Positions 1-64,000 of a stretch of 64,000 nucleotides of DNA are shown piece after piece. The position numbers and the translations under genes were made by a program. Below the pieces are notes generated by a model. The model was not told where the DNA came from and ran no database searches. It saw nothing but the letters and a program-made list of their open reading frames with translations. The DNA lies in the IMG/VR virus record IMGVR_UViG_2636415473_000002, positions 19,169 through 83,168 of that record. One strand, written 5' to 3'. The DNA is from a virus (Duplodnaviria > Caudoviricetes). Each line of letters starts with the position of its first letter. Position 1 is the stretch's first letter.

Positions 1-53
1 AAGGTTTTGGTAAGAAAGGAAAGCAGACGAAGTGGAATGACGAGATGTGGTAA
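1..53 (+). CDS. HNH endonuclease, C-terminal end only (cut by window edge)
   Basis: Translates GFGKKGKQTKWNDEMW*, nearly identical to the end of the HNH ORF at 62049-62384; lies directly before terS. Confidence 0.8.
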   Translation, partial: GFGKKGKQTKWNDEMW

Positions 54-125
54 GGCCCCCCGGTCGAATATTTTGGAATTTTTTAAAACTCAGGGGACCG
101 GAGAGGGGGCTCGATTTTCCAGATT
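54..125. other. Candidate cos / packaging-initiation region
   Basis: GC-rich CCCCCCGG...GGGGACCGGAGAGGGGGCTCG island between HNH and terS; near-copy at 62385-62455. Confidence 0.55.
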
Positions 126-159
126 CAACATCATTTTTTCACGTTAGGGGGGTGGGTAG

Positions 160-462
160 GTGGCTGTAAGCATAAAAGACCTTAAGGATCAGCTTATGGG
201 AAAGATTGATACAACTGATTTAGTCCAGGTCGAGAAAGTCGAACGTTATATAAATCTGGTCAAATCGTTTAGAAAGATCAATACAATTATCAACAAAGAA
301 GGGGAGTCTGTTACAACAAAAAATGGATCGCAGTCTTTTACCAAGGCCCACCCTCTGATAGGTGAGCGAAATAAAATTAATGCATCTTTATTGAGTATCG
401 AAAAGACATTTGAGTTCGGTGATATTAAGGAGACCAAGCGCAGCGCTAGTGACCTCATATGA
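160..462 (+). CDS. terS: Terminase small subunit (P27 family)
   Basis: 100 aa with KAHPLIGERNK motif; overlaps terL start. Confidence 0.85.
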   Translation: MAVSIKDLKDQLMGKIDTTDLVQVEKVERYINLVKSFRKINTIINKEGESVTTKNGSQSFTKAHPLIGERNKINASLLSIEKTFEFGDIKETKRSASDLI

Positions 463-2093
463 TTTCGAATAGACATGTTGACGAATATATAAAGCTGTAT
501 GAAACAGGTAAGATAAAACTCAATAAAGAACGCATTATGCTAATTGAATATTTACAAGAACACGTGTTAATACGTGATGATATATATTTTGATGATGAAA
601 TGATCGAAAACTTTATTAAATTTGCTGAGAAGTGGTATTTTCCTTTACAACCATTTCAGAAATTCATTGCAGCATTTGTTTTTCTTTTTTATGAAGAGGA
701 TGACTCTGTATTCTACGAACAGTTTCTAATTATGATGGCTCGTGGTGGTGGGAAGAATGGTTTTATATCTGCCTTAAGCCATTTTTTTATAAGTCCTTTG
801 CATGGGATACAGCGCTATAATATTTCGATTGTGGCCAACAACGAGAAACAAGCGAAAGTTTCTTTTAGAGAAATTTATGAGACGATTGAATCCCACGATC
901 TATTGGAAGATATGTTTTATCGGACAAAGGTTGAAATACATGGAAACGATACAAAAAGCGTATTGCAATATCACACATCAAACGCAGGTTCTAAAGATGG
1001 TCTTCGTGATGGATGTGTAATTTATGATGAGATTCATCGTTATGAAAATTTTGATGTCGTTAACGTATTCTCTAGCGGACTTGGAAAAGTACCGAATGCT
1101 AGGGAATTTTTTATTGGGACAGATGGTTATGTTCGTGAAGGCTTTTTAGACAAAATGAAAGAACGAGCTATGAATATTCTTGAAGGTAAGGATTTAGATG
1201 ATCCTCTTTTTCCTTTTATCTGCAAGATTGATGATCCTAAAGAGGTTGATGATACTGAGCAATGGGAAAAAGCCAATCCAATGTTTTCAAACCCTATGAG
1301 CACTTATGCTCGAGGATTGTTTAAGAAGGTTCTCACGCAGTTCAAGCAATTAGCTAATAACCCATCTAATCGTGAAGAATTTATGACTAAGCGTATGAAT
1401 CTTCCTGAAATAGACTTAGCAAAAGCAGTTGCAAGTTGGGATGACATTATGGCCACAAATAGAACATTCCCAGATTTGTCACATCGCACATGTGTAGGCG
1501 GTTTGGATTTCGCCAGTATAAAGGATTTTGCGGCAGTTGGTCTGTTATTTAAAGTTGGCGAAGATTATGTTTGGAAATCCCATTCATTTGTCCGAAAAGG
1601 GTTTTTAGACACGGTTAAGTTAAAGGTGCCAATTAAGAAATGGGAGGAAGATGGATTCCTCTCAATTGTGGACGAACCAGTAATTGATATTCGTCATATC
1701 GTCAATTGGTTTGTTGAAATGCGGGAAATTTACGGGCTTACAACGATTGTTGCGGATACCTTTAGATTAGACCTGGTGAAAACTGCATTGGAAGCGGAAG
1801 GATTTACTTTGCTTTATATCCGTAATCCTAAAGCTATTCATTCTTTATTAGCCCCAAGGGTAGAAACGATGTTCGCAAAACATAATCTCATCTTTGATGA
1901 TAATCCTTTGATGCGATGGTACACGAACAACGTCTACGTCCACATCAAAAAAGACGGCAACAAGGAATACCTCAAGAAAGATGAATTCCGTCGCAAAACC
2001 GATGGATTTCAGGCATTTATTCACGCCTTGTGGCAAGCGGATAATATTCTTGAAGAGGATGTGGACTTTTTCTTAGGTGACATAGATTTTTAG
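459..2093 (+). CDS. terL: Terminase large subunit
   Basis: Walker A-like MARGGGKN, Walker B VIYDEIH, nuclease GGLDFAS and C-terminal KTDG. Confidence 0.96.
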   Translation: MISNRHVDEYIKLYETGKIKLNKERIMLIEYLQEHVLIRDDIYFDDEMIENFIKFAEKWYFPLQPFQKFIAAFVFLFYEEDDSVFYEQFLIMMARGGGKNGFISALSHFFISPLHGIQRYNISIVANNEKQAKVSFREIYETIESHDLLEDMFYRTKVEIHGNDTKSVLQYHTSNAGSKDGLRDGCVIYDEIHRYENFDVVNVFSSGLGKVPNAREFFIGTDGYVREGFLDKMKERAMNILEGKDLDDPLFPFICKIDDPKEVDDTEQWEKANPMFSNPMSTYARGLFKKVLTQFKQLANNPSNREEFMTKRMNLPEIDLAKAVASWDDIMATNRTFPDLSHRTCVGGLDFASIKDFAAVGLLFKVGEDYVWKSHSFVRKGFLDTVKLKVPIKKWEEDGFLSIVDEPVIDIRHIVNWFVEMREIYGLTTIVADTFRLDLVKTALEAEGFTLLYIRNPKAIHSLLAPRVETMFAKHNLIFDDNPLMRWYTNNVYVHIKKDGNKEYLKKDEFRRKTDGFQAFIHALWQADNILEEDVDFFLGDIDF

Positions 2094-2109
2094 AAAAGGA
2101 GGTGAGATA

Positions 2110-3246
2110 TTGGGATTCTTAGATCTCGTAAAAAGCCGAAACAAAGAACTAGAATTTATGCTCGATTTTGATTTAATCGAAGGTACTTCTGAAAAAATAC
2201 ACATGAAAAAGCTTGCTATTCAAATTTGTGTGGACATGATCGCACGTACTATTAGTCAGTCTGATTTTCGCATGAAGAATGGAAAGGAAATCATTAAGGA
2301 CGAATTGTATTATCGGTTAAATGTTAGGCCAAACTTGAACCAAACAGCATCAACTTTTTGGCAAGAGCTTGTTCATAAGTTGATAAAAGAAAACGAGGTC
2401 CTGGTCATAAAATCAGACACAGATGACTTGCTGATTGCGGATTCGTTTACTCATACAGAATATGCGGTTTTTGAAGATAGTTTTAGTGATGTCACCATAA
2501 AAAATTACACTTTTAATCATACATTCAAAATGAGTGATGTTTTTTATTTACAATACACCAATGAAAAACTAACGACTTTGCTAGATGGATTATACACGGA
2601 TTATGGTGAGCTTTTCGGTAGAATTGTAGAATTCCAGAAACGTAAAAATCAAATACGCGGCGTTGTCGATATTGAAACTGTTCAAGACAAAAGTGAAGCT
2701 GCGCAAGCTAAACTACAAAACTATATAAACAAGATTTATAAGGCATTTTCCGAAAAATCCGTTGCAATTGTTCCTCAGCAGAAGGGGTTCAAGCTTGATG
2801 AAAAATCAAATACTAATGCCCATCCTGTGGACGAAGTAAACAAGGTCACAGACGGTTTTCTGTATCAGGTTGCAAATGCACTTGGTATTCCCATAGCGCT
2901 TTTAAAAGGTGAAATGGCAGATGTAGAAAAGCAAACAAGGAATTATATGATTTTCTGTATTGATCCACTGCTTAAAAAAATTAAAGATGAGTGCGATGCT
3001 AAATTCATTGATAAGTCCGTCTACCTGAAAGGTAAAAGGATGGATATTCGACGTATTTCTTACAGTAATATTTTTGACGTTGCAACAGCAGTGGACAAGT
3101 TGAGGTCAAGTGGAATATTTAATGGGAATGAATTACGTGAAAAATTAGGTGAAGAAAGGGCTGATGATCCAATGCTCGATAAGTTTGTAATCACTAAAAA
3201 CTATCAAGAAAGCTCAGAAGCGCTTAAAGGAGGTGAGAAAGAGTGA
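2110..3246 (+). CDS. Portal protein (HK97 family)
   Basis: Follows terL; YRLNVRPN, VANALGIP and NELRE motifs. Confidence 0.93.
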   Translation: MGFLDLVKSRNKELEFMLDFDLIEGTSEKIHMKKLAIQICVDMIARTISQSDFRMKNGKEIIKDELYYRLNVRPNLNQTASTFWQELVHKLIKENEVLVIKSDTDDLLIADSFTHTEYAVFEDSFSDVTIKNYTFNHTFKMSDVFYLQYTNEKLTTLLDGLYTDYGELFGRIVEFQKRKNQIRGVVDIETVQDKSEAAQAKLQNYINKIYKAFSEKSVAIVPQQKGFKLDEKSNTNAHPVDEVNKVTDGFLYQVANALGIPIALLKGEMADVEKQTRNYMIFCIDPLLKKIKDECDAKFIDKSVYLKGKRMDIRRISYSNIFDVATAVDKLRSSGIFNGNELREKLGEERADDPMLDKFVITKNYQESSEALKGGEKE

Positions 3247-3968
3247 AGCATAAGATTAAAGGCGATTTTACAAGTTGGAATTCAAGTATTTATGAATTTA
3301 ATTATAAAATGCGAAATGTAAAAGAAGATGAGGACATCGAATTGCATATCAATTCATACGGCGGTGATGTGTTTTTAGGCATCGACTTATGTAATACATT
3401 ACGTGAACATAAAGGACACGTGACCGTAGTAATTCCGGGGATTGCAGCAAGTGCCGCATCTATCGGATGTATGGGCGCCGATACTATTAAAGCATATTCG
3501 AATTCTCAAGTGATGGTTCATAACGCTTGGACAATTGTTGCTGGTAATGCGAAACAGTTACGTAAATCAGCTGATGATTTAGATAGCATTGGTGAGTCTG
3601 TTTTAGCATCATACAAACATCGTGTCGATGAAAAAACGATGGCTAAATTACTAGAAGATGAAACTTACCTTTCTGCAACTAAAGCGAAAGAATTAGGTTT
3701 AATCGATGAGATCATTGATGCAGAACCAGAAGAGGTTGAATCTGAATTATTCCAGAATAAAGCGAAGGAATTTAATAATAAAATTTCCGTATCGCTAGAA
3801 CCAAAGAAACCAATAGTTGCAACTGCAAGCATTGATGAAAACACACTTAAACAAATGTTTGCCGACTTTAAAATTGAAATCAAAAACGAATTAAAGCCAA
3901 AAGAGATTGATCCTAAATCTGTTGAACCTAAACAGAACTTGGGCAGTCTCTTTTTAAATTTAAAATAA
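3243..3968 (+). CDS. ClpP-type prohead maturation protease
   Basis: INSYGGDV, GIAASAAS, MVHNAW and ETYLSA motifs. Confidence 0.93.
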   Translation: MKHKIKGDFTSWNSSIYEFNYKMRNVKEDEDIELHINSYGGDVFLGIDLCNTLREHKGHVTVVIPGIAASAASIGCMGADTIKAYSNSQVMVHNAWTIVAGNAKQLRKSADDLDSIGESVLASYKHRVDEKTMAKLLEDETYLSATKAKELGLIDEIIDAEPEEVESELFQNKAKEFNNKISVSLEPKKPIVATASIDENTLKQMFADFKIEIKNELKPKEIDPKSVEPKQNLGSLFLNLK

Positions 3969-3986
3969 GAAGGAGCGTGTAATTAC

Positions 3987-5129
3987 ATGCCAATTACATT
4001 TAATAATTTCGAAGAAAAGAAACTAGCATTTGCAAAGGCTACACAAGAAGGAACTCCAGAAGAACAGGCAACTGCATTGAATAGTATGCTAGAAGCCCTA
4101 GCACAGGACGTACAAGGCGATATTATGAATCAAGTAAATACATCTATGCTAGACCGTTCTATCATGCAAGCAAGGGGCGCTAACGTCCTTACAAGTGAGG
4201 AAATGAAGTTCTTTAATGCTGTTGTGCAAGATGGAGGATTTAAAGATACTGAAACGCTGCCTAAGACGACTCAAGAGCGAATCTTTGATGATCTTGTGGA
4301 AGCTCACCCACTATTGCAGCATATCGGTTTGCAAAATTTAGGGGCAGTAACTGAATTTATTTACGGTGATCCAGAAGGTGCAGCTGTGTGGGGTCCATTG
4401 TTCGGTGATATCCAAGGGCAATTAAATGCTACATTTCGTAAAGAATCTATCAGTCAACTTAAATTAACAGCATTTATCCCATTAGCAAATGACATGCTAA
4501 AACTTGGTCCTGTGTGGGTAGAACGCTATGTTCGTACTATGATTACAGAGGCTATGGCTGTTGGATTAGAAAAGGGCTTTGTTGCAGGAACAGGTAAAGA
4601 CCAACCTATTGGACTCTTAAAGGATTTAAAAGGTTCTGTAGTAAATGGTGTTTATCCTGACAAAGCATCTGCTGGTACGCTAACTTTTGAACCAGGTCGT
4701 ACAACAATTAATGAATTAAAGGGCGTGGTCAAAAAGCTGGCAATTCGTCCTGTCGGGAAAGATGAAGTTGATAAAGTTCGCAATGTCGCTGGAAAGGTTG
4801 TTATGGTGACTAACCCATTTGACACTTTTGATATTCAAGCTAATGCAACGACTCAGAATGCGTCTGGTGTTTATGTTACTAATTTACCGTTTAATCCAAT
4901 TCAAACTGAATCGGTGTTCGTTCCACAAGGGAAAATTGCTTTCTTTGTCAAGGGAGAATACATCGCGGCAATAGGGGGGACTGAACCAATCAAAAAGTTC
5001 GAACAAACATTGGCGCTAGAAGATGCAACGCTTTATATTGCTAAACAATTTGCTACCGGAAAACCGAAAGATAACTATGCGGCACAAGTATATGATTTAG
5101 ACTTAGATTTAACAGCGCCTGTAGTCTAA
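3987..5129 (+). CDS. Major capsid protein (HK97 fold)
   Basis: 380 aa after the protease; GTGKDQPIGLL motif. Confidence 0.93.
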   Translation: MPITFNNFEEKKLAFAKATQEGTPEEQATALNSMLEALAQDVQGDIMNQVNTSMLDRSIMQARGANVLTSEEMKFFNAVVQDGGFKDTETLPKTTQERIFDDLVEAHPLLQHIGLQNLGAVTEFIYGDPEGAAVWGPLFGDIQGQLNATFRKESISQLKLTAFIPLANDMLKLGPVWVERYVRTMITEAMAVGLEKGFVAGTGKDQPIGLLKDLKGSVVNGVYPDKASAGTLTFEPGRTTINELKGVVKKLAIRPVGKDEVDKVRNVAGKVVMVTNPFDTFDIQANATTQNASGVYVTNLPFNPIQTESVFVPQGKIAFFVKGEYIAAIGGTEPIKKFEQTLALEDATLYIAKQFATGKPKDNYAAQVYDLDLDLTAPVV

Positions 5130-5149
5130 TGCGAAGGAGGTGATAGCAA

Positions 5150-5347
5150 ATGAAGTATAAAGTAATTAATGAATTTCGCGACAAAGAGAATAAAAATACT
5201 CAATATGCTGTTGGTGACGAGTATCCTAAAGGTGATTATAAACCAACTAAAAAGCGTATTGATGAATTATCTAAGGTACATTCAACGCATAATTGCGTGT
5301 TTATCGAAGAAGCAAAAGAGGAAAAGAAAGCTTCTGAAAAGGATTGA
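5150..5347 (+). CDS. Small head-associated hypothetical protein
   Basis: AAGGAGG RBS; YKVINEFRD..YAVGDEYP type ORF common after capsid genes. Confidence 0.7.
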   Translation: MKYKVINEFRDKENKNTQYAVGDEYPKGDYKPTKKRIDELSKVHSTHNCVFIEEAKEEKKASEKD

Positions 5348-5352
5348 TGTGA

Positions 5353-5643
5353 ATGAGCATCACTGGAATAATTTTAACAGAATTTAAAGAGAGGATGCAC
5401 TTAGGGGATGATGAAGATGAGAACCTAATTCGCATCCTTTCTGCGTCTAACGTTGAACTAAAAAGAATCTGTGGAAATTATGATCTTAATACGGATGAGG
5501 TATTTAAAGAACTTGTTTTTGAGCGTTCGCGATACGTCTATAACGACGCAATAGAATTTTTCAATGACAATTTTCTTAGTCAGATTAATAGTTTAGGAAT
5601 TACTAAAGCACTTGAAGAGGATGATTTTAATGCAATTAAATAA
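5353..5643 (+). CDS. Head-tail connector (gp6/gp15-like)
   Basis: Position; FKERMH..LVFERSRYVYND. Confidence 0.8.
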   Translation: MSITGIILTEFKERMHLGDDEDENLIRILSASNVELKRICGNYDLNTDEVFKELVFERSRYVYNDAIEFFNDNFLSQINSLGITKALEEDDFNAIK

Positions 5644-5995
5644 ATATAAGCCCAAGATGAATTCTGGGCTTTTTAGGCATAGAATCACCATTCAAAAACA
5701 TGAAGCAGATGCTAACGAAAACGGTTTTCGATCTCCAGAAGAACAAAAGTATCTGAATGTAAAGTCTGCATGGGCCATGATCAAGACGTTAAGTGATAAA
5801 GGATCTGCTTATGAGTTTTATGAGGCAGCTACCACTCATGCCCAAAATACAAATTCTTTTGTCATTCGTTATACACCTGGAATAACTGCGGATATGAGGA
5901 TTAAGTATAATGGCCGAACCTTTGAAATCCTGTCTGTAATAAATGATGGAGAGTTGAATAAAACTCTCACAATTGTCGGTAGGGAGTTGATTTAG
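5630..5995 (+). CDS. Head closure / head-tail adaptor (SPP1 gp16-like)
   Basis: FRHRITIQ, IRYTPGITADMRI motifs; start moved to the ATG after the GAGG RBS. Confidence 0.85.
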   Translation: MQLNKYKPKMNSGLFRHRITIQKHEADANENGFRSPEEQKYLNVKSAWAMIKTLSDKGSAYEFYEAATTHAQNTNSFVIRYTPGITADMRIKYNGRTFEILSVINDGELNKTLTIVGRELI

Positions 5996-6373
5996 ATGCC
6001 TATGGAATTAGAAGGTATGCAACAACTCATGGCTCATCTACAGCAGATGGGCAAATCTGTGGATGGTAGAGTAACAGAAAAAGCTCTGACCAAAGGAGCT
6101 GAATTTTTGCAAGGACACATCAAAGAAAAAACCCCAGTAAGAAAAGGGAAAGTTACAGGGAATCTTAAAGAAAATATTATTATTTCGGATTTGAAAGAGA
6201 ATCAAATCCATATTGGTCCTGATCAACAGGGTAAAGCTTTCTATGGGCATTTTTTAGAATTTGGCACTAGCAAAATGGATGCTCAACCATTTATGGGGCC
6301 AGTGTTCGAAAACAAGAAAGATGGCGCCCAAGAAATCATGAAAGATGTGATTAAAGGGGAACTGAGGTTATGA
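5996..6373 (+). CDS. HK97 gp10-family tail/neck protein
   Basis: TGNLKENI and FYGHFLEFGTSKMDAQPF motifs. Confidence 0.9.
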   Translation: MPMELEGMQQLMAHLQQMGKSVDGRVTEKALTKGAEFLQGHIKEKTPVRKGKVTGNLKENIIISDLKENQIHIGPDQQGKAFYGHFLEFGTSKMDAQPFMGPVFENKKDGAQEIMKDVIKGELRL

Positions 6374-6702
6374 GTTTAAATGCACTCGTCATTAACACCC
6401 TGAATCCATTAGGAATACCAGTGGACTTCCAAACAGCCAGGAGTAATAGTCCAACCTATATCACCTTCTTTTTCTACAATGAGAAGGGCACCTTGTATCT
6501 TGATGATGATGAAAAAGAAACAAGGTATTCACTCCAAGTTGATATTTGGTCAAAAGGGGATTATATATCTACGGTTGAACAAGTGAAAAAACTTCTGAAA
6601 TCCGTGGGGTTCGTTCGTACATTTGCCACAGATCTATATGAAAAAGACACGCAAATCTATCATAAAGTATTACGATTTTCATTCACACAGGACTCTGATT
6701 AA
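6370..6702 (+). CDS. Tail terminator / completion protein
   Basis: Position; YITF and LQVDIWS motifs. Confidence 0.75.
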   Translation: MSLNALVINTLNPLGIPVDFQTARSNSPTYITFFFYNEKGTLYLDDDEKETRYSLQVDIWSKGDYISTVEQVKKLLKSVGFVRTFATDLYEKDTQIYHKVLRFSFTQDSD

Positions 6703-6732
6703 CAGGGTCTTTTTATATTAGGAGGGAACATT

Positions 6733-7284
6733 ATGGCATTAGTCGGTTTAAAAGATATTCACGTTGCTTTATTTAATGATGGAACTTATGAGGTACCAGT
6801 AAAACTAGCAAAGGCTATCGAAGCTAAGATCACACCAAATACATCATCTGTAACTTTGTATGCAGATGATGGAGCTGCAGAAACAGCATCTTCCATGGGG
6901 GATATTGAGGTTGAATTAAATATTGATGATTTACCATCCAGTAAATACGCATTAATCATGGGTAAAACAGCAAATACAGATGGAGTTATCGTTGATAATT
7001 CCTCCGATGTAGCTCCATATCTTGCACTTGGGTTTAGATCAATGAAGTCTAACGGCGAATACAGATATGTTTGGCTATATAAGGGTAAATTTGAATTGTC
7101 AGAAGAAACGTATAAGACAAAGGGTGAAGAGGTGGAATTCCAAACACCTACTGTGAAAGCGAAATTCTTAGTAGATGAAGAAGGAAACTGGAGAGCGAAG
7201 GTAGATTCAGACGACGAAGATGTTAAAGCAAGTGTCATCGGGAACTGGTTTAAAAATGTTTACAAAGAGATGCCTACAGTTTAA
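6733..7284 (+). CDS. Major tail tube protein (phi13 family)
   Basis: VGLKDIH, LYADDG, APYLALGFRS, YVWLYKGKF motifs. Confidence 0.92.
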   Translation: MALVGLKDIHVALFNDGTYEVPVKLAKAIEAKITPNTSSVTLYADDGAAETASSMGDIEVELNIDDLPSSKYALIMGKTANTDGVIVDNSSDVAPYLALGFRSMKSNGEYRYVWLYKGKFELSEETYKTKGEEVEFQTPTVKAKFLVDEEGNWRAKVDSDDEDVKASVIGNWFKNVYKEMPTV

Positions 7285-7346
7285 ATAATTTGGACGAGAG
7301 AGGACATTGTTCTCTCTTTTTTCTATTTTGAGGAGGAAATTTTATT

Positions 7347-7655
7347 ATGCAAATTACACTATTAATCGAAGGACAAGAAAAGACATTCTCCACAGGGTTT
7401 ATTAGTTCTCGTAAATTTCGAAAAGCGCTTGAAATGCAAGAAAAATTACAAGGGCAAGCTACCGCAAAAACTATTGATGAAGTAGTTTGTTATGTTGTTG
7501 AAGTTTTCGGTGATAAATTCACTTTCGATGAACTTTATGATGGCTTAGCTTCCAACAAGTTAATTCCAACTCTCCACGAAGTAATCAACGTTGTAATTGG
7601 AGATGAAGCTACAAAATTACAAAGTGATGATTTTTTGCAGAAAAAGAACCAGTAA
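7347..7655 (+). CDS. Tail assembly chaperone (gpG-like)
   Basis: Between tail tube and tape measure genes; ends over slippery T TTT TTG (7631-7637). Confidence 0.85.
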   Translation: MQITLLIEGQEKTFSTGFISSRKFRKALEMQEKLQGQATAKTIDEVVCYVVEVFGDKFTFDELYDGLASNKLIPTLHEVINVVIGDEATKLQSDDFLQKKNQ

Positions 7656-7843
7656 ACCCATTGGATGCCATTAAGGATCTCTATCTTGATCTAATGTCAG
7701 GTGAGACTCCTTATAAGTTACATGAAATTGATCAAATGGATATAGTCTGGTTTTTTGCTCTAGCAAGACACAAGAGAAATAAAAAGCAATCCAAATCAAA
7801 GGTTAGTCAAAAACGGACTACCATTGATCAGTTACCAATCTAG
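7637..7843 (+). CDS. Tail chaperone -1 frame extension (gpT-like)
   Basis: The -1 frame from 7637 is open (AEKEPVNPLDAIKDLY...) into ORF 7661-7843. Confidence 0.75.
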   Translation, partial: AEKEPVNPLDAIKDLYLDLMSGETPYKLHEIDQMDIVWFFALARHKRNKKQSKSKVSQKRTTIDQLPI

Positions 7844-7859
7844 GAAAGGAGGTTAATAT

Positions 7860-10800
7860 ATGGCTGGAGAAGTTGGTTCCTTAAGGGTCACCTTGGGACT
7901 AGATTCAATTGATTTTACAAGAGGCATGCAGGAAATAAACCGAAAGTTGACGGCTTTAAATAGTGAATTTAAGACCACCACTGCTGGAGCAGGCCGTTTT
8001 GATAATTCATTGGACACATTGAGACAGCGATCTACTATTTTAACAAGTACTCTCCAAACACACCGTGCGAAAGTGAACGAACTGAACAACCAGTACCAGG
8101 AAAGCGTAAGAGTTAACGGGGCGGCAGCAGCATCCACGGAAAAACTATTGATTCAATACAATAATGCTGTTTCTGCTATGCGAAGAACAGAAAACCAATT
8201 GCAACAGACAAACCGTAAAATTCAGGAGCAGTCTAATGGATTCCAACAGTTAAGTACCCAAATTAATCAAAGTGTGGACAGAATCACTCAACAAATGAGA
8301 GTGTTGGATTCTTCTTTTGATGCTGCTACAGCAGGTATTCGTGACTTTGGTAATTCAACTCAACAATTGCAACAACGATCTGACCATTTAACTAGTTCTC
8401 TCCGTCTTCAACAACAGCGTGTGGAAGAACTCAATCGCCTTCATCGTGAAGCTGTTCGTGAAATGGGTGCAAATGCCAGGGAAACCCAAGAGCTAGAGAT
8501 TAGACTAAATAGAGCTACTCAGGCAATGAGGGAAACAGAAGCGCAGTTAAGGCGTACAAATGCACAAATCGATAATCAATCTAGTACGTGGAACAGATTG
8601 AATTCTCGTCTTAGTAGTGTTGGAGAACAGATGCAGCATATCGGTGGACGGATGCAAGGTCTTGGTTCTGAGATCGCTCAAAGCTTCGGTGTGGCATTTT
8701 TAGCAGTGGGAGGCGCTTTGGGACTTACTGCTAAGAAAGCTATGGATTTTGAATCACAAATGTCATCCGTTAAGTCTGTAATGGCTCCTGATGAGATAAA
8801 TGAATTTGGGGATAGTCTTGAGAAATTGGCTTTACAAATGGGAGCTGAAACAAAGTATTCTGCATTGGAAGCAGCGCAAGGCATTGAGGAACTTATTAAA
8901 GCCGGTTTATCACCTGCACAAGTAGCGTCAGGTGGGCTTGAAGGAGCTTTGGCCCTTGCAACAGCTGGAGAGTTAGAACTAGCTGATGCTGCCGAGATTG
9001 CTTCCACAGCTTTGAATGCATTTAAAGATGATAATCTGTCAGTTATGCGTGCTGCAGACTTATTAGCAGGTGCAGCCAACGCATCTGCCACTTCTGTTTC
9101 TGAAATGAAATTTGGATTATCAATGGTTTCGGCTGTCGCTTCCGGTGTTGGTCTAACGTTTGAAGACACGGCAGGAGCCTTAGCAACATTTGCTCAAAAT
9201 GGACTTAAAGGCAGTGATGCCGGTACGTCATTAAAAACCATGCTATTAAATTTATCACCATCAACTAAAGAAGCAACGGCTCAGATGAGTTCACTTGGTC
9301 TTCTTACCAAAAAAGGAACAAGTGCTTTTTACGATGCAAATGGATCAATTAAATCAATGTCAGAAATTGCAGAGTTGCTTAAAACAAAACTAGCTAAATT
9401 AACTGATGAGCAGAGACAAATGGCATTAAAAACTATGTTTGGTACCGATGCGATTCGTGCTGCTAACATCCTGTATAAAGAAGGCGCAGATGGCATTACT
9501 CACATGGTAGAGGCAATGAATAAGATTAAATCTGCTGATGTAGCTGCTCAAAAATTGGATAACGTAAAAGGTCGTATCTTGCTTTTAAAGGGAACTCTTG
9601 AAACTGCTGCAATTGCAATAGGGAACTCATTATTACCAGCTATTGATAAAGTTGTTGCAGTCGTTCAAAAGGCTGTTGATGCTTTTAATAATTTATCACC
9701 TAGGATGCAAAGTTTTATAACAATTGGTGCAGTAGTTTCAGCGGCTTTTTTGGGAATTGTCACTGCACTAGGTGCATTTATTATGATAATAGGTGGAGCT
9801 ATCTCAGGGGTAGGGGCTCTTATTTCAGTGTTTAGCGCTGTAGCGGGATCAATCGCAAGTGCTGGCGGAGCAATGGCTTTATTGACAGGACCAATTGGCG
9901 TGACGATAGCATCTATCGCTGGTATTGGAATCGCTGCAACGAACTTATATAACACTTTTAAAGGGAAAGCTATACCAGAAATCGAACGTTTTGGTGATAA
10001 AGTCTCAGAAAGCACAAAGAAGGCTTTAGACGGATTTTTCGAACTCTCAGATGAAGCTTCACTAAAAGTAAAAGAACTTTCAATTACACAAAAACAAGTA
10101 ACAGCAGAAACAAAAGATGCGCTAGTCAGCACTTATGGACAAATGAGTGAACAAATTCTTTCTAAAATGAGTGAACAGCACGCAAAGCAGATCGAAGCAA
10201 CAAAGTCTCACTTCTTGCGTTCTTCTGTTTTAACTAATGCAGAAGAAGATAAAATTCTCGGGAAAATGGAGGAAAGAAATAAATCCGAGGTTGAACTTCA
10301 GCAGAATTTCAGAAACAAAATTAATGAAATTGTCGGAAATGCTTATGCCGAAAATCGAGCACTTACCGAGAGAGAACAACATATTCTTGATACGATTCGC
10401 GAACAAATGAACGAAAAGGCTGTGAAATCTCTCTCTCAAAATGAAATTGAATCCAAGGTTATTCTTGAGAGGATGAAACAGACAGCGAGTAATTTATCAG
10501 CACAACAAGCGGCTGAGGTTGTCAAAAATTCTATTAAGCAAAGAACTGAAGCAGTGAATGAAGCTGATAAACAACTTGAGGAAACTATTGCTTCGATTAT
10601 TCGAATGAGAGATGAATCAGGGGACATTTCAGCCGAACAGGCCGACAGAATGATTAGTGAAGCTCAAAAAGCTCACGACATGTCTGTTAAATACGCTGAG
10701 GATATGCATAGTAAAGTTGTAGAAGAAGCAAAATCACAAGCGAAAGAACATGTGGATCAAATTAATTGGACAACAGGAGAGGTACTATCTAAATGGGAAG

Positions 10801-13274
10801 TCATGGTTTCTTCACTTTCCGGCGTGTGGGGAAGTTTAAGGGATCAAATGAGCAGTGCCTTTTCTGGCATTAAAGATATAGCCATTCAAATTTTTTCCGC
10901 GGTTGCTTCATTTTTAGGAGAAAAGTTTTCAGAAATTAAGAAATTCTGGGACGAAAATGGAACGCAGATTTTAGAAGCTATTAGTAATGTATTTAAAGGG
11001 ATAATGGCTGTTATTGAATTCGTCATGCCTGCTGTCCTTTTTATTATCCAAATGGTATGGACAGCGATTAAACAGGTGATAGACGGAGCCTTAAATGTCA
11101 TTATGGGATTAATTAAAGTGTTTTCAGGACTGTTCACTGGGGACTTCGGCAAAATGTGGGAAGGTATCAAGCAAATATTCATGGGAGCAATTGACGTTAT
11201 TATCGGTTGGATGACGTTAACTTTTGTAGGTGGATTGCGAACGCTTCTTACTAATCTTGCGAAGTTAGGTGTAAACCTCGTTAAAGGTCTTGCTGATGGC
11301 ATTGTAGGATTGTTTAAGAGTTTCACTACTACTGGTTCAAATCTTGCAAAGGGCATGGTAGACGGTGTTTTAGGTTTCTTCCGAAACTTATATAGCCAAG
11401 CTACAAACATATTCGGCACACTTCGAACTTTCGGTGCATCGATTTGGAATTCCATCTCCCAAACTATTTTGGGTATTGCTCGAAATATCTGGAATGGAGT
11501 AGTTACAAACTTTACTAATATGGTTACTGGTATTCGTAATATCTTTAGCACTGTCCGAACAACAATCGAATCCATTTGGAACGGGGTCATGTCCTTTTTT
11601 AGAGGAATTAACCTTACACAGATCGGAAAAGACATCATAAAAGGTCTGATTAATGGTATTGGATCAATGGCTTCTGCAGTTTGGGAAAAAACAAAAGAAA
11701 TAGCCAATGGAATAATTAGCAGTATGAAAAAAGCATTAGATATTCATTCACCTTCTAAAGAAACTGAAAAAATAGGTAAAGAAACTGGCGCTGGTGTAGT
11801 TGTAGGTCTGAGCAAGCAAGAAAAAGCAGTGGCAGCCGCAGCTAAGAAAGTTGCCCAAGCTGCAGCTAAAAACTTCAAAGAAGCTTTTGATGCTGCTAAT
11901 TACAAGTTTAAAATGGGTGAAGTTGATGCATCTGCCCACATTAAATCACTTGAAAAAGTGCGTGACAACTATGCCAAAACACCTGAGCAAATCAGGAAAG
12001 TTAATTTAGCCATACTTGATATTGAGAAGAAGCATGCAAAAGATATTGAAAAACTGGATAAGCAAAATTACGATACATCAAAGAAATATATTGAGAAAAA
12101 GAAACGAGATAATGAAATATCTCTTTCTCAAGAATTAGCGATGTGGGAACGAGTCCAAAACAGATATAAGACTGGATCGAAGGAACGTGAAGAAGCTGAA
12201 CAAAATGTTTACCGTGTGAAAAAGGAAATTCATGATAAACTCAATTCCCTGAATGACGAATACGTTGCAAAGATGCAAGATGTGAATCAAAAACTGATTG
12301 ACGGTGAAAAAGCACTTAATGCCGAATATCAAAAAACAGTCGATGATAGAGCTAAGTCGCTATATTCTTTTGCAGGGATATTTGATGAAATTACACAGAA
12401 ATCAGATGTATCCGGACAGCAACTAATGCAGAATCTACAGGATCAGGTAGCGACTTTTGCAGAATGGTCGGCAAATATTAAAAGGCTTGCTGGTAGGGGT
12501 GTCAGTGAAGATCTTCTTTCTGAATTGCGGGATATGGGGCCAAGAGCTGCTGCTGAAATTGCGGCACTTAACAGTTTAACTGATGAACAGTTGGCTGAAT
12601 ACGCAGGTCTGTGGGGAACAAAAAACAGCCTGGCTCGTAAACAAGCAACAGCTGAGCTAGAAGGAATGAAAGAAGATACGGCTAAAAAAATAGCTGAGCT
12701 TCATAGCAACTCTGAAAAGCAGTTAGAGGAACTTCGACTTGAATGGGAAAATAAAATCAAGCAGATTCGAACCGGTACAACAGGTGAGTTTAATGCCATG
12801 AAATCAAGCCTTAATAATATTGGAAGAGACTCTATTACAGGCATGATTAAAGGGCTTGAATCGATGGAAGGTGCTCTGATGGCTAAAGCGAGAGCAATTG
12901 CCAATGCCGTAGCAGAAACGATAAGAGGCGCCCTGGATATCCATTCTCCATCTCGTGTCATGATGGAAATTGGAACATTTGTCGGTGAAGGTTTAATTGA
13001 TGGTATGCAAAAAATGTTTGAACCTATTACGAACACAGCATCAATGATGGCTAAGGCAGCAACCCCTAATATTCCTGACACATTCACAGGTAGAAAAGTT
13101 AGTTCATTTATCAGTCCTTTTATCCAAAATAATTCAAAAGCAAGTCCTACCAATAATGTCCCTAATAACTATGATTATTCGAGAACTATGCATAATACCA
13201 TTCAGATTACTACCAATGCTGATTCAACCAAAAGCACAGAAAGAATGTTGAGAAGATTAGCTTTTGAATTCTAA
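7860..13274 (+). CDS. Tail tape measure protein
   Basis: 1804 aa; coiled coils, TP901-type core (GLKGSDAGTSLK), W/F-spaced repeats. Confidence 0.96.
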   Translation: MAGEVGSLRVTLGLDSIDFTRGMQEINRKLTALNSEFKTTTAGAGRFDNSLDTLRQRSTILTSTLQTHRAKVNELNNQYQESVRVNGAAAASTEKLLIQYNNAVSAMRRTENQLQQTNRKIQEQSNGFQQLSTQINQSVDRITQQMRVLDSSFDAATAGIRDFGNSTQQLQQRSDHLTSSLRLQQQRVEELNRLHREAVREMGANARETQELEIRLNRATQAMRETEAQLRRTNAQIDNQSSTWNRLNSRLSSVGEQMQHIGGRMQGLGSEIAQSFGVAFLAVGGALGLTAKKAMDFESQMSSVKSVMAPDEINEFGDSLEKLALQMGAETKYSALEAAQGIEELIKAGLSPAQVASGGLEGALALATAGELELADAAEIASTALNAFKDDNLSVMRAADLLAGAANASATSVSEMKFGLSMVSAVASGVGLTFEDTAGALATFAQNGLKGSDAGTSLKTMLLNLSPSTKEATAQMSSLGLLTKKGTSAFYDANGSIKSMSEIAELLKTKLAKLTDEQRQMALKTMFGTDAIRAANILYKEGADGITHMVEAMNKIKSADVAAQKLDNVKGRILLLKGTLETAAIAIGNSLLPAIDKVVAVVQKAVDAFNNLSPRMQSFITIGAVVSAAFLGIVTALGAFIMIIGGAISGVGALISVFSAVAGSIASAGGAMALLTGPIGVTIASIAGIGIAATNLYNTFKGKAIPEIERFGDKVSESTKKALDGFFELSDEASLKVKELSITQKQVTAETKDALVSTYGQMSEQILSKMSEQHAKQIEATKSHFLRSSVLTNAEEDKILGKMEERNKSEVELQQNFRNKINEIVGNAYAENRALTEREQHILDTIREQMNEKAVKSLSQNEIESKVILERMKQTASNLSAQQAAEVVKNSIKQRTEAVNEADKQLEETIASIIRMRDESGDISAEQADRMISEAQKAHDMSVKYAEDMHSKVVEEAKSQAKEHVDQINWTTGEVLSKWEVMVSSLSGVWGSLRDQMSSAFSGIKDIAIQIFSAVASFLGEKFSEIKKFWDENGTQILEAISNVFKGIMAVIEFVMPAVLFIIQMVWTAIKQVIDGALNVIMGLIKVFSGLFTGDFGKMWEGIKQIFMGAIDVIIGWMTLTFVGGLRTLLTNLAKLGVNLVKGLADGIVGLFKSFTTTGSNLAKGMVDGVLGFFRNLYSQATNIFGTLRTFGASIWNSISQTILGIARNIWNGVVTNFTNMVTGIRNIFSTVRTTIESIWNGVMSFFRGINLTQIGKDIIKGLINGIGSMASAVWEKTKEIANGIISSMKKALDIHSPSKETEKIGKETGAGVVVGLSKQEKAVAAAAKKVAQAAAKNFKEAFDAANYKFKMGEVDASAHIKSLEKVRDNYAKTPEQIRKVNLAILDIEKKHAKDIEKLDKQNYDTSKKYIEKKKRDNEISLSQELAMWERVQNRYKTGSKEREEAEQNVYRVKKEIHDKLNSLNDEYVAKMQDVNQKLIDGEKALNAEYQKTVDDRAKSLYSFAGIFDEITQKSDVSGQQLMQNLQDQVATFAEWSANIKRLAGRGVSEDLLSELRDMGPRAAAEIAALNSLTDEQLAEYAGLWGTKNSLARKQATAELEGMKEDTAKKIAELHSNSEKQLEELRLEWENKIKQIRTGTTGEFNAMKSSLNNIGRDSITGMIKGLESMEGALMAKARAIANAVAETIRGALDIHSPSRVMMEIGTFVGEGLIDGMQKMFEPITNTASMMAKAATPNIPDTFTGRKVSSFISPFIQNNSKASPTNNVPNNYDYSRTMHNTIQITTNADSTKSTERMLRRLAFEF

Positions 13275-13289
13275 ACGGAGTGTGATCGG

Positions 13290-14180
13290 ATGTTAATCAA
13301 GAATATGACTATCACAAACAATCGTGGCGATTCGATTACATTCGGTCGCCATTTTCGTTTGATTGAAGATTTTGCTTTAAGTGGGCTAAGTGCTTCCGTG
13401 AACTATTCAGAAAGTACAACAGATGGCTCTAACTATCAAAATACAATGTTGGATAATCGAGACTTTGATATCCCTTTTTATATCCATAATGCTATTTCTG
13501 ATTCATGGTGGATTGAAGAGAAAAGGAACTATGCATTCAAAGTATTCAATCCGAAGACCAATCCTTTTCGAATTGATATTACAACAAAGTCTGGTGAGGA
13601 ATACTACATTAATGCCAATTTAGAGGGAGCCCCTTCTTTCCCGGTAGGTTTTGAAAACCAAAATAAAGTTTGGCAGAAAGGGTTCCTCCAATTCAGTGCT
13701 AATGATCCGTACTTTTATCAAAAGGAAGCTGTTGGTGTGGATATAGCTTTATGGGTTGGCGCTTTTGAATTCCCTCTTGAAATACCAGAAGATACTGGAA
13801 TTGAAATGGGCTACCGTTCACAGTCCCTTATTGTCAATGTGAAGAACGAAGGACAAGAAAGCACAGGGATGATCATTCGATTTAAGGCACTAGGTACACT
13901 TAAAAATCCTTCTTTGGTCAATGTGAATACCTATGAACTACTTAAACTTAATACCACAATGATAGCTGGGGATATTATAGAAATTTCGACTTTTAAACGT
14001 AAGAAAAAATTGACTCTTACACGGAATGGAGTCACATCCAATATTTTTAATCAACTAGACTTAGCAAGCACATTTTTGCAGCTTGAAATTGGTGATAACT
14101 TATTTCGATATAACGCAGACGAGGGATTAGATAACTTGGAAGTATCTATGAATTTCACACCGCGATTATTGGGGGTGTAA
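13290..14180 (+). CDS. Distal tail protein (Dit)
   Basis: Follows TMP; FSANDPYFY and LEIGDNLFRY motifs. Confidence 0.85.
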   Translation: MLIKNMTITNNRGDSITFGRHFRLIEDFALSGLSASVNYSESTTDGSNYQNTMLDNRDFDIPFYIHNAISDSWWIEEKRNYAFKVFNPKTNPFRIDITTKSGEEYYINANLEGAPSFPVGFENQNKVWQKGFLQFSANDPYFYQKEAVGVDIALWVGAFEFPLEIPEDTGIEMGYRSQSLIVNVKNEGQESTGMIIRFKALGTLKNPSLVNVNTYELLKLNTTMIAGDIIEISTFKRKKKLTLTRNGVTSNIFNQLDLASTFLQLEIGDNLFRYNADEGLDNLEVSMNFTPRLLGV

Positions 14181-15295
14181 TGGTGGAGTTTTATGTGTTT
14201 GACATAAATTTTAACCGTTTAGGAATCATCGATGGTTTTATTGCGACTGATCTCACCCTTAATTATGATACACTGAGTGACTGTCGCCTCACTGTGGATG
14301 GAACCAAAGATTATGCAGACCTCTTGCAAATAGACCACATTATTACAAAAACAGCCGATATCACAAGGGGTTACATCATAAAGACCAGGGAGTATCTAGA
14401 TGAGGCATCCACAGAATTAAAAATCATCGCATATTCGATGAATCTCATCCTAAATGATCGTCTAGTACTAGGGCAACAGGAGTTTACAGGAACTATTGAA
14501 AACGTGATGAAGTCTTTTGTCCAGGTGAATGCCGTAAGTCCAACAAATCCAAATAGGATGATTCCTAATCTTGTTATTGCTTCAAACAGAGGGATTCCTA
14601 TTGAAACCACAGAGGGAGCAGTCAATGTCCCATTAGATGAATACCTGTATGAATTATGCAAAAAACATGATGTGTCATTTGATATCTTCCTTGATCATGA
14701 GAATAAGAAATTCGTATTTGATGTATGGCAAGGTGTAGATAGAAGTACAGTCCAATCTAATCATGCTCATGTTACTTTTGCTAAAGAATTTGATAACGTT
14801 TTGAAGCAGCACTATACGGAAAGCAATAAAGACCATAGAACAACAGCCATCGTGCTAGGTGAAACTGTGGAAGGGAAGCCACAATCCATCATCACTGTGA
14901 ATGATGATCAATCAGGATTTAACAGAAAAGAAATGGTAGTTGAAGCTACTGATATTAGGAAATCCTATACGGATGATAAAAACAACCAAATAAATCTTAC
15001 AGAGGCTGAATATCAATCACTACTTACAGAGAAGGGCAAAAATACATTATCTGAGCATCAAGGGATAAAGACCTTTGAAAGTGACGTAGACCCACAAGGG
15101 AATTATATATACGGATTGGATTATTCGATGGGGGATAAGGTTAGTACACGTAATGATGATTTAGGGATTATTCTTCACACTAGGATTATGTCGGTTATAG
15201 AAAAGGAAAACAAGCAAGGGGAAACCATTCAATTGAACTTTGGTTCGAATATTCCTAGCTTCATAGAAAAAGTAAAAAGGGCGGTGAAAAAATGA
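14180..15295 (+). CDS. Tail hub / Tal-like protein (ReqiPepy6 Gp37-like)
   Basis: Position; GVDRS and YGLDYSMGDKV motifs. Confidence 0.8.
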   Translation: MVEFYVFDINFNRLGIIDGFIATDLTLNYDTLSDCRLTVDGTKDYADLLQIDHIITKTADITRGYIIKTREYLDEASTELKIIAYSMNLILNDRLVLGQQEFTGTIENVMKSFVQVNAVSPTNPNRMIPNLVIASNRGIPIETTEGAVNVPLDEYLYELCKKHDVSFDIFLDHENKKFVFDVWQGVDRSTVQSNHAHVTFAKEFDNVLKQHYTESNKDHRTTAIVLGETVEGKPQSIITVNDDQSGFNRKEMVVEATDIRKSYTDDKNNQINLTEAEYQSLLTEKGKNTLSEHQGIKTFESDVDPQGNYIYGLDYSMGDKVSTRNDDLGIILHTRIMSVIEKENKQGETIQLNFGSNIPSFIEKVKRAVKK

Positions 15296-16200
15296 CCATC
15301 AAAAGTGGGATTTTCAACAGCGTGAATGGAGATCGAAAATATAAAGCAGATGATTTTGCCTCTTATTTCGCTACCTTTATATCAAATGGTGTTTTCCCAA
15401 ATCCCTCTACAGGATTTCAAGTTGTAACAAATGGGGATATGACTGTATCTTTAAAAGCCGGAAAAGCATGGATAAAGGGTTACTATATTACAAATGATGC
15501 TGATTTTACATTAACCATTGGTGTTGCTGATGGTGTTCTAAATCGAATTGACAGGATCGTACTTCGTTTAGATTATTTAAACAGAATGATTACCCCCCTC
15601 GTAAAAAAGGGATCATTTGCGTCAAGTCCTGTGGCACCACAATTACAACGGGATGCAGATGCCTATGAATTAGCATTGGCTGATATTTATATTAGCAAAG
15701 GATCTATATCGATTCTCCAAGCAAATATTACTGATTTACGTCTTAATAAAGATTTATGTGGAATGGTTCACAGTACCGTAGATCAAGTGGATACCACTAC
15801 AATTTTTAATCAGTATCAATCCTGGTTCAACAATATGAAAACCGGAAAAGAAGCAGATTTTGACCAATGGTTCCAAAGTATTCGTGACATACTAGACACA
15901 AACGCCGCGGGTAATTTGCAGAATCAAATTGATGATTTGGCTCAGACAGACACTGAGATGAGAGAATATTCAATGTATAAATCTGGGAAAGATCCTGATG
16001 GGATATTTACAACAGTAGAATTAAAAAGAGCAAATGGCACTCTTTATCTAAAAAGTGTTCTTAGTAGTGGGATAGCGCCGTTGTATACGACAAGAACAGC
16101 AACATGGTATGAAAATGATGGTACTACTATCTATAGACAAAAGGTTTATAGTAGAACTTATGATGGTTCTGGTACGTTAGTAAGTGAGGTGCTTGTTTAA
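15292..16200 (+). CDS. Baseplate / tail fibre proximal protein
   Basis: FNSVNGDRKY, G.AWI.G, RIDRIVLRLD, YELALA, ITDLR motifs. Confidence 0.8.
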   Translation: MTIKSGIFNSVNGDRKYKADDFASYFATFISNGVFPNPSTGFQVVTNGDMTVSLKAGKAWIKGYYITNDADFTLTIGVADGVLNRIDRIVLRLDYLNRMITPLVKKGSFASSPVAPQLQRDADAYELALADIYISKGSISILQANITDLRLNKDLCGMVHSTVDQVDTTTIFNQYQSWFNNMKTGKEADFDQWFQSIRDILDTNAAGNLQNQIDDLAQTDTEMREYSMYKSGKDPDGIFTTVELKRANGTLYLKSVLSSGIAPLYTTRTATWYENDGTTIYRQKVYSRTYDGSGTLVSEVLV

Positions 16201-17486
16201 TGGACATTGAATTATTGCATGGTTTTGGTGGCGGTGGAGGTCTGGAAATCAATGGAGTTGGTGAAGCGTATGGAACATATATAGAAGCGCTGAATAGAGG
16301 AGACCTCGTAACTACACGTAGGTATTTCGGTTTTGATACACCAGTGAAAATGACGGATTTAACACTCCCTGTGAACTCAGGAAGCTCTAGGGGCGCATCG
16401 TTCAGTCCAGATGACAACTACCTTGCTGTGGGTATCAACGTTGCTCCATATTTGAAACTATTTAAAAAAAGTGGCGATTCTTACATTCCGTTACCAGACC
16501 CAAGCGTGGCACCAACAACATCTGTGCATAATCCTGAATTTAGTCCAGATGGTCAACTTTTAGCAGTTCCACAACCTGGTGATGGATACATCCCAATAGT
16601 TTATCAAAGAGTCGGTGACGTATTTATTAAGTTAGACACAGCTGCCTTCAATTCGATAAGTTATTATATTAGATTCGCTTCATGGAGTCCGGATGGTGTT
16701 TATTTATGTTTCAACACAAGTGCCTATCAAGGTAGTGGGGTACACATGTTTAAGAGAAATAAGGCTGATAACACTTTTGTAAAATTAGCAAATCTCCCCA
16801 CTCTACCAACGTCACAGTATATCTATAATCACACATGGTCGCCAGATGGGGAACATTTTGTTATAGGACATCAAAACTCTCCAAACTTAACAATCTATAA
16901 AAACAATAGAGATGATACGTTTACTAAGCTAGCCAATTTACCCACACTACCGGGTAGTTCGGTATATGACGCTTCATATAGTAATGACGGAACTTATTTA
17001 GTAGTCGCTCATGGTGCAACTGGTAGTGTGTCTAACAGAGTATACAAAAGAAGTGGTGACTCATACACTTATTTGGGAATTCTACCATTATCCCCAACTG
17101 GTTCTTCCGTCGGCGTGGATTTCAGTTCTGACGATGTATATTTAGGGTTGTCTAGTACGCAATCGCCTTATATTCGGCTATACAAGAGAGATGGTGATAA
17201 TTTTACAAAATTAGCCACCCCTACGGATATACCAACAGGAGCGCCAATATCGGACGGTGGTGGTTTGAGATTTGCTAACTTGAATCCATATATAGCGGTG
17301 CCTCATACCGCAGCGCCATTCGTCACAATGTATAAAGCTGATATTTTAGGTGATTTTATACACAAATACAGAAGTATTTCTGAGTTATATTATCCCAATT
17401 ATATAAATTTTGGTGTAGCACTAGTAACTGACATTGCAAATGCAGCTAATAAGAAAATAAAAACATTACCATTTAAATTAATATAG
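16200..17486 (+). CDS. Putative receptor-binding protein with WD40/TolB-like beta-propeller
   Basis: About 6 repeats of (F/W)SPDG..L and F.KL..P..P at ~45 aa spacing. Confidence 0.7.
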   Translation: MDIELLHGFGGGGGLEINGVGEAYGTYIEALNRGDLVTTRRYFGFDTPVKMTDLTLPVNSGSSRGASFSPDDNYLAVGINVAPYLKLFKKSGDSYIPLPDPSVAPTTSVHNPEFSPDGQLLAVPQPGDGYIPIVYQRVGDVFIKLDTAAFNSISYYIRFASWSPDGVYLCFNTSAYQGSGVHMFKRNKADNTFVKLANLPTLPTSQYIYNHTWSPDGEHFVIGHQNSPNLTIYKNNRDDTFTKLANLPTLPGSSVYDASYSNDGTYLVVAHGATGSVSNRVYKRSGDSYTYLGILPLSPTGSSVGVDFSSDDVYLGLSSTQSPYIRLYKRDGDNFTKLATPTDIPTGAPISDGGGLRFANLNPYIAVPHTAAPFVTMYKADILGDFIHKYRSISELYYPNYINFGVALVTDIANAANKKIKTLPFKLI

Positions 17487-17502
17487 CGAGGGGCAATCAA
17501 AT

Positions 17503-17826
17503 GTGAAGTATTATCTACAAGTACAACCTGATGGGAGAATAACTGATGCTATCACATATCCTTTTGGTAATTATATAGAATATGAGGCAGAATCATTACC
17601 GATGGAAGTGATTGGTGGATGGTTTAAATTAGAAAATGATGTGATTGTTGAATACCCAGAATTAAAACCAGTAACCAAAGATGAAGAAATTGAACAGTTA
17701 CAGCAAGACCTAGGGATGATCCTTTTAGAAAGTGCTAATGATAAAGCTCGGATTGTAGAGTTGGAAATTAATCAAGGTGAAATGTTAATGGAAATTGCGA
17801 CGCTAAAAATGGGAGGTAATCTATAA
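17503..17826 (+). CDS. Tail fibre accessory protein (XkdW-like position)
   Basis: Acidic with C-terminal coiled coil; directly before xkdX-like gene. Confidence 0.6.
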   Translation: MKYYLQVQPDGRITDAITYPFGNYIEYEAESLPMEVIGGWFKLENDVIVEYPELKPVTKDEEIEQLQQDLGMILLESANDKARIVELEINQGEMLMEIATLKMGGNL

Positions 17827-17966
17827 TGTGGTTTACTACAATTAAAAGGTACTATGATACAAAACATCCATCTTACGATAACGAGAATTTGAAGGTTTTC
17901 GTAAAGGCAAACATGATTACAAAAGAACAATATACGGAAATTACTGACCAAGCGTACATTGAGTAG
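17826..17966 (+). CDS. xkdX: XkdX-family protein, 46 aa (not in ORF track)
   Basis: MWFTTIKRYYD...VFVKANMITKEQYTEIT; GGAGG RBS. Confidence 0.8.
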   Translation: MWFTTIKRYYDTKHPSYDNENLKVFVKANMITKEQYTEITDQAYIE

Positions 17967-18007
17967 GCTTTTTTTATTTTTAAATGAGGGGATAAACCCC
18001 TCTTTCT

Positions 18008-18328
18008 TTATCTTTTGACAACTTGAAAATAGCATTCTTGTGGATCAATTTCTCTGTCGCCAGTGTAACATATGCTTTTGAATATAGAGTTGGGTTTATA
18101 ATTCAGATTTTTTATTAAGTAATTACAACCAGATAACCTAGCTTCAAGCAATCCCCAATGAACATTGGTAGGAATCGGTTCAAGTGCAAACTCATTAATT
18201 TGGATTGAATAACCTTGTCTATCTCTACCTGAAGTTGTTATGGGGTTCTTATTCGCTAGGTCAATTTGTTCAGACGGTATGTGTTTTTCATCAATTTCAC
18301 TAATTGTATAGGTATTTTTATCAAACAT
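18008..18328 (-). CDS. Moron hypothetical protein
   Basis: AAGGAGG RBS; opposite strand to late operon. Confidence 0.7.
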   Translation of the reverse strand: MFDKNTYTISEIDEKHIPSEQIDLANKNPITTSGRDRQGYSIQINEFALEPIPTNVHWGLLEARLSGCNYLIKNLNYKPNSIFKSICYTGDREIDPQECYFQVVKR

Positions 18329-18529
18329 ACAATTCTCCTCCTTGTCATTTGATACCTATTATATAGAAGTAAATGTGGTAAAATTAAAAGGTTTCATGAA
18401 AAGTTTAAAAATATTTAATACACAATCGGAAGATTATACGCAATATTGAGCAATTGCATGTAAAGCATGCGCTGAGTAGGCTTTTCGTATCTCCTTTTTT
18501 TTGTTAATATTAACAAAAGGGGGATTAGA

Positions 18530-19018
18530 ATGCCGAAGCCATTAAGTAAGATGAGGATACCTGATCCATTTGTAATGAATGAAGATACAGTTAATATTTC
18601 AGTATGGGAATTCCTAAAACATAAAGAGTTTGACAGTCCTAGCCCATTAAAAGGGAAGCAACGAGGTATTGATGTTCAAGGAGAAAAATTTGGTTGGGAA
18701 ATTTATGTTGAATCCAAAGGTTCGCATGGAAATGACCATGATGGTGATACGGTTTTTGGTCAGGGGCAAATTAAAGTTCATACCTATAATCAAATTGGGA
18801 AATTGATGGAATATAAAAGTAATAGTAGTGAAAAAAGTATGTATGTGATGGCTAATCCAGATATCCCTAGAATAAGAAAAAGGGTTCAAAAAGTAGCTAA
18901 TTCACTAGATCTTTTAGGATTTATTAGGTTCTGGGTACAGGATGACAAATCAATAATTATAGAATTTCCTGAACACTTAGAAGATCGGTTGCGATGGTTA
19001 GGATTAATTGAACAGTAG
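18530..19018 (+). CDS. Putative PD-(D/E)XK nuclease moron
   Basis: RGIDV..G....IYVESKG core and downstream Q helix (NQIGKLM). Confidence 0.65.
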   Translation: MPKPLSKMRIPDPFVMNEDTVNISVWEFLKHKEFDSPSPLKGKQRGIDVQGEKFGWEIYVESKGSHGNDHDGDTVFGQGQIKVHTYNQIGKLMEYKSNSSEKSMYVMANPDIPRIRKRVQKVANSLDLLGFIRFWVQDDKSIIIEFPEHLEDRLRWLGLIEQ

Positions 19019-19121
19019 AAAGATAAAATGCAGCATCGATAACACCATTGAGGTGTATTTTTTTTATGTATTGATTCAAACTCCTAGGTTAAAAATTGTT
19101 ATAGAAAAGGGGGACTGAAAA

Positions 19122-19304
19122 TTGAGAAAAACAAAACAAAATTATTGTGATTTGGGTGAAAAATGTAATGGTGATGATTTTATAACAGGACAGATAGTTT
19201 ACTACAGCGAAGAAGAAAATAATTATTTCTGTGGAGCATGTGCAGTTAAACTTCAAAGAGACTATAAATTACAATTTGAAGATGCGGTTTATACTGGTGA
19301 TTAA
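19122..19304 (+). CDS. Small Cys-rich (putative Zn-binding) protein
   Basis: CDLGEKC...CGAC; GGGGG RBS. Confidence 0.55.
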   Translation: MRKTKQNYCDLGEKCNGDDFITGQIVYYSEEENNYFCGACAVKLQRDYKLQFEDAVYTGD

Positions 19305-19370
19305 TGAAATATTTTAAACAATGTAAGAGTCCATTTAGGGCTCTTTTTATTTTGAAAAAGGGGTGAAGGA

Positions 19371-19652
19371 ATGGAAGTACAAATCGGGGTTCTATGTGCG
19401 ATTATTGGGGCTGTAATATCTTTTTTGGCATTCAGTCTTAATAGGGATAAGGATGTTAAAACAGGTGCTTCAGAATCTGCTGTGATAAGAACAAAGTTGG
19501 ACAATATCAATAGTGGGGTTGAGTCAATAAGAATTGATATAAAAGCGAATGAAAGGCGGGTATCTGAGTTATCAGAACGAGTAATTCGTGTGGAAGAAAG
19601 CTCAAAGCAGGCCCATAAGAGGCTGGACAACATGGAAAGGGAGAGTGTTTAA
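19371..19652 (+). CDS. Lysis-associated membrane/coiled-coil protein (XhlA-like position)
   Basis: N-terminal TM helix, C-terminal SKQAHKRLD; paralog at 28101. Confidence 0.7.
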   Translation: MEVQIGVLCAIIGAVISFLAFSLNRDKDVKTGASESAVIRTKLDNINSGVESIRIDIKANERRVSELSERVIRVEESSKQAHKRLDNMERESV

Positions 19653-19653
19653 A

Positions 19654-19899
19654 TTGGATAAAGCAAAACAATATGTAGCGATGATTGGCGGTGTCCTGGG
19701 GGCAGTGCTTTTGTTTTTTCAAGCACTTGGCTTTGAGATAACTTGGTTTAATGAAACCACAATTGACGCATTTACGAATTTCTTGATTGCTGCTGTTCCA
19801 TTAGTTTTAGCACTATATGGTGTTTATAAAAACCAGTATGTATTAACGAAGAAAGCTAAAAAGCAAGAGGAAGTATTGAAAAAACAAGGATTAAAATAA
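19654..19899 (+). CDS. Holin (two TM helices)
   Basis: TTG start matching paralog 28393-28638; YGVYKNQY and basic tail. Confidence 0.85.
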   Translation: MDKAKQYVAMIGGVLGAVLLFFQALGFEITWFNETTIDAFTNFLIAAVPLVLALYGVYKNQYVLTKKAKKQEEVLKKQGLK

Positions 19900-19935
19900 G
19901 CTGTCCACACGGATGGCTTTTAAAGAAAGGAGCTA

Positions 19936-20652
19936 GTGTTTATGGCAATTAATGACCTACCAAAATACAAAGATATTCGAGGAAGCATCCGACGTAATGG
20001 TCGATACCCAGTCGTTGGTACTGCTATAAAAGATACTCATGTTGTACATCACTCCATGACTGCTCAGCATTTAAAGGGATCCACTCCACAAGCTTTTGCC
20101 AATACTCACATAGATACAAATAAATGGCCAGGCATTGCGTACGCTTTTGTAATCATGCCTGACGGGACTATTTATCAGTGTGATGATCTTGACCGAAGAA
20201 CCTACCATGCGGGTGATATAAATACGAGGTCTATTGGAACTTGCTTAGTAGGTGATTTTCGGAAAGAAGGTGCAGCAGAGAAGCCAACAGCAGAGCAAAT
20301 GCAATCTCTTTATCTATTAAATAAGGAGCTATATAAAGTGCTGTCAAACATGAAGATTACTCTTGGACATCAAGAATGCCCAGGTTATGCATGGAAGAAC
20401 TGCCCGGGAGATACATGGAATTATAAAGATGTTATTTCTGGAAAGATTTTAATAAGCGAAAAGAAGGAGGAACCAAAAGTGGCAGAACGCGACATTGATA
20501 AGGTTAGCGATTGGGCGAAAAAGGATTGGGAAGAGGCTATAGCAAATGGTTACTTTGATGGTACAAGACCGGGATCTCCTTTCACAAGGGAAGAAGCTGC
20601 TATTGTAATAAATCGTTTAAGGAAGAATTTATTAGAGTTGATAAGTAAATAA
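19936..20652 (+). CDS. Endolysin: Amidase_2 catalytic domain plus SLH-like cell-wall-binding domain
   Basis: VVHHS, GIAYAFVI.PDGTIY, YHAG, GHQE, CPG; C-terminal DGTRP...TREEAA. Confidence 0.9.
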   Translation: MFMAINDLPKYKDIRGSIRRNGRYPVVGTAIKDTHVVHHSMTAQHLKGSTPQAFANTHIDTNKWPGIAYAFVIMPDGTIYQCDDLDRRTYHAGDINTRSIGTCLVGDFRKEGAAEKPTAEQMQSLYLLNKELYKVLSNMKITLGHQECPGYAWKNCPGDTWNYKDVISGKILISEKKEEPKVAERDIDKVSDWAKKDWEEAIANGYFDGTRPGSPFTREEAAIVINRLRKNLLELISK

Positions 20653-20764
20653 AAAAATCACCCGAAAGTTCCACCTTTCGGATGATTGTCTCGATAAGTT
20701 TTATGACTTATCAATCAAAGTCTACTTGTAGTTTACCCAGTAGAGAAGATATTAAACTCCATAC

Positions 20765-20799
20765 AAAAGGCCCTTCTCTTAATTGAGAGGGGCTTCTTT
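20765..20799. terminator. Bidirectional intrinsic terminator
   Basis: GCCCTTCTC-TTAATT-GAGAGGGGC hairpin between convergent genes; copies at 29471 and 62989. Confidence 0.75.
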
Positions 20800-20805
20800 G
20801 AATTA

Positions 20806-21627
20806 TTAATAAGTAACCTCAAATTCAAAAGGTTTAATGTCTACTTCATAGTTATTAGATGAGCCTTCCATAAATACTTTTAATGTTCCTGATTCAGGTA
20901 TAGTCGGATAAGCAATAATACCCTCAGTAGTTACTCCAGGTAAAATATCTGATTGAATATCTGGATAATTAAATTCATTATTTTCTTCGTATTGCTTACC
21001 ATCAATAACGAGTTTCGTATTGAAAGTATAGAATGAAATGCTATCATTTGAGTTATTGGTAATAGTCACATATGCTCTAGTTTCTTTTTCTGCAATTTCA
21101 ACTTTATCCAACTTTAGCAAGTAACCATGTTGATCTATCTCTTTATTTATTTCTATTGTTTTAATTGCAGGTGCAAATGCTGTGGCGTAATCAGAAACCT
21201 CAATTTTATCAGCTTGTATTGCAGGTGCTGTAACTTTCCCACCCATTAGATTTTCTCCTTCAAATATGTCCTTTATTGTTCCAGTAATATGTACAATGTC
21301 ATCTGTTTTGACATCTAAGCTAGGATCCAAAATTGCTACAATAGTATTCTTATCACTATTATCCTCTGCAAACACTTGTAGGTATGTGCCGTCATCGTCT
21401 TTTTCTGGTTCAGTAAAAACTCTACCATAGTAATCTACTTTACTACCCTTGTATTTTTTAGGATCAGAAAGCATTTTAGTAAACTCTTCTTTGGTTAATA
21501 ATTTACTATTAGTTTTTTCTTTCTTTGGAGCATCTGCTTTTTCGGATCCTGATGAATTTTCAGCATTACAAGCAGTTAGAGCAAAAACAAGTATTAATAA
21601 AAAAGATAAACATAAAATTTTCTTCAC
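20806..21627 (-). CDS. Prophage lipoprotein (OB-fold plus DUF4352-like domain)
   Basis: Lipobox ALTAC; KYKGSKV..YGRV; DILPGVTTEGIIAY. Confidence 0.8.
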   Translation of the reverse strand: MKKILCLSFLLILVFALTACNAENSSGSEKADAPKKEKTNSKLLTKEEFTKMLSDPKKYKGSKVDYYGRVFTEPEKDDDGTYLQVFAEDNSDKNTIVAILDPSLDVKTDDIVHITGTIKDIFEGENLMGGKVTAPAIQADKIEVSDYATAFAPAIKTIEINKEIDQHGYLLKLDKVEIAEKETRAYVTITNNSNDSISFYTFNTKLVIDGKQYEENNEFNYPDIQSDILPGVTTEGIIAYPTIPESGTLKVFMEGSSNNYEVDIKPFEFEVTY

Positions 21628-21723
21628 AATATTTCCTCCTTCGATATGTAGGTAAAATAACCTATTTGATACATTAAAAGATTACCAGTTTTGGATGGCG
21701 ATTGTAAATGCCTAAATCCACAT

Positions 21724-21918
21724 TCATTCATCATATTCGTAAAGGTCATCTACTTTTACACCTAATAACCGCGACAACTTAAATGCTTTGTCCATCGGTA
21801 TTAGCGCCTCCATCGTTTCGTATTTCCTCAACTGTCGCACAGTTATGCCTAATTGTTCGGCTATAAACGCTTTCCTTAATCCTTTACCCTTTATTAACTC
21901 TCCCACTCTACTTTTCAT
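21724..21918 (-). CDS. XRE/Cro-type HTH regulator
   Basis: IAEQLGIT..QLRKYE..IP..KAFKLSRLLGVKVDDLY. Confidence 0.88.
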   Translation of the reverse strand: MKSRVGELIKGKGLRKAFIAEQLGITVRQLRKYETMEALIPMDKAFKLSRLLGVKVDDLYEYDE

Positions 21919-22145
21919 ATGATCACCTAATAACCGATTTTAATTTTAGTGGTTATGTCAAAGAGTTAATAACAGCCGACATGCAAAGAAAAGAGAAATT
22001 AAAGATCATCCACACGAAAGAAAGTGGGGGAATTAAGATTGTCATAGGCCAGTAATACTACTCCTCTTTCTACATCTCTTCTGTAACACTGTTACACGGT
22101 TGACGTTGGTAATTGTCACGACAAATGGAAAGGGGATGCTTAAAC

Positions 22146-22418
22146 ATGATAGAAGGGAAGGGCTTAGGCAATAAGAAAGTAAACCGAGTCGGTGTTTCAC
22201 TTTCGAATGCGTTCAATCAGAAATTAAATAAGTTAGCTGTGGCCTGTAACATGAAGCCGACCACGCTTGCAGGACTACTTATCGAAAGAAGCTTGAACAA
22301 TCCAAGATTGATATCAGATCTCCAAAATGAGCATGCAGTCCACACTGCCTATAAGGTATTGCCGATTAGAGATTACGAAACTGGCGAACTCCTATATGTT
22401 TTGAACGAAAGGTGGTAA
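22146..22418 (+). CDS. Hypothetical, possible ribbon-helix-helix DNA-binding protein
   Basis: RVGVSLS..KLNKLAVAC..PTTLAGLLIE pattern; RBS before ATG 22146. Confidence 0.55.
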   Translation: MIEGKGLGNKKVNRVGVSLSNAFNQKLNKLAVACNMKPTTLAGLLIERSLNNPRLISDLQNEHAVHTAYKVLPIRDYETGELLYVLNERW

Positions 22419-22424
22419 TACCGT

Positions 22425-22679
22425 ATGGAATGGATAAGCTTCCTCACAGGTGCCATGGGTACAGCCTTTGCATTCGCCTTGTTTTCGAATAATGATGATG
22501 CCGAAATCGAAACTGAATTTGAAACTGACGATAGCGAACTTGAAGTAAATGACTTTTCAGTTAGACACGTTACCCTGTCATGCCAGACTTGTAGAAAACT
22601 AAAAAGGCATAAAGAGATTGAAGCTAACTTGTATCAATGTACCAAGTGCAAAAGGCATGTGGATTTAAGGGCTTCATAA
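22425..22679 (+). CDS. Membrane-anchored zinc-ribbon protein
   Basis: N-terminal hydrophobic segment, acidic linker, CQTC...CTKC. Confidence 0.6.
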   Translation: MEWISFLTGAMGTAFAFALFSNNDDAEIETEFETDDSELEVNDFSVRHVTLSCQTCRKLKRHKEIEANLYQCTKCKRHVDLRAS

Positions 22680-22732
22680 GATTTATCCATCAATAAAATT
22701 CGCATCAAAGTAAAGCTTGTCAATAAGTTATA

Positions 22733-22764
22733 AATGCCCGATAATTACCCGACAAACGCCCGAT
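22733..22764. repeat. Candidate integrase arm-type sites (3 x N(G/A)CCCGA, 11-bp period)
   Basis: TGCCCGA, TACCCGA, CGCCCGA just inside attR. Confidence 0.5.
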
Positions 22765-22865
22765 TTTTCATAAAGTATTTAGATTTGATTCGATTCCCTA
22801 ATTTTCGAAAGTACTGATAAACAAGCATTTTCAAACTATCTTGATTCACTCTTATGGACTAGAGT

Positions 22866-22922
22866 ATGTTTAGAACGCAAGTTCACCCATGGGAACGCGA
22901 ACAATATATGAACATGTATTAA
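22866..22922 (+). other. glnA: attR: duplicated 3' end of glutamine synthetase gene
   Basis: Translates MFRTQVHPWEREQYMNMY*, matching the Bacillus GlnA C-terminus (DMFRTQVHPWEREQYM); no upstream glnA body. Confidence 0.9.
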
Positions 22923-22930
22923 ATCGTGGG

Positions 22931-22964
22931 AAGCCTTGACACATCTAGTGTTGGGGCTTTTTTG
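22931..22964. terminator. Terminator after glnA 3' copy
   Basis: AAGCCTTGACAC-ATCTA-GTGTTGGGGCTT followed by T tract. Confidence 0.75.
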
Positions 22965-23031
22965 TTTTGGGCAGATTGCGCCTTTTCCATCAGCGTTTTA
23001 GCAATTGCCCAAGAATTGCCCAAAGAATAAA

Positions 23032-23139
23032 TTATTCAAGTACATTTTTCATATGCTCTTCGAATTTATTCATTTCGTCTTGTTCGATTTTTTTACTAAT
23101 ATGTGAATAAACATCAGAGGTTATTTGCATACTACCGTG
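23032..23139 (-). pseudogene. Tyrosine integrase C-terminal stub
   Basis: HGSMQITSDVYSHISKKIEQDEMNKFEE..*: box II H..(I)T..Y.H with catalytic Tyr; rest missing. Confidence 0.85.
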
Positions 23140-23979
23140 TCAGGATGATTAAGACCCATTAATGTACCGATAGATATCATAAGAATTCGTGATGTATTAA
23201 TTTTATTTTCTAAATCATTAAGTATTAATTCCTTTATTTTCATAACTTAACTCCTATAGATTTGTTATTGAAACCTAAAAAGGCACGAAATAACATTATA
23301 GGATAATTTTTAACTAGTTTGTAAATCTCGACAAAAAATATCATAATACGACAAAATTTCTTTTTTAGAGTAATAATTGATCGGAAATTTAGAATGTATA
23401 AAGTTACTGCGTAGTTCGACGAAACGGTAGAATTAAATATCCTATTATTTAGCCTTTATTTGACACTACTTAGAATGCAAGTTGAAATTGTAATTTTTAT
23501 TAACAACTACAGTTACCTGATTCTTCTTCAATAATAGAAGTGATAATAGGATAATCAAAGCGGATAAACAAGTGATATTCTTCTTAGTCAAGTGGTTCAC
23601 AGCCTTTCATATATTGGGGATTATACCATTTTAGTGAATATTATGTAAATCCAATAATTAATATGATAGTAGCTTTAAAAAGTTTATAAAATTTGAGTTT
23701 CATTGTAATTCAATAGACAAAACTGTGAGATAAGGGAGGAGTTTAACAATGGAAAAGATGAAATTTCATTGGGAAAAAGGAAATAAGAAAGGATTAATTT
23801 AGTGTCGCAGTACGACGAAACACTTCCGAAAGATCGAAAAAATATGAAACAGATTCATTCGACAAGATTCTACATAAGTAGGTGTCACAGAATGGTGGTA
23901 AATTTGCTTTATTTTTAAATCTGAATGAATTGGTGGACATTAAAACGCCTTAGATGGCTTAATAAGGGAGATTACGAGA

Positions 23980-24488
23980 ATGTCAAAAACTCAATTAAAT
24001 GTTTTGTTCAAAAAGATCCAAAAGGATGATAAAAAAGAGGTTCTTGAGTTTCATGTGCAAGGGGATGAGTTGCCGCATTCTCAACAACTGGTTAGTATGG
24101 CCGGCTCCATTGTTTATCTGGATGTGGAAACGAGCAAAGTAGGGGAAATCAACGCTGAATTTAAATCCATACAGCGCTACTCCAAGAAAACTACATTAAA
24201 ATTCAATGTTAAGGGTGATAGTGAGGATAAAATGAACAAGCTTTACCCCCGTATGCTGGCCGAAGTGTTTCTCTTCTTTTGGAAGCTTCGCAAATGTCCA
24301 TAGAGGAATTCAATGAAGCGCACGAGGGTATTGAATATTCAATTGAGAAGGATGGTACTGCAAAGGTGGCTGCCGATCAAATGTCCCTTGATGATGTGGA
24401 AGAAGGTCAGGTACAAGATGCACCAGAGCAAAATGAAGATGATCCGTTCGATGCTACTGGCTTTGACGATGAGGATCTACTAGATTAA
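23980..24488 (+). pseudogene. Frameshifted phage early protein (acidic C-terminus)
   Basis: ORFs 23980-24303 and 24279-24488 join across a shift in the C run at ~24246 (LYP/YAGRSVSLLLEASQMSIEEF). Confidence 0.7.
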
Positions 24489-24541
24489 TAGTAAAATCCC
24501 TGAGCTTAGGCTTGGGGTGTTCCTGGGAAATGGGGGATACA

Positions 24542-24994
24542 ATGACTTTTGAATTACCAGAATTAGATAGGAAGTCTACACAAGCAGCCGTTGAAGTTGC
24601 CTTGGAGAAATACCGGTTGTTTAAATACTTAATCTTTGAAGATAGGGAAGCATCAATCACAGTAAGTTCTGAGGCTCGTTATCATGGTCCTACTAACCAG
24701 ATAAATGACCAGACTGGAGATATTGCAATATACAATGCAGATCAACAAAAATATAGAAAAGAATATTGCGAACGATTGGAACGGGCTGTGAGTCGGCTGC
24801 CTAAGATGGAAAGGTTTTTAATAGAGGAACGATATATATCGCAGGATGGGGATTACTTAACAGATTATCAGGTATATTGTTTCAAATTTCAGCCTCCAAT
24901 TAGCGCGATGACCTATGCAAAAATTCGCTGGAAAGCTTTTTATAGGGTTGCTTTAAATATGAATATAGCTATAACAAAAGAAGCCATTACATAA
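24542..24994 (+). CDS. arpU: ArpU/RinA-family late transcriptional activator
   Basis: LPELDRK.TQ..V..ALEKYR; RAVSRLP..ER.LIEERY; TY..IR.KAFY. Confidence 0.85.
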   Translation: MTFELPELDRKSTQAAVEVALEKYRLFKYLIFEDREASITVSSEARYHGPTNQINDQTGDIAIYNADQQKYRKEYCERLERAVSRLPKMERFLIEERYISQDGDYLTDYQVYCFKFQPPISAMTYAKIRWKAFYRVALNMNIAITKEAIT

Positions 24995-25862
24995 TGGCTT
25001 CTTCGTTACTATACAAATTAGCTTCTGTCATGTATAAGTCGAAGTGTTCTTCTTTGATTAAAATCTTGCTATTTAAATTGTCTAACAAATTATATTTATG
25101 CATTAGTATCATGAAGTTGTACCCATGTAACCCTAATGAGTTGTAAAGAAGAAATGCTAGCTCTGTAGATGAAAGTTGCGCTCTCAATATACCGATGTAC
25201 GTCTTTTTTTCCTCAAGTTCGAGTAATTCTGATACGTCGATAAACTTTACAATTCTATATAGATTCCTAAAATAATGACCAAGCTGATCTTCATTTTTTA
25301 AGAAAAAACTATGATAGTTTATCCTAACTCTATCAATTTCGTTTTTATTTAGAAAATCATTATTAAAGGTGTTTTTAACATGAATGCGATAAGAGTCGTT
25401 CAAAGCCTGATAAAAATAAAAAAACGAGTTCCTTCCAACTTTATTAGAGCTCATACTATCTTCATAAACCATGGCATTAACTATATCAATGTGAAGATTG
25501 ACCATTTGGAAAAAAGTATTTTCAAATCGTTGGATGGATAATGTTTTATTTTGCAATTCAAATTCTTTTCGAGTAGCCTTCATTTCATCAATTGAATTCC
25601 TTAACTCTTCATTTTGCATTTCAAGTTGCTTACCTTGCATTTCAAGTTGTTCTTTTTGCATTTTTAGTGTTATAACGATGGCTAAAAAGCTAATGAAAGT
25701 CAATATTGGTACTGTCGTTCCTGCAAAAAAGTCGCCGAATGGTCCTAAATATGAAAAATCTATGTGGAATGCTTTAATTGCAATTATTCCAAGTACTCCT
25801 GGAATAGGTACTAAAAAAAGACAGTACCATAATGTTGTTAATTCAAATTTCAATCTTTTCAT
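24987..25862 (-). CDS. Putative phage abortive-infection protein (putAbiC-like), two N-terminal TM helices
   Basis: GDFFAG, QRFENTFF, LGHYFRNLYRIVKFID, YIGILRAQLS..EL..LLYN. Confidence 0.8.
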   Translation of the reverse strand: MKRLKFELTTLWYCLFLVPIPGVLGIIAIKAFHIDFSYLGPFGDFFAGTTVPILTFISFLAIVITLKMQKEQLEMQGKQLEMQNEELRNSIDEMKATRKEFELQNKTLSIQRFENTFFQMVNLHIDIVNAMVYEDSMSSNKVGRNSFFYFYQALNDSYRIHVKNTFNNDFLNKNEIDRVRINYHSFFLKNEDQLGHYFRNLYRIVKFIDVSELLELEEKKTYIGILRAQLSSTELAFLLYNSLGLHGYNFMILMHKYNLLDNLNSKILIKEEHFDLYMTEANLYSNEEAIM

Positions 25863-26042
25863 TGGAGAACCCTCTTTCTTAAATAATACATTTATTATTC
25901 TAACTGTTAAATGATAAAAATAATAGAAAATATTTCAAATAAAAATAGTAAAAGAATGTGTGTTGTTTGCATTTAGACATGATAAATTTATAACATCGAG
26001 AAAGTTACAAGGACGGCACTTAGGTTTTGAGTGTCCTCTTTT

Positions 26043-26130
26043 TATGTTCTTTGTAAACTAGGCGCTCGTAAAAAAATACTCCAAACTTGTTTCGCATATG
26101 TAATTGAGTGTCTAGTTTAGAGGGAATATA
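26043..26130 (+). ncRNA. Candidate structured RNA hairpin
   Basis: 25-bp stem (26043-67 with 26106-30) with 5 G-U pairs and 1 mismatch. Confidence 0.4.
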
Positions 26131-26308
26131 ATCAACTGTACTCCATATGGAGGACGGTGAATCTAGTTCCTTCATTAGAGCGAGATTCCTAAAGAAAACA
26201 TTAAAGAAAACTACCTAGCAAATGATATTTGCAAGGGAAGAATTAATTTAATAAAAGGAATAACTAATATTATGTTGAAGTATAAGTAGTAGGGAAGGAG
26301 GAGTTAAT

Positions 26309-26515
26309 TTGAACATCAGGATGAGGTATAGGTTATTCAAACAAGTAGGAGAAATAATAGTTCCAGATAAATTTGATAGCTTTAAAGTCATTACTGTAAA
26401 TGACGAATTAGATCCTAATTCTCCAGAAGGTCGTGAAGAAATTATTACACAATTACATAGAGCCATCGGTGAACCTAAAGCTAATGTTAAAGTATTAGAT
26501 GGGACATTAGTATAA
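26309..26515 (+). CDS. Hypothetical protein
   Basis: AAGGAGG RBS, TTG start. Confidence 0.6.
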   Translation: MNIRMRYRLFKQVGEIIVPDKFDSFKVITVNDELDPNSPEGREEIITQLHRAIGEPKANVKVLDGTLV

Positions 26516-26556
26516 GCAACACTTTATTAGGCGCTTTAGAAAGGGGCGAGAATAAA

Positions 26557-26652
26557 ATGAAAGATCCAGGTACAGGTGGTTATCCAATGTTGCAAGGAGA
26601 TCCAGGTGTTGCTGGTAGTCTTGCTTTACGAAAAGGTATTGTTCGTCCATAA
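26557..26652 (+). CDS. 31-aa peptide with repeated DPG motif
   Basis: AAGGGG RBS; MKDPGTGGYPMLQGDPGVAGSLALRKGIVRP*; terminator downstream. Confidence 0.5.
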   Translation: MKDPGTGGYPMLQGDPGVAGSLALRKGIVRP

Positions 26653-26765
26653 TTATATAGTATGAAAGGCACTCATTTAATGGGTGTCTTTTTTTAAAAA
26701 AAATTTATTCAAATCATTCCCTATTCTATATAGATATATCATAATAATCATGTGGAGGGGTTAGG

Positions 26766-27290
26766 TTGGATAAAAAAGAAATAAAGGCTAAAAAGATAAA
26801 TTTTATTTATTTAATACCAGTAATAATAATTGTAACACCTATTCTTCTTGGATTACTTTTAAATATACCAGGAGGGAAATTAACAATTGGCGATGAAGGA
26901 TCTTGGGTAGGTTTTTTTTGCAATTATTCCAGCGGGATTATAGGAGGAATAGTTGCATAAATTGTTGCAAAGCAACAATTTAATCAAGGTGAGATTAATA
27001 GAATAAAAATAAATAATGAGCAGGAACGAGCTTCTTTACTTAGAATAAGATTTGAATTATTAAAAATAAAAGAGGAATTTAAGTCTGTATCAAAAGTTGA
27101 AGAAGACGTAAATAAAATTAATCAGCCTATTCCTTTTACACGTTTAGGTATAAGAGAATTAAATTCACTAAACTGGTCAAAAGCATCAAATATTTCAGAT
27201 TATTTCGCTTTAAAGCAAGTGAATTAGCTTTTAATGTAGATGAGGATGATATGATTTTAGCTATTGAACAACGTCTAAATGAACAATAGG
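26766..27290 (+). pseudogene. Decayed membrane-anchored moron protein
   Basis: W.GF..NY.SGIIGG.VA motif, then in-frame stop at 26958 and continued coding-like sequence. Confidence 0.55.
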
Positions 27291-27448
27291 AAATTGATGT
27301 GTAGCAAACCAAACACCTAATGAGGTTTATTTTTATGTAATCCCCGGATGATAAATAGTAATTATTAAAGAATAATATTGAGATTTGCAGACCAAATGAA
27401 CTATAATTCACCTGGGGAAATAAGTTTTAAAGATCTACTGCTGACGGA

Positions 27449-27482
27449 TCGCCGTGTGCGATGAAAGTCGCCTGCACGGTGA
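27449..27482 (+). ncRNA. Orphan group II intron domain V
   Basis: 34-nt TCGCCGTGTGCGATGAAAGTCGCCTGCACGGTGA: CGC triad, GAAA loop, 2-nt bulge, compensatory pairs relative to consensus. Confidence 0.75.
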
Positions 27483-27725
27483 AGGCTCGTTATAAAACCT
27501 AGATAGAGAAATGGTATAAGACGAGAATAGCGCACCACAAGCAAGTTATGTTTGGAATGAAACAACGAACGTTTTAACAATAACTGGGCTTACTGTTACA
27601 GATGGGCAAATGAATGACCAAACACAATTAACGACTGCAACAAGCCCTGGGACTTCCAGTTATCAAACGGTAATACTAGTAAAATTTCTGTAGCTTTTAC
27701 AGGCGGAGAAACTAATTATGATTCG

Positions 27726-27956
27726 ATGAATTTTGAACAACCTTCCAATGGTTTATACGCAACTGTAATAGGAGCCAATCAGATTCAGTTTAGCTTAGAT
27801 ACTACTGAAGATAATATAAATTATCCTGGTCTATTATCTTTTAGCCAAGATCATTTACTGGTTACTGTAGAAGATGCGAATGATCCAACTTTAAAAGTTA
27901 CGATTGATTTAAACATTGATACAACAAACCCAGATAACATTAGAAAAAATAACTAA
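27726..27956 (+). pseudogene. Fragment, possibly of a tail/structural gene
   Basis: Thr/Asn-rich ORF without RBS just before the second lysis cassette. Confidence 0.3.
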
Positions 27957-28100
27957 CATTGTTACCTCGCTGTTTTTTCAGTGAGGTTTTTCTTTTACAT
28001 CAGGAAGATGATACGCAGTAAACAAAACATCCATGAGGTGTTTTTTTATGCATGAGGGCTCATTTGAGTCCTTTTTTATTTTGAAAAATTGGGGTGAAAC

Positions 28101-28391
28101 ATGGAGGTTCAAGTTGGTATTTCAATCTTGTGTACAGTGATAGGGGTCCTTATCGGTTTCTTAACATTCAGTAGGAACAGGGATAAGGATGTTAAAAACG
28201 ACGCCACAGAATCGGCGGTAATTAGAACGAAATTAGACAAGATTAGTCAGTCTGTAGATTCGATTAGAATTGATTTTAAAGCAAGTGATCAGCGCTGGAC
28301 GGCGCTATCAGAGCAAGTTATTCGCAACGATGAAAGTAATAAGCAAGCACATAAACGGATTGACTCATTAGAAAGTAAAGGGGAGAGTTGA
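28101..28391 (+). CDS. Lysis-associated membrane protein, paralog of 19371
   Basis: Shares NRDKDVK..A.ESAVIRTKLD.I..KQAHKR. Confidence 0.75.
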   Translation: MEVQVGISILCTVIGVLIGFLTFSRNRDKDVKNDATESAVIRTKLDKISQSVDSIRIDFKASDQRWTALSEQVIRNDESNKQAHKRIDSLESKGES

Positions 28392-28392
28392 A

Positions 28393-28638
28393 TTGGATAA
28401 AGCAAAACAATATGTAGCAATGATTGGCGGTGTCCTGGGGGCACTGCTTTTGTTTTTTCAAGCACTAGGTCTTGAAATTACTTGGTTTAATGAAACCACG
28501 ATTGACGTATTTACGAATTTCTTGATTGCTGCTGTTCCATTAGTTTTAGCTCTGTATGGTGTTTATAAAAACCAGTATGTACTAACGAACAAAGCTAAAA
28601 AGCAAGAGGAAGCATTGAAAAAACAAGGGTTGAAGTAA
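28393..28638 (+). CDS. Holin, near-identical to 19654-19899
   Basis: Only a few substitutions over 81 aa. Confidence 0.87.
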   Translation: MDKAKQYVAMIGGVLGALLLFFQALGLEITWFNETTIDVFTNFLIAAVPLVLALYGVYKNQYVLTNKAKKQEEALKKQGLK

Positions 28639-28685
28639 GCTGTCCACACGGATGGCTTTTTTTATTATATAAAGGAGATGATTAT

Positions 28686-29393
28686 ATGGATGTTACAACT
28701 ACATGCAGGAGCATATCAGAACTTTTGCCAGCAGCACAGCTAGCTTGTAGGTTATTATTCCAGGAATGCTATAAAGCTGGTCTAACAAATATTTTTATCA
28801 CGGAGACATACCGATCACAAGCACGCCAAGATTATCTTTATGAGCAGGGCAGATCAAGGGCTGGAGAGATTGTAACTTGGGCTCGCAGTAGCAACAACCA
28901 TAGCGGTCGACTTGCTTGGGACATTGCTGTTGCTCCACCAGCATCATTGTATGATACCAACACATTAAACAAGGTCGGAGCTATCGCGCGCAAATTGGGT
29001 ATTACATGGGGCGGTGATTGGGAAAAAAACATAGACCGTCCACACTTCGAAGTCAAGAAAACGTGGGTAATGCCAACTGGTTATAGCATCGAAGGCGAGA
29101 TTACGATACCTATTGACTCCAAAACAAAAGTTAATTTAATCAAAAAGGAGGAACCAAAAGTGGCGGAACGTGATATTAATAAGGTCAGCGATTGGGCAAA
29201 AATAGATTGGGAAGTAGCACAAGAAAATGGTTACTTTGACGGTGCAAGACCAGGAGCATCAATCACGAGGGAAGAGGCTGCTGTTGTGATTAATAGACTA
29301 CGAAGCAATTTCCTAAAGTTAATTGGTGAAAGTAAAGCTGATATAAAGGCTCTTGAAGCAAGGCTGCAGAAATTTGAAAAAGAAGAAAAGTAA
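28686..29393 (+). CDS. Endolysin: M15 (L-Ala-D-Glu peptidase-like) domain plus SLH-like domain
   Basis: ETYRSQARQ..LY.QGR, N.H.G.LAWD, WGGDW...DRPHFE; same C-terminal domain as 19936. Confidence 0.9.
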   Translation: MDVTTTCRSISELLPAAQLACRLLFQECYKAGLTNIFITETYRSQARQDYLYEQGRSRAGEIVTWARSSNNHSGRLAWDIAVAPPASLYDTNTLNKVGAIARKLGITWGGDWEKNIDRPHFEVKKTWVMPTGYSIEGEITIPIDSKTKVNLIKKEEPKVAERDINKVSDWAKIDWEVAQENGYFDGARPGASITREEAAVVINRLRSNFLKLIGESKADIKALEARLQKFEKEEK

Positions 29394-29470
29394 GGACAAA
29401 AAACACTCAATTTATGTTTATTCTTCTAGTTGAAAGGGAAAAATAATACTACTCCTGCATGTATAGTTGA

Positions 29471-29500
29471 AAAAGCCCTTCTCTTAATTGAGAGGGGCTT
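29471..29500. terminator. Bidirectional terminator (copy of 20765)
   Basis: AAAAGCCCTTCTCTTAATTGAGAGGGGCTT. Confidence 0.75.
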
Positions 29501-29861
29501 ATCCTGTTGAATCAATCTGCAAATAAATCCTCAACAATTCCTCGGTTCTATTCCTTAATCGTGGATTGAAGTAGGTGTGATGTTCTTCAACACCTTTGTA
29601 TATAAATGAGTACATTGTGAAATCGGCATCTCTTTTAATTTCTTCTAGTTCCATTTTTTCCTTACGCAAATAGTTCCCGGCAATTTTTAAATCCTTCCGT
29701 ACAGCCTTAATTGCATTCTCAACTATATCCACATAGGGTGATTTTATTTTAAAAGATCCTTGTTCAATCAAAACTTTATCTCGTTCCAGTATTTTAAGCA
29801 GCATTGGTAAATACAAAGCTGTTTCTATAATCTCTCTGTCATTATCAGGAATCCTAGTCAT
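29499..29861 (-). CDS. Conserved Bacillus prophage hypothetical protein
   Basis: ALYLPM.L..LERD...F K...PY pattern; coupled to the yolD-like gene. Confidence 0.7.
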   Translation of the reverse strand: MTRIPDNDREIIETALYLPMLLKILERDKVLIEQGSFKIKSPYVDIVENAIKAVRKDLKIAGNYLRKEKMELEEIKRDADFTMYSFIYKGVEEHHTYFNPRLRNRTEELLRIYLQIDSTG

Positions 29862-30114
29862 GGTTATACCTTTCTACAGCTATTATACAATCGAGTTCAA
29901 TCCTAATTTCCCCACTTAATAAATCTAATATTAAATACTTCATTTGCCTATCTACTTTGCTAACAATGCCTATATTATTGACTAGATTATCTGCCTTCCA
30001 GAAGGTAATACGAACTGGAAGTATGTAATTAAGGGAATCCATTACGACAATACCGATTTGCTTGAATACTTGCTCATCTAACACCGCATTCATTAAGAGT
30101 TCACTTCTTATCAA
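29854..30114 (-). CDS. yolD: YolD-like protein (shortened)
   Basis: LDEQ...I, VRITFW, G.V.KVD, I.LD.I..VE; upstream SOS boxes. Confidence 0.65.
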   Translation of the reverse strand: MIRSELLMNAVLDEQVFKQIGIVVMDSLNYILPVRITFWKADNLVNNIGIVSKVDRQMKYLILDLLSGEIRIELDCIIAVERYNHD

Positions 30115-30143
30115 ATAATCATCTCCTTTATTATTATTATATA

Positions 30144-30186
30144 CAAACGAATGTTCGAAAACAACTCGAAATCAAACAAACGTTCG
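30144..30186. promoter_or_regulatory. Two LexA (Cheo/SOS) boxes
   Basis: CAAAC-GAAT-GTTCG (30144-57) and CAAAC-AAAC-GTTCG (30173-86), each one mismatch from CGAAC-N4-GTTCG. Confidence 0.7.
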
Positions 30187-30218
30187 TATAAAGTGATGAT
30201 AATAAAGGAACTGGTAAA

Positions 30219-30443
30219 ATGTTGGGATTATTCATGTCGTCACTTGAGAAGCAAATACCTGTTGAAATTATGTATATGAATAACAAGGGAGCCATTACAG
30301 ATCGTCTAATTATCGTGAAGGGAATAGAGTATAATTTCATTCGTGCTTATTGTCTTAAGAAAAGGCAACCAAGAATATTTATAAAAGCCAACATTTTATC
30401 AACTGCTAAACCAAGGATAAGAAAAGGGGTAAACCATGCTTAG
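30219..30443 (+). CDS. Small WYL-like (SH3-fold) protein
   Basis: VEIMY....G.IT.R.I....AYC....QPR.F...NIL. Confidence 0.65.
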   Translation: MLGLFMSSLEKQIPVEIMYMNNKGAITDRLIIVKGIEYNFIRAYCLKKRQPRIFIKANILSTAKPRIRKGVNHA

Positions 30444-30571
30444 TGATCTATTTTTGTTTCAATATTACGCTCATATAGAATGTAAGTGTTTTTCCTCACA
30501 TTATCTTTTTTATACTCCAATAACCATTCTCGGAGATATAGCTTTAACATTATTTTACTATCATCCAGTTC

Positions 30572-31707
30572 TATATAAATTCATTTAGATTTTCCGACAT
30601 GTATAACTCCTATTCAATCTTGTCATAATGTCCTTAAAAAGAGCAGTTAAGGAGTAGAAAAGATGGGAAAAGGACTTCAAATTAAGAACACACATGGCTG
30701 GACGGTGGAATGCCTCCAAGCTCACGAAAAAACGATTCAGAAAGCATCCATGGCGAGACGAGTAGCGACCATTCGACTTCTCATGCAAGGGGATTATGCC
30801 ATTCAAGTAGCTGAACTTCTTCATCTGCATCGTGAAACCATTTCTGAATACGTGAAAAAATTTAACACAGGTGGAATGGAAGGTTTACTTCACCGTGAAT
30901 ATGCACCAGGCAGACGTACCTATTTGTCACCAGAAGAAGAACAGGAAGTCCGCCAAACCTGGAATTCAGTACACTTTCTGAAGAAGGATACGGCTGTGAA
31001 TCATGCTGGGATACTCGCATTTTAAAAGAAGTCCTTGAAGACCGTTTTTCCGTCACCATGACCAGAGGTGGAATTGGCCTACGCATACATTGAAACGTGC
31101 AGATCAGAACAAGCAAGAAACCTTTAAACGGCAACTAGACCTGATAAAAAAAACGCTATAGACGAGTTCGTCTTTTTATACGAAGATGAAAGTCATATTC
31201 GTGATTACCAAGCACTTCGGGCGACACGGAGTATAAAAGGAAGACAAAACAAATCCTTACCTATGGCCATCGTGCCACCGTGAGTTTATTTGGCTGTGTT
31301 CATATCCAAAACGGAGAATTTTTGTGTATGGAAACGGACCGTTGTGATGCCCAAGCATTTCTTGAATTTCTTCGCTATGTTCTTTCCCGATATGGACATC
31401 AACATATTGGGATGATTTTCGATAATGCCCGTATTCATCATGCCAAACTGCTTCAGCCATTTTTGAAAGAAAACGAAGATCGTCTGACCTTGTTGTTCTT
31501 GCCCCCCGATTCTCCGAATTTACATGCAGTGGAACGAGTTTGGGGCTGGCTGAAAAAAAGTGTGATCGCTAATCGATTTCATGTGACTCGCGAAGATATA
31601 CGAAAATCAATTCTCTCATTTTTGGGGTATCTCCATGAATGCCTGGAAAAAGTACTCCGTCTGATTGGATCGATGGCCATGTCGGAAGTTCAAAATGGAC
31701 TTATATA
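30572..31707 (+). mobile_element. IS630-family insertion sequence (degenerate)
   Basis: 30-bp terminal IRs (25/30 match, 30572-601 and 31678-707) with TA ends; A8 slip run at 31146. Confidence 0.88.
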
Positions 31708-31714
31708 TATATGA
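30663..31714 (+). pseudogene. IS630 transposase, several frameshifts
   Basis: HTH part, then YEDES, FDNARIH, SPNL..VERVW in different frames. Confidence 0.88.
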
Positions 31715-32094
31715 GAATGGGAATAGGAATAGCGAATACTGCTATTTAATTGATAAAAATATGAAGTTGGGAGTTTATGAGTATGTTGGATTAGAGAAAG
31801 AGGAGGTATTAGATGATGGTAAATTAACAAGGAGAATGTATAAGTTGTTTTACAGGAGGAGAAAGAGTCGATGGGCTGTATCTATATAATATTGAGGGGG
31901 AAGTGTACATAATATACCTTATCATGATAAGTGGCGGGCTGCGGCTGCCTTTTTCTGCTTGAGCTAGTCCTATATAAAGCCTATTAGCGATAATTTACAA
32001 TCTTTATTTAAAGCTGCAAAGAAAATGCTTCTTTTTGAAAATTTAATGTTAATATAATTATTAGTAAATCAGCATGAGAATAACAAAATAGGGG

Positions 32095-33840
32095 ATGGCA
32101 TTAATGAAACAGGGGAAATTTACAGTAGCAAAGAAATTATACATCGGTTTTATATCGGTGTTACTCATTATGGGTATTTTAGGATGGGTTTCGATTTCTA
32201 ATATGCTCAGCATGAATGATAAAACAAAAGAAATTGCAAATAATTGGTTGCCGGGAACAGCAACAATCAATAACATCAACTATCTTACTGAACATATAAC
32301 GGCTTTGGAGTATGAATATTTATTAAAACCAAATTCACTTGAGCTTAAAAAATTAGAAGAAGAGATGAATAATACTTTTTCAGAGATTGATACTTCATTT
32401 GATTATTATGAAAAAACTATCACCTTAGAAGAGGACAGAAAGAATTTCGATGCTTTAAAAGAAAAATGGAGAAATTATCAAGTTATACATAGTGAATTTA
32501 TGGAATTAGGTACTAGTGTTAATATCATAAATGGAGCAGATAATAATAATGTGACAAAATTAAATTCCATACTGAATGAAGGTAGCATCCTATTTTCTGA
32601 TATGCAAATTTACTTAGAAAATCTATTGGAGTTGAACAAAAATCAAGCTTTACAAAGTAGAGATGATAGTAGTGAACTTTTTACTACTTCCTTTAAACTG
32701 ACCTTAATTTATTTGGCAGTAGGAGTAATCTTAGGTTTAACGATAGCCTTCGTTGTATCACGTATGATATCAAGACCACTTGAAATGATAACTAAAAATG
32801 CAAAAGAAATCGCAAATGGTAATCTAGCAATTGAAGAGATTAAGATAAAAAATAGAGATGAAATTGGTCAAGTGGCCTCATCATTTAACCAAATGGCTGA
32901 AAATTTAAGAGCTATTATCCACGAGATTAATCTCACATCCGAGCAAGTTGCTTCTTCTTCAGAAGAATTAATGGCTAGTACGGAAGAAACCACTTCTGCC
33001 ACAAAACAAGTGGTCACATCAATTCAAGAAGTAGCCAGTAGTGTTGAGGTTCAAGGGGAAAATACAGAAGAAAGTGCTCGATCAATTGGTGAAATATCAA
33101 TAGGCGTACAAAGTATTGCGGAATCTACATCTGTGATAGCAGAATCTACAATGGAAACAACAACACAAGCCAATACAGGAAATGTTAATATTCAAAAAGT
33201 AGTTGGACAAATGAAGTTAATTTATGGGGCAAGTAGGGATACTATTACGGTTATGGAAGCACTAGAAAGTAGATCAAAAGGAATCGGACAAATTATCGAA
33301 GTCATTACAGGTATTGCGGAACAAACTAACCTTTTAGCTCTCAATGCAGCAATTGAGTCCGCTAGAGCAGGTGAACATGGGAAAGGATTTGCTGTTGTAG
33401 CTGAAGAGGTTAGAAAATTAGCAGAATCCTCTAAAGTATCGGCAAATCAGATAGCAGAAATCATCAAACTAATTCAAATGGACACTATGAAAGCTGTTGA
33501 AATGACAAACACCGGAAATAAGGAAGTACAAAATGGTTTAAATTTGGCAGAAGAAACAGGGAAAACATTTAATCAAATATTAAAATCAATAGAAGGTGTC
33601 AGTGCTCAAGCACAGGAGCTGTCTGCAATATCTGAAGAAATGTCCGCAAGTGTAGAACAAGTAAATGCATCTATAGAAGAAGTTGCTCAATTAGCCAAAG
33701 TGTCTTCAGGTAATGCGACAGAAATTGCTGCAGCATCTGAGGAACAATTAGCTACTCTTGAGGAGGTAACTTCTTCTGCTTCATCATTAGCTGATTTGGC
33801 AGAGAAATTAAGGGAATTGGTTAGGAAATTTAAATTATAA
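32095..33840 (+). CDS. Methyl-accepting chemotaxis protein (4HB sensor, HAMP)
   Basis: Two TM helices, [42 protein letters not shown]. Confidence 0.96.
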
Positions 33841-35033
33841 AAGAATAACCCTGTAATAACGAAAACAGAGTTATGAAAGTTGTATCGAAGGGACGAAAAA
33901 GTCGTATCGTAAATAGGTGGAATTAGAAAGAAAATCCTTATAATATAGGGGTTTTCTTTTATTTTAGTCAACTTCAATCGACGGAGCCTTGGGAGAGTAT
34001 GGCTAGAGGTTGTTTTTAATGGAATATGGTCAAATTTGGACGATGTGAGGGTAAGATATTGATTGATTATCAAAACTTTTACGATACGATTTCGATAGGA
34101 TTTGAGGTGAAAATCATAATAAATGGAAAACATTAGGGTGGAAATACATATCGAGTCAATTCTTGGTGATGCGGTGTGAATAGAAGTGTTGCACTACGTA
34201 TACAAACAAACATTCTTGTTTTGGGTGTAAAATAGCCCCCCAGTTCCATAAGTAATATCCATTACATACGGTATTCGTTTACTCACCTTAAATCCCCGCC
34301 TACAAAACGCAGCATAAACTGGTGCCAGTACAATTTTGAAATTTTTACCATATTTCAGATCATAAAATGTACTGACTATTTCTTAATTTTGGTCAAAAGT
34401 GGGGTAACAAGTAGTTCGAATATGAAGTGTACTATTCAACTAATGCACTGCTATATCTACCGTACTTACCACTATACCTATCACACTAAACGTTCTGTAC
34501 TAATCTGTAACATACTCAAATTACCCATCCTGTATCATCAATAGTGATACACTTATGCACATCTTATCCACCGACTGTGCGTAAATAAATATAATAACAA
34601 ATATTACTATCTATGACAATATATATTTTTAACTTTTTCTTAACAAATAAACTAATATAAAACAAAGATAAATTTATATTAGTTTATTTGTTTGATGTGA
34701 ACAAGACTAACTAGTGTATAACTTGTAATGGCACTGGTGAAGTAGATACAGATAATTAATAGGAAAGGAGAATATAACTTTATGACTAAATCAAACTTCT
34801 TTTTCTGTTACAACAAACGGGTATCTGACTTTATGACTCTAAAGGAATAACATATGTCACTGTAGCTATGGACGTAAAGTCACAAAAGATATTCAGCTTA
34901 TTCCAGGTCACTCCAGAATTCAAACAGGCTATGAACGAATATAAACAACTTAATCAATCTAACTAATTATCCTTTACATAAATCCAATATATAAATCAGG
35001 AGGAATAAACATATTGAAACGAGTATCACAAAA

Positions 35034-35288
35034 ATGGAACTAATAGAGTATTTAGAAAGTATAGTTGGAGAAGTAATACTTACAGCAGTGGACAGAAAAG
35101 AATTGATTGCTAAAATTAACGTTAAACAGAATGGCAAAATGTTAAAAAATTTAGACATACTGAATTCTGCATTAAGAGAACAAGGTTTAGATTATTACAT
35201 AAAGCAATTTGAAACGAGTAGAATCGAAAGTGGTAAAAAGAAGAAGTACAAATCAATATGGAAGGTTATGGAAATTATAGACTTGTAA
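35034..35288 (+). pseudogene. C-terminal fragment of a phage protein
   Basis: Short ORF followed by a TTACCCCC...GGGGGTAA inverted repeat; upstream ORF at 34782 is frameshifted. Confidence 0.35.
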
Positions 35289-35734
35289 TTCGTTACCCCC
35301 CTATTTAGGTGTAAGCTATATATAGAGCATCACATCCAATTAAGGGGGTAAAATTACAGACTAACCAAACATTAACCTTTCAACCTAACACGTTGAGAGG
35401 TTTTTTACCATAATATTCACTTATCACCACAATAGAGATAAGGCCATACACAACGAAAATTAGAAAGGCACTAATTGTTCTTATATGTTGAGAACGCAAA
35501 GTTCTTTGCTTATCTCGAATATTAATATTTAATTATTCAGAATTATTATTATATCATCGTTAACTACTATTGAAATTTGGGGAAATTTAACGATATATGT
35601 TAAGAGGGAGGATTATTCTATTACATATTTACAACTTGCAAAAAAGGAGGAATGGAAATTAAAACTAAAATGAGTGTTTTTTCCATTGGTTAACATCTTA
35701 AGTTTTTCCATACGAATAATAGGGGGATAATACG

Positions 35735-37849
35735 TTGAATTTATTTACGCGGATAATAATAACAGTACTTAGCACAAGTATACTTATCTTTGTTTCAATT
35801 ATAGGGGTTACTCTTTATAAAACAAATAATTTAGCAGTTAAGAATGCCAATCAAATTACTATTGCAGAAAGTGAAAAGGATGCAAAATATATCGAATCGG
35901 AACTTAATTATTATATGGACACTGTCAGAGTATTGGCAACAACATTAGGTTCGATGGTGGAAGGAAATAGGGCGGAAAGAGATCTTGCGAATGCCATTTT
36001 GAATAAGACTCTTAAGGAGAACGAACGATTTTTAGCTATTTGGACAGGTTGGGAACCGAATGCCTTTGATGGGAATGACGCAGAATTCGTTAACTCGATA
36101 GGCCATGATGGAACGGGAAGGTTTGTTCCATATTGGAGTCGGAAAGATGGGGAAATTAGTGTAAAGGCCTTAGAAGGTTATGACAAACCAGAAGTAGGAG
36201 GCTTCTATTTGCGCGCTAAAGACAGTGGGAAGGAAGTGATTTTAGATCCTTATTCATATGAAGTAAATGGCGAGAAAGTGTTGATGACATCTATTACTGC
36301 TCCTATTAAAATTGGTGATGATATAGTGGGAGTAGTTGGAATTGATATTAGTCTAGATTCTATGCGGAAAATGAATGATACCTTAATTCTTTACGATAGT
36401 GGCTTCGGTGCAATTCTATCCAATAACGGAACTTTGGTGGCTCATAAATCAAACAAATTAGTTGGGAAAAGCTATTATGAGCTTGAAGGTATAAAGTCAG
36501 TGAATGAGATTAAATCTACAGTTGAATCAGGAAAATCGTTATCAATTAGTGACTTTGACCCTGTAGATAACGGAGATGTTTATAAGACGTTTTCACCCAT
36601 TAAAATAGGCTCAACAAATACACCATGGTCACTAATGATAGCGATTCCAATAAATGAAGTAAAGAAGGAATCCAGAGATTTACTAAATTTGTCCATCATT
36701 ATTGGTGTAATTGGAATCATAATACTTGCCTTAGTTATATTTGAGATTGTAAGAAGACTTATCAAACCGATCTTAAAAGTAGTCGAACAAATGAAAGAAA
36801 TTGCAAGCGGTAATTTAACAGTTGAAGCATTAGAGATTAAATCAAAAGATGAATTAGGGCAATTAGCACACGCGATGAATGAGATGACTTCAAATACCAG
36901 AGTCTTGATTCAAGATGCAGCGGGTATTTCAGATCAAGTGGCTGCTTACAGTGAAGAATTAATGACATCCACAAATGAAATAAAAGTTGGAATTGAACAG
37001 GTATCTTCAACGATGGAGGAAATGGCGGCAGGATCTTCTGATCAAGCACATCATGCCGGTGAAACTATGGAGGAGATTCAACAAGTGGATTATGAAGTTA
37101 AACAAATTATTCAATACACGAATGAAATGACGGATCGTTCGCTAGTAACGAAGGAATCTTCTCAAAAAGGGATACAAAGTGCAGAACAATCGATGCAGGA
37201 AATGGAGATTATTGAAGACAAGGTTTCCTCAGCAGCAAACATTGTTAAAGAATTAGGAGTTAAGTCTGTAGCAATTAATGAAATTCTTAATGTTATCCAT
37301 GACATTGCTTCCCAAACGAATTTATTAGCACTAAATGCAGCCATTGAAGCTGCGAGAGCTGGTGAAAATGGCAAGGGGTTTGCGGTAGTAGCTGATGAAG
37401 TTAGAAAACTGGCTGAACAGTCTGCCGAATCGACAAGCCAAATTTCAAGCATCATCGAAAGTATACAAAAGGAAACCCAAAAAGCTGAACAAGCTATGGT
37501 CGAAGTAGTACAGGAAGTGAAGTCTGGTTCCGAAGTGATTGATAATAGTCGTAAGGCGTTTGATGAAATCGCTAATAATATTACGAAAATGGTCGATCAA
37601 ATCAACAGCGTGACTGGTGCATCAAGACTCATTGAAGAAGAAACAAAAAAAGCGGTAAAAGCTGTGGAGAATATAGTATCAATTACCCAAGAGACCTCTG
37701 CTGGTACAGAAGAATTATCTGCTACCATGGAACAACAAAATGCATCTATGCAAGAAGTGGATGGTATGGCAAACAGTCTTGCTATAATGGCAGAAGCCTT
37801 AGGGAAATCGTTATCAAAGTTCACCTATGATAATAAAGGAACATCTTAA
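35735..37849 (+). CDS. Methyl-accepting chemotaxis protein (dCache sensor, HAMP)
   Basis: [49 protein letters not shown]. Confidence 0.96.
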
Positions 37850-38062
37850 TTAAATGATCAAATAGAGAGGAAGGTCAGGAGTTTGCGTCTTTTCTCTCTT
37901 TATTGTGCAATAAAACTATGATTTCAAATGAATATTATAGATAAATTTATAAGTTTTATTTGTGTTATTGGTTTAATTGGCATATAATGGTTTTAAGAAA
38001 TAAGGAAGCGGAAAATGTGTTATTAAAGATTAAATTACATAAAATGAACGGATGTTTTAAAA

Positions 38063-38338
38063 ATGACAAATCAAACAGCAACTATCTACTGTCCGGAAAT
38101 GGGAGACACTAAACCACAAGCACAAATTGAAGCTAAGTTTTCAGCAATTATGGGGAAGTTCAGAATATCTACGCCATTGGAACTTAAGGGAAGAGGAATC
38201 AAGTATCACGACACTTACACGGAACACAATTGCAATTCACCTAAATTGTATGGACATAACATCTATTATGTAACAATGGCAGCTTATAAGAAATTAGAGC
38301 AAGAATATACAAGCGCACAAGAAGTATTGTTAGATTAA
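38063..38338 (+). CDS. Hypothetical phage protein
   Basis: 91-aa ORF after a promoter-like AT region. Confidence 0.6.
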   Translation: MTNQTATIYCPEMGDTKPQAQIEAKFSAIMGKFRISTPLELKGRGIKYHDTYTEHNCNSPKLYGHNIYYVTMAAYKKLEQEYTSAQEVLLD

Positions 38339-38362
38339 TGGCACAAAGAGAGGAGAATTACT

Positions 38363-38533
38363 ATGGATAAAGAATCAGTTGGATCAGCATTTTTCGGTGC
38401 GTGTTATCAATTAGGTACTGAACTGCTCTACAAAGAAGATAAAACACCTGCTGAGAGTCAATTTTTAAAACGTCTCGATATGATAATGAACTATAAAGAT
38501 AGTGTCAGAGATGAAGCAGAGTGCGCTCAATAA
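38363..38533 (+). CDS. 56-aa hypothetical protein (paralog at 63833)
   Basis: AGGAG RBS; MDKESVGSAFFGACYQLGTELLYKE..AESQFLK. Confidence 0.7.
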   Translation: MDKESVGSAFFGACYQLGTELLYKEDKTPAESQFLKRLDMIMNYKDSVRDEAECAQ

Positions 38534-38613
38534 ATTCGCTCTTTTAAATTAATTTGAATATCTCCTTTTCTCCCGACATATCAATAAAAAGTACGAAAAA
38601 AGGAGGGGGCTAA

Positions 38614-38856
38614 TTGAAAAAAATTGTGATTGAAGAACATACAGAATACGCTAAAGTTTACCTAATCGATTTTAATGAAGAGGAACCTATTCGACCTACA
38701 CAAAAATTAATGTATCAGGAATTAATAACTAAAATTAATGAACTCATTCAAAAATATAACTTGGAGCCTAATCATAAAATTATCAATGAGCACTATGATG
38801 AAAAACGATACCTAGTTGAACGAATAGAACAAACGGTGGAAGAATATTACTCATAG
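38614..38856 (+). CDS. Hypothetical protein
   Basis: AAGGAGG RBS; terminator follows. Confidence 0.6.
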   Translation: MKKIVIEEHTEYAKVYLIDFNEEEPIRPTQKLMYQELITKINELIQKYNLEPNHKIINEHYDEKRYLVERIEQTVEEYYS

Positions 38857-38996
38857 TGTAGCTCACTGTTCAGTGGGCTTTTCTTATAACTGGCTTCCAA
38901 TTAATCCTACAATCTAGTAAAATATATCCAACACAGTAAACTCACATAGAAAAGGATTGGTACATTCTGACACCGTTACAAGGTTACATAATTCTC

Positions 38997-39338
38997 TTGG
39001 CAGTATTCATTTTAGGTATCGTATTTGATAAAGTAATTAGAAAAATTTTCAATATCAAAAAAGAAAAGGGAAGATCCTACACACATGCGAATAAAATTCA
39101 CAAAAGGGGAGAGTGGATAATTGTAATATTATTTATAATCGTTTTGTTCTATCGATTATCAGTAGCTTCTATTGAACTAGTTCCTGCTCTATTTACTTAT
39201 TTCTTTATTCTGTTTGCCTTCAGAGCATTCATGGAGTGGAAGTACCAACGTGAAACTAGAAAACACATATTGTCTGTTTCAAGTTTAATACTCCTTGTGA
39301 TAAGTGGTTTTTGTTTATATGCGTTCAATATAATTTAA
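38997..39338 (+). CDS. DUF4181-like membrane protein (possibly 5'-truncated)
   Basis: N..HK.GE, FRAFMEWKY..E.R motifs. Confidence 0.7.
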   Translation: MAVFILGIVFDKVIRKIFNIKKEKGRSYTHANKIHKRGEWIIVILFIIVLFYRLSVASIELVPALFTYFFILFAFRAFMEWKYQRETRKHILSVSSLILLVISGFCLYAFNII

Positions 39339-39413
39339 TTTAAAACAAGCCCATCGTTTAATGGGCTATTTTTGATTATATAAATAAAATGCCTCTTCAA
39401 AATAAGTTTTCTG

Positions 39414-39438
39414 GTTTGGTTAAGCGTATAAAGGGTAT
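39414..39438 (+). promoter_or_regulatory. SigB-type promoter
   Basis: GTTTGG-N13-GGGTAT upstream of the yflT-like gene. Confidence 0.7.
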
Positions 39439-39473
39439 TTGCATACAAACAGCTCAACAGAGGAGGAATAGAA

Positions 39474-39956
39474 ATGAATAAAAGAGTATATGGGATTTTT
39501 GATTCGAGTGTAGAAGTGATATCAGCGATCAATGAATTGAAGACAATTGGGTATGATGGAAACGAAATTCTACTTGTAACAGACAAAAAAGATAAATGGA
39601 AATTTTCCTCAGATGTAAATGTCGTGATGGATGAGCCACATGATGAATCATTCATGGAGAAAGTAAAGAATTTCTTTACAGGTGAAAGTGATTCACTGAC
39701 AGAGGGACTTATCGGTATGGGGCTAACTCGGCATAATGCTGCAGCATATTCAGATGATGTAAAAGACGGGAAAACACTAGTGCTTATTGATGAAAACAGT
39801 AACATTAGTAGTGGGATAAATCATCCAATTTCAACCGAACGTAAAAATGGCCCATCAGGTGAAATTATAACAGAGCCCAGTAAGTTGAAAGACCCAGAAT
39901 TTCATGGAACGGTGCGTCTTGGTGACATCAGGGGTGATGAGTATAATCGGAGATAA
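39474..39956 (+). CDS. yflT: General stress protein 17M (YflT family)
   Basis: VYGIFD...AINELK..GY....I; SFMEKVKNFF; Y.DDV..GK.LV. Confidence 0.8.
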   Translation: MNKRVYGIFDSSVEVISAINELKTIGYDGNEILLVTDKKDKWKFSSDVNVVMDEPHDESFMEKVKNFFTGESDSLTEGLIGMGLTRHNAAAYSDDVKDGKTLVLIDENSNISSGINHPISTERKNGPSGEIITEPSKLKDPEFHGTVRLGDIRGDEYNRR

Positions 39957-40120
39957 ACGAAAAGAGGATTAAAATGAGAGGGAGGAAAGAGGTTAGCGTC
40001 TCTTCCTTTCTTTTTTTGCTCACATTAAAATGACCTTTTAAAAGTAAATTTACACGAATTAGACATATGAATAATCATCGCAGCATATAATTAACTATAA
40101 CCACTTAGGAGGTATGGCAT

Positions 40121-40276
40121 ATGCAAAAACTTATACGAATATTAAAACTTCACGAAGTGGAACCGCACGAATTAGCTGAAATGGTTTACTTTTACTTGTA
40201 TCACCATGGAGAAGATACAGACAAAGAATTAATGGATGAGTTATTTGCAGCGTATTTGACAAAAGAGGAAGCCTAG
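40121..40276 (+). CDS. 51-aa hypothetical protein
   Basis: AGGAGGT RBS; terminator overlaps stop. Confidence 0.6.
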   Translation: MQKLIRILKLHEVEPHELAEMVYFYLYHHGEDTDKELMDELFAAYLTKEEA

Positions 40277-40422
40277 AAATTAGGTTTTCTCTTAAATTAA
40301 AAACTTAGATAATTTGGAAACTATTACTTTATAAAGATGAATTTACACGATATTATATATTTGATAGTTAGGAGGCAGAAATAAATAAACAGTCCAATGA
40401 GGATGCAAAGGGGATATGGGAA

Positions 40423-40575
40423 ATGAAACTTAAAAATAAGCAAACTGGGAAGTATCTAACAGTATTATCTAATGGGATCATTACTTGGACTTCAGCAGGA
40501 TCAGTCTTTACCACAGAGGAATTAAATGAATATAGAAATTACTTTTCCAAATCTAATTTATTGGTAGCTGAATAA
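40423..40575 (+). CDS. 50-aa hypothetical protein
   Basis: MKLKNKQTGKYL...; GGGG RBS. Confidence 0.5.
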   Translation: MKLKNKQTGKYLTVLSNGIITWTSAGSVFTTEELNEYRNYFSKSNLLVAE

Positions 40576-40712
40576 CTGAAGAGTTTAAAATAAGTATTTC
40601 ATTCGAAGGAGGTTGGATTCTATGAAAATAAAATACATTTGGAAATGAAGCACTAGAAACCTTTTAAGAAGAAGCTAAAATTCTAATTTTATATAGAAAG
40701 GGGAAATGAGAT

Positions 40713-40943
40713 ATGGTTGAAAAATGGATTGGTGAAGAAGATAATACAAGTGGAACTTATGTGCCAACATCTTGTGAAGAGTTTTCAGAAAGACGAGGAG
40801 GATGTTTGAACGCAAAGAAACTCTATAGATTTAATAGTCGATTTGGGAAAGAATACAATATTACTGACGATGAAGTTGTTGCACGTATCAAAAAATTAAT
40901 AACTGAAGAAAAAAACAGCAGAACTGTACGAATACTTATATGA
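40713..40943 (+). CDS. Hypothetical protein
   Basis: AAAGGGG RBS after palindrome at 40676. Confidence 0.5.
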   Translation: MVEKWIGEEDNTSGTYVPTSCEEFSERRGGCLNAKKLYRFNSRFGKEYNITDDEVVARIKKLITEEKNSRTVRILI

Positions 40944-41120
40944 ATTAGTTATTAAGACATTTGGAATTATGGAATTTATGCATGGAGCTGAATTGAAAAT
41001 CGCAGAAGATCGTAGTAAAGGGTTCAAAAGTGGTAAAGAACATATGCAAGAAGAATTTAGAAAGTTACTAGGTCTTCATTCTATAAGATAAAATGTTAAA
41101 TTGAATGGAGGCAAACAATC

Positions 41121-41285
41121 ATGGCCTATCAAGAATACGTATACGAAGTGTTTAGAGATCATCACGATTGCATGGGAATGGATGAAGAAGAAATCAGTGA
41201 ACTTATTGAAGAAACCTCATTCGCACAAATTGAAAAATGGCTAACGAAAAGCGGATATGATTTAAATGAGTATTACTCAGATTAA
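41121..41285 (+). CDS. 54-aa acidic hypothetical protein
   Basis: GGAGG RBS; MAYQEYVYEVFRDHH... Confidence 0.6.
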   Translation: MAYQEYVYEVFRDHHDCMGMDEEEISELIEETSFAQIEKWLTKSGYDLNEYYSD

Positions 41286-41339
41286 AGATTAATTTATAAG
41301 AAAATCAGAATAACTAAAAATCGCAAAGGAGGAATACAC

Positions 41340-41694
41340 GTGTATCTATTCAAATTTGAAGTAGTGACAAACGAGGCCAAGTTTCATGAGTACATTCAGC
41401 ATGATAATGTTATGGCAGCATGGGAAGTAATTGGCGAGAAATATCCGGTATCTGAAATTACATTGAAACTATTTTGAGGAGGTAGGAGAGTATGATCAAT
41501 CTAAATAAACGTAACATCATCAACTTAAAGAAGGCACCCTTTGCAAATTTAATCAAAAAGCCAATCCAATAATAGGAGGTTTTATTATGTATCAAATGAC
41601 ACCAGAGCAAAATAAAGTGTTGGATGAGTTTTCAAAGCTGCCATACGAAGAGCTATTGGAAAAGTATGATGAGCTGCAGGAAAGGTTGCCTTAG
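41340..41694 (+). other. Three tiny RBS-led ORFs (about 45, 26 and 35 aa)
   Basis: Starts at 41340, 41492 and 41587, each preceded by AGGAG(G). Confidence 0.5.
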
Positions 41695-41762
41695 GAACTG
41701 CCCTTTTGAAAAATTTCACCTGTTTTTAGGTTCGTTTCGTGAAATCGATTTGAAAAGAAATC

Positions 41763-41936
41763 CTAATAAGTGGTTTTAACCAAGCGTTGATACTTATAAA
41801 TCAATTTGTCTAGTTCTTGACTATATTTAATAGTTTCAGGACTTGAGATACCATTGTCCATTCCCGATTTAATCATTTGATTTTTTAACATATTAATTTT
41901 TTTGCACAATACTGTGCGTTTTAATTGTTTTAACAT
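41763..41936 (-). CDS. Spo0E-family aspartyl-phosphate phosphatase
   Basis: Signature ETIKYSQELDKLI..YQ; AGGAG RBS before ATG 41936. Confidence 0.85.
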   Translation of the reverse strand: MLKQLKRTVLCKKINMLKNQMIKSGMDNGISSPETIKYSQELDKLIYKYQRLVKTTY

Positions 41937-42115
41937 AATCGTTTTACTCCTAAAATTTAAGTGTATTAGTAAATTATGCAATAAATTGAATAAAAATGGA
42001 ACAGTTTATTTTTCCGATTTACGAAGAAATGATAATATGTTTAAAATTGCAACAGTCAACATCTAACACAAACTAAACTAGTCTAATTTTTTCCAACTTG
42101 GGAAGGAGGAAGTTT

Positions 42116-42292
42116 ATGGCCGAGGCAAACGCAATTCAAGAAATCTCTTCAATAGCTCGTCATTTGCCACTAGAAGTTTTACAAGATATAAACCAACGTA
42201 TTGGGGATTGGTTGACATCAGGTGGAAATAAAAATGATCCATATATTAGACAGCAATTAAGATTTGCCCAACGTTTTGTGAAGGAAAGTTGA
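42116..42292 (+). CDS. Conserved small phage protein (DUF6877-like)
   Basis: LPLEVLQDINQRIGDWLTSGG..DPYI.QQLRFA. Confidence 0.7.
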   Translation: MAEANAIQEISSIARHLPLEVLQDINQRIGDWLTSGGNKNDPYIRQQLRFAQRFVKES

Positions 42293-42326
42293 CATAAAGA
42301 ATGCGGTAGAAAGGACGTGTAAAAGG

Positions 42327-42680
42327 ATGGAAGAAAACCGATTACAGATGGTCAAAAGTACGTGGGAAAAACGGGATTGGGATACTTTTCTTAATAGAAA
42401 AGATATCGATTGGCTTATTTCACAAGCTGAAAAGGCTGAACGACTGGAAGAAGCGATTAGAATTTACAAACTATCTGATGAATTTGTGAAGGAGCAATCT
42501 AAGAAGGTTAAATACTTATTCCCGTTAGAAAATACTGTTGGATACGGTCAATTATGCGATAAGGTTTTAGAATTAACTGAGGATAAATCGTTCTTTCTAA
42601 AGGCATATACCGAAAAAATATGGAAGAAAGTTGACAAAACCTGTGACATAAGAAAAACCACTAATGATTTAATGGTTTAA
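42327..42680 (+). CDS. Hypothetical phage protein
   Basis: DIDWLI.QAE motif typical of Bacillus phage early proteins. Confidence 0.6.
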   Translation: MEENRLQMVKSTWEKRDWDTFLNRKDIDWLISQAEKAERLEEAIRIYKLSDEFVKEQSKKVKYLFPLENTVGYGQLCDKVLELTEDKSFFLKAYTEKIWKKVDKTCDIRKTTNDLMV

Positions 42681-42719
42681 CTAAAAGTTTTATATTTTAA
42701 GTCAGAGAATTAAAGAATA

Positions 42720-42917
42720 TTAAGAACCTGTAGCCTTAAGTATTCCAAACACAATTAAGAGAAACCCTAATAAAATTGCTCCACCTTCAAGTGGAAAAGT
42801 ACTTGCTGTTTTATTATTAAATGCTTTTGCTTCATTAAAAAAATAAATAATAGCAAAAACAACAATCACTATGCCTAATAAGGATACTAATAGCCAAATC
42901 ATAAGAGTATTCTCCAT
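42720..42917 (-). CDS. Small two-TM membrane protein
   Basis: Two hydrophobic helices. Confidence 0.55.
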   Translation of the reverse strand: MENTLMIWLLVSLLGIVIVVFAIIYFFNEAKAFNNKTASTFPLEGGAILLGFLLIVFGILKATGS

Positions 42918-43078
42918 GAATTTTATTTTTTATTATGACAGCTTTTAAAGGAAATAGGAAGAAGAAATTGATGTATAAATAGTATGACTAAACTGTTTGA
43001 CATTAAAAGCGTGGTTTTATTAGATTGATAACGATGAAAAATGGAGCATTTAAGAGTAAACGTAAGCATGGGGGAGGA

Positions 43079-43423
43079 ATGAAGTTGGGATACGAAATTG
43101 ACAGGTTAATTGCTGAAAAGGTTATGGGATGGACTTCTGACGGATATCTATATCACGATATGATAACGGGCGATATGTGTTCGATAAATGAATTTAGGCC
43201 TTCAGAAGATTTAGAGGATGCTTGGTTAATAGTTGAGAAAATAAGCTACGGAAACACGGAATTGATTTTTGATCTAGAACTTAGATATAAAGGGTTTTGG
43301 GCATATTTTACTGACGGGAAAAGTGATGATTACAGCTCTGAGCAAGAAAAAACAGCACCGTTGGCAATTTGTGTGGCAGCATTAAAAGCAACCGGTGTAA
43401 ATATTGAAGAGGAGGTTATTTGA
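43079..43423 (+). CDS. Phage ABA-sandwich domain protein
   Basis: EIDRLIAEKVMGW, PSEDLEDAWLIVEK, TAPLAICVAALKA. Confidence 0.8.
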   Translation: MKLGYEIDRLIAEKVMGWTSDGYLYHDMITGDMCSINEFRPSEDLEDAWLIVEKISYGNTELIFDLELRYKGFWAYFTDGKSDDYSSEQEKTAPLAICVAALKATGVNIEEEVI

Positions 43424-43470
43424 ATGGATAAAAAAGTGAAAGTAGACATAGAAAAGATGGAGGATATAAA

Positions 43471-43674
43471 ATGAACATCAACATTAATGAATTCGTCAAA
43501 TTAAATGAGTTTCCACAAGAAGGATTTAGAGAAGTTAAATGGAATGTTAATGAAAATTATGATCATCATACGTTAACACTTAAGGATGGATACGGCAATA
43601 CTCTAACATTATTCAATGATGAATTAGATAAACTTTATGATTACTTAGGTTCGGTGTTGTTTTATAAAGGGTAA
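43471..43674 (+). CDS. Hypothetical protein
   Basis: GGAGG RBS. Confidence 0.6.
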   Translation: MNININEFVKLNEFPQEGFREVKWNVNENYDHHTLTLKDGYGNTLTLFNDELDKLYDYLGSVLFYKG

Positions 43675-44072
43675 CGTTATAGTTTAATATGGTGCACATT
43701 AAATTTAACCTTTTAATGGGGGCGCTAAACTAAATGTGAAAATCCTCTGCCATTGGACAGAGGGAGATAATTAATAGAAGTTATTCTGACCAACTATTAA
43801 TCTTACCTTCATTTAAGTTTTGATTTTGCTTCCAATCAATATAGTTGTTGGTGTCATTATTGTTCCAAATCTGATTATCTTCAACTTTTGGATTTGGAAC
43901 GCTCCATAAAAAATATAGGATTCCAATGCCGATTGCACCAATGAATAACACGGCTTTCAATTTTTCTTTAGAATGATTTCTCTTATAATTTCTAGCTGAT
44001 GATGATCTCTTATCTTCTGCTTCCCATCTTTTAACTGGTGAATTTTTAATAAACTAGGAGGGGATAGATATA

Positions 44073-44867
44073 GTGGCTAAAAAGATAAAGAAAACAGAAG
44101 AAGAATTAAAAGCCGAAAGATTGGAATATGAATTAAACGAGGTAAAAGAAAAACTCTACTTGATACCTGAGCCTATATATACATTTGAAATTGGCCAACA
44201 AGTTGGTATCGGAAATTTGAAAGATGTGATTGTAAAAAATTCACTTGAAGGCGGAAAAATATATTTGATCGATTACACTTCCGTTGACCACAATAGAGGA
44301 AATCCAATAAGACACGAACATCGACTGAGGTATGTTACTCGGTTAGACATTAGGAAGTTGCCTGCGAAAACGGAATCATTCATACGAAATAAGAACATGA
44401 GACTCAATTACTCTAATCAGAATATAGCCTCTTTATTAAGTAAGGCTTACTATTTCGGTGTTAATTTTGATCTGGATTATCAACGAGAGTATGTTTGGGA
44501 ATTGGGAGGCAAGGTGAATTTAAATGATTCTGTTTTTAATAATATTGATATTGGTAAATTTGTTTTTGTTAGATATAACAGTGAGACGTGGAGTAAATTG
44601 AATTTGAGTTATGAGGTATTGGATGGTAAACAGAGAATGAGAGCCATTTTAGATTATTACGAGGACAGATTTGAATATGAAGGTAAAAAATTCAGCGATT
44701 TGACACTAAGGGATCAAGGTCACTTTGAAAACTACCCTATACCAATTGCTGAAATCGATGAGTTGCCAAGAAAGGGAATAATCAGATTCTTCATCGCTTT
44801 GAATACTAATGGTAAAGTGATGGATAGTAATCATTTAGACAATGTTAGAAAGATGATAGAAGAATAA
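44073..44867 (+). CDS. DUF262 (GmrS/ParB-like) domain protein
   Basis: DYQREYVW, IG.FVF, YEVLDGKQR, F..LN..G. Confidence 0.82.
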   Translation: MAKKIKKTEEELKAERLEYELNEVKEKLYLIPEPIYTFEIGQQVGIGNLKDVIVKNSLEGGKIYLIDYTSVDHNRGNPIRHEHRLRYVTRLDIRKLPAKTESFIRNKNMRLNYSNQNIASLLSKAYYFGVNFDLDYQREYVWELGGKVNLNDSVFNNIDIGKFVFVRYNSETWSKLNLSYEVLDGKQRMRAILDYYEDRFEYEGKKFSDLTLRDQGHFENYPIPIAEIDELPRKGIIRFFIALNTNGKVMDSNHLDNVRKMIEE

Positions 44868-45312
44868 TATCTAATAAAATGCAGATTTCATAAAGAAAAG
44901 ATTGTGAAATGAAGTTAGAAATTACAATGTTTATAGTTTTTTTTGACAGGTGTTTTCACAATCTTTATTTATAAAGATAAAATTACGAATTATACAATAT
45001 GGTGAAGTGGAGATGTTGCTATGAAAACCTATCTTAAATCATTCGTTGTGAATAATTCATTTTTAATTACATTAACTCTAATTATATGGGCTTATAGTAT
45101 GTATGAGTGCTTTAAATAGGAGGGGCGAGTGAACGGATAAAGATGATCAATGATCTTACAGATATGAGACTAAATTAATTGAGAAAAAGGTGAAAAGAAA
45201 AATCCAAAGGAGAAAATAGCTTGCTTGGATAGTAAGTTCATAATTTAGATTATTATTTCTGTATAATAGAAACTATATGGTGTAATTTTACTAAAAGGGG
45301 GTTGAACTATAA

Positions 45313-46413
45313 ATGGGTTTAGGATTTAGAAAGAGTTTTAAAATAGCACCTGGAGTAAGATTAAATGTTTCAAATCGAGGAGTAGGAATGAGCGCAGGCG
45401 TTAAAGGATTAAGATATAGTGTTAACTCTAGAGGTCAGCGTAGAACAACAGCAAGCATTCCAGGGACTGGAATATCATACACCACGACTTCTAGTTCAGG
45501 TAGAAAATATAAGTCTGCTGCACAGCAAAATAGACAACAGTTGCTTAGGCAACAGAAAGAAATAGCTAAACAAGAAGAGTTACAAAGAGCAAGGTATGAA
45601 GTTGAAATGTATGAGAATAAAATTGAACTTATCCATTCTATACATAAGGAATGTGACGATATTTTTGATTGGCAAGAAATCGCATCGTCTACTCATCCTA
45701 ATCAATTCAATCAACAAGGAAAACATGAAATAGAGGCTAGAGAGAAATTGAACACATTCAAGCCAAGTTTCATACAGAAGATATTAAAAACGAATGATAA
45801 AGCAGAGCAGAAATTGAGGATAGAGGTAGAAAAAGCAAAAGAACTTGACCAAAAAGAATACATGGAGCTCAAAAAAACAATTGAATTGGCCAATAGGATA
45901 TTGAATAAAGATGTGGATGCTTATTTTGAAGTTATCGAAGAATTGTCACCACTTGATGATCTATTAGAGTTTGGTAGTGGTTTTGAGTTTTTTATAGATG
46001 ACCCAATGGTACTGGAGGTAGAATTTGATGTTCAATCAAAAGAAGTTGTACCAAAACAAGTAAAGACTCTGACTAAGACAGGTAAATTATCTGTAAAAGA
46101 TATGCCGTTGACTAAGTACTATGGCATATTTCAAGATTATGTATGCAGCTGTTCAATTAGAATTGCTAGAGATATGTTTGCGATACTTCCGTTTGAAAGG
46201 GTAATAGTCCATGCAAAGGATGAGCATTTAGACACTTCAACAGGAAGAAATACAGAAGCGACGATTTTATCTGTGGAATTTGATGAGATCACACTTAATC
46301 AATTGAATTTTGAAGCTATTGATTGCTCTGATTCGATGGAAAATTTTAATCATAACATGAAGTTTTTAAAAACAAAAGGATTTCAACCTGTTAATAAAAT
46401 TGTTGCAAGATAA
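45313..46413 (+). CDS. DUF4236 domain protein
   Basis: GFRKSFKIAPGVRLNVS..G...S.G...T.SIPGTGISY. Confidence 0.85.
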   Translation: MGLGFRKSFKIAPGVRLNVSNRGVGMSAGVKGLRYSVNSRGQRRTTASIPGTGISYTTTSSSGRKYKSAAQQNRQQLLRQQKEIAKQEELQRARYEVEMYENKIELIHSIHKECDDIFDWQEIASSTHPNQFNQQGKHEIEAREKLNTFKPSFIQKILKTNDKAEQKLRIEVEKAKELDQKEYMELKKTIELANRILNKDVDAYFEVIEELSPLDDLLEFGSGFEFFIDDPMVLEVEFDVQSKEVVPKQVKTLTKTGKLSVKDMPLTKYYGIFQDYVCSCSIRIARDMFAILPFERVIVHAKDEHLDTSTGRNTEATILSVEFDEITLNQLNFEAIDCSDSMENFNHNMKFLKTKGFQPVNKIVAR

Positions 46414-46704
46414 TCTTTCTACTGGAAGATGATAGTCTGCTAGAAGTAAGATTTAACATAGTTGGAGTAAAAAAATAATTAAAAATAATGTAACATTTCA
46501 ATGTGAAATTAACGTTAGAAAGCCTAATTGCACAGGCTTTTTCTTTACTCTAAAATAATAAAGATAAAATTATAAAATAAACAAAAGGACATTGCGGTGG
46601 GTTGGATAGATGTGGTAAGATGAATTTAAGAAAACAGACAGTAATAAAAGAAGAGTTTTATCAAAAAAGCTCTGATAGAGGAAAGATCTAACAGAGCAAT
46701 GGTA

Positions 46705-46977
46705 TTACCTTTCACATGCAATACCGTCTTTATCTCGATCGAGTTTTTTGTTTGCATTGTACAATTCAGCGTTAACAGTTGGCTTGTACTTAGTTTTACC
46801 GCCTACGTTCTTTGCTGTTGATGATTTAGAAACTCCACCTTTATATACCTTATTTAACTCAGTGCAGTTTTTAAATGATTTGGGTGCAGCTTGAACATCA
46901 ATTTGACTACCAAAAGAAAGAGTTACTAGAATTATTCCAGAAAAAAGTAATATTGAAATCTTTTTCAAGTGTATCAC
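46705..46977 (-). CDS. Secreted excalibur calcium-binding domain protein
   Basis: Signal peptide; FKNCTEL...LDRDKDGIACE. Confidence 0.88.
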   Translation of the reverse strand: MIHLKKISILLFSGIILVTLSFGSQIDVQAAPKSFKNCTELNKVYKGGVSKSSTAKNVGGKTKYKPTVNAELYNANKKLDRDKDGIACER

Positions 46978-47110
46978 CTCCTTTATAATATATCCATATA
47001 TTATCTTTTATGTTATTGTTTAGTCAATATGTGCTAGATATAAAGTATTGATAATTTATATAAATATCCACGCGAATAAAAAATCTCTTTTATTGTAAGA
47101 GGAGAAAGAT

Positions 47111-47560
47111 ATGAAAAAAGAAGTTATTATGAAATTAATACCTAATATGAGTTATTTAAAACCAAAGCCTACTCAAAAAGATGCCATAAGACAGTTAATT
47201 TATGTTCCGGAAGAATATGTCGATTTGTTAATACAGAGAGACATGAAAACTACTTGGCCAAATGCAATGCTGATTATCAGTAGTATTGGGTTTCCCAAAA
47301 ATGAGAATTCGATTCCTTCACTTCTATTTTTAATGCAGGATATAAATTGGCCTGGTGCAATTGAAGCAGTTGAGATAGTAAAGAATATTGGAAAACGATC
47401 AGTATTACCATATTTAGAGGATGCATTAGAAATAGCTTACAAAAGCGAAGATTATATGTGGATAGGAGGATTAAAATATTTAGTAGACAGCCTCAATATA
47501 ATTGAAAGTGACTTCTGTAATTTACAAAACTATGAAACTCTGCAACTAGCTGATTTTTAA
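47111..47560 (+). CDS. DUF5071-like helical protein
   Basis: W.NA...I..IGFP.N...IP.LL..MQDINWPG. Confidence 0.65.
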   Translation: MKKEVIMKLIPNMSYLKPKPTQKDAIRQLIYVPEEYVDLLIQRDMKTTWPNAMLIISSIGFPKNENSIPSLLFLMQDINWPGAIEAVEIVKNIGKRSVLPYLEDALEIAYKSEDYMWIGGLKYLVDSLNIIESDFCNLQNYETLQLADF

Positions 47561-47609
47561 CTGCTAAATAAGTGATTTAAAACAAGACATCTATAAGGGA
47601 GAGATAATA

Positions 47610-48104
47610 ATGTATACAGTCCAACAATTACAAGCCTTGGAATATCTACTAAAACGAATATCAGCAAATAACAAATTCAATTTTTATCGAAGAGAATTAA
47701 AACTTGTAATAGAGTACAAAGGGACATTATATACAGGAGACTTTTTGCAAATGAGCAGCTCGTTTGCTTATCAGAATTACATAGACGATGAAGGGGAAGT
47801 CGATCAAGTCCGTTTTAGCCCAGATAGGGGATCAAAGATTTTAAATGATATATGGCAAATTTATCTGAGAGAAGTTAATAGATTATTTTACAATCCATTT
47901 AAACATATCAACGATATCCCTTTACTATTTAATACATTAGTAAAGATTCTTGAAACGGCCGAAATTGACGATGAAAGCAGTCCATTTTATCCTTATTTAT
48001 TAAATGCAAGATCAATCGATAATACTATTAATCTTCCTTTGATTAATTTAGATGGGGAAAAAATTAAGTTAGTATCAATAATTGATTGTACGGAGAACCA
48101 ATAA
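47610..48104 (+). CDS. Hypothetical protein
   Basis: 164-aa ORF with RBS and terminator. Confidence 0.65.
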   Translation: MYTVQQLQALEYLLKRISANNKFNFYRRELKLVIEYKGTLYTGDFLQMSSSFAYQNYIDDEGEVDQVRFSPDRGSKILNDIWQIYLREVNRLFYNPFKHINDIPLLFNTLVKILETAEIDDESSPFYPYLLNARSIDNTINLPLINLDGEKIKLVSIIDCTENQ

Positions 48105-48185
48105 GAGTATTAAGTTTCTAAGTGAAGAGAATATCCTTTTCACTTAGAATGATAAAACAGGTAATTTAAAGGGAGGTGGATTAAC

Positions 48186-48359
48186 ATGAACAAAGAAAAA
48201 CTACTTGATCACTGATGGGAAATGCATATTTATCATCAACGAGAAGCCGATAAATTTGAGAATGGTGAAGTTGAAGAGTCTAGAAAACACTACCAAACAG
48301 TAGCAGATGTATATTTTAAAATGTATCAAGAAGTTGGAGCTGGAGATTTTGACGAATGA
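48186..48359 (+). pseudogene. Small ORF with internal stop
   Basis: GGAGGT RBS; MNKEKLLDH*WEMHIY... Confidence 0.5.
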
Positions 48360-48557
48360 AAGGAGTGGGAACATGCTAAAAAACGAGCAGAGCTATTACA
48401 GTTTAAATGGGTCATTTGAAGCACTACATATATTATTAATAAAGATGTGAAATAGCTAGAAGAGATGTATTCATTTTTACTAAGCGATATAAAACACGTA
48501 GATGAACAGATGGCGAAATTAGAAAATAATTCTAAATTGCATTAAATCGAATAATTT

Positions 48558-49244
48558 ATGATGAAAGGGAATGGAATAATGAATAAAATGGTTAGTGAAA
48601 TTAATAATATCAAAAATCATCTTAAAGAAATTTCTTTAGAACTGATGCCAATATTTGAAGATGCTTTGAGTCTTGCTCCAAGTATCAGTGCTTTTATAAA
48701 TTACAGAAAATTTAACAGACTGGACAGAAGAATTACAAAGAAGTCTGAACAATTGAAAAGAATATCTATGTATGCTCCACACACAAAACTCTTAGATGAA
48801 TATATTAGTGAGAGAATATCACCAATAGTTTTAGCTGACATCATAGAAGAACACGAAGATGCTAAGATAGTATTAAGTTTAAATGGCTTTGAGAACGTTT
48901 TTATCGAAGAGAATAGTTATGAGGCCGCGGTAATAAGTTATTTTGACACCTTAAGATCACTTAGGTACGTTGATATAAAAAGGTTGTTCTATTTAGCAGG
49001 AAAAATTGATAATTATCCTCCTCCTATTGAAGATAGTGAAGAACACGCTATTATGAGAAATAGCGATATGAAATTAAAAAATATGGGTCTAATAGGAGAG
49101 GTTACAGGATTTAGTTTTGGGACTATTGATAAGGATAGAGATATTTTAAAAAATGATATTTATTTAAGTTTGCATGCTGAGAAGTTTATTAATTTCATTT
49201 CGTTAGAAAAAGCTAACAACGCACATCTTTTGTTACCTAAATAA
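48558..49244 (+). CDS. Hypothetical protein (possibly Abi-alpha-like)
   Basis: N-terminal helix, D.LRSL..DIK.L, L..MGLI, ..FI.FI C-terminal pattern. Confidence 0.5.
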   Translation: MMKGNGIMNKMVSEINNIKNHLKEISLELMPIFEDALSLAPSISAFINYRKFNRLDRRITKKSEQLKRISMYAPHTKLLDEYISERISPIVLADIIEEHEDAKIVLSLNGFENVFIEENSYEAAVISYFDTLRSLRYVDIKRLFYLAGKIDNYPPPIEDSEEHAIMRNSDMKLKNMGLIGEVTGFSFGTIDKDRDILKNDIYLSLHAEKFINFISLEKANNAHLLLPK

Positions 49245-49304
49245 AATGACAATTTTAAAGTGACACACAATACACAAAATGCGAAGTAAGAGAGGGAGAT
49301 ATCT

Positions 49305-49490
49305 GTGGAGAACAAAAAATATGAAGTTGATTGGCATGTTAGAGATATGGATTTTAACTACTTTGTGGGTACTGAGAATGTGTTAGTTTCTGACGAAAAC
49401 AACGCAATAGAAAGCGCAACACAAATTGTTTCAAGAAAATTAGGTTTGCAACGACATCTCATGATTATTAAGACAGTTAAAGTTGTTTAG
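49305..49490 (+). CDS. Hypothetical protein
   Basis: GAGGGAG RBS, GTG start. Confidence 0.55.
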   Translation: MENKKYEVDWHVRDMDFNYFVGTENVLVSDENNAIESATQIVSRKLGLQRHLMIIKTVKVV

Positions 49491-49728
49491 TGCACAATTC
49501 GAAAATTATGTGCAATAAAATAACTACTTTAAAGATAAATTTACTAAAATAGCATTTGGTAAATTGGTATTTGTGGTTATATTAAGTATACTTTAACATG
49601 ATTTTAATTTACTAATTATTATAAATAATCCAAATTAGTACTAGAGAATGCATACGGTGTTATGGTATCATATTGGTGTCGACATAAAAATGCAAAATAC
49701 AACAATTTAATTAAAGGAGCAATCTAAC

Positions 49729-49917
49729 ATGAAGAAATTCATAATCAAAGATAATAATTCGAGTCAAATCACAGGGAAGCAAGTATTCCTCAAAGCAGAT
49801 AATACACAAACTTTGAACTTTGACTATGCTCATGTATATCCTGAAGTAGAAGCATTCAATATAGTAGAACATGATGATAACATGGAATTGATTGAGGTCA
49901 ATGTAGTAGTTGTTTAA
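49729..49917 (+). CDS. 62-aa hypothetical protein, paralog 1
   Basis: TG.QVFLKA.NTQ shared with 50072. Confidence 0.7.
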   Translation: MKKFIIKDNNSSQITGKQVFLKADNTQTLNFDYAHVYPEVEAFNIVEHDDNMELIEVNVVVV

Positions 49918-50071
49918 GGAGTTAGATAAATACATAGCTTTTGAATCGCTAACCCAATCGGTGGGACACCAATGGATGAAGATATGAAGCAATCTAATTT
50001 ATATTTTGAATAAACTTCGTATCTTCATTCATTGACTATATAAAATTTATTATAAAGGGGAGCTAAATAAA

Positions 50072-50260
50072 ATGAAAAAATACGTAATTTTAGATACTGT
50101 TTCAACTAAATTAACTGGGCAACAAGTATTCCTTAAAGCAAATAACACACAAGTATCAAACTATGATCGCACGCACGTATTTCTTGAGGATGAGGCATTA
50201 GTTATAAAGAGCAATAATGATAAACTGGAATTATTCGAAGTAATTGTTTCATCAATTTAA
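50072..50260 (+). CDS. 62-aa hypothetical protein, paralog 2
   Basis: TG.QVFLKA.NTQ shared with 49729. Confidence 0.7.
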   Translation: MKKYVILDTVSTKLTGQQVFLKANNTQVSNYDRTHVFLEDEALVIKSNNDKLELFEVIVSSI

Positions 50261-50488
50261 AAGTAACTTTACACAATTCGTGATAAATGAACGTATGATG
50301 AATTAAGAGCTCTTGTTAACAAATAGGAGGGATCATATGTCACCTAAGGATAAGTTGATAGCAAAACTTCATCAAGTAAGTGAGTTGGCTATACGAGCAG
50401 AATTGTCGCTGCATGGACTGAAACCTAGTGAGTTTATCAGTAAGGAAATATTGATGAATATGCTTGTAACAGTATATTTTGGGGACGG

Positions 50489-50698
50489 GTGATTATTATG
50501 TTTGAAAAAGTATCTGAACGCCTTGGCGTAAATATTGATAAAGTAATTTTACATAAAGATGAAACTGAAAAATGTAAGTTAAAACGTGCTTTAAAGAAAG
50601 AAATTTTTAAAGAAAAAACTAGAATCGCTATGATCAAAAGGTCGAACCAAGAAAACTATGAAGCCTTAAAACGATTAGATGATCAATATGCAGTTTGA
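50489..50698 (+). CDS. Hypothetical protein
   Basis: ORF with weak RBS. Confidence 0.45.
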   Translation: MIIMFEKVSERLGVNIDKVILHKDETEKCKLKRALKKEIFKEKTRIAMIKRSNQENYEALKRLDDQYAV

Positions 50699-51718
50699 CT
50701 AATTGATTGCACTAAATAATAAGGAGAATGTTCAGAATGACTAATAAGATAAATTTATTAAATGAAGCTTTCGGTATACTTGCGAGATATAGCTTGGTAT
50801 CTAGTATGGATATTGAATTACGAATGAGAATTGAAAATCATTACAAAAGCTTGGAGGGAGAAGAAAATGTATCTTATCAAGTGGGTTGAGGATGGAGAGA
50901 ATAAGTCATTTGTGGCCGAGGGATATATAGAGCGCCTGGTGTGTGAAGAACGACTCGAAAATAAAGGTATTGAATTCAATAGTTGTTTATTATAAGTGTA
51001 TTTACAATTAAATCACGATTTTAATAGAATGTGGATAAAAACTGCAAAGGAGTGAAGAAAGATGTATATCAATAAAAATAAGGAATTAAAACCGGGTACT
51101 TACTACTTTAATCGATATGGCATGCGAATTAAATATGTTGTTAAATAATAGCATAGTTCAACTAAACTTGATAGTAGACACAAATTGTGAACCAAAAACA
51201 AGGAGTGATAACATGACAGAAAAAGAAAAATATTTTCTCGAAGATACAAGAGATATTCTAGTTAATTACGATGGATGTAAGTCGGAACAGCAATTAAAAG
51301 GCCTTATAGATGAAACACGAGAAAGATTAACAGTTTTTTAAACGGTAAAATTCAAGAATATGAAGATTCACTTTAATGAACACTACTATAAAAACAGAAA
51401 TTCATCAGATTAGATTTGTAGAGGAGAGTATACTTTACATAACCAATCTGACATGGGCGACAGCTAAATAGTCTTTTTCATTCCGCAATTACGACATTCA
51501 CGTAGGAATAAGCCATTCTTTCTCGAAGAATTAAAGTGAGCATAATCACAATTGTCGCAACGGGCATATTGTATGTCTGGCATTTCTTTATAGGTATAAG
51601 TTTTAGATAAGTCAATTTCTTTAGTTGCATCAGTCATTTAAATCACCTCATAGAAAAATTCACAACCTGACTAATATATCAAAACAGCAGATTAAAAGCA
51701 AAGACGGAAAAGCCCGCG

Positions 51719-51934
51719 TTAGCAGACTTCATCATCGTATTCAGCTTCCCATGAAACTTCTACATTATTAATCTCGCTCTTCTTGGAGTCAAAAATGATT
51801 TCCCTACCATTGGTAGTAGTGATAATAACCTTTGTGTCTTTGATAATATCATCATGTAGTGAAATACCTGCTTCTTCAATCGAACCACCATTAAACAAAA
51901 CTAAGTCAATTTTAACTTGAGCATAAACATCCAT
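51719..51934 (-). CDS. Acidic hypothetical protein
   Basis: AGGAGGGG RBS before ATG 51934. Confidence 0.6.
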   Translation of the reverse strand: MDVYAQVKIDLVLFNGGSIEEAGISLHDDIIKDTKVIITTTNGREIIFDSKKSEINNVEVSWEAEYDDEVC

Positions 51935-52085
51935 TGGAACCCCTCCTAGTGTTAGTATATAATGTAATTGTGAGTAAAGGCGCATCAATTAAGTTAATAA
52001 CACACAATTTAAAAGGTTTTGTAAAACATTAAAATTACATAAAGACACACAGTGAAACTGTGTATGGATTAGAGGTTGTCTTTTA

Positions 52086-52745
52086 ATGGATATTATAGGG
52101 CAAAGATTAAAATGGCTAAGGGAGAAAAAAAGGTATGGACAAAAAGAAGTAGCTGGTAATATAGGATTAACTACAAGTGGCTATCAAAAAATGGAATATG
52201 GGGAAGCAAACCCTAAAGTTGACACATTAATTAAAATATCTCAGTTCTATAATGAAAGTTCAGATTTTTTATTAGGGTTATCTGATCATACGAGAAAGCT
52301 ACAAGAAATTGATGAAAAATTGAGGTTTTTAATAGGTGATTTAAAGATTACAGAGAAAGAATTTCTAGATGTGTATTTTAATGAAAAAGTGTCTGAAGAT
52401 GCTAAGAACGACCTAGCAAAAAGAGTTAGTAAGTTAAAAAGGGAGGTTGACTATTACCAGGAGGAATATTCAAGGAAAATTGTTAAAATACCCAATATTA
52501 ACTTGAGTAACAACAGTATCTTAAAAGATAGAGTACCATTAGAAATTTTTATTATAGAAGAAAAGTCTAGTGGAAATTGGTTTATTACCTTGGAAGACAA
52601 CAGATGTGAACAATTGGCTCGTATGACGGAAGAAAATACAAAAGAAAAAGCTATAGAATTTGCAGAAATGATAAAAGAAAAGAATGGAATTGAATATACA
52701 GTTGAGGAAGAATCATATCTAGATATGAGTGAGAATTGGGATTAA
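52086..52745 (+). CDS. XRE-family HTH regulator with long C-terminal domain
   Basis: IGQRLKWLR..QKEVA..IG.T..GY..ME.G..NP..S.DFLLG. Confidence 0.9.
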   Translation: MDIIGQRLKWLREKKRYGQKEVAGNIGLTTSGYQKMEYGEANPKVDTLIKISQFYNESSDFLLGLSDHTRKLQEIDEKLRFLIGDLKITEKEFLDVYFNEKVSEDAKNDLAKRVSKLKREVDYYQEEYSRKIVKIPNINLSNNSILKDRVPLEIFIIEEKSSGNWFITLEDNRCEQLARMTEENTKEKAIEFAEMIKEKNGIEYTVEEESYLDMSENWD

Positions 52746-52782
52746 TAAATTAATCATTTTATGAGACGGCGGCGGAGCTATA

Positions 52783-53094
52783 ATGAAGATAATTGGTGAA
52801 AGAATTAAGGAAATCAGACTTTCAAAAAGGCTAACTCAGGAAGAATTGGCCGACAAGCTTGAATTAACAAAATCTTATATCTCCAAATTGGAAAACGGGA
52901 TTACAATTCCAAGTATTTATTTTCTGTATAATCTAGCTGACATTTTCGAAGTTACAATACAAGACTTCTTTGGAGAAACAAACAGAACAAACAATGATAA
53001 TAAATGGACTTCTGTTAATGATTATTTCGACAATCACAATATAAGTCCAGATGAAGTATTAATGCTGTTTAATATCCTAAGAAAGCTAAAATAA
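52783..53094 (+). CDS. XRE-family HTH regulator
   Basis: IGERIKEIR..TQEELA..YISKLENG..PS. Confidence 0.92.
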   Translation: MKIIGERIKEIRLSKRLTQEELADKLELTKSYISKLENGITIPSIYFLYNLADIFEVTIQDFFGETNRTNNDNKWTSVNDYFDNHNISPDEVLMLFNILRKLK

Positions 53095-53167
53095 AAGAAA
53101 TATTTTAAAGAAAAGAGCTGATGATATGTAAAATCGAAAAAACGCCCAAATAGGCGCTCTTGGAGAG

Positions 53168-53311
53168 TTACTTAGATTCTTCATCATCATTGAGTAACAT
53201 CTTAGCATTCTCGTCTACTAAACCATAACCGGGGATGTGACCAGTTTTCACTTCGTGATATTTAGTTCCTGAGTCATCAGATTTACTATTTGTACGTGCG
53301 TCTTTAACCAT
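53168..53311 (-). CDS. 47-aa hypothetical protein
   Basis: AGGTGGTG RBS; MVKDARTNSK... Confidence 0.5.
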   Translation of the reverse strand: MVKDARTNSKSDDSGTKYHEVKTGHIPGYGLVDENAKMLLNDDEESK

Positions 53312-53479
53312 AATTATCACCACCTATAGGGAGGGATATATTGTGTGTAGATCAGTTATTTATTCTTTATTGGAATTGTGTTAAAATGCTATTTATTGTG
53401 GTATCATTGTGCATTTACATATGATTAATCACATTAATTTGTTATAATTGAATTATTGTTATTCTTAGGAGGAAGTTTA

Positions 53480-53908
53480 TTGTCAATTGAAGTAGGTAGT
53501 AAGGTACAAGGTAAAGTAACAGGAATCACTAACTTTGGAGCATTTGTAGAGTTACCGGGAAACATAACCGGACTTGTGCACATTAGTGAGGTTGCAGATA
53601 GTTATGTCAAAGATGTTAATGATCATCTTAAAATAGGAGATCAAGTTGAAGTAAAAGTCTTAAGTGAAAAAGAAGGCAAGCTTGCTTTATCGATCAAACA
53701 AACTATTGATAAACCAGAAGGGCAAGCACAGACTTACACTAAGAGACCTTTCCGCAAGACTGATAATCGCCCAAAAAGTAATTTCCAACCAAAGGAAACC
53801 TTTGATGATAAAATGTCCAAATTTCTAAAATCCAGCGAAGAAAACTTATCATCTCTTAAACGTAATACCGAATCCAAACGGGGCGGTAGAGGCGGAAGAA
53901 GAGGTTAA
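53480..53908 (+). CDS. yabR: S1-domain RNA-binding protein (YabR-like)
   Basis: SIEVGSKV.GKVTGITNFGAFVEL..GLVHISEVAD.YV; C-terminal ESKRGGRGGRRG. Confidence 0.88.
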   Translation: MSIEVGSKVQGKVTGITNFGAFVELPGNITGLVHISEVADSYVKDVNDHLKIGDQVEVKVLSEKEGKLALSIKQTIDKPEGQAQTYTKRPFRKTDNRPKSNFQPKETFDDKMSKFLKSSEENLSSLKRNTESKRGGRGGRRG

Positions 53909-53940
53909 CATATAATAAATCAGCGAATTTAACTTAAAAA

Positions 53941-54004
53941 GATTGTGAATTCATCTAAGGAATACCTTATTAAATAAGGTATTTATATGTGTGAATTCAC
54001 AATC
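53941..54004. repeat. Long nested inverted repeat
   Basis: GATTGTGAATTCA..AATACCTTATT-A-AATAAGGTATT..TGAATTCACAATC. Confidence 0.8.
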
Positions 54005-54288
54005 ATTTATAAGGAAATCAATACTAATATAACTTTAAAGATAAATTTATAAAATTAATTAATGTTTTCATTGGTGATTGTATATATTTACTATATACTA
54101 ATATTAACAGGTTAAGCAGAGAGGAAATGTTCAAATGCTGCTAAATGATTTGTACGGATGGTATCAAAGAAATTTATCTAAGTGGAGTACATATACAAAA
54201 CGAAAGGCAATAGAAGAGCTTAAATCCATAATTAAATTAATTGAAGAAGACATTAGACAGAGTAAATCTAATAAAGGAGGGGTTCAAC

Positions 54289-55358
54289 ATGTCAATAGCT
54301 GACGTAAATGAGATTAAAGATAAGATTACAAAAAGTAATGGATAAGTTGTTGATTTGTATTCAACGTAAGTCTTTAATCAAATAATGAGATTTTTAGATG
54401 ATAAGTTGAATAAAAGTTCTAAATATGAAAGTAATCAAACGAGTAACGCCTATAGGAAAGATATTAAAGATTTCTTTTTAATATTACGGGATAAAGATAT
54501 TAAGTTTCTAACAGAAGAAGATATGAATATTACTTATGATGACTTTGAAGATTTTATTAATTACTTAGAGGTAACTGAACTGTATTTTAATTCATCAATA
54601 AATAGGAAAATGTCTAGCGTGAAATCTCTTCTTGAATATTTGCATTCTAAAAAAGTCGTATCAGATATTAGCTACTTGAAGTGGGTAAAAAGTAAAGCAG
54701 ATGAGTCTGAAAGACATGGAATATTGACAGTTAATGAAGTTAAACAGATGTCTGAATTAGCTCTTGAGGAAAGAGAGAAGGGTATTATAAAGAAGTATTT
54801 CTTTTTATTTGGATTGAATACAGCTCTAAGGAAAGAAGAGATTTTAAATCTAAAGTGGAATGATTTTCATGAAGAAGGTTCAAGTGTTTTCATTAGTGGT
54901 ATTGGTAAAGGTAATGTTAAATATAAAAAGAGATTTCTTTAAAGTTTTATGAGGAATTATTAATTTTAAATATTGGGCAAGAAAAAGTATTTGATATTTC
55001 TTCAGATAGTATTGTAAGCATGTTTAATCGAATTAGGAAGAAAACGAAATTCCCTAAGCAACGTAATATAGTTATCCATAGTATTAGAAAAGCTGCTATC
55101 AGTAATTTTTATAAGTTAACTAAAGATCCTTTTGCAACTATGAGATTTGCAAATCATAAGAATTTTAACACTACAGTTAGATATATACAGGAGGAAAGTT
55201 ACGGAGCAATTTCATTTACTGAAGATGTAGATTTAGATTTGCACAAGAAGATTAGTCGTGCAGATTTATTGGAAGCATTAAGTGAAATGGATGATTCTTT
55301 TGTGCTATTACTTAATAATAAGATTAAAGAAAATCAAAATAAAAAGCTAAGAAATTAA
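54289..55358 (+). pseudogene. yopP: Tyrosine-recombinase-fold gene (YopP/SroD-like), disrupted
   Basis: TALRKEE (R), HSIRKA (H..R), ANH..TT.RY (H/Y); two in-frame TAA near the 5' end and a frameshift near 54930. Confidence 0.75.
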
Positions 55359-55457
55359 GGGAAAATATGTAATTATTGTTTACATTGAGTTTTAAAGACT
55401 GTATATTATTATCAATAGATATTTATAAGATTACGCTTAAAGGGGTGGCACTATTTA

Positions 55458-56813
55458 GTGAGAGTAAGTAGAAATGAATTAGAAAATACATTGCAAGATG
55501 TTATATTAGAGATAAAACATGATAAGAAGAAAGTTAAAAATATTAAAACAGGATTGAAGGCGTACAGTATTCCTCCTGGAGCAGTACAGAGTTATTTTGC
55601 TAATCCTCAAGAAAATCTTCCAGAATTAGATCTGAGAATTCTTTGTTTATTAGCTGAAGAGATTTATTTAGAAACAATGATTGATGATTTCAATCCAAAA
55701 AATATATTTGAAGAACAAGAGTTAAAAGTGGCTAGAACTTTTGATTATTCATTATTGAGTAGTATTAACATCATTGATTTTCCTATATATTTGAATAACG
55801 TTATTATGATTGATTCTGAGAATTATGTGACAGTTTGGAATGCTAAATTTATAAAACAATTAATGGATAATCAACTACTAAGGTATAACTTTGATACCCA
55901 AAGAGAGCATATTAAAGTAAAAAGAAATAATACAATTCAAAAGGTAATCAACTTAAATAGTAAATCTGTAGATGAAATTGCACAAGCAGCGTTAAAAGGA
56001 GAGTTAGAGAAAACGACTATAACTATCAACGCATTAGTTGGTACTGCTGATGACGGAGAAGAGTTAGAGTATGATGCTAAAAAAATGCAATTAATTATTA
56101 AAAATGGTACATTCTTGGACATTGTTGATGGGATGCATCGAATCTCCGGAATAATTAATGCATTAGAATCTAATCCTGAACTAGAACATGAGTTTATTAT
56201 TTCAATAAAAAACTTTAATACTAAACAAGCTCAACGTCATTTAGCTCAAATAAGTACATTCAACCCAATTTCAAAAACACATATAGAAGCATTAAAGGAA
56301 TCAAGAAAATCAGATATGGTTGTTAGACATTTAATGAGAGAATCTGATTTAAAAGGAAGAGTATCTCAGACCTCAACTCCAAAGCCGACTTTGGGAGAAA
56401 TTGTTTCTTATAATACTTTAGCAGATACAATAGATGAAGAATTTCAAATGAAAACCAAATTAGATGCAGAAGAAGTTGGCGAGTATCTTACTAAATTCTT
56501 TGATCATTTAATTGGGACTTATTCGGAGGAATTTGTAGATAACCTAGGAAAAGATAGGAATTTGATTAGTGAAAATATAATGTTCGCAGGTTATATCATA
56601 TTAGCAAGAAAAATGTTGGATGATAAAATTAAAATTCGAAATCTTAAAGAGATAATAGATGAGCTAAATATAACTAGAGATAATGAAGTATGGGAAAAAG
56701 CAGGAGTTCTAGATAAAAATAAAATTTTTGTAAGTACTGCTAAATCAAAGGTGAAAATGTATTTCAGGAATCTTGAGTTGAATAAGTTTAGAGTTGCAGG
56801 AGGTATTGAATAA
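55458..56813 (+). CDS. yopQ: DndB/DGQHR ParB-like protein (YopQ/SroE-like)
   Basis: YNFDTQR, ITIN, DIVDGMHR motifs; synteny. Confidence 0.75.
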   Translation: MRVSRNELENTLQDVILEIKHDKKKVKNIKTGLKAYSIPPGAVQSYFANPQENLPELDLRILCLLAEEIYLETMIDDFNPKNIFEEQELKVARTFDYSLLSSINIIDFPIYLNNVIMIDSENYVTVWNAKFIKQLMDNQLLRYNFDTQREHIKVKRNNTIQKVINLNSKSVDEIAQAALKGELEKTTITINALVGTADDGEELEYDAKKMQLIIKNGTFLDIVDGMHRISGIINALESNPELEHEFIISIKNFNTKQAQRHLAQISTFNPISKTHIEALKESRKSDMVVRHLMRESDLKGRVSQTSTPKPTLGEIVSYNTLADTIDEEFQMKTKLDAEEVGEYLTKFFDHLIGTYSEEFVDNLGKDRNLISENIMFAGYIILARKMLDDKIKIRNLKEIIDELNITRDNEVWEKAGVLDKNKIFVSTAKSKVKMYFRNLELNKFRVAGGIE

Positions 56814-56815
56814 TT

Positions 56816-57808
56816 GTGGCCGAATTATATCAAGAACACATAAAGGAACAATTTTTAAGTCAATATGATAATAAAAGTACAATTGATACAATAAAGCATA
56901 TTTTTATAAGGAGTGCGGAAACAGAGTTTTTAAAAGAAAAAGACTTGTTTGATTTCACTATAGAAGAAATTGAAGATATGATGAGGGAGCTAAATCCCAA
57001 AACAACAAATTCAGCAAGAACATACGGGAGATTTATTAGAAAATATATCGAATGGTCAATAGAGCCTAAAGGTTATAGAAGAAGTAATATTAACCTAATA
57101 TCGTCAAAGCATATGTCTTATTTTGATAATTTTATAGATAGGTCATTGAAACTTTTATATACAGATGAAGAGATAAGTGAAATGTTAGAGAAGCTGGTTA
57201 ATTATCAAGATAAGGTGATAATTTGTCTTTTATTTATAGGGATAGCAGGGGATGGACTTTTTGAGATACTAAATTTGAAAAGTAATGATATAGATTTTGA
57301 AAATAGAATACTTCTTTTGAAAGATGATGATGGGAACGAACGAACATTAGAAGTATCTAAAGAAGTAATAGAAATAATCGAAGGTGCGCTAGATAAAGAA
57401 AATAGCCATTATTTATTAAAGAACGGACAATCAACTGGTAAGAAATCACATGCCTTTCTGGTGGATAATGATTACGTAATTAAATCGACTTTAACTAATA
57501 ATCTTGTGAACCCAGAGAAAGCAAGTAAGCATCTAATATTTAGAAGGCTTTCAATGATGTCCGATAAAGATGTTCTTGATTATCCATATTTAACTGCCAG
57601 CAACATCGAGAAATCAGGTAAAATAGCTTTAGCAAAAGACTTATATATAGAAAGAAAAACACTTGGTAATGACGAATTAAATATAATTGGTGATAAATTC
57701 GGTATGAAAAAAATTATGAGAAATGGTGAGTGGGGCTATAATCTTCATTCTCTTAGGCAATATATCAACATAGAAAATTTGAATGACTTATATCCGGAAA
57801 TTTTTTGA
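56816..57808 (+). CDS. yopR: Integrase-like master repressor (YopR/MrpR/SroF-like)
   Basis: LY...IKE.FL, E...EKDLFDF, LVN.QDK..I.LLF.GI.G, NI.KSG; synteny. Confidence 0.8.
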   Translation: MAELYQEHIKEQFLSQYDNKSTIDTIKHIFIRSAETEFLKEKDLFDFTIEEIEDMMRELNPKTTNSARTYGRFIRKYIEWSIEPKGYRRSNINLISSKHMSYFDNFIDRSLKLLYTDEEISEMLEKLVNYQDKVIICLLFIGIAGDGLFEILNLKSNDIDFENRILLLKDDDGNERTLEVSKEVIEIIEGALDKENSHYLLKNGQSTGKKSHAFLVDNDYVIKSTLTNNLVNPEKASKHLIFRRLSMMSDKDVLDYPYLTASNIEKSGKIALAKDLYIERKTLGNDELNIIGDKFGMKKIMRNGEWGYNLHSLRQYINIENLNDLYPEIF

Positions 57809-57934
57809 TGATTTACCCTTAAATCCCTGTAACACTAAAGGGATTTAAAAACATATACACTAAAGATAAAATTACACGTTTATATTTTGGTGAAGAATAA
57901 ATTTTGGGTTTGTGAATTATACATTTGTTATTAA

Positions 57935-58300
57935 CTATCTATACCAAATATGAAAAAATATACAAAATAAATAATGATACAATTTGAAATATATTGTAAT
58001 ATTGGTATAATAGTCAAAAATTTCACCAAGTAGTGAAGTTCCGAGGAGACTGACGCATAAAAAGCCGTCAAGTCTGCCTACTAATCCTTTATTATCATAT
58101 GAATAAAGATCCTCCATGGAACAGCCTAGCGCAGCAGAAATAAGGTAAGCGGTCTGTAGGGACATCCTCTTTCTGTTGTTAATATACGCAGAAAGTTGAG
58201 TTGGAGACATTCCAGTCTGTTCACAAAATTCTATTTGCGTTAGGTCACGTTCGCGAAGGAGGCTGGAAAGTAGGCATTTTCCGATTGTAACTTCAAACAT
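57935..58300 (-). CDS. yopS: XRE regulator (YopS-like), possibly extended past the native stop
   Basis: MFEVTIGKCLL..QLS.Y..MS..TA..I.AAL.C..EDLY; convergent with yopR-like gene. Confidence 0.75.
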   Translation of the reverse strand: MFEVTIGKCLLSSLLRERDLTQIEFCEQTGMSPTQLSAYINNRKRMSLQTAYLISAALGCSMEDLYSYDNKGLVGRLDGFLCVSLLGTSLLGEIFDYYTNITIYFKLYHYLFCIFFHIWYR

Positions 58301-58880
58301 CGGAAAAGATTCATTGCAATTTAAGAATCAACTATTAGATACTGGGAGCAGTGTGCATGAAATGAAAGTAACTTCTCATGATTTAAAATATGAAACAGTT
58401 GAGGAGTTTGAAGAAAGAATATTAAAAGAAGAGGACAAAAAAATACTGAGCGACAACTCAGCATCGAAGGCTAACAGATCATGACTGCAATCATGATAAG
58501 TGAAAAAATAAATACATAATAAGTATGTTTGTAGATAAATATTATCAAATGTAATGGGGAAGTTGAAGTGAACATATATAAATTAGGTCAAGAGTCACGC
58601 TTTTAAAAGTTATCTTACATAATAAGTTACTGATGATTTTTCTTTTTTACACTCGATAAAGATAACTTTATGAGGTGTTGTGGATTCTTTTTTTGTGGAT
58701 TTTTATTTTAATTAAAAAATAAATTTACAATAAAGGGAGTGTCTAGTTTGAGCATTGAGCTAACACCAAATGAATATTATTAAAGAAGAAAAGAATAAGG
58801 TTAGTGATCAACTATGTACAGTAAAAACTGGTTGCCTCTAAAAACATTAAGAAGACAACCAGAGTATATGATTGAATAAA

Positions 58881-59615
58881 TTATTGTGCAGTTAAGCCAC
58901 CATCAATTACAAATTCAGAACCTGTAGAATAGCTTGATTCTTCGGAAGCTAAGAATAAAACAAGATTTGTTACTTCTTCTGACTTTGCGACACGTTTAAG
59001 TGGAATATGTTTCGCAAATTCTTTAATGACTTCAACGGAATCACCTTGAGTTACCATTGGTGTTTCAATTACACCTGGATGTACTGAGTTTACGCGAATA
59101 CCGTAGCGCGCAAAATCTATCGCTGCTGCTTTTGTCATTCCGCGAACTGCAAATTTAGTATCGGTATAACCAATTGCTCCAGCTACTAAGCCATTCATTG
59201 AAGAAATATTGACGATTGATCCGTTTTCTGTTTTTTTCATAGATGATACAACTGCTTTCATCCCTAAAAATACAGATACTTGATTAATATTTACGATTTT
59301 TAAATATTGCTCTAATGTTGTATTTTCAATAGAATTGTTGACACTAATACCAGCGTTATTCACTAAAATATTTACGGGGCCAAAAGCTTTTTCTGTTTCA
59401 GCAACGACTGCATCCCAATCTGCTTCACTGGATACGTCTTGTTTAATAAACATAGCATTTTCTCCAAGCTCCTGAGCAAGTGCTATACCCGCTTCTTCGT
59501 TTAGATCTGTTATTACAACTTTTGCGCCTTCTTCTACGAATTTACGTGCATGTGAAGCACCCATACCACGTGCTGCACCTGTAATAATAGCGACTTTATT
59601 TAATAATCTTGTCAT
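58881..59615 (-). CDS. SDR oxidoreductase (3-alpha/20-beta-HSD-like)
   Basis: TGAARGMG, NNAG, NISS, YTDTK, VHPG. Confidence 0.93.
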   Translation of the reverse strand: MTRLLNKVAIITGAARGMGASHARKFVEEGAKVVITDLNEEAGIALAQELGENAMFIKQDVSSEADWDAVVAETEKAFGPVNILVNNAGISVNNSIENTTLEQYLKIVNINQVSVFLGMKAVVSSMKKTENGSIVNISSMNGLVAGAIGYTDTKFAVRGMTKAAAIDFARYGIRVNSVHPGVIETPMVTQGDSVEVIKEFAKHIPLKRVAKSEEVTNLVLFLASEESSYSTGSEFVIDGGLTAQ

Positions 59616-59637
59616 AATAGCACCTCTTTTGTTTATT

Positions 59638-59656
59638 TTGATAGTTGAACTATCAA
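59638..59656. promoter_or_regulatory. Candidate TetR operator
   Basis: Perfect palindrome TTGATAGTT-G-AACTATCAA between divergent genes. Confidence 0.7.
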
Positions 59657-59722
59657 TTTATACAGATTTATTTTATAATATTTATAAGAATATATCAAGA
59701 TAATAGAAAGGGTTGTAAAACC

Positions 59723-60358
59723 TTGACAATAAATGCTAGAGAAAAAAATAAAAAGCAACGCACAGAACAAATTATTCTTGCTGCTGAGGAATTATTTTCA
59801 GAGAAAGGCTTATATGATGTACAGATGCAGGATATTGCCACAAAGGCTAATGTTGGTATCGCGACTTTATTTCGTTATTTTCCAAAAAAGGAAAATATAA
59901 TTGTGGAAGTAGCAGTCTTTGCTTTAGGCAAGTTTCAAGAAGACTTACAAAAGATTGCTGATTCAGAAAAAAATGCATTTGATAAACTAGAGCACTTATT
60001 TGACTATTTTTTAGAAATAGCAAATGGGCCCGCTAGAAAAGTTACGTTATTTCGTGAAGCATTCGAAAGTTACTCTTCATACAGAAATGAGCCATTAGAA
60101 AATATTGATGCATATATTGAAATACAAGGAGTTTTATCGAATGAAATATTCAAAATCATTAAGCAAGGAGAAGTTGACGGTTCCATTCGTTCAGATATAA
60201 AAATGGAATTAGCTCTTACCACAATAACGAATTGTTTTGGTATATTTTCAACTAAAATCACGCTACATGAAAAGGTAGCTAATTTTCCATCAGGAATTAC
60301 GGCCATTGACCAACAACAATTTTTAAAAGAGATGTTTCTTAGTTATATTAGGGCTTAA
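59723..60358 (+). CDS. TetR-family regulator
   Basis: AAEELF..KG..V.MQDIA..ANVG.ATLFRYFPKKE. Confidence 0.93.
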   Translation: MTINAREKNKKQRTEQIILAAEELFSEKGLYDVQMQDIATKANVGIATLFRYFPKKENIIVEVAVFALGKFQEDLQKIADSEKNAFDKLEHLFDYFLEIANGPARKVTLFREAFESYSSYRNEPLENIDAYIEIQGVLSNEIFKIIKQGEVDGSIRSDIKMELALTTITNCFGIFSTKITLHEKVANFPSGITAIDQQQFLKEMFLSYIRA

Positions 60359-60705
60359 AGAATCGACCATCAAATTTCTCAATAGTAGTATTAACTAGTT
60401 AATATCGTGTACAACAAAGTGGTGATATATACTTTACGAAACAATAAGTGACCTAAAATTTTATTGAACGTTAGAGATTGTCCCAAAACTTTCTTTCGCT
60501 GATAATTGTAGGGCGAAGGAGGTGGTATCTTGCTTATAGTTGATACTAAAAGGGAATTAAATCCTATTAAAGATCTACCTAGAGATCGATTGTTTTTTTT
60601 AGAAGATATTATGCAGCGTAAAAGTGATATGGATAAGAAAAGAGGAGCATCGTCTTAGCGATGGTGCTTTTTATTTTGGAATAATATTTAGTATTATTGT
60701 CTAGT

Positions 60706-60733
60706 ACAAGTCCTCACCTACTTACATAAGCTA
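60706..60733 (+). promoter_or_regulatory. SigK-type promoter
   Basis: ACA-N16-CATAAGCTA upstream of the cotD-like gene. Confidence 0.55.
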
Positions 60734-60774
60734 CATCGTAAAGTAATAATCCAAAAAAAGGGTGGGATGTTTTT

Positions 60775-61044
60775 ATGAGTTGTAATTGTAGAAGATGTCG
60801 TGAGAAAGCACAAAGGGAGGAAGTAATTACAAGCCCAACTAAGACAGTAGTAAACACTAGGACAAAAGAACGTGTAGTTAAGCATATTCATCCAACGGAA
60901 GTTATTAATGTTAATAGAACAGTTGTTAGGAACGAGCATTTCTTTCCAGTGCATGAGAGAGAAGTAAATGAAGTAGTAGAGGAAAACTTTAATTGTGGAA
61001 GTGACTTTAATAACAATAGATGTAGACCGTTTTGGAACTGGTAA
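60775..61044 (+). CDS. cotD: CotD-family spore coat protein
   Basis: SPTK.VV....VKHIHP...VN...NEH.FP pattern with Cys-rich ends. Confidence 0.72.
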   Translation: MSCNCRRCREKAQREEVITSPTKTVVNTRTKERVVKHIHPTEVINVNRTVVRNEHFFPVHEREVNEVVEENFNCGSDFNNNRCRPFWNW

Positions 61045-61226
61045 TTATGAAGTAATTTAGTTCAAGGAAGCACTCATAACATTGGGTGCTTTTTATGTTG
61101 GAGAAAGAAGGTGCTGAGGTTGAGAGTGTCGTCTCTTTTGGATATATTGTCATGATTTGTCGAACGATAGCATTTGTCCCTTTAGTTCCTTTTACTCATA
61201 ATTGTAGGTGGAAGGAGAGGCTTTAC

Positions 61227-61667
61227 ATGATTAGAAAATGCTTGCTTTTTTTAATGCTATTTACGTTTTTACCCGGTTCCGTAATGGCGAACAGCCAATC
61301 AGGGCAATATTATCCACCTACAAATTCTGACTATTTTCAGAAGAAGTTCTCGTGGCAAATTTACGTATCTCATGGAGTGAAAAAGATAACATTCATTCAA
61401 TATGATATGGAAAATAAGGAAAGAGGTTTGATCTATTATGATGATCCGCCTCAAAACTCTTTTTTTTGGGTAGATTTTACTTGTCGTGGGAATGTAAGAA
61501 TAAATTTCTACAATAAAAAAGGAAAGTTAATAGGTTCGTTTACTCGCGGTCATGGAACATCGTATTTAAATAACTCAGCATGTAATTATAAAGACTTTGT
61601 TTATGGTTCTGATTTTGACGAGAAAAATAGAAAATATAAAAGTGATAAATTTAAAGGGCCAAAGTAA
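61227..61667 (+). CDS. Secreted hypothetical protein
   Basis: AAGGAG RBS; signal peptide ..PGSVMA. Confidence 0.65.
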   Translation: MIRKCLLFLMLFTFLPGSVMANSQSGQYYPPTNSDYFQKKFSWQIYVSHGVKKITFIQYDMENKERGLIYYDDPPQNSFFWVDFTCRGNVRINFYNKKGKLIGSFTRGHGTSYLNNSACNYKDFVYGSDFDEKNRKYKSDKFKGPK

Positions 61668-61707
61668 TTAGCATCCGTCTGGATGCTTTTTATTTTGGAG
61701 AAAGAAG

Positions 61708-61983
61708 GTGATACTAATGAAAGTAAAATGTAATGAATGTTCCAAAGAGTTTCCTATCAACTTAAAAAAGAAGAAACATGGAAAGGCTGTAGTTGAAACA
61801 TATTTTGTTTGTCCGCATTGTTCTGCACGATTTAGTGCTGCATTTACAAATGATCGAGCTAGGAAATGTCAAAAGCAAATACAAAAGCTTTGGGCTGAAA
61901 TAAGAGGTTGTGGAAGTCCACAACTGGCTGAGCACAAGAAAGAGAAAATCGATAAATTAACTAAGGAAAACAAAAAAATATGA
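61708..61983 (+). CDS. Zinc-ribbon phage protein (pre-HNH position)
   Basis: CNEC...YFVCPHC. Confidence 0.65.
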   Translation: MILMKVKCNECSKEFPINLKKKKHGKAVVETYFVCPHCSARFSAAFTNDRARKCQKQIQKLWAEIRGCGSPQLAEHKKEKIDKLTKENKKI

Positions 61984-62048
61984 GTGAGTTGAAAGCACAG
62001 TACGCATCTACTTGATGGGTACTTTTTTGATTAGGAGGAATCGTTACC

Positions 62049-62384
62049 TCGGCAGAGTATCAGACAAAGGAACAGAAGAAGAAGTTCTATAGGTCGGGGC
62101 GATGGGAGTCATTAAGGATTCATGCTCTCGAAAGAGATAACTACGAATGTCAACAATGCAAGCGTGAAGGCAAAGTTCGTGTGGACTCAAAGAAGGTACA
62201 AGGTGAGCGCAAGAGCATTGAATTAAATGTGCATCACAAGTACGAGATAGAACATTATCCAAAGCTTGCTTTAGTTCTTGATAACTTAGAAACGCTTTGT
62301 CTTAGCGGCCATAACAAAATGCATCCTGAAAAAGGATTCGGTAAGAAAGGGAAGCAGGCGAAGTGGGGTGACGAGAAGTGGTAA
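62049..62384 (+). pseudogene. HNH endonuclease, start codon lost
   Basis: Open frame FY.S..W..LR...LERDNYECQQC..VHH..NLETLCLSGHN; TCG in place of the start codon after AGGAGG. Confidence 0.75.
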
Positions 62385-62517
62385 GACCCCCGGCCCAATA
62401 TTTTGTTAATTTTTAAAACTCTGGGGACCGGAGAGGGGCTCGAATTTCCAGATTTACGAGTAATTTCTCGTGAGACTATTAAATTGGGGACTACTGTAAA
62501 TTAGGGAGGGGAATAGG

Positions 62518-62981
62518 GTGGCAAAAGTGAGCGTGAAACGTTAAGAAAAAGAATTGAAAAGGATTTGAATAATCAATTAAAAGTAAAAAAGATTGCGGGA
62601 AATTTAGCTGTTGTTCGGCTAACTAATATGCCAGCGATCTTAACTGAAATTGCTTATATTGACTCAAAAGATGCTGAATTGCTAAAGAATAATAATTTCA
62701 ACAAGGATATGGCTGCTGAATATGCATGAGGTGTAGCGAAATATTTGGATTTACCATTTAAAATAGTTACAGCGAAAAAGAATTGGGAGGAAGCTACACT
62801 AAGTGGATATCTTGAAGGATACCCACCGTCAATTAGAGATATAGGAAAAGAAGTGGGCTTGAAATCATCTAGCACAGTCTCAGGTCATTTAGTTAAGCTA
62901 AGAGACAAAGGACTAATTGGTTGGGAAGACGGGAAACCTAGGACTTTACATATAATAAATAAAGAAATCTCGTTTAAATAG
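62518..62981 (+). pseudogene. Chimeric relic terS::Amidase_3::SLH-like::LexA-type HTH
   Basis: RETLRKRIEKDL; NLAVVRLTNMPAILTEIAYID; AKKNWEEA..GY; GYPPSIRDIGKEVGLKSSSTV. Confidence 0.65.
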
Positions 62982-63593
62982 TTAAGAAGAGCCCTTCTCG
63001 ATGTGAGAGGGCTTAATTCTTTTTCTAATACTTGGGTCATACCAAACGTCATCAATGGCCATGTTTTTTCCACTTCTTGAATAATTGAATTTAGCAATAT
63101 TGGCACCTTCAAGATGGTAAGGGACTTCCCAAAACACAGTGATTTCTGATATATCGCTTTCAGCAATCAATTGAGCAGCTAAATCCTCGCTGTATAATTT
63201 TAGAATCTCTTTTGTTGTCTTTTTAGTGTTTTTTGAATCCCACTTCAAATATGGTAACACGATATAATCGTTATCTTTTGCTGTACCGTAATGATCATTT
63301 ACTACAACCTTAGTAATAGCTGTATTGTAATACTCTTTTTTTATTATTTTTTTCACTGTATCAGCTATTTCTTTATCTCTAGCTATCGTACTTACTTCTA
63401 CAATATTTTTAGAAGCAGCTTCCTCTTCAGCTATTAATTTTTCTTTGGCTTTTTGTATAGCATTTTCTTCTTTCTTCTCTAAAGCTTCAGCCTTTTTTTT
63501 AGCCTTCTCTTCTGCGTCTTTAGATTCAAGTGAAGAGGAAGTATTAACTGCCGGAGGATTTTTAACACCATCGATTACTGCTAAAACAATCAT
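62982..63593 (-). CDS. Membrane-anchored extracellular phage protein (start uncertain)
   Basis: Hydrophobic N-terminus continues upstream; K/E/A linker; post-lysis position. Confidence 0.6.
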   Translation of the reverse strand: MIVLAVIDGVKNPPAVNTSSSLESKDAEEKAKKKAEALEKKEENAIQKAKEKLIAEEEAASKNIVEVSTIARDKEIADTVKKIIKKEYYNTAITKVVVNDHYGTAKDNDYIVLPYLKWDSKNTKKTTKEILKLYSEDLAAQLIAESDISEITVFWEVPYHLEGANIAKFNYSRSGKNMAIDDVWYDPSIRKRIKPSHIEKGSS

Positions 63594-63832
63594 TAACCCA
63601 AAAATGGTAACTGATAATAAAATATATCTTTTAAACTTTCCATTCTTCTTAAATAACGAAACTATAACAAATAAAATTATAGGTTTATAAAAAGATAAAA
63701 TGGATCAGAGGAATTACAAATGACTACTATGATCATGAACCCGTTCACTAATGAAATTATCGCAGAGTGAGATTTTCAAATGGTAGAAAACTGGCATTAG
63801 ATAATAAATAACTATAAAAGGGGAGAATTGTT

Positions 63833-64000
63833 ATGGATAAAGAAGTAATTGAATCCAATTTTTTGAGTGCGTGTTTCGATTTGGGAACAGAGCTGCTTTA
63901 TAAAGAAAAGCGAACAGCTGCTGAGAGTCAATTTTTAAAAGCACTTGATATAGTAATAGATTATAAAGGTAGTGTTAGAGCTGAAGTAAAGTGCTCTTAA
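63833..64000 (+). CDS. 55-aa paralog of 38363-38533
   Basis: MDKEVIESNFLSACFDLGTELLYKE..AESQFLK; GGGGAG RBS. Confidence 0.7.
   Translation: MDKEVIESNFLSACFDLGTELLYKEKRTAAESQFLKALDIVIDYKGSVRAEVKCS

Follow-up and report, generated by a model that had tools for sequence, protein, structure and literature searches.

Do the short palindromes that recur between the genes of a decayed prophage mark a platform for capturing genes, or are they sites to which a phage protein binds? The locus that raises this question lies in a 64,000-nucleotide stretch of viral DNA (the window). An earlier note had described a candidate array of gene cassettes there, delimited by copies of TAAAA-N6-TTTTA between positions 37911 and 53107, and had read it as an integron-like system for gene capture and shuffling, with a dispersed operator as the fallback. 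The 16-base palindrome between these genes is a real motif. SPbeta and many related large phages of Bacillus and Staphylococcus share it, and it has the look of a site for protein binding, not of one for integron-type gene capture.

Motif enrichment and spacing

The perfect dyad occurs seven times in the window where 1.07 copies are expected, and none of 100 dinucleotide shuffles reached seven. When spacings of 0 to 20 were scanned, all seven copies fell at spacing 6 and 0-2 at every other spacing, bearing out both the enrichment and the 6-bp preference. The six perfect copies listed earlier are present, together with a seventh at 63618 (Table 1). Across the 5.43-Mb genome there are 73 perfect copies, 14 of which lie inside a single 48-kb stretch (C1:1849853-1897441, window coordinates 40676-88264); the genome minus the island that holds this stretch has no N6 excess (59 copies versus 56-93 at other spacings). 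When every 5-mer dyad was scanned without bias at spacings 0-12, TAAAA-N6-TTTTA ranked first in the island, with 14 copies versus a mean of 1.17, and the neighbouring prophage (window 1-38000) contains no perfect dyad. The array does start at 37911 as proposed, but does not end at 53107: island sites continue to 95368, beyond the 64-kb window.

Twelve near-perfect copies had also been listed, ten with one arm mismatch and two (47565 and 48543) with two. Three of them (37911, 40586 and 44875) carry a TTTCA arm and are supported by the N6 enrichment of that class, TGAAA/TTTCA being the sole enriched variant (7 versus 2.0 in the island and 25 versus 3.2 in phage Perkons). The other nine (38531, 40025, 43700, 47565, 48153, 48543, 49516, 51008 and 52746) are indistinguishable from background, and what was listed at 40025 is a perfect copy with N5 spacing at 40026. 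As a whole, the one-mismatch class has no clear N6 enrichment in the island (39 versus 15-37 at other spacings) or in phage Goe14 (28 versus 22-51). The pattern T[AG]AAA-N6-TTT[CT]A has 23 matches in the island, versus 0-7 at other spacings, and these span 37911 to window coordinate 95368. The sole tolerated arm substitution is A to G at arm position 2, to a degree that varies between phages, pointing to a phage-encoded, co-evolving reader and away from base composition.

Organization of the island

The island covers about 60 kb, from a chemotaxis gene to lexA (window coordinates about 37.9 to 99.9 kb). It consists of two SPbeta-like prophage remnants in tandem, both gene-poor and diverged from each other, and yopP, yopQ and yopR (MrpR) genes are present in each. 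Fifteen ordered blocks, 70-89% identical, align the first array with window coordinates 63816-87237, and the positions of the sites are not conserved between the two arrays. The yopP/Q/R/S synteny is shared with SPbeta and Goe14, while thyA/dfrA fragments and an sspC-like gene stand in the same order as in Goe14; with the two collinear arrays, these likenesses show that the island is phage-derived.

The two recombinase-fold genes that had been placed downstream of the array are there. One is a split yopP-like gene, whose first piece carries Pfam Phage_int_SAM_1 and Phage_integrase domains. It has tblastn matches to the YopP-like genes of E3, Perkons and Goe14, and the XerC/XerD models give it 47 bits against cut-offs of about 330. 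Every yopP-like gene of the island is fragmented, and no YomM-like gene was found in the genome. The other belongs to the MrpR/YopR family (Pfam MrpR_N_CB 4e-25, MrpR_C_cat 2e-25), with homologues in 76 phage records and a 45% identical paralogue at window coordinates 86001-86969. The divergent yopS-like gene shares 46% identity over 69 amino acids with that of Goe14, and the synteny agrees. Upstream, two Xre-type regulators with NCBIfam RstR-family matches below cut-off are possible candidates for binding the dyads.

Table 1. Dyads and genes of the locus (window coordinates)
Feature	Coordinates	Strand	Remarks
Dyad, variant arm, TAAAA-N6-TTTCA	37911-37926		Island's first; 62 bp past chemotaxis-receptor gene ending at 37849
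First collinear array (small genes, S1, yopP, yopQ, yopR)	38346-58469	+	Matches second array
Dyad, variant arm TTTCA	40586-40601		Directly before RBS; end of homology block common to second array
Perfect dyad	40676-40691		About 20 nt ahead of ATG at 40713
Perfect dyad	43004-43019		Gap between minus-strand ORF (42720-42902) and plus-strand ORF
Dyad, variant arm TTTCA	44875-44890		7 nt past stop of DUF262/GmrSD_N-like gene 44073-44867
Perfect dyad	46645-46660		Between convergent ORFs 45313-46413 (+) and 46705-46968 (-); upstream of no start
Perfect dyad	47077-47092		18 nt ahead of start at 47111; abuts RBS
Perfect dyad	49242-49257		Contributes the TAA that terminates ORF 48558-49244
Two Xre-type HTH regulator genes (219 aa, 103 aa)	52086-53094	+	Pfam HTH_3
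Perfect dyad	53092-53107		Contributes the TAA that terminates the 103-aa HTH gene 52783-53094
S1-domain gene, host-gene-like	53456-53908	+	Second copy, 89% identical, ahead of second yopPQR module
yopP-like tyrosine recombinase gene, split	54385-55358	+	ORFs 54385-54942 and 55020-55358; Pfam, tblastn
yopQ-like DndB/DGQHR-family gene	55458-56813	+	Pfam DndB 2.9e-13; 29-40% identity to phage genes
MrpR/YopR-family gene, SPbeta repressor family	56816-57808	+	Tyrosine-recombinase fold; Pfam
yopS-like HTH gene	57935-58300	-	Pfam HTH_26/HTH_3; divergent from yopR as in SPbeta-like phages
Perfect dyad	63618-63633		Opens second array, which runs outside the window to 95368

The same dyad in related phages

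Thirteen related phages, including SPbeta, phi3T, Tsamsa, Geobacillus E3 and a staphylococcal SPbeta-like phage, show spacing-specific enrichment of the dyad with 17-36 perfect copies per genome; every phage in this sample was chosen through MrpR homology. Perfect N6 copies versus those at other spacings number 29 versus 0-3 in Goe14, 30 versus 1-8 in E3, 17 versus 0-3 in Perkons, 23 versus 1-5 in Tsamsa, 33 versus 0-9 in FADO, 17 versus 1-4 in the staphylococcal phage, 36 versus 1-3 in Mammaliicoccus phi6255 and 23 versus 0-6 in vB_BcoS-136. Counts over whole records exceed a reversed-pattern control in SPbeta (34 versus 2), Goe14 (31 versus 2), Izhevsk (22 versus 2), pW2 (28 versus 1) and two phi3T-SPbeta hybrids (30 versus 2 and 30 versus 1), and phi3T itself has 30 perfect dyads. 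The sites are spread over entire phage genomes, including structural operons. No enrichment was seen in Sundance (0 copies), KKP_3916 (2 copies) or the host chromosome, which gives no sign of a host regulon, and the dyad is limited to the island and related phages. In tblastn comparisons with Goe14, the proteins shared by all eight motif-positive phages (among them tape measure, terminase, primase, ribonucleotide reductase and three tyrosine-recombinase-fold paralogues) also match motif-negative Sundance, and DndB/YopQ is missing from four motif-positive phages.

Placement, conservation and folding of the sites

With coding status taken from crude gene calls, none of the 14 perfect island sites intrudes into an ORF other than over its stop codon, as at 49242 and 53092, and 13 of them are mostly non-coding in an island that is 44% non-coding. 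In 12 phages, mostly non-coding sites account for 260 of 322 perfect sites, with 14-22% of the sequence non-coding. Most sites occupy the short interval that separates a stop codon from the RBS of the next gene. As first described, the sites stand at gene boundaries; the region is one of variable accessory genes. A Shine-Dalgarno motif follows within 3 nt at 15/23 Tsamsa sites, within 13 nt at 15/30 sites in E3 and within 16 nt at 13/29 in Goe14. The fixed RBS-adjacent position in Tsamsa would suit a translational operator at the RNA level equally well. Among the 99 perfect sites of E3, Perkons, Tsamsa and Goe14, 39 either lack an RBS-plus-start in the 80 nt to each side or have the nearest one more than 20 nt off. 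The same status applies to 10/14 perfect island sites, only four being within 21 nt of an RBS, and three lie between convergent ORFs.

Orthologous sites of Tsamsa and pW2 have identical arms (120/120), with spacers matching at 50/72 positions and flanks at 82%; between pW2 and Izhevsk the arms match at 129/140 positions versus 80-82% in the flanks. These alignments indicate that the ten arm bases are under purifying selection and the spacers are free. Folded as single strands, the island sites equal their shuffles (mean -0.84 versus -0.89 kcal/mol), and the sites of E3, a thermophile phage, give -0.08 at 60 °C; by these energies, no stable hairpin forms at the dyad in either. Oriented alignments contain no conserved -35 element upstream, and flank positions -2/+2 and -3/+3 show no complementarity. 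The dyad at 43004 falls within the 18-bp spacer of one sigma-70-like pattern match.

Breakpoints and recombination

Among 600 ends of homology blocks (HSPs) in seven comparisons, one falls in a spacer. Ends within 15 bp of a site number 3/54 between the island and its relative G024 (0.9 expected) and 2/78 between the two paralogous arrays (1.3 expected). At the sole clear indel at a site (78916), the relative's 1-kb insertion abuts the left edge and has no second site at its other end, as is also true of the yopZ-yoqC block of SPbeta.

Between SPbeta (50-100 kb) and Goe14, a site is no more than 14 bp from 12 of the 30 internal HSP ends, and the yoqD block, 99.9% identical in the two phages, has a site at each boundary. 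The junction lies at the left edge of some sites and 4-6 nt beyond the right edge of others, meaning that the site travels with either neighbour. In four Spbetavirus comparisons, breakpoints are enriched in site-bearing gaps relative to other gaps (odds ratios 3.1-4.3, p 0.0006-0.014), and in the two phi3T-SPbeta hybrids a site is found 8 bp or less from four of the eight borders of parental-identity intervals. To this extent the earlier reading survives; with size-matched gaps the excess is not significant (p 0.087 to 1). The effect is absent for Tsamsa versus pW2 or Izhevsk (odds ratios 1.25-1.98, p 0.23 or more), and ends near sites number 0/112 for FADO versus Tsamsa, 0/104 for BcoS-136 versus Tsamsa and 1/65 for phi6255 versus the staphylococcal phage. 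Spbetavirus sites mark mosaic junctions more than other gaps do, an observation that an operator model explains only indirectly.

Relationship to the MrpR operator

SPBRE is the known operator of SPbeta MrpR, and the ten MrpR ChAP-seq peaks reported in PMC10516654 carry SPBRE and not TAAAA-N6-TTTTA; some 30 other SPbeta dyads are not among the peaks as reported there. As derived here from SPbeta, SPBRE is a 5-bp dyad with a 7-bp spacer, ATACA-N7-TGTAT (6 copies versus a mean of 0.17), similar to the present dyad in geometry but different in sequence. Its core is missing from the island. SPbeta has 14 matches to the core, and five of them are no more than 120 bp from a dyad, where 0.8 would be expected; one of these overlaps the dyad itself. 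Upstream stretches of aimR and yorE contain a dyad and those of yonP, yonT, yonX, yopM and yopV do not; the yosX-proximal dyad, judged by the Goe14 flank, adjoins an SPBRE-like run.

Discussion

The reading that best accounts for these data, and to which we give an even chance, is that the dyads are a strictly conserved, dyad-symmetric family acting as a putative dispersed operator or punctuation element, not as an integron-type platform, and that this family belongs with the SPbeta supergroup, whose members are large temperate siphoviruses infecting Bacillaceae and Staphylococcaceae. An element-encoded protein, bound as a dimer, would read the site as double-stranded DNA through two 5-6-bp half-sites with centres 11 bp apart, and the sites may control polycistronic early and accessory genes. 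The fallback of the earlier note, a dispersed operator, fits the evidence better than its integron headline.

That headline, in the strict version where a downstream recombinase captures and excises cassettes at the dyads, is very improbable. It would suit a variable region whose gene boundaries carry dyads and which is followed by recombinase-fold genes, but the NCBIfam integron-integrase model gives 24.4 and 16.9 bits on the two MrpR-like proteins against a cut-off of 265 and finds nothing on the yopP-like pieces. While attC sites are hairpins, the 16-bp dyads fold no better than shuffles and no attC-like folded site is present; breakpoints lie outside the spacers without excess in the island, and the same dyads run across whole phage genomes in an array that does not stop at 53107. 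An integron-type capture platform is contradicted on its defining features, and the capture headline is not supported. A weaker form of the idea, akin to dif-module or PeSL-type shuffling in a phage, makes the dyads preferred crossover or joining points for module exchange between related phages and prophages, either site-specifically, with one of the three tyrosine-recombinase-fold paralogues as the enzyme, or by way of short conserved homology. In its 5-6-5 geometry with a 6-bp spacer the dyad resembles the core sites of tyrosine recombinases, and the SPbeta-Goe14 junctions, the gap-level odds ratios and the hybrid borders point the same way. This is nevertheless unlikely, if worth keeping in mind: significance is lost with size-matched gaps, Tsamsa-type and staphylococcal-type pairs lack the effect, few island ends lie near sites, some blocks have no site at the other end, the yopP-like genes are in pieces and no YomM-like gene was found. 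Moreover, spacers that drift between orthologous sites where flanks are 82% identical do not favour spacer-matched strand exchange.

Somewhat less probable is an AU-rich bipartite mRNA sequence 5' of the Shine-Dalgarno motif, a dispersed translational operator through which a phage or host RNA-binding protein or nuclease would set the translation or processing of individual cistrons. Sites between stop codon and RBS, dyads inside long co-directional operons and an S1-domain gene ahead of each yopPQR module agree with this, but strict symmetry with invariant arms and no compensatory changes, a marginal hairpin that melts at the temperature at which the host of E3 grows, the many sites distant from any RBS-plus-start and those between convergent ORFs all speak against it. 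It is more doubtful still that the dyad is the island's equivalent of SPBRE, bound by the MrpR-family repressors encoded beside the arrays. MrpR-family genes at the ends of both arrays, the similar geometry, the missing SPBRE core and the proximity of the motifs in SPbeta favour this proposal, yet the reported peaks lie at SPBRE promoters, one and the same dyad core occurs in phages with MrpR homologues that share just 25-37% identity, and Sundance and KKP_3916 carry homologues without enriched dyads. Finally, a compositional artefact of A+T-rich intergenic DNA is hardly credible, even with arms of A and T only and one-mismatch copies no higher than background. It is refuted by the spacing and conservation controls: spacing scans of the window, the island and 11 phages show the excess at N6 alone, four further records rise above the reversed-pattern control, the excess is missing from equally A+T-rich Sundance, the neighbouring prophage and the host genome, and the arms are invariant where the flanks are not.

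For the dispersed operator favoured here, the island itself is probably a relic or only partly functional array, since few of its sites lie near an RBS, three separate convergent ORFs and their positions differ between the two arrays. The favoured version of the role would be a roadblock or silencing function like that of the stoperators of mycobacteriophages.

Dyad counts in the window, the island and the host genome

The dyad TAAAA-N6-TTTTA, a 16-bp palindrome with 5-bp arms and a 6-bp spacer, is strongly enriched in the window. All six perfect copies named in the earlier note are present and a seventh lies at 63618, giving seven against 1.07 expected, a number reached by none of 100 dinucleotide-preserving shuffles. 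The fixed spacer is equally well founded: when spacings of 0-20 are scanned across the window, N6 yields seven copies, each other spacing 0-2 and the reversed arm arrangement 0-5. Over the whole genome (5.43 Mb) there are 73 perfect dyads and 102 matches to a reversed-pattern control, and hence there is no genome-wide excess. Fourteen of the 73 fall within C1:1849853-1897441, equivalent to window coordinates 40676-88264, which is the sole cluster in the genome; the remainder of the genome has no N6 excess (59 at N6, 56-93 at other spacings). This cluster belongs to a prophage-remnant region of about 60 kb, here called the island. In an unbiased count of all 5-mer dyads at spacings of 0-12, TAAAA-N6-TTTTA ranks first in the island with 14 copies against a mean of 1.17. 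The second-ranked dyad is the same motif shifted by one base, and therefore most copies are ATAAAA-N6-TTTTAT. Set against these counts, a compositional artefact is scarcely credible.

Imperfect copies require more care. As a whole class, one-mismatch dyads are not clearly enriched at N6, either in the island (39 against 15-37 at other spacings) or in phage Goe14 (28 against 22-51). When single arm substitutions are counted one by one, an excess appears solely for A to G at the second base of the arm (TGAAA/TTTCA): the island has 7 against 2.0, phage Perkons 25 against 3.2 and Goe14 6 against 2.4. Of the twelve near-perfect copies in the earlier note, ten have one arm mismatch and two have two; those at 37911, 40586 and 44875 belong to the enriched TTTCA class and can be retained, the other nine cannot, and only about nine of its 18 listed copies are thus supported. 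The degenerate pattern T[AG]AAA-N6-TTT[CT]A has 23 island sites against 0-7 at other spacings. These span 37911 to 95368, past 53107 and past the end of the window, making the originally flagged range of 37911-53107 too narrow.

The placement of copies at gene boundaries is also borne out, as all 14 perfect island dyads lie outside ORFs or over a stop codon by crude gene calls, and those at 49242 and 53092 provide the TAA stop of the gene upstream. Terminator-like hairpins are also frequent in 37500-57400 (14 against 5.7 in shuffles), one of them directly after the dyad at 53092. Overall, the dyad is real, stronger than the earlier note knew and wider than the range it flagged.

The island as a double prophage remnant

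Downstream of the flagged range, the gene order is the yopP-yopQ-yopR/yopS arrangement of SPbeta and Goe14, and tblastn confirms homology of the four genes at 29-46% identity. A second yopQ/yopR pair lies further downstream at 41% and 45% identity to the first, so that the two MrpR homologues of the island are mutually only 45% identical; the second yopP-like copy is also fragmentary. Self-comparison finds 15 collinear, ordered blocks of 70-89% identity between the two arrays, which share small genes, an S1-domain gene, yopP, yopQ and yopR. The island therefore consists of two tandem, diverged copies of one element type, arising from either a tandem double insertion or an old duplication. Further tblastn matches to Goe14 comprise thyA/dfrA fragments and an sspC-like gene in Goe14 order, together with one 87-aa ORF, and nothing else of Goe14 was found in the island by this method. 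Because so little of Goe14 is left besides these and yopPQRS, the island is regarded as a remnant. The description of the region as an SPbeta-like element accordingly holds for yopP-yopQ-yopR with its divergent yopS and the further collinear genes, but only as a decayed remnant.

The remaining island content is made up of small ORFs and host-like genes, some truncated. The latter include a short-chain dehydrogenase, a TetR regulator, a DinB-like protein, a periplasmic binding protein, a cupin, half of an MFS transporter, a Crp-like regulator, an RNase T-like exonuclease and a PAP2 protein. By crude gene calls, 44% of the island is non-coding; the ORFs of 38-53 kb are mostly on the plus strand, with five on the minus strand. 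In the first array, one gene has a phage ABA-sandwich domain and another a GmrSD N-terminal (DUF262) domain, the latter suggestive of defense-related cargo. A megablast search of 37900-53200 against the phage collection gave no match, and a search of genome contigs with the MrpR homologue returned one related locus, 94% identical.

On the left, the island begins with the first dyad site after a chemotaxis-receptor gene; on the right it ends at lexA, which is followed by a resolvase-like gene, sirA, a ccdA-like gene and sbcCD. The right flank is 90-92% identical to G024, a relative's genome with a shorter mosaic island at the same place. The first 20 kb of the window belong to a separate, ordinary siphovirus structural module with no dyads, and the stretch from there to the island holds an AbiC-like gene, a peptidase M15 gene and two genes for methyl-accepting chemotaxis proteins, which may all be either host genes or prophage cargo.

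Features of the window and island (window numbering, continued downstream beyond 64,000)
Feature	Coordinates	Strand	Remarks
Siphovirus structural module	1-20 kb
AbiC-like gene	24987-25862	-
Methyl-accepting chemotaxis protein gene	32095-33840
Methyl-accepting chemotaxis protein gene	35735-37849		left border of island
First array (self-comparison)	38346-58469		collinear with second array
Perfect dyads	40676, 43004, 46645, 47077, 49242, 53092, 63618		those within the window
Phage ABA-sandwich gene	43025-43423
GmrSD_N/DUF262 gene	44073-44867
Terminator-like hairpin	46517-46542
Terminator-like hairpin	53138-53161	-
Split tyrosine-recombinase gene (yopP-like)	54385-54942, 55020-55358
DndB/DGQHR-family gene (yopQ-like)	55458-56813
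MrpR-family protein gene	56816-57808		Pfam MrpR_N_CB and MrpR_C_cat, both about 1e-25
HTH gene (yopS-like)	57935-58300	opposite
Second array (self-comparison)	63816-87237		collinear with first array
Second yopQ/yopR pair	84639-86969
87-aa ORF matching Goe14	94209-94472
Right flank matching G024	99921-129510
lexA	100010-100633		right border of island

The dyad in related phages

Perfect copies with the same strict spacing are found in phages of the SPbeta supergroup from Bacillus and Geobacillus to Staphylococcus, including phi3T, which has 30. Since all phages of the sample were chosen through an MrpR homologue, it gives no measure of an association between dyad and MrpR. Two members stand apart, namely Brevibacillus phage Sundance with no dyads (control 4) and Alicyclobacillus phage KKP_3916 with two (control 1).

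Perfect TAAAA-N6-TTTTA copies in related phages
Phage	Copies at N6, spacing scan	Copies at other spacings	Whole record	Reversed-pattern control
SPbeta	16 (50-100 kb only)	0-2	34	2
Goe14	29	0-3	31	2
Geobacillus virus E3	30	1-8
Psychrobacillus phage Perkons	17	0-3
Tsamsa	23	1-5
FADO	33	0-9
vB_BcoS-136	23	0-6
Staphylococcus phage SPbeta-like	17	1-4
Mammaliicoccus phage phi6255	36	1-3
Izhevsk			22	2
pW2			28	1
phi3T-SPbeta hybrid MT366947			30	2
phi3T-SPbeta hybrid PP526179			30	1

In 12 phages, 260 of 322 perfect sites are mostly non-coding by crude gene calls, with non-coding sequence amounting to 14-22%. Typically, the dyad fills the gap from a stop codon to the next ribosome-binding site, with a Shine-Dalgarno sequence within 3 nt after the site in 15 of 23 cases in Tsamsa, within 13 nt in 15 of 30 in E3 and within 16 nt in 13 of 29 in Goe14; only four of the 14 perfect island dyads lie within 21 nt of a ribosome-binding site. 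In Goe14 the symmetry extends weakly into the flanks as TCT-N3-TAAAA...TTTTA-N3-AGA, and the core gains no more than a preceding A and a following T in E3, Perkons and Tsamsa. Perkons carries a second arm form at N6, its excess of TGAAA/TTTCA hybrids being accompanied by ten copies of TGAAA-N6-TTTCA against 1.3, and has 52 sites in total with the degenerate pattern. Other dyads are over-represented in Sundance, which lacks the TAAAA form (AATAC-N2-GTATT, 8 against 0.25), and in Tsamsa (TATAA-N5-TTATA, 11 against 0.75); these may be the operators of their respective MrpR homologues.

The annotation of the SPbeta record at positions 50001-134416 lists many stem-loops along with two further palindromes; the dyads are not among them. 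No description of the dyad was found in an SPbeta review, a preprint on SPbeta relatives, the MrpR paper and preprint, the Tsamsa and Perkons papers or a literal motif search of the literature, whose sole match was an unrelated paper on an archaeal regulator. The 1999 SPbeta genome paper and all supplements lie outside this scope, so a prior description is possible.

Comparison of orthologous sites suggests what is being maintained. Between Tsamsa and pW2, which belong to different genera of one subfamily, 120 of 120 arm positions and 50 of 72 spacer positions are identical with flanks at 82%; between Tsamsa and Izhevsk the figures are 140/140, 77/84 and 94-95%, and between pW2 and Izhevsk 129/140, 52/84 and 80-82%. 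As the arms are kept and the spacers drift, purifying selection acts on the ten arm bases and the distance between them rather than on the spacer sequence.

How the dyad may be read

Neither promoter nor RNA features account well for this pattern. A sigma-70 promoter was rejected, as oriented alignments reveal no conserved -35 element, the pattern scan of 37500-57400 gives 104 matches against 103.5 in shuffles, and there is no consistent arrangement: a few dyads provide a -10-like TAAAAT and one lies inside a promoter spacer. An RNA-level intercistronic operator would suit sites that fill gaps between genes but is unlikely. The single-stranded site with 6 nt on each side folds marginally, at a mean of -0.84 kcal/mol against -0.89 for shuffles in the island, -2.64 against -1.17 in Tsamsa and -0.08 at 60 C in E3. 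An extended RNA hairpin was also dismissed, with flank positions 2 and 3 lacking complementarity and energies that are marginal. We conclude that it is the sequence of the dyad that is recognized. The simplest reader, we infer, would be a symmetric dimer on double-stranded DNA, whose half-sites are centered 11 bp apart.

One candidate for such a dimer is MrpR, the SPbeta master repressor with a tyrosine-recombinase fold, whose homologues are encoded twice in the island. In the text of Kohm et al. 2023 (PMC10516654), ChAP-seq of MrpR gives ten peaks, reported only at promoters with the 15-bp SPBRE motif. The motif was derived here from the SPbeta record (the paper's logo being a figure only) using the upstream regions of seven of the ten genes named in that text. 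An A/T-rich element with a ATATGTAT core is common to the upstream regions of yonP, yonT, yonX (twice), aimR, yopM, yopV and yorE, and appears in the dyad scan as ATACA-N7-TGTAT. Both its sequence and its spacing differ from TAAAA-N6-TTTTA, which does not match SPBRE. The two elements are nonetheless neighbors at some promoters. In SPbeta, five of 14 SPBRE-core matches have a dyad no more than 120 bp away (random placement predicts 0.8) and one of the five overlaps its dyad; the pairs, such as 76171/76205, 99498/99590 and 129214/129297 in the SPbeta record, include the aimR, yorE and yosX promoters. Among the printed upstream stretches, a dyad is present for aimR and yorE and lacking for yonP, yonT, yonX, yopM and yopV; judged by its Goe14 flank, the yosX-proximal dyad also adjoins an SPBRE-like run. 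The island contains no SPBRE cores. SPBRE and the dyad are alike as short, A/T-rich, repeated dyads in intergenic positions of SPbeta-type elements beside an MrpR-family gene, and unlike in that some 10-14 SPBRE copies occupy promoters whereas the 30-34 dyads are mostly inside operons. That the dyad is the operator of the island's own MrpR homologues is, on balance, distinctly improbable.

Other candidate binders were considered. YopQ cannot read the dyad because the Pfam DndB model has no match in Tsamsa, pW2, FADO and vB_BcoS-136, all of which carry the motif. A YonO promoter was dropped, as the text of the YonO paper gives a single late promoter, upstream of yonK (PMC5467207). A host transcription factor was set aside given the lack of N6 excess outside the island. 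Since the tolerance of G at arm position 2 also differs among phages, both observations argue for a phage-encoded, co-evolving reader rather than a host factor. By tblastn, a search weak for small HTH proteins and no basis for exclusion, no Goe14 or Tsamsa ORF was shared by all eight other motif-positive phages and missing in Sundance.

A further tyrosine-recombinase-fold protein, YomM-like, is encoded within the late structural operon of Goe14 (31647-32654) and has homologues in E3, Perkons, the Staphylococcus SPbeta-like phage and Mammaliicoccus phi6255. Its identity across host families is 54-70%, compared with mostly 23-45% for the other non-metabolic proteins that the phages share. The position of its second catalytic arginine is a lysine (HxxK) in the SPbeta-type, E3 and Perkons proteins, and HxxR is kept in the Tsamsa type. 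No YomM-like match was found anywhere in the present genome.

Recombination or regulation

The earlier note had interpreted the sites as an integron-like platform for gene capture, with a dispersed operator as the alternative. In its strict form, the integron reading fails on its defining features, which are the integrase, the site fold and the breakpoints. The integron integrase model (NCBIfam TIGR02249) reaches only 24.4 and 16.9 bits on the two MrpR-family proteins against a cut-off of 265 and does not match the yopP-like pieces; by Pfam, 56816-57808 encodes a member of the MrpR family. The split yopP-like gene reaches 47 bits with the XerD and XerC models, whose cut-offs are about 330, and by this criterion the yopP-like genes of the island, which are split or fragmentary, include no active XerC/XerD-type recombinase. 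Folding of the attC type is lacking, as conservation covers 16 bp, or 18 if the A/T flank is counted, and the fold energy of the island sites is at shuffle level. Only one of 600 block ends in seven genome comparisons falls in a spacer, and no whole-cassette gain or loss with its junction inside a dyad was found in the island. We consider an integron-like platform very improbable.

A looser reading, in which the dyad is a preferred joint for recombination, has more in its favor among the Spbetavirus genomes. When the 50-100 kb part of SPbeta is compared with Goe14 by blastn, 12 of the 30 internal block ends fall no more than 14 bp from a dyad, and the yoqD block, 99.9% identical, is bounded by two dyads. 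The homology junction falls at the left edge of some dyads and 4-6 nt past the right edge of others, so that the dyad stays with either neighbor, which counts toward a joint. Gaps bearing a site contain a block end more often than other gaps, both for SPbeta against phi3T (15/30 and 27/143; OR 4.3, p 0.00075) and for SPbeta against Goe14 (16/30 and 30/143; OR 4.3, p 0.00057), with OR 3.1 and p 0.014 when phi3T is compared with SPbeta and with Goe14. In two laboratory phi3T-SPbeta hybrids, four of eight borders of parent-identical intervals lie within 8 bp of a dyad, although the crossovers themselves cannot be placed relative to dyads because they fall inside stretches of 1.4-18 kb identical in both parents. 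Against this reading, gaps with a site exceed the others in length and are often those at operon borders, where mosaic junctions would be expected in any case, and the association lacks significance among gaps of 25-120 bp (OR 0.8-3.3, p 0.087 to 1). The yopZ-yoqC block of SPbeta has a dyad at one end only. Outside Spbetavirus, Tsamsa shows no association with pW2 or Izhevsk (OR 1.25-1.98, p at least 0.23), and ends near dyads number 0 of 112 for FADO against Tsamsa, 0 of 104 for vB_BcoS-136 against Tsamsa and 1 of 65 for phi6255 against the staphylococcal phage. In the island, three of 54 ends lie within 15 bp of a dyad in the comparison with G024 (0.9 expected) and two of 78 when the arrays are compared with each other (1.3 expected), with none in a spacer in either case. 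At 78916, a 1-kb insertion in the relative abuts the left edge of a one-mismatch copy, but its other end has no site. In addition, the yopP-like genes of the island are in pieces and no YomM-like gene was found in its genome. A recombination joint is therefore possible for Spbetavirus but doubtful.

The best explanation, which we put at about even chances, is that the dyad serves the SPbeta supergroup as an operator, dispersed and under strict conservation, which is read by a putative phage protein and kept here in two tandem prophage remnants, where the copies may no longer work. A more ambitious proposal, which remains speculative, is that the whole SPbeta supergroup, from Bacillus and Geobacillus to Staphylococcus, has in common an undescribed system acting genome-wide, with the dyad as its cis element and a dedicated phage protein binding 20-50 strict intergenic sites. 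One candidate binder would be a spare tyrosine-recombinase-fold paralogue such as the YomM-like protein. Its binding would either silence the prophage cistron by cistron or catalyze position-specific exchange of modules between co-resident phages, and the Spbetavirus junction data would be the footprint of that system.

SPbeta and phi3T are model temperate phages for arbitrium signaling, MrpR repression and the YonO polymerase. With 30-34 copies per genome and arms that are invariant across host families, the dyad would be a major cis element of these phages. As an operator, it would add a second layer of genome-wide control besides MrpR; as a recombination joint, it would explain the reshuffling of hypervariable accessory regions rich in defense and counter-defense genes. 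The dyad also offers a cheap annotation marker for SPbeta-supergroup DNA, having picked out a single decayed island in a 5.4-Mb genome.

Comparison with known systems

Among known systems, the stoperators of cluster A mycobacteriophages such as L5 offer a close parallel. They are tens of short, strict sites in intergenic gaps across a temperate phage genome, often over stop codons. Each is asymmetric and follows the direction of transcription, the immunity repressor binds them, and they differ between immunity groups. The dyad resembles them in its many copies of one strict site in gaps between genes, often at stops; unlike them, it is palindromic and does not vary between phages whose hosts belong to different genera. 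The start-associated sequences of cluster K mycobacteriophages and the PeSL of T4-type phages are likewise conserved intergenic elements just upstream of a subset of genes. The former are longer, with an asymmetric box linked to the ribosome-binding site; the latter are also longer, combine a promoter with a stable stem-loop and occur in hypervariable small-gene regions, where module shuffling has been proposed. The dyad differs from both in having no conserved -35 and no stable fold. Like the attC/attI sites of the IntI system, the dyads recur where gene units adjoin and have a tyrosine-recombinase-fold gene nearby. However, attC sites are imperfect palindromes of some tens of bases that fold when single-stranded, and the dyads have neither IntI nor such a fold, are spread through whole phage genomes and have breakpoints elsewhere. 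Finally, Xer-type core sites and the dif-like sites that flank modules on plasmids consist of two arms of about 11 bp around a 6-bp spacer. The dyad is similar in its inverted arms, its 6-bp spacer and the bounding of some modules by two copies, but its arms have 5-6 conserved bp in the island, E3, Perkons and Tsamsa, with weaker symmetry reaching 11 bp only in Goe14 (TCT-N3-TAAAA).
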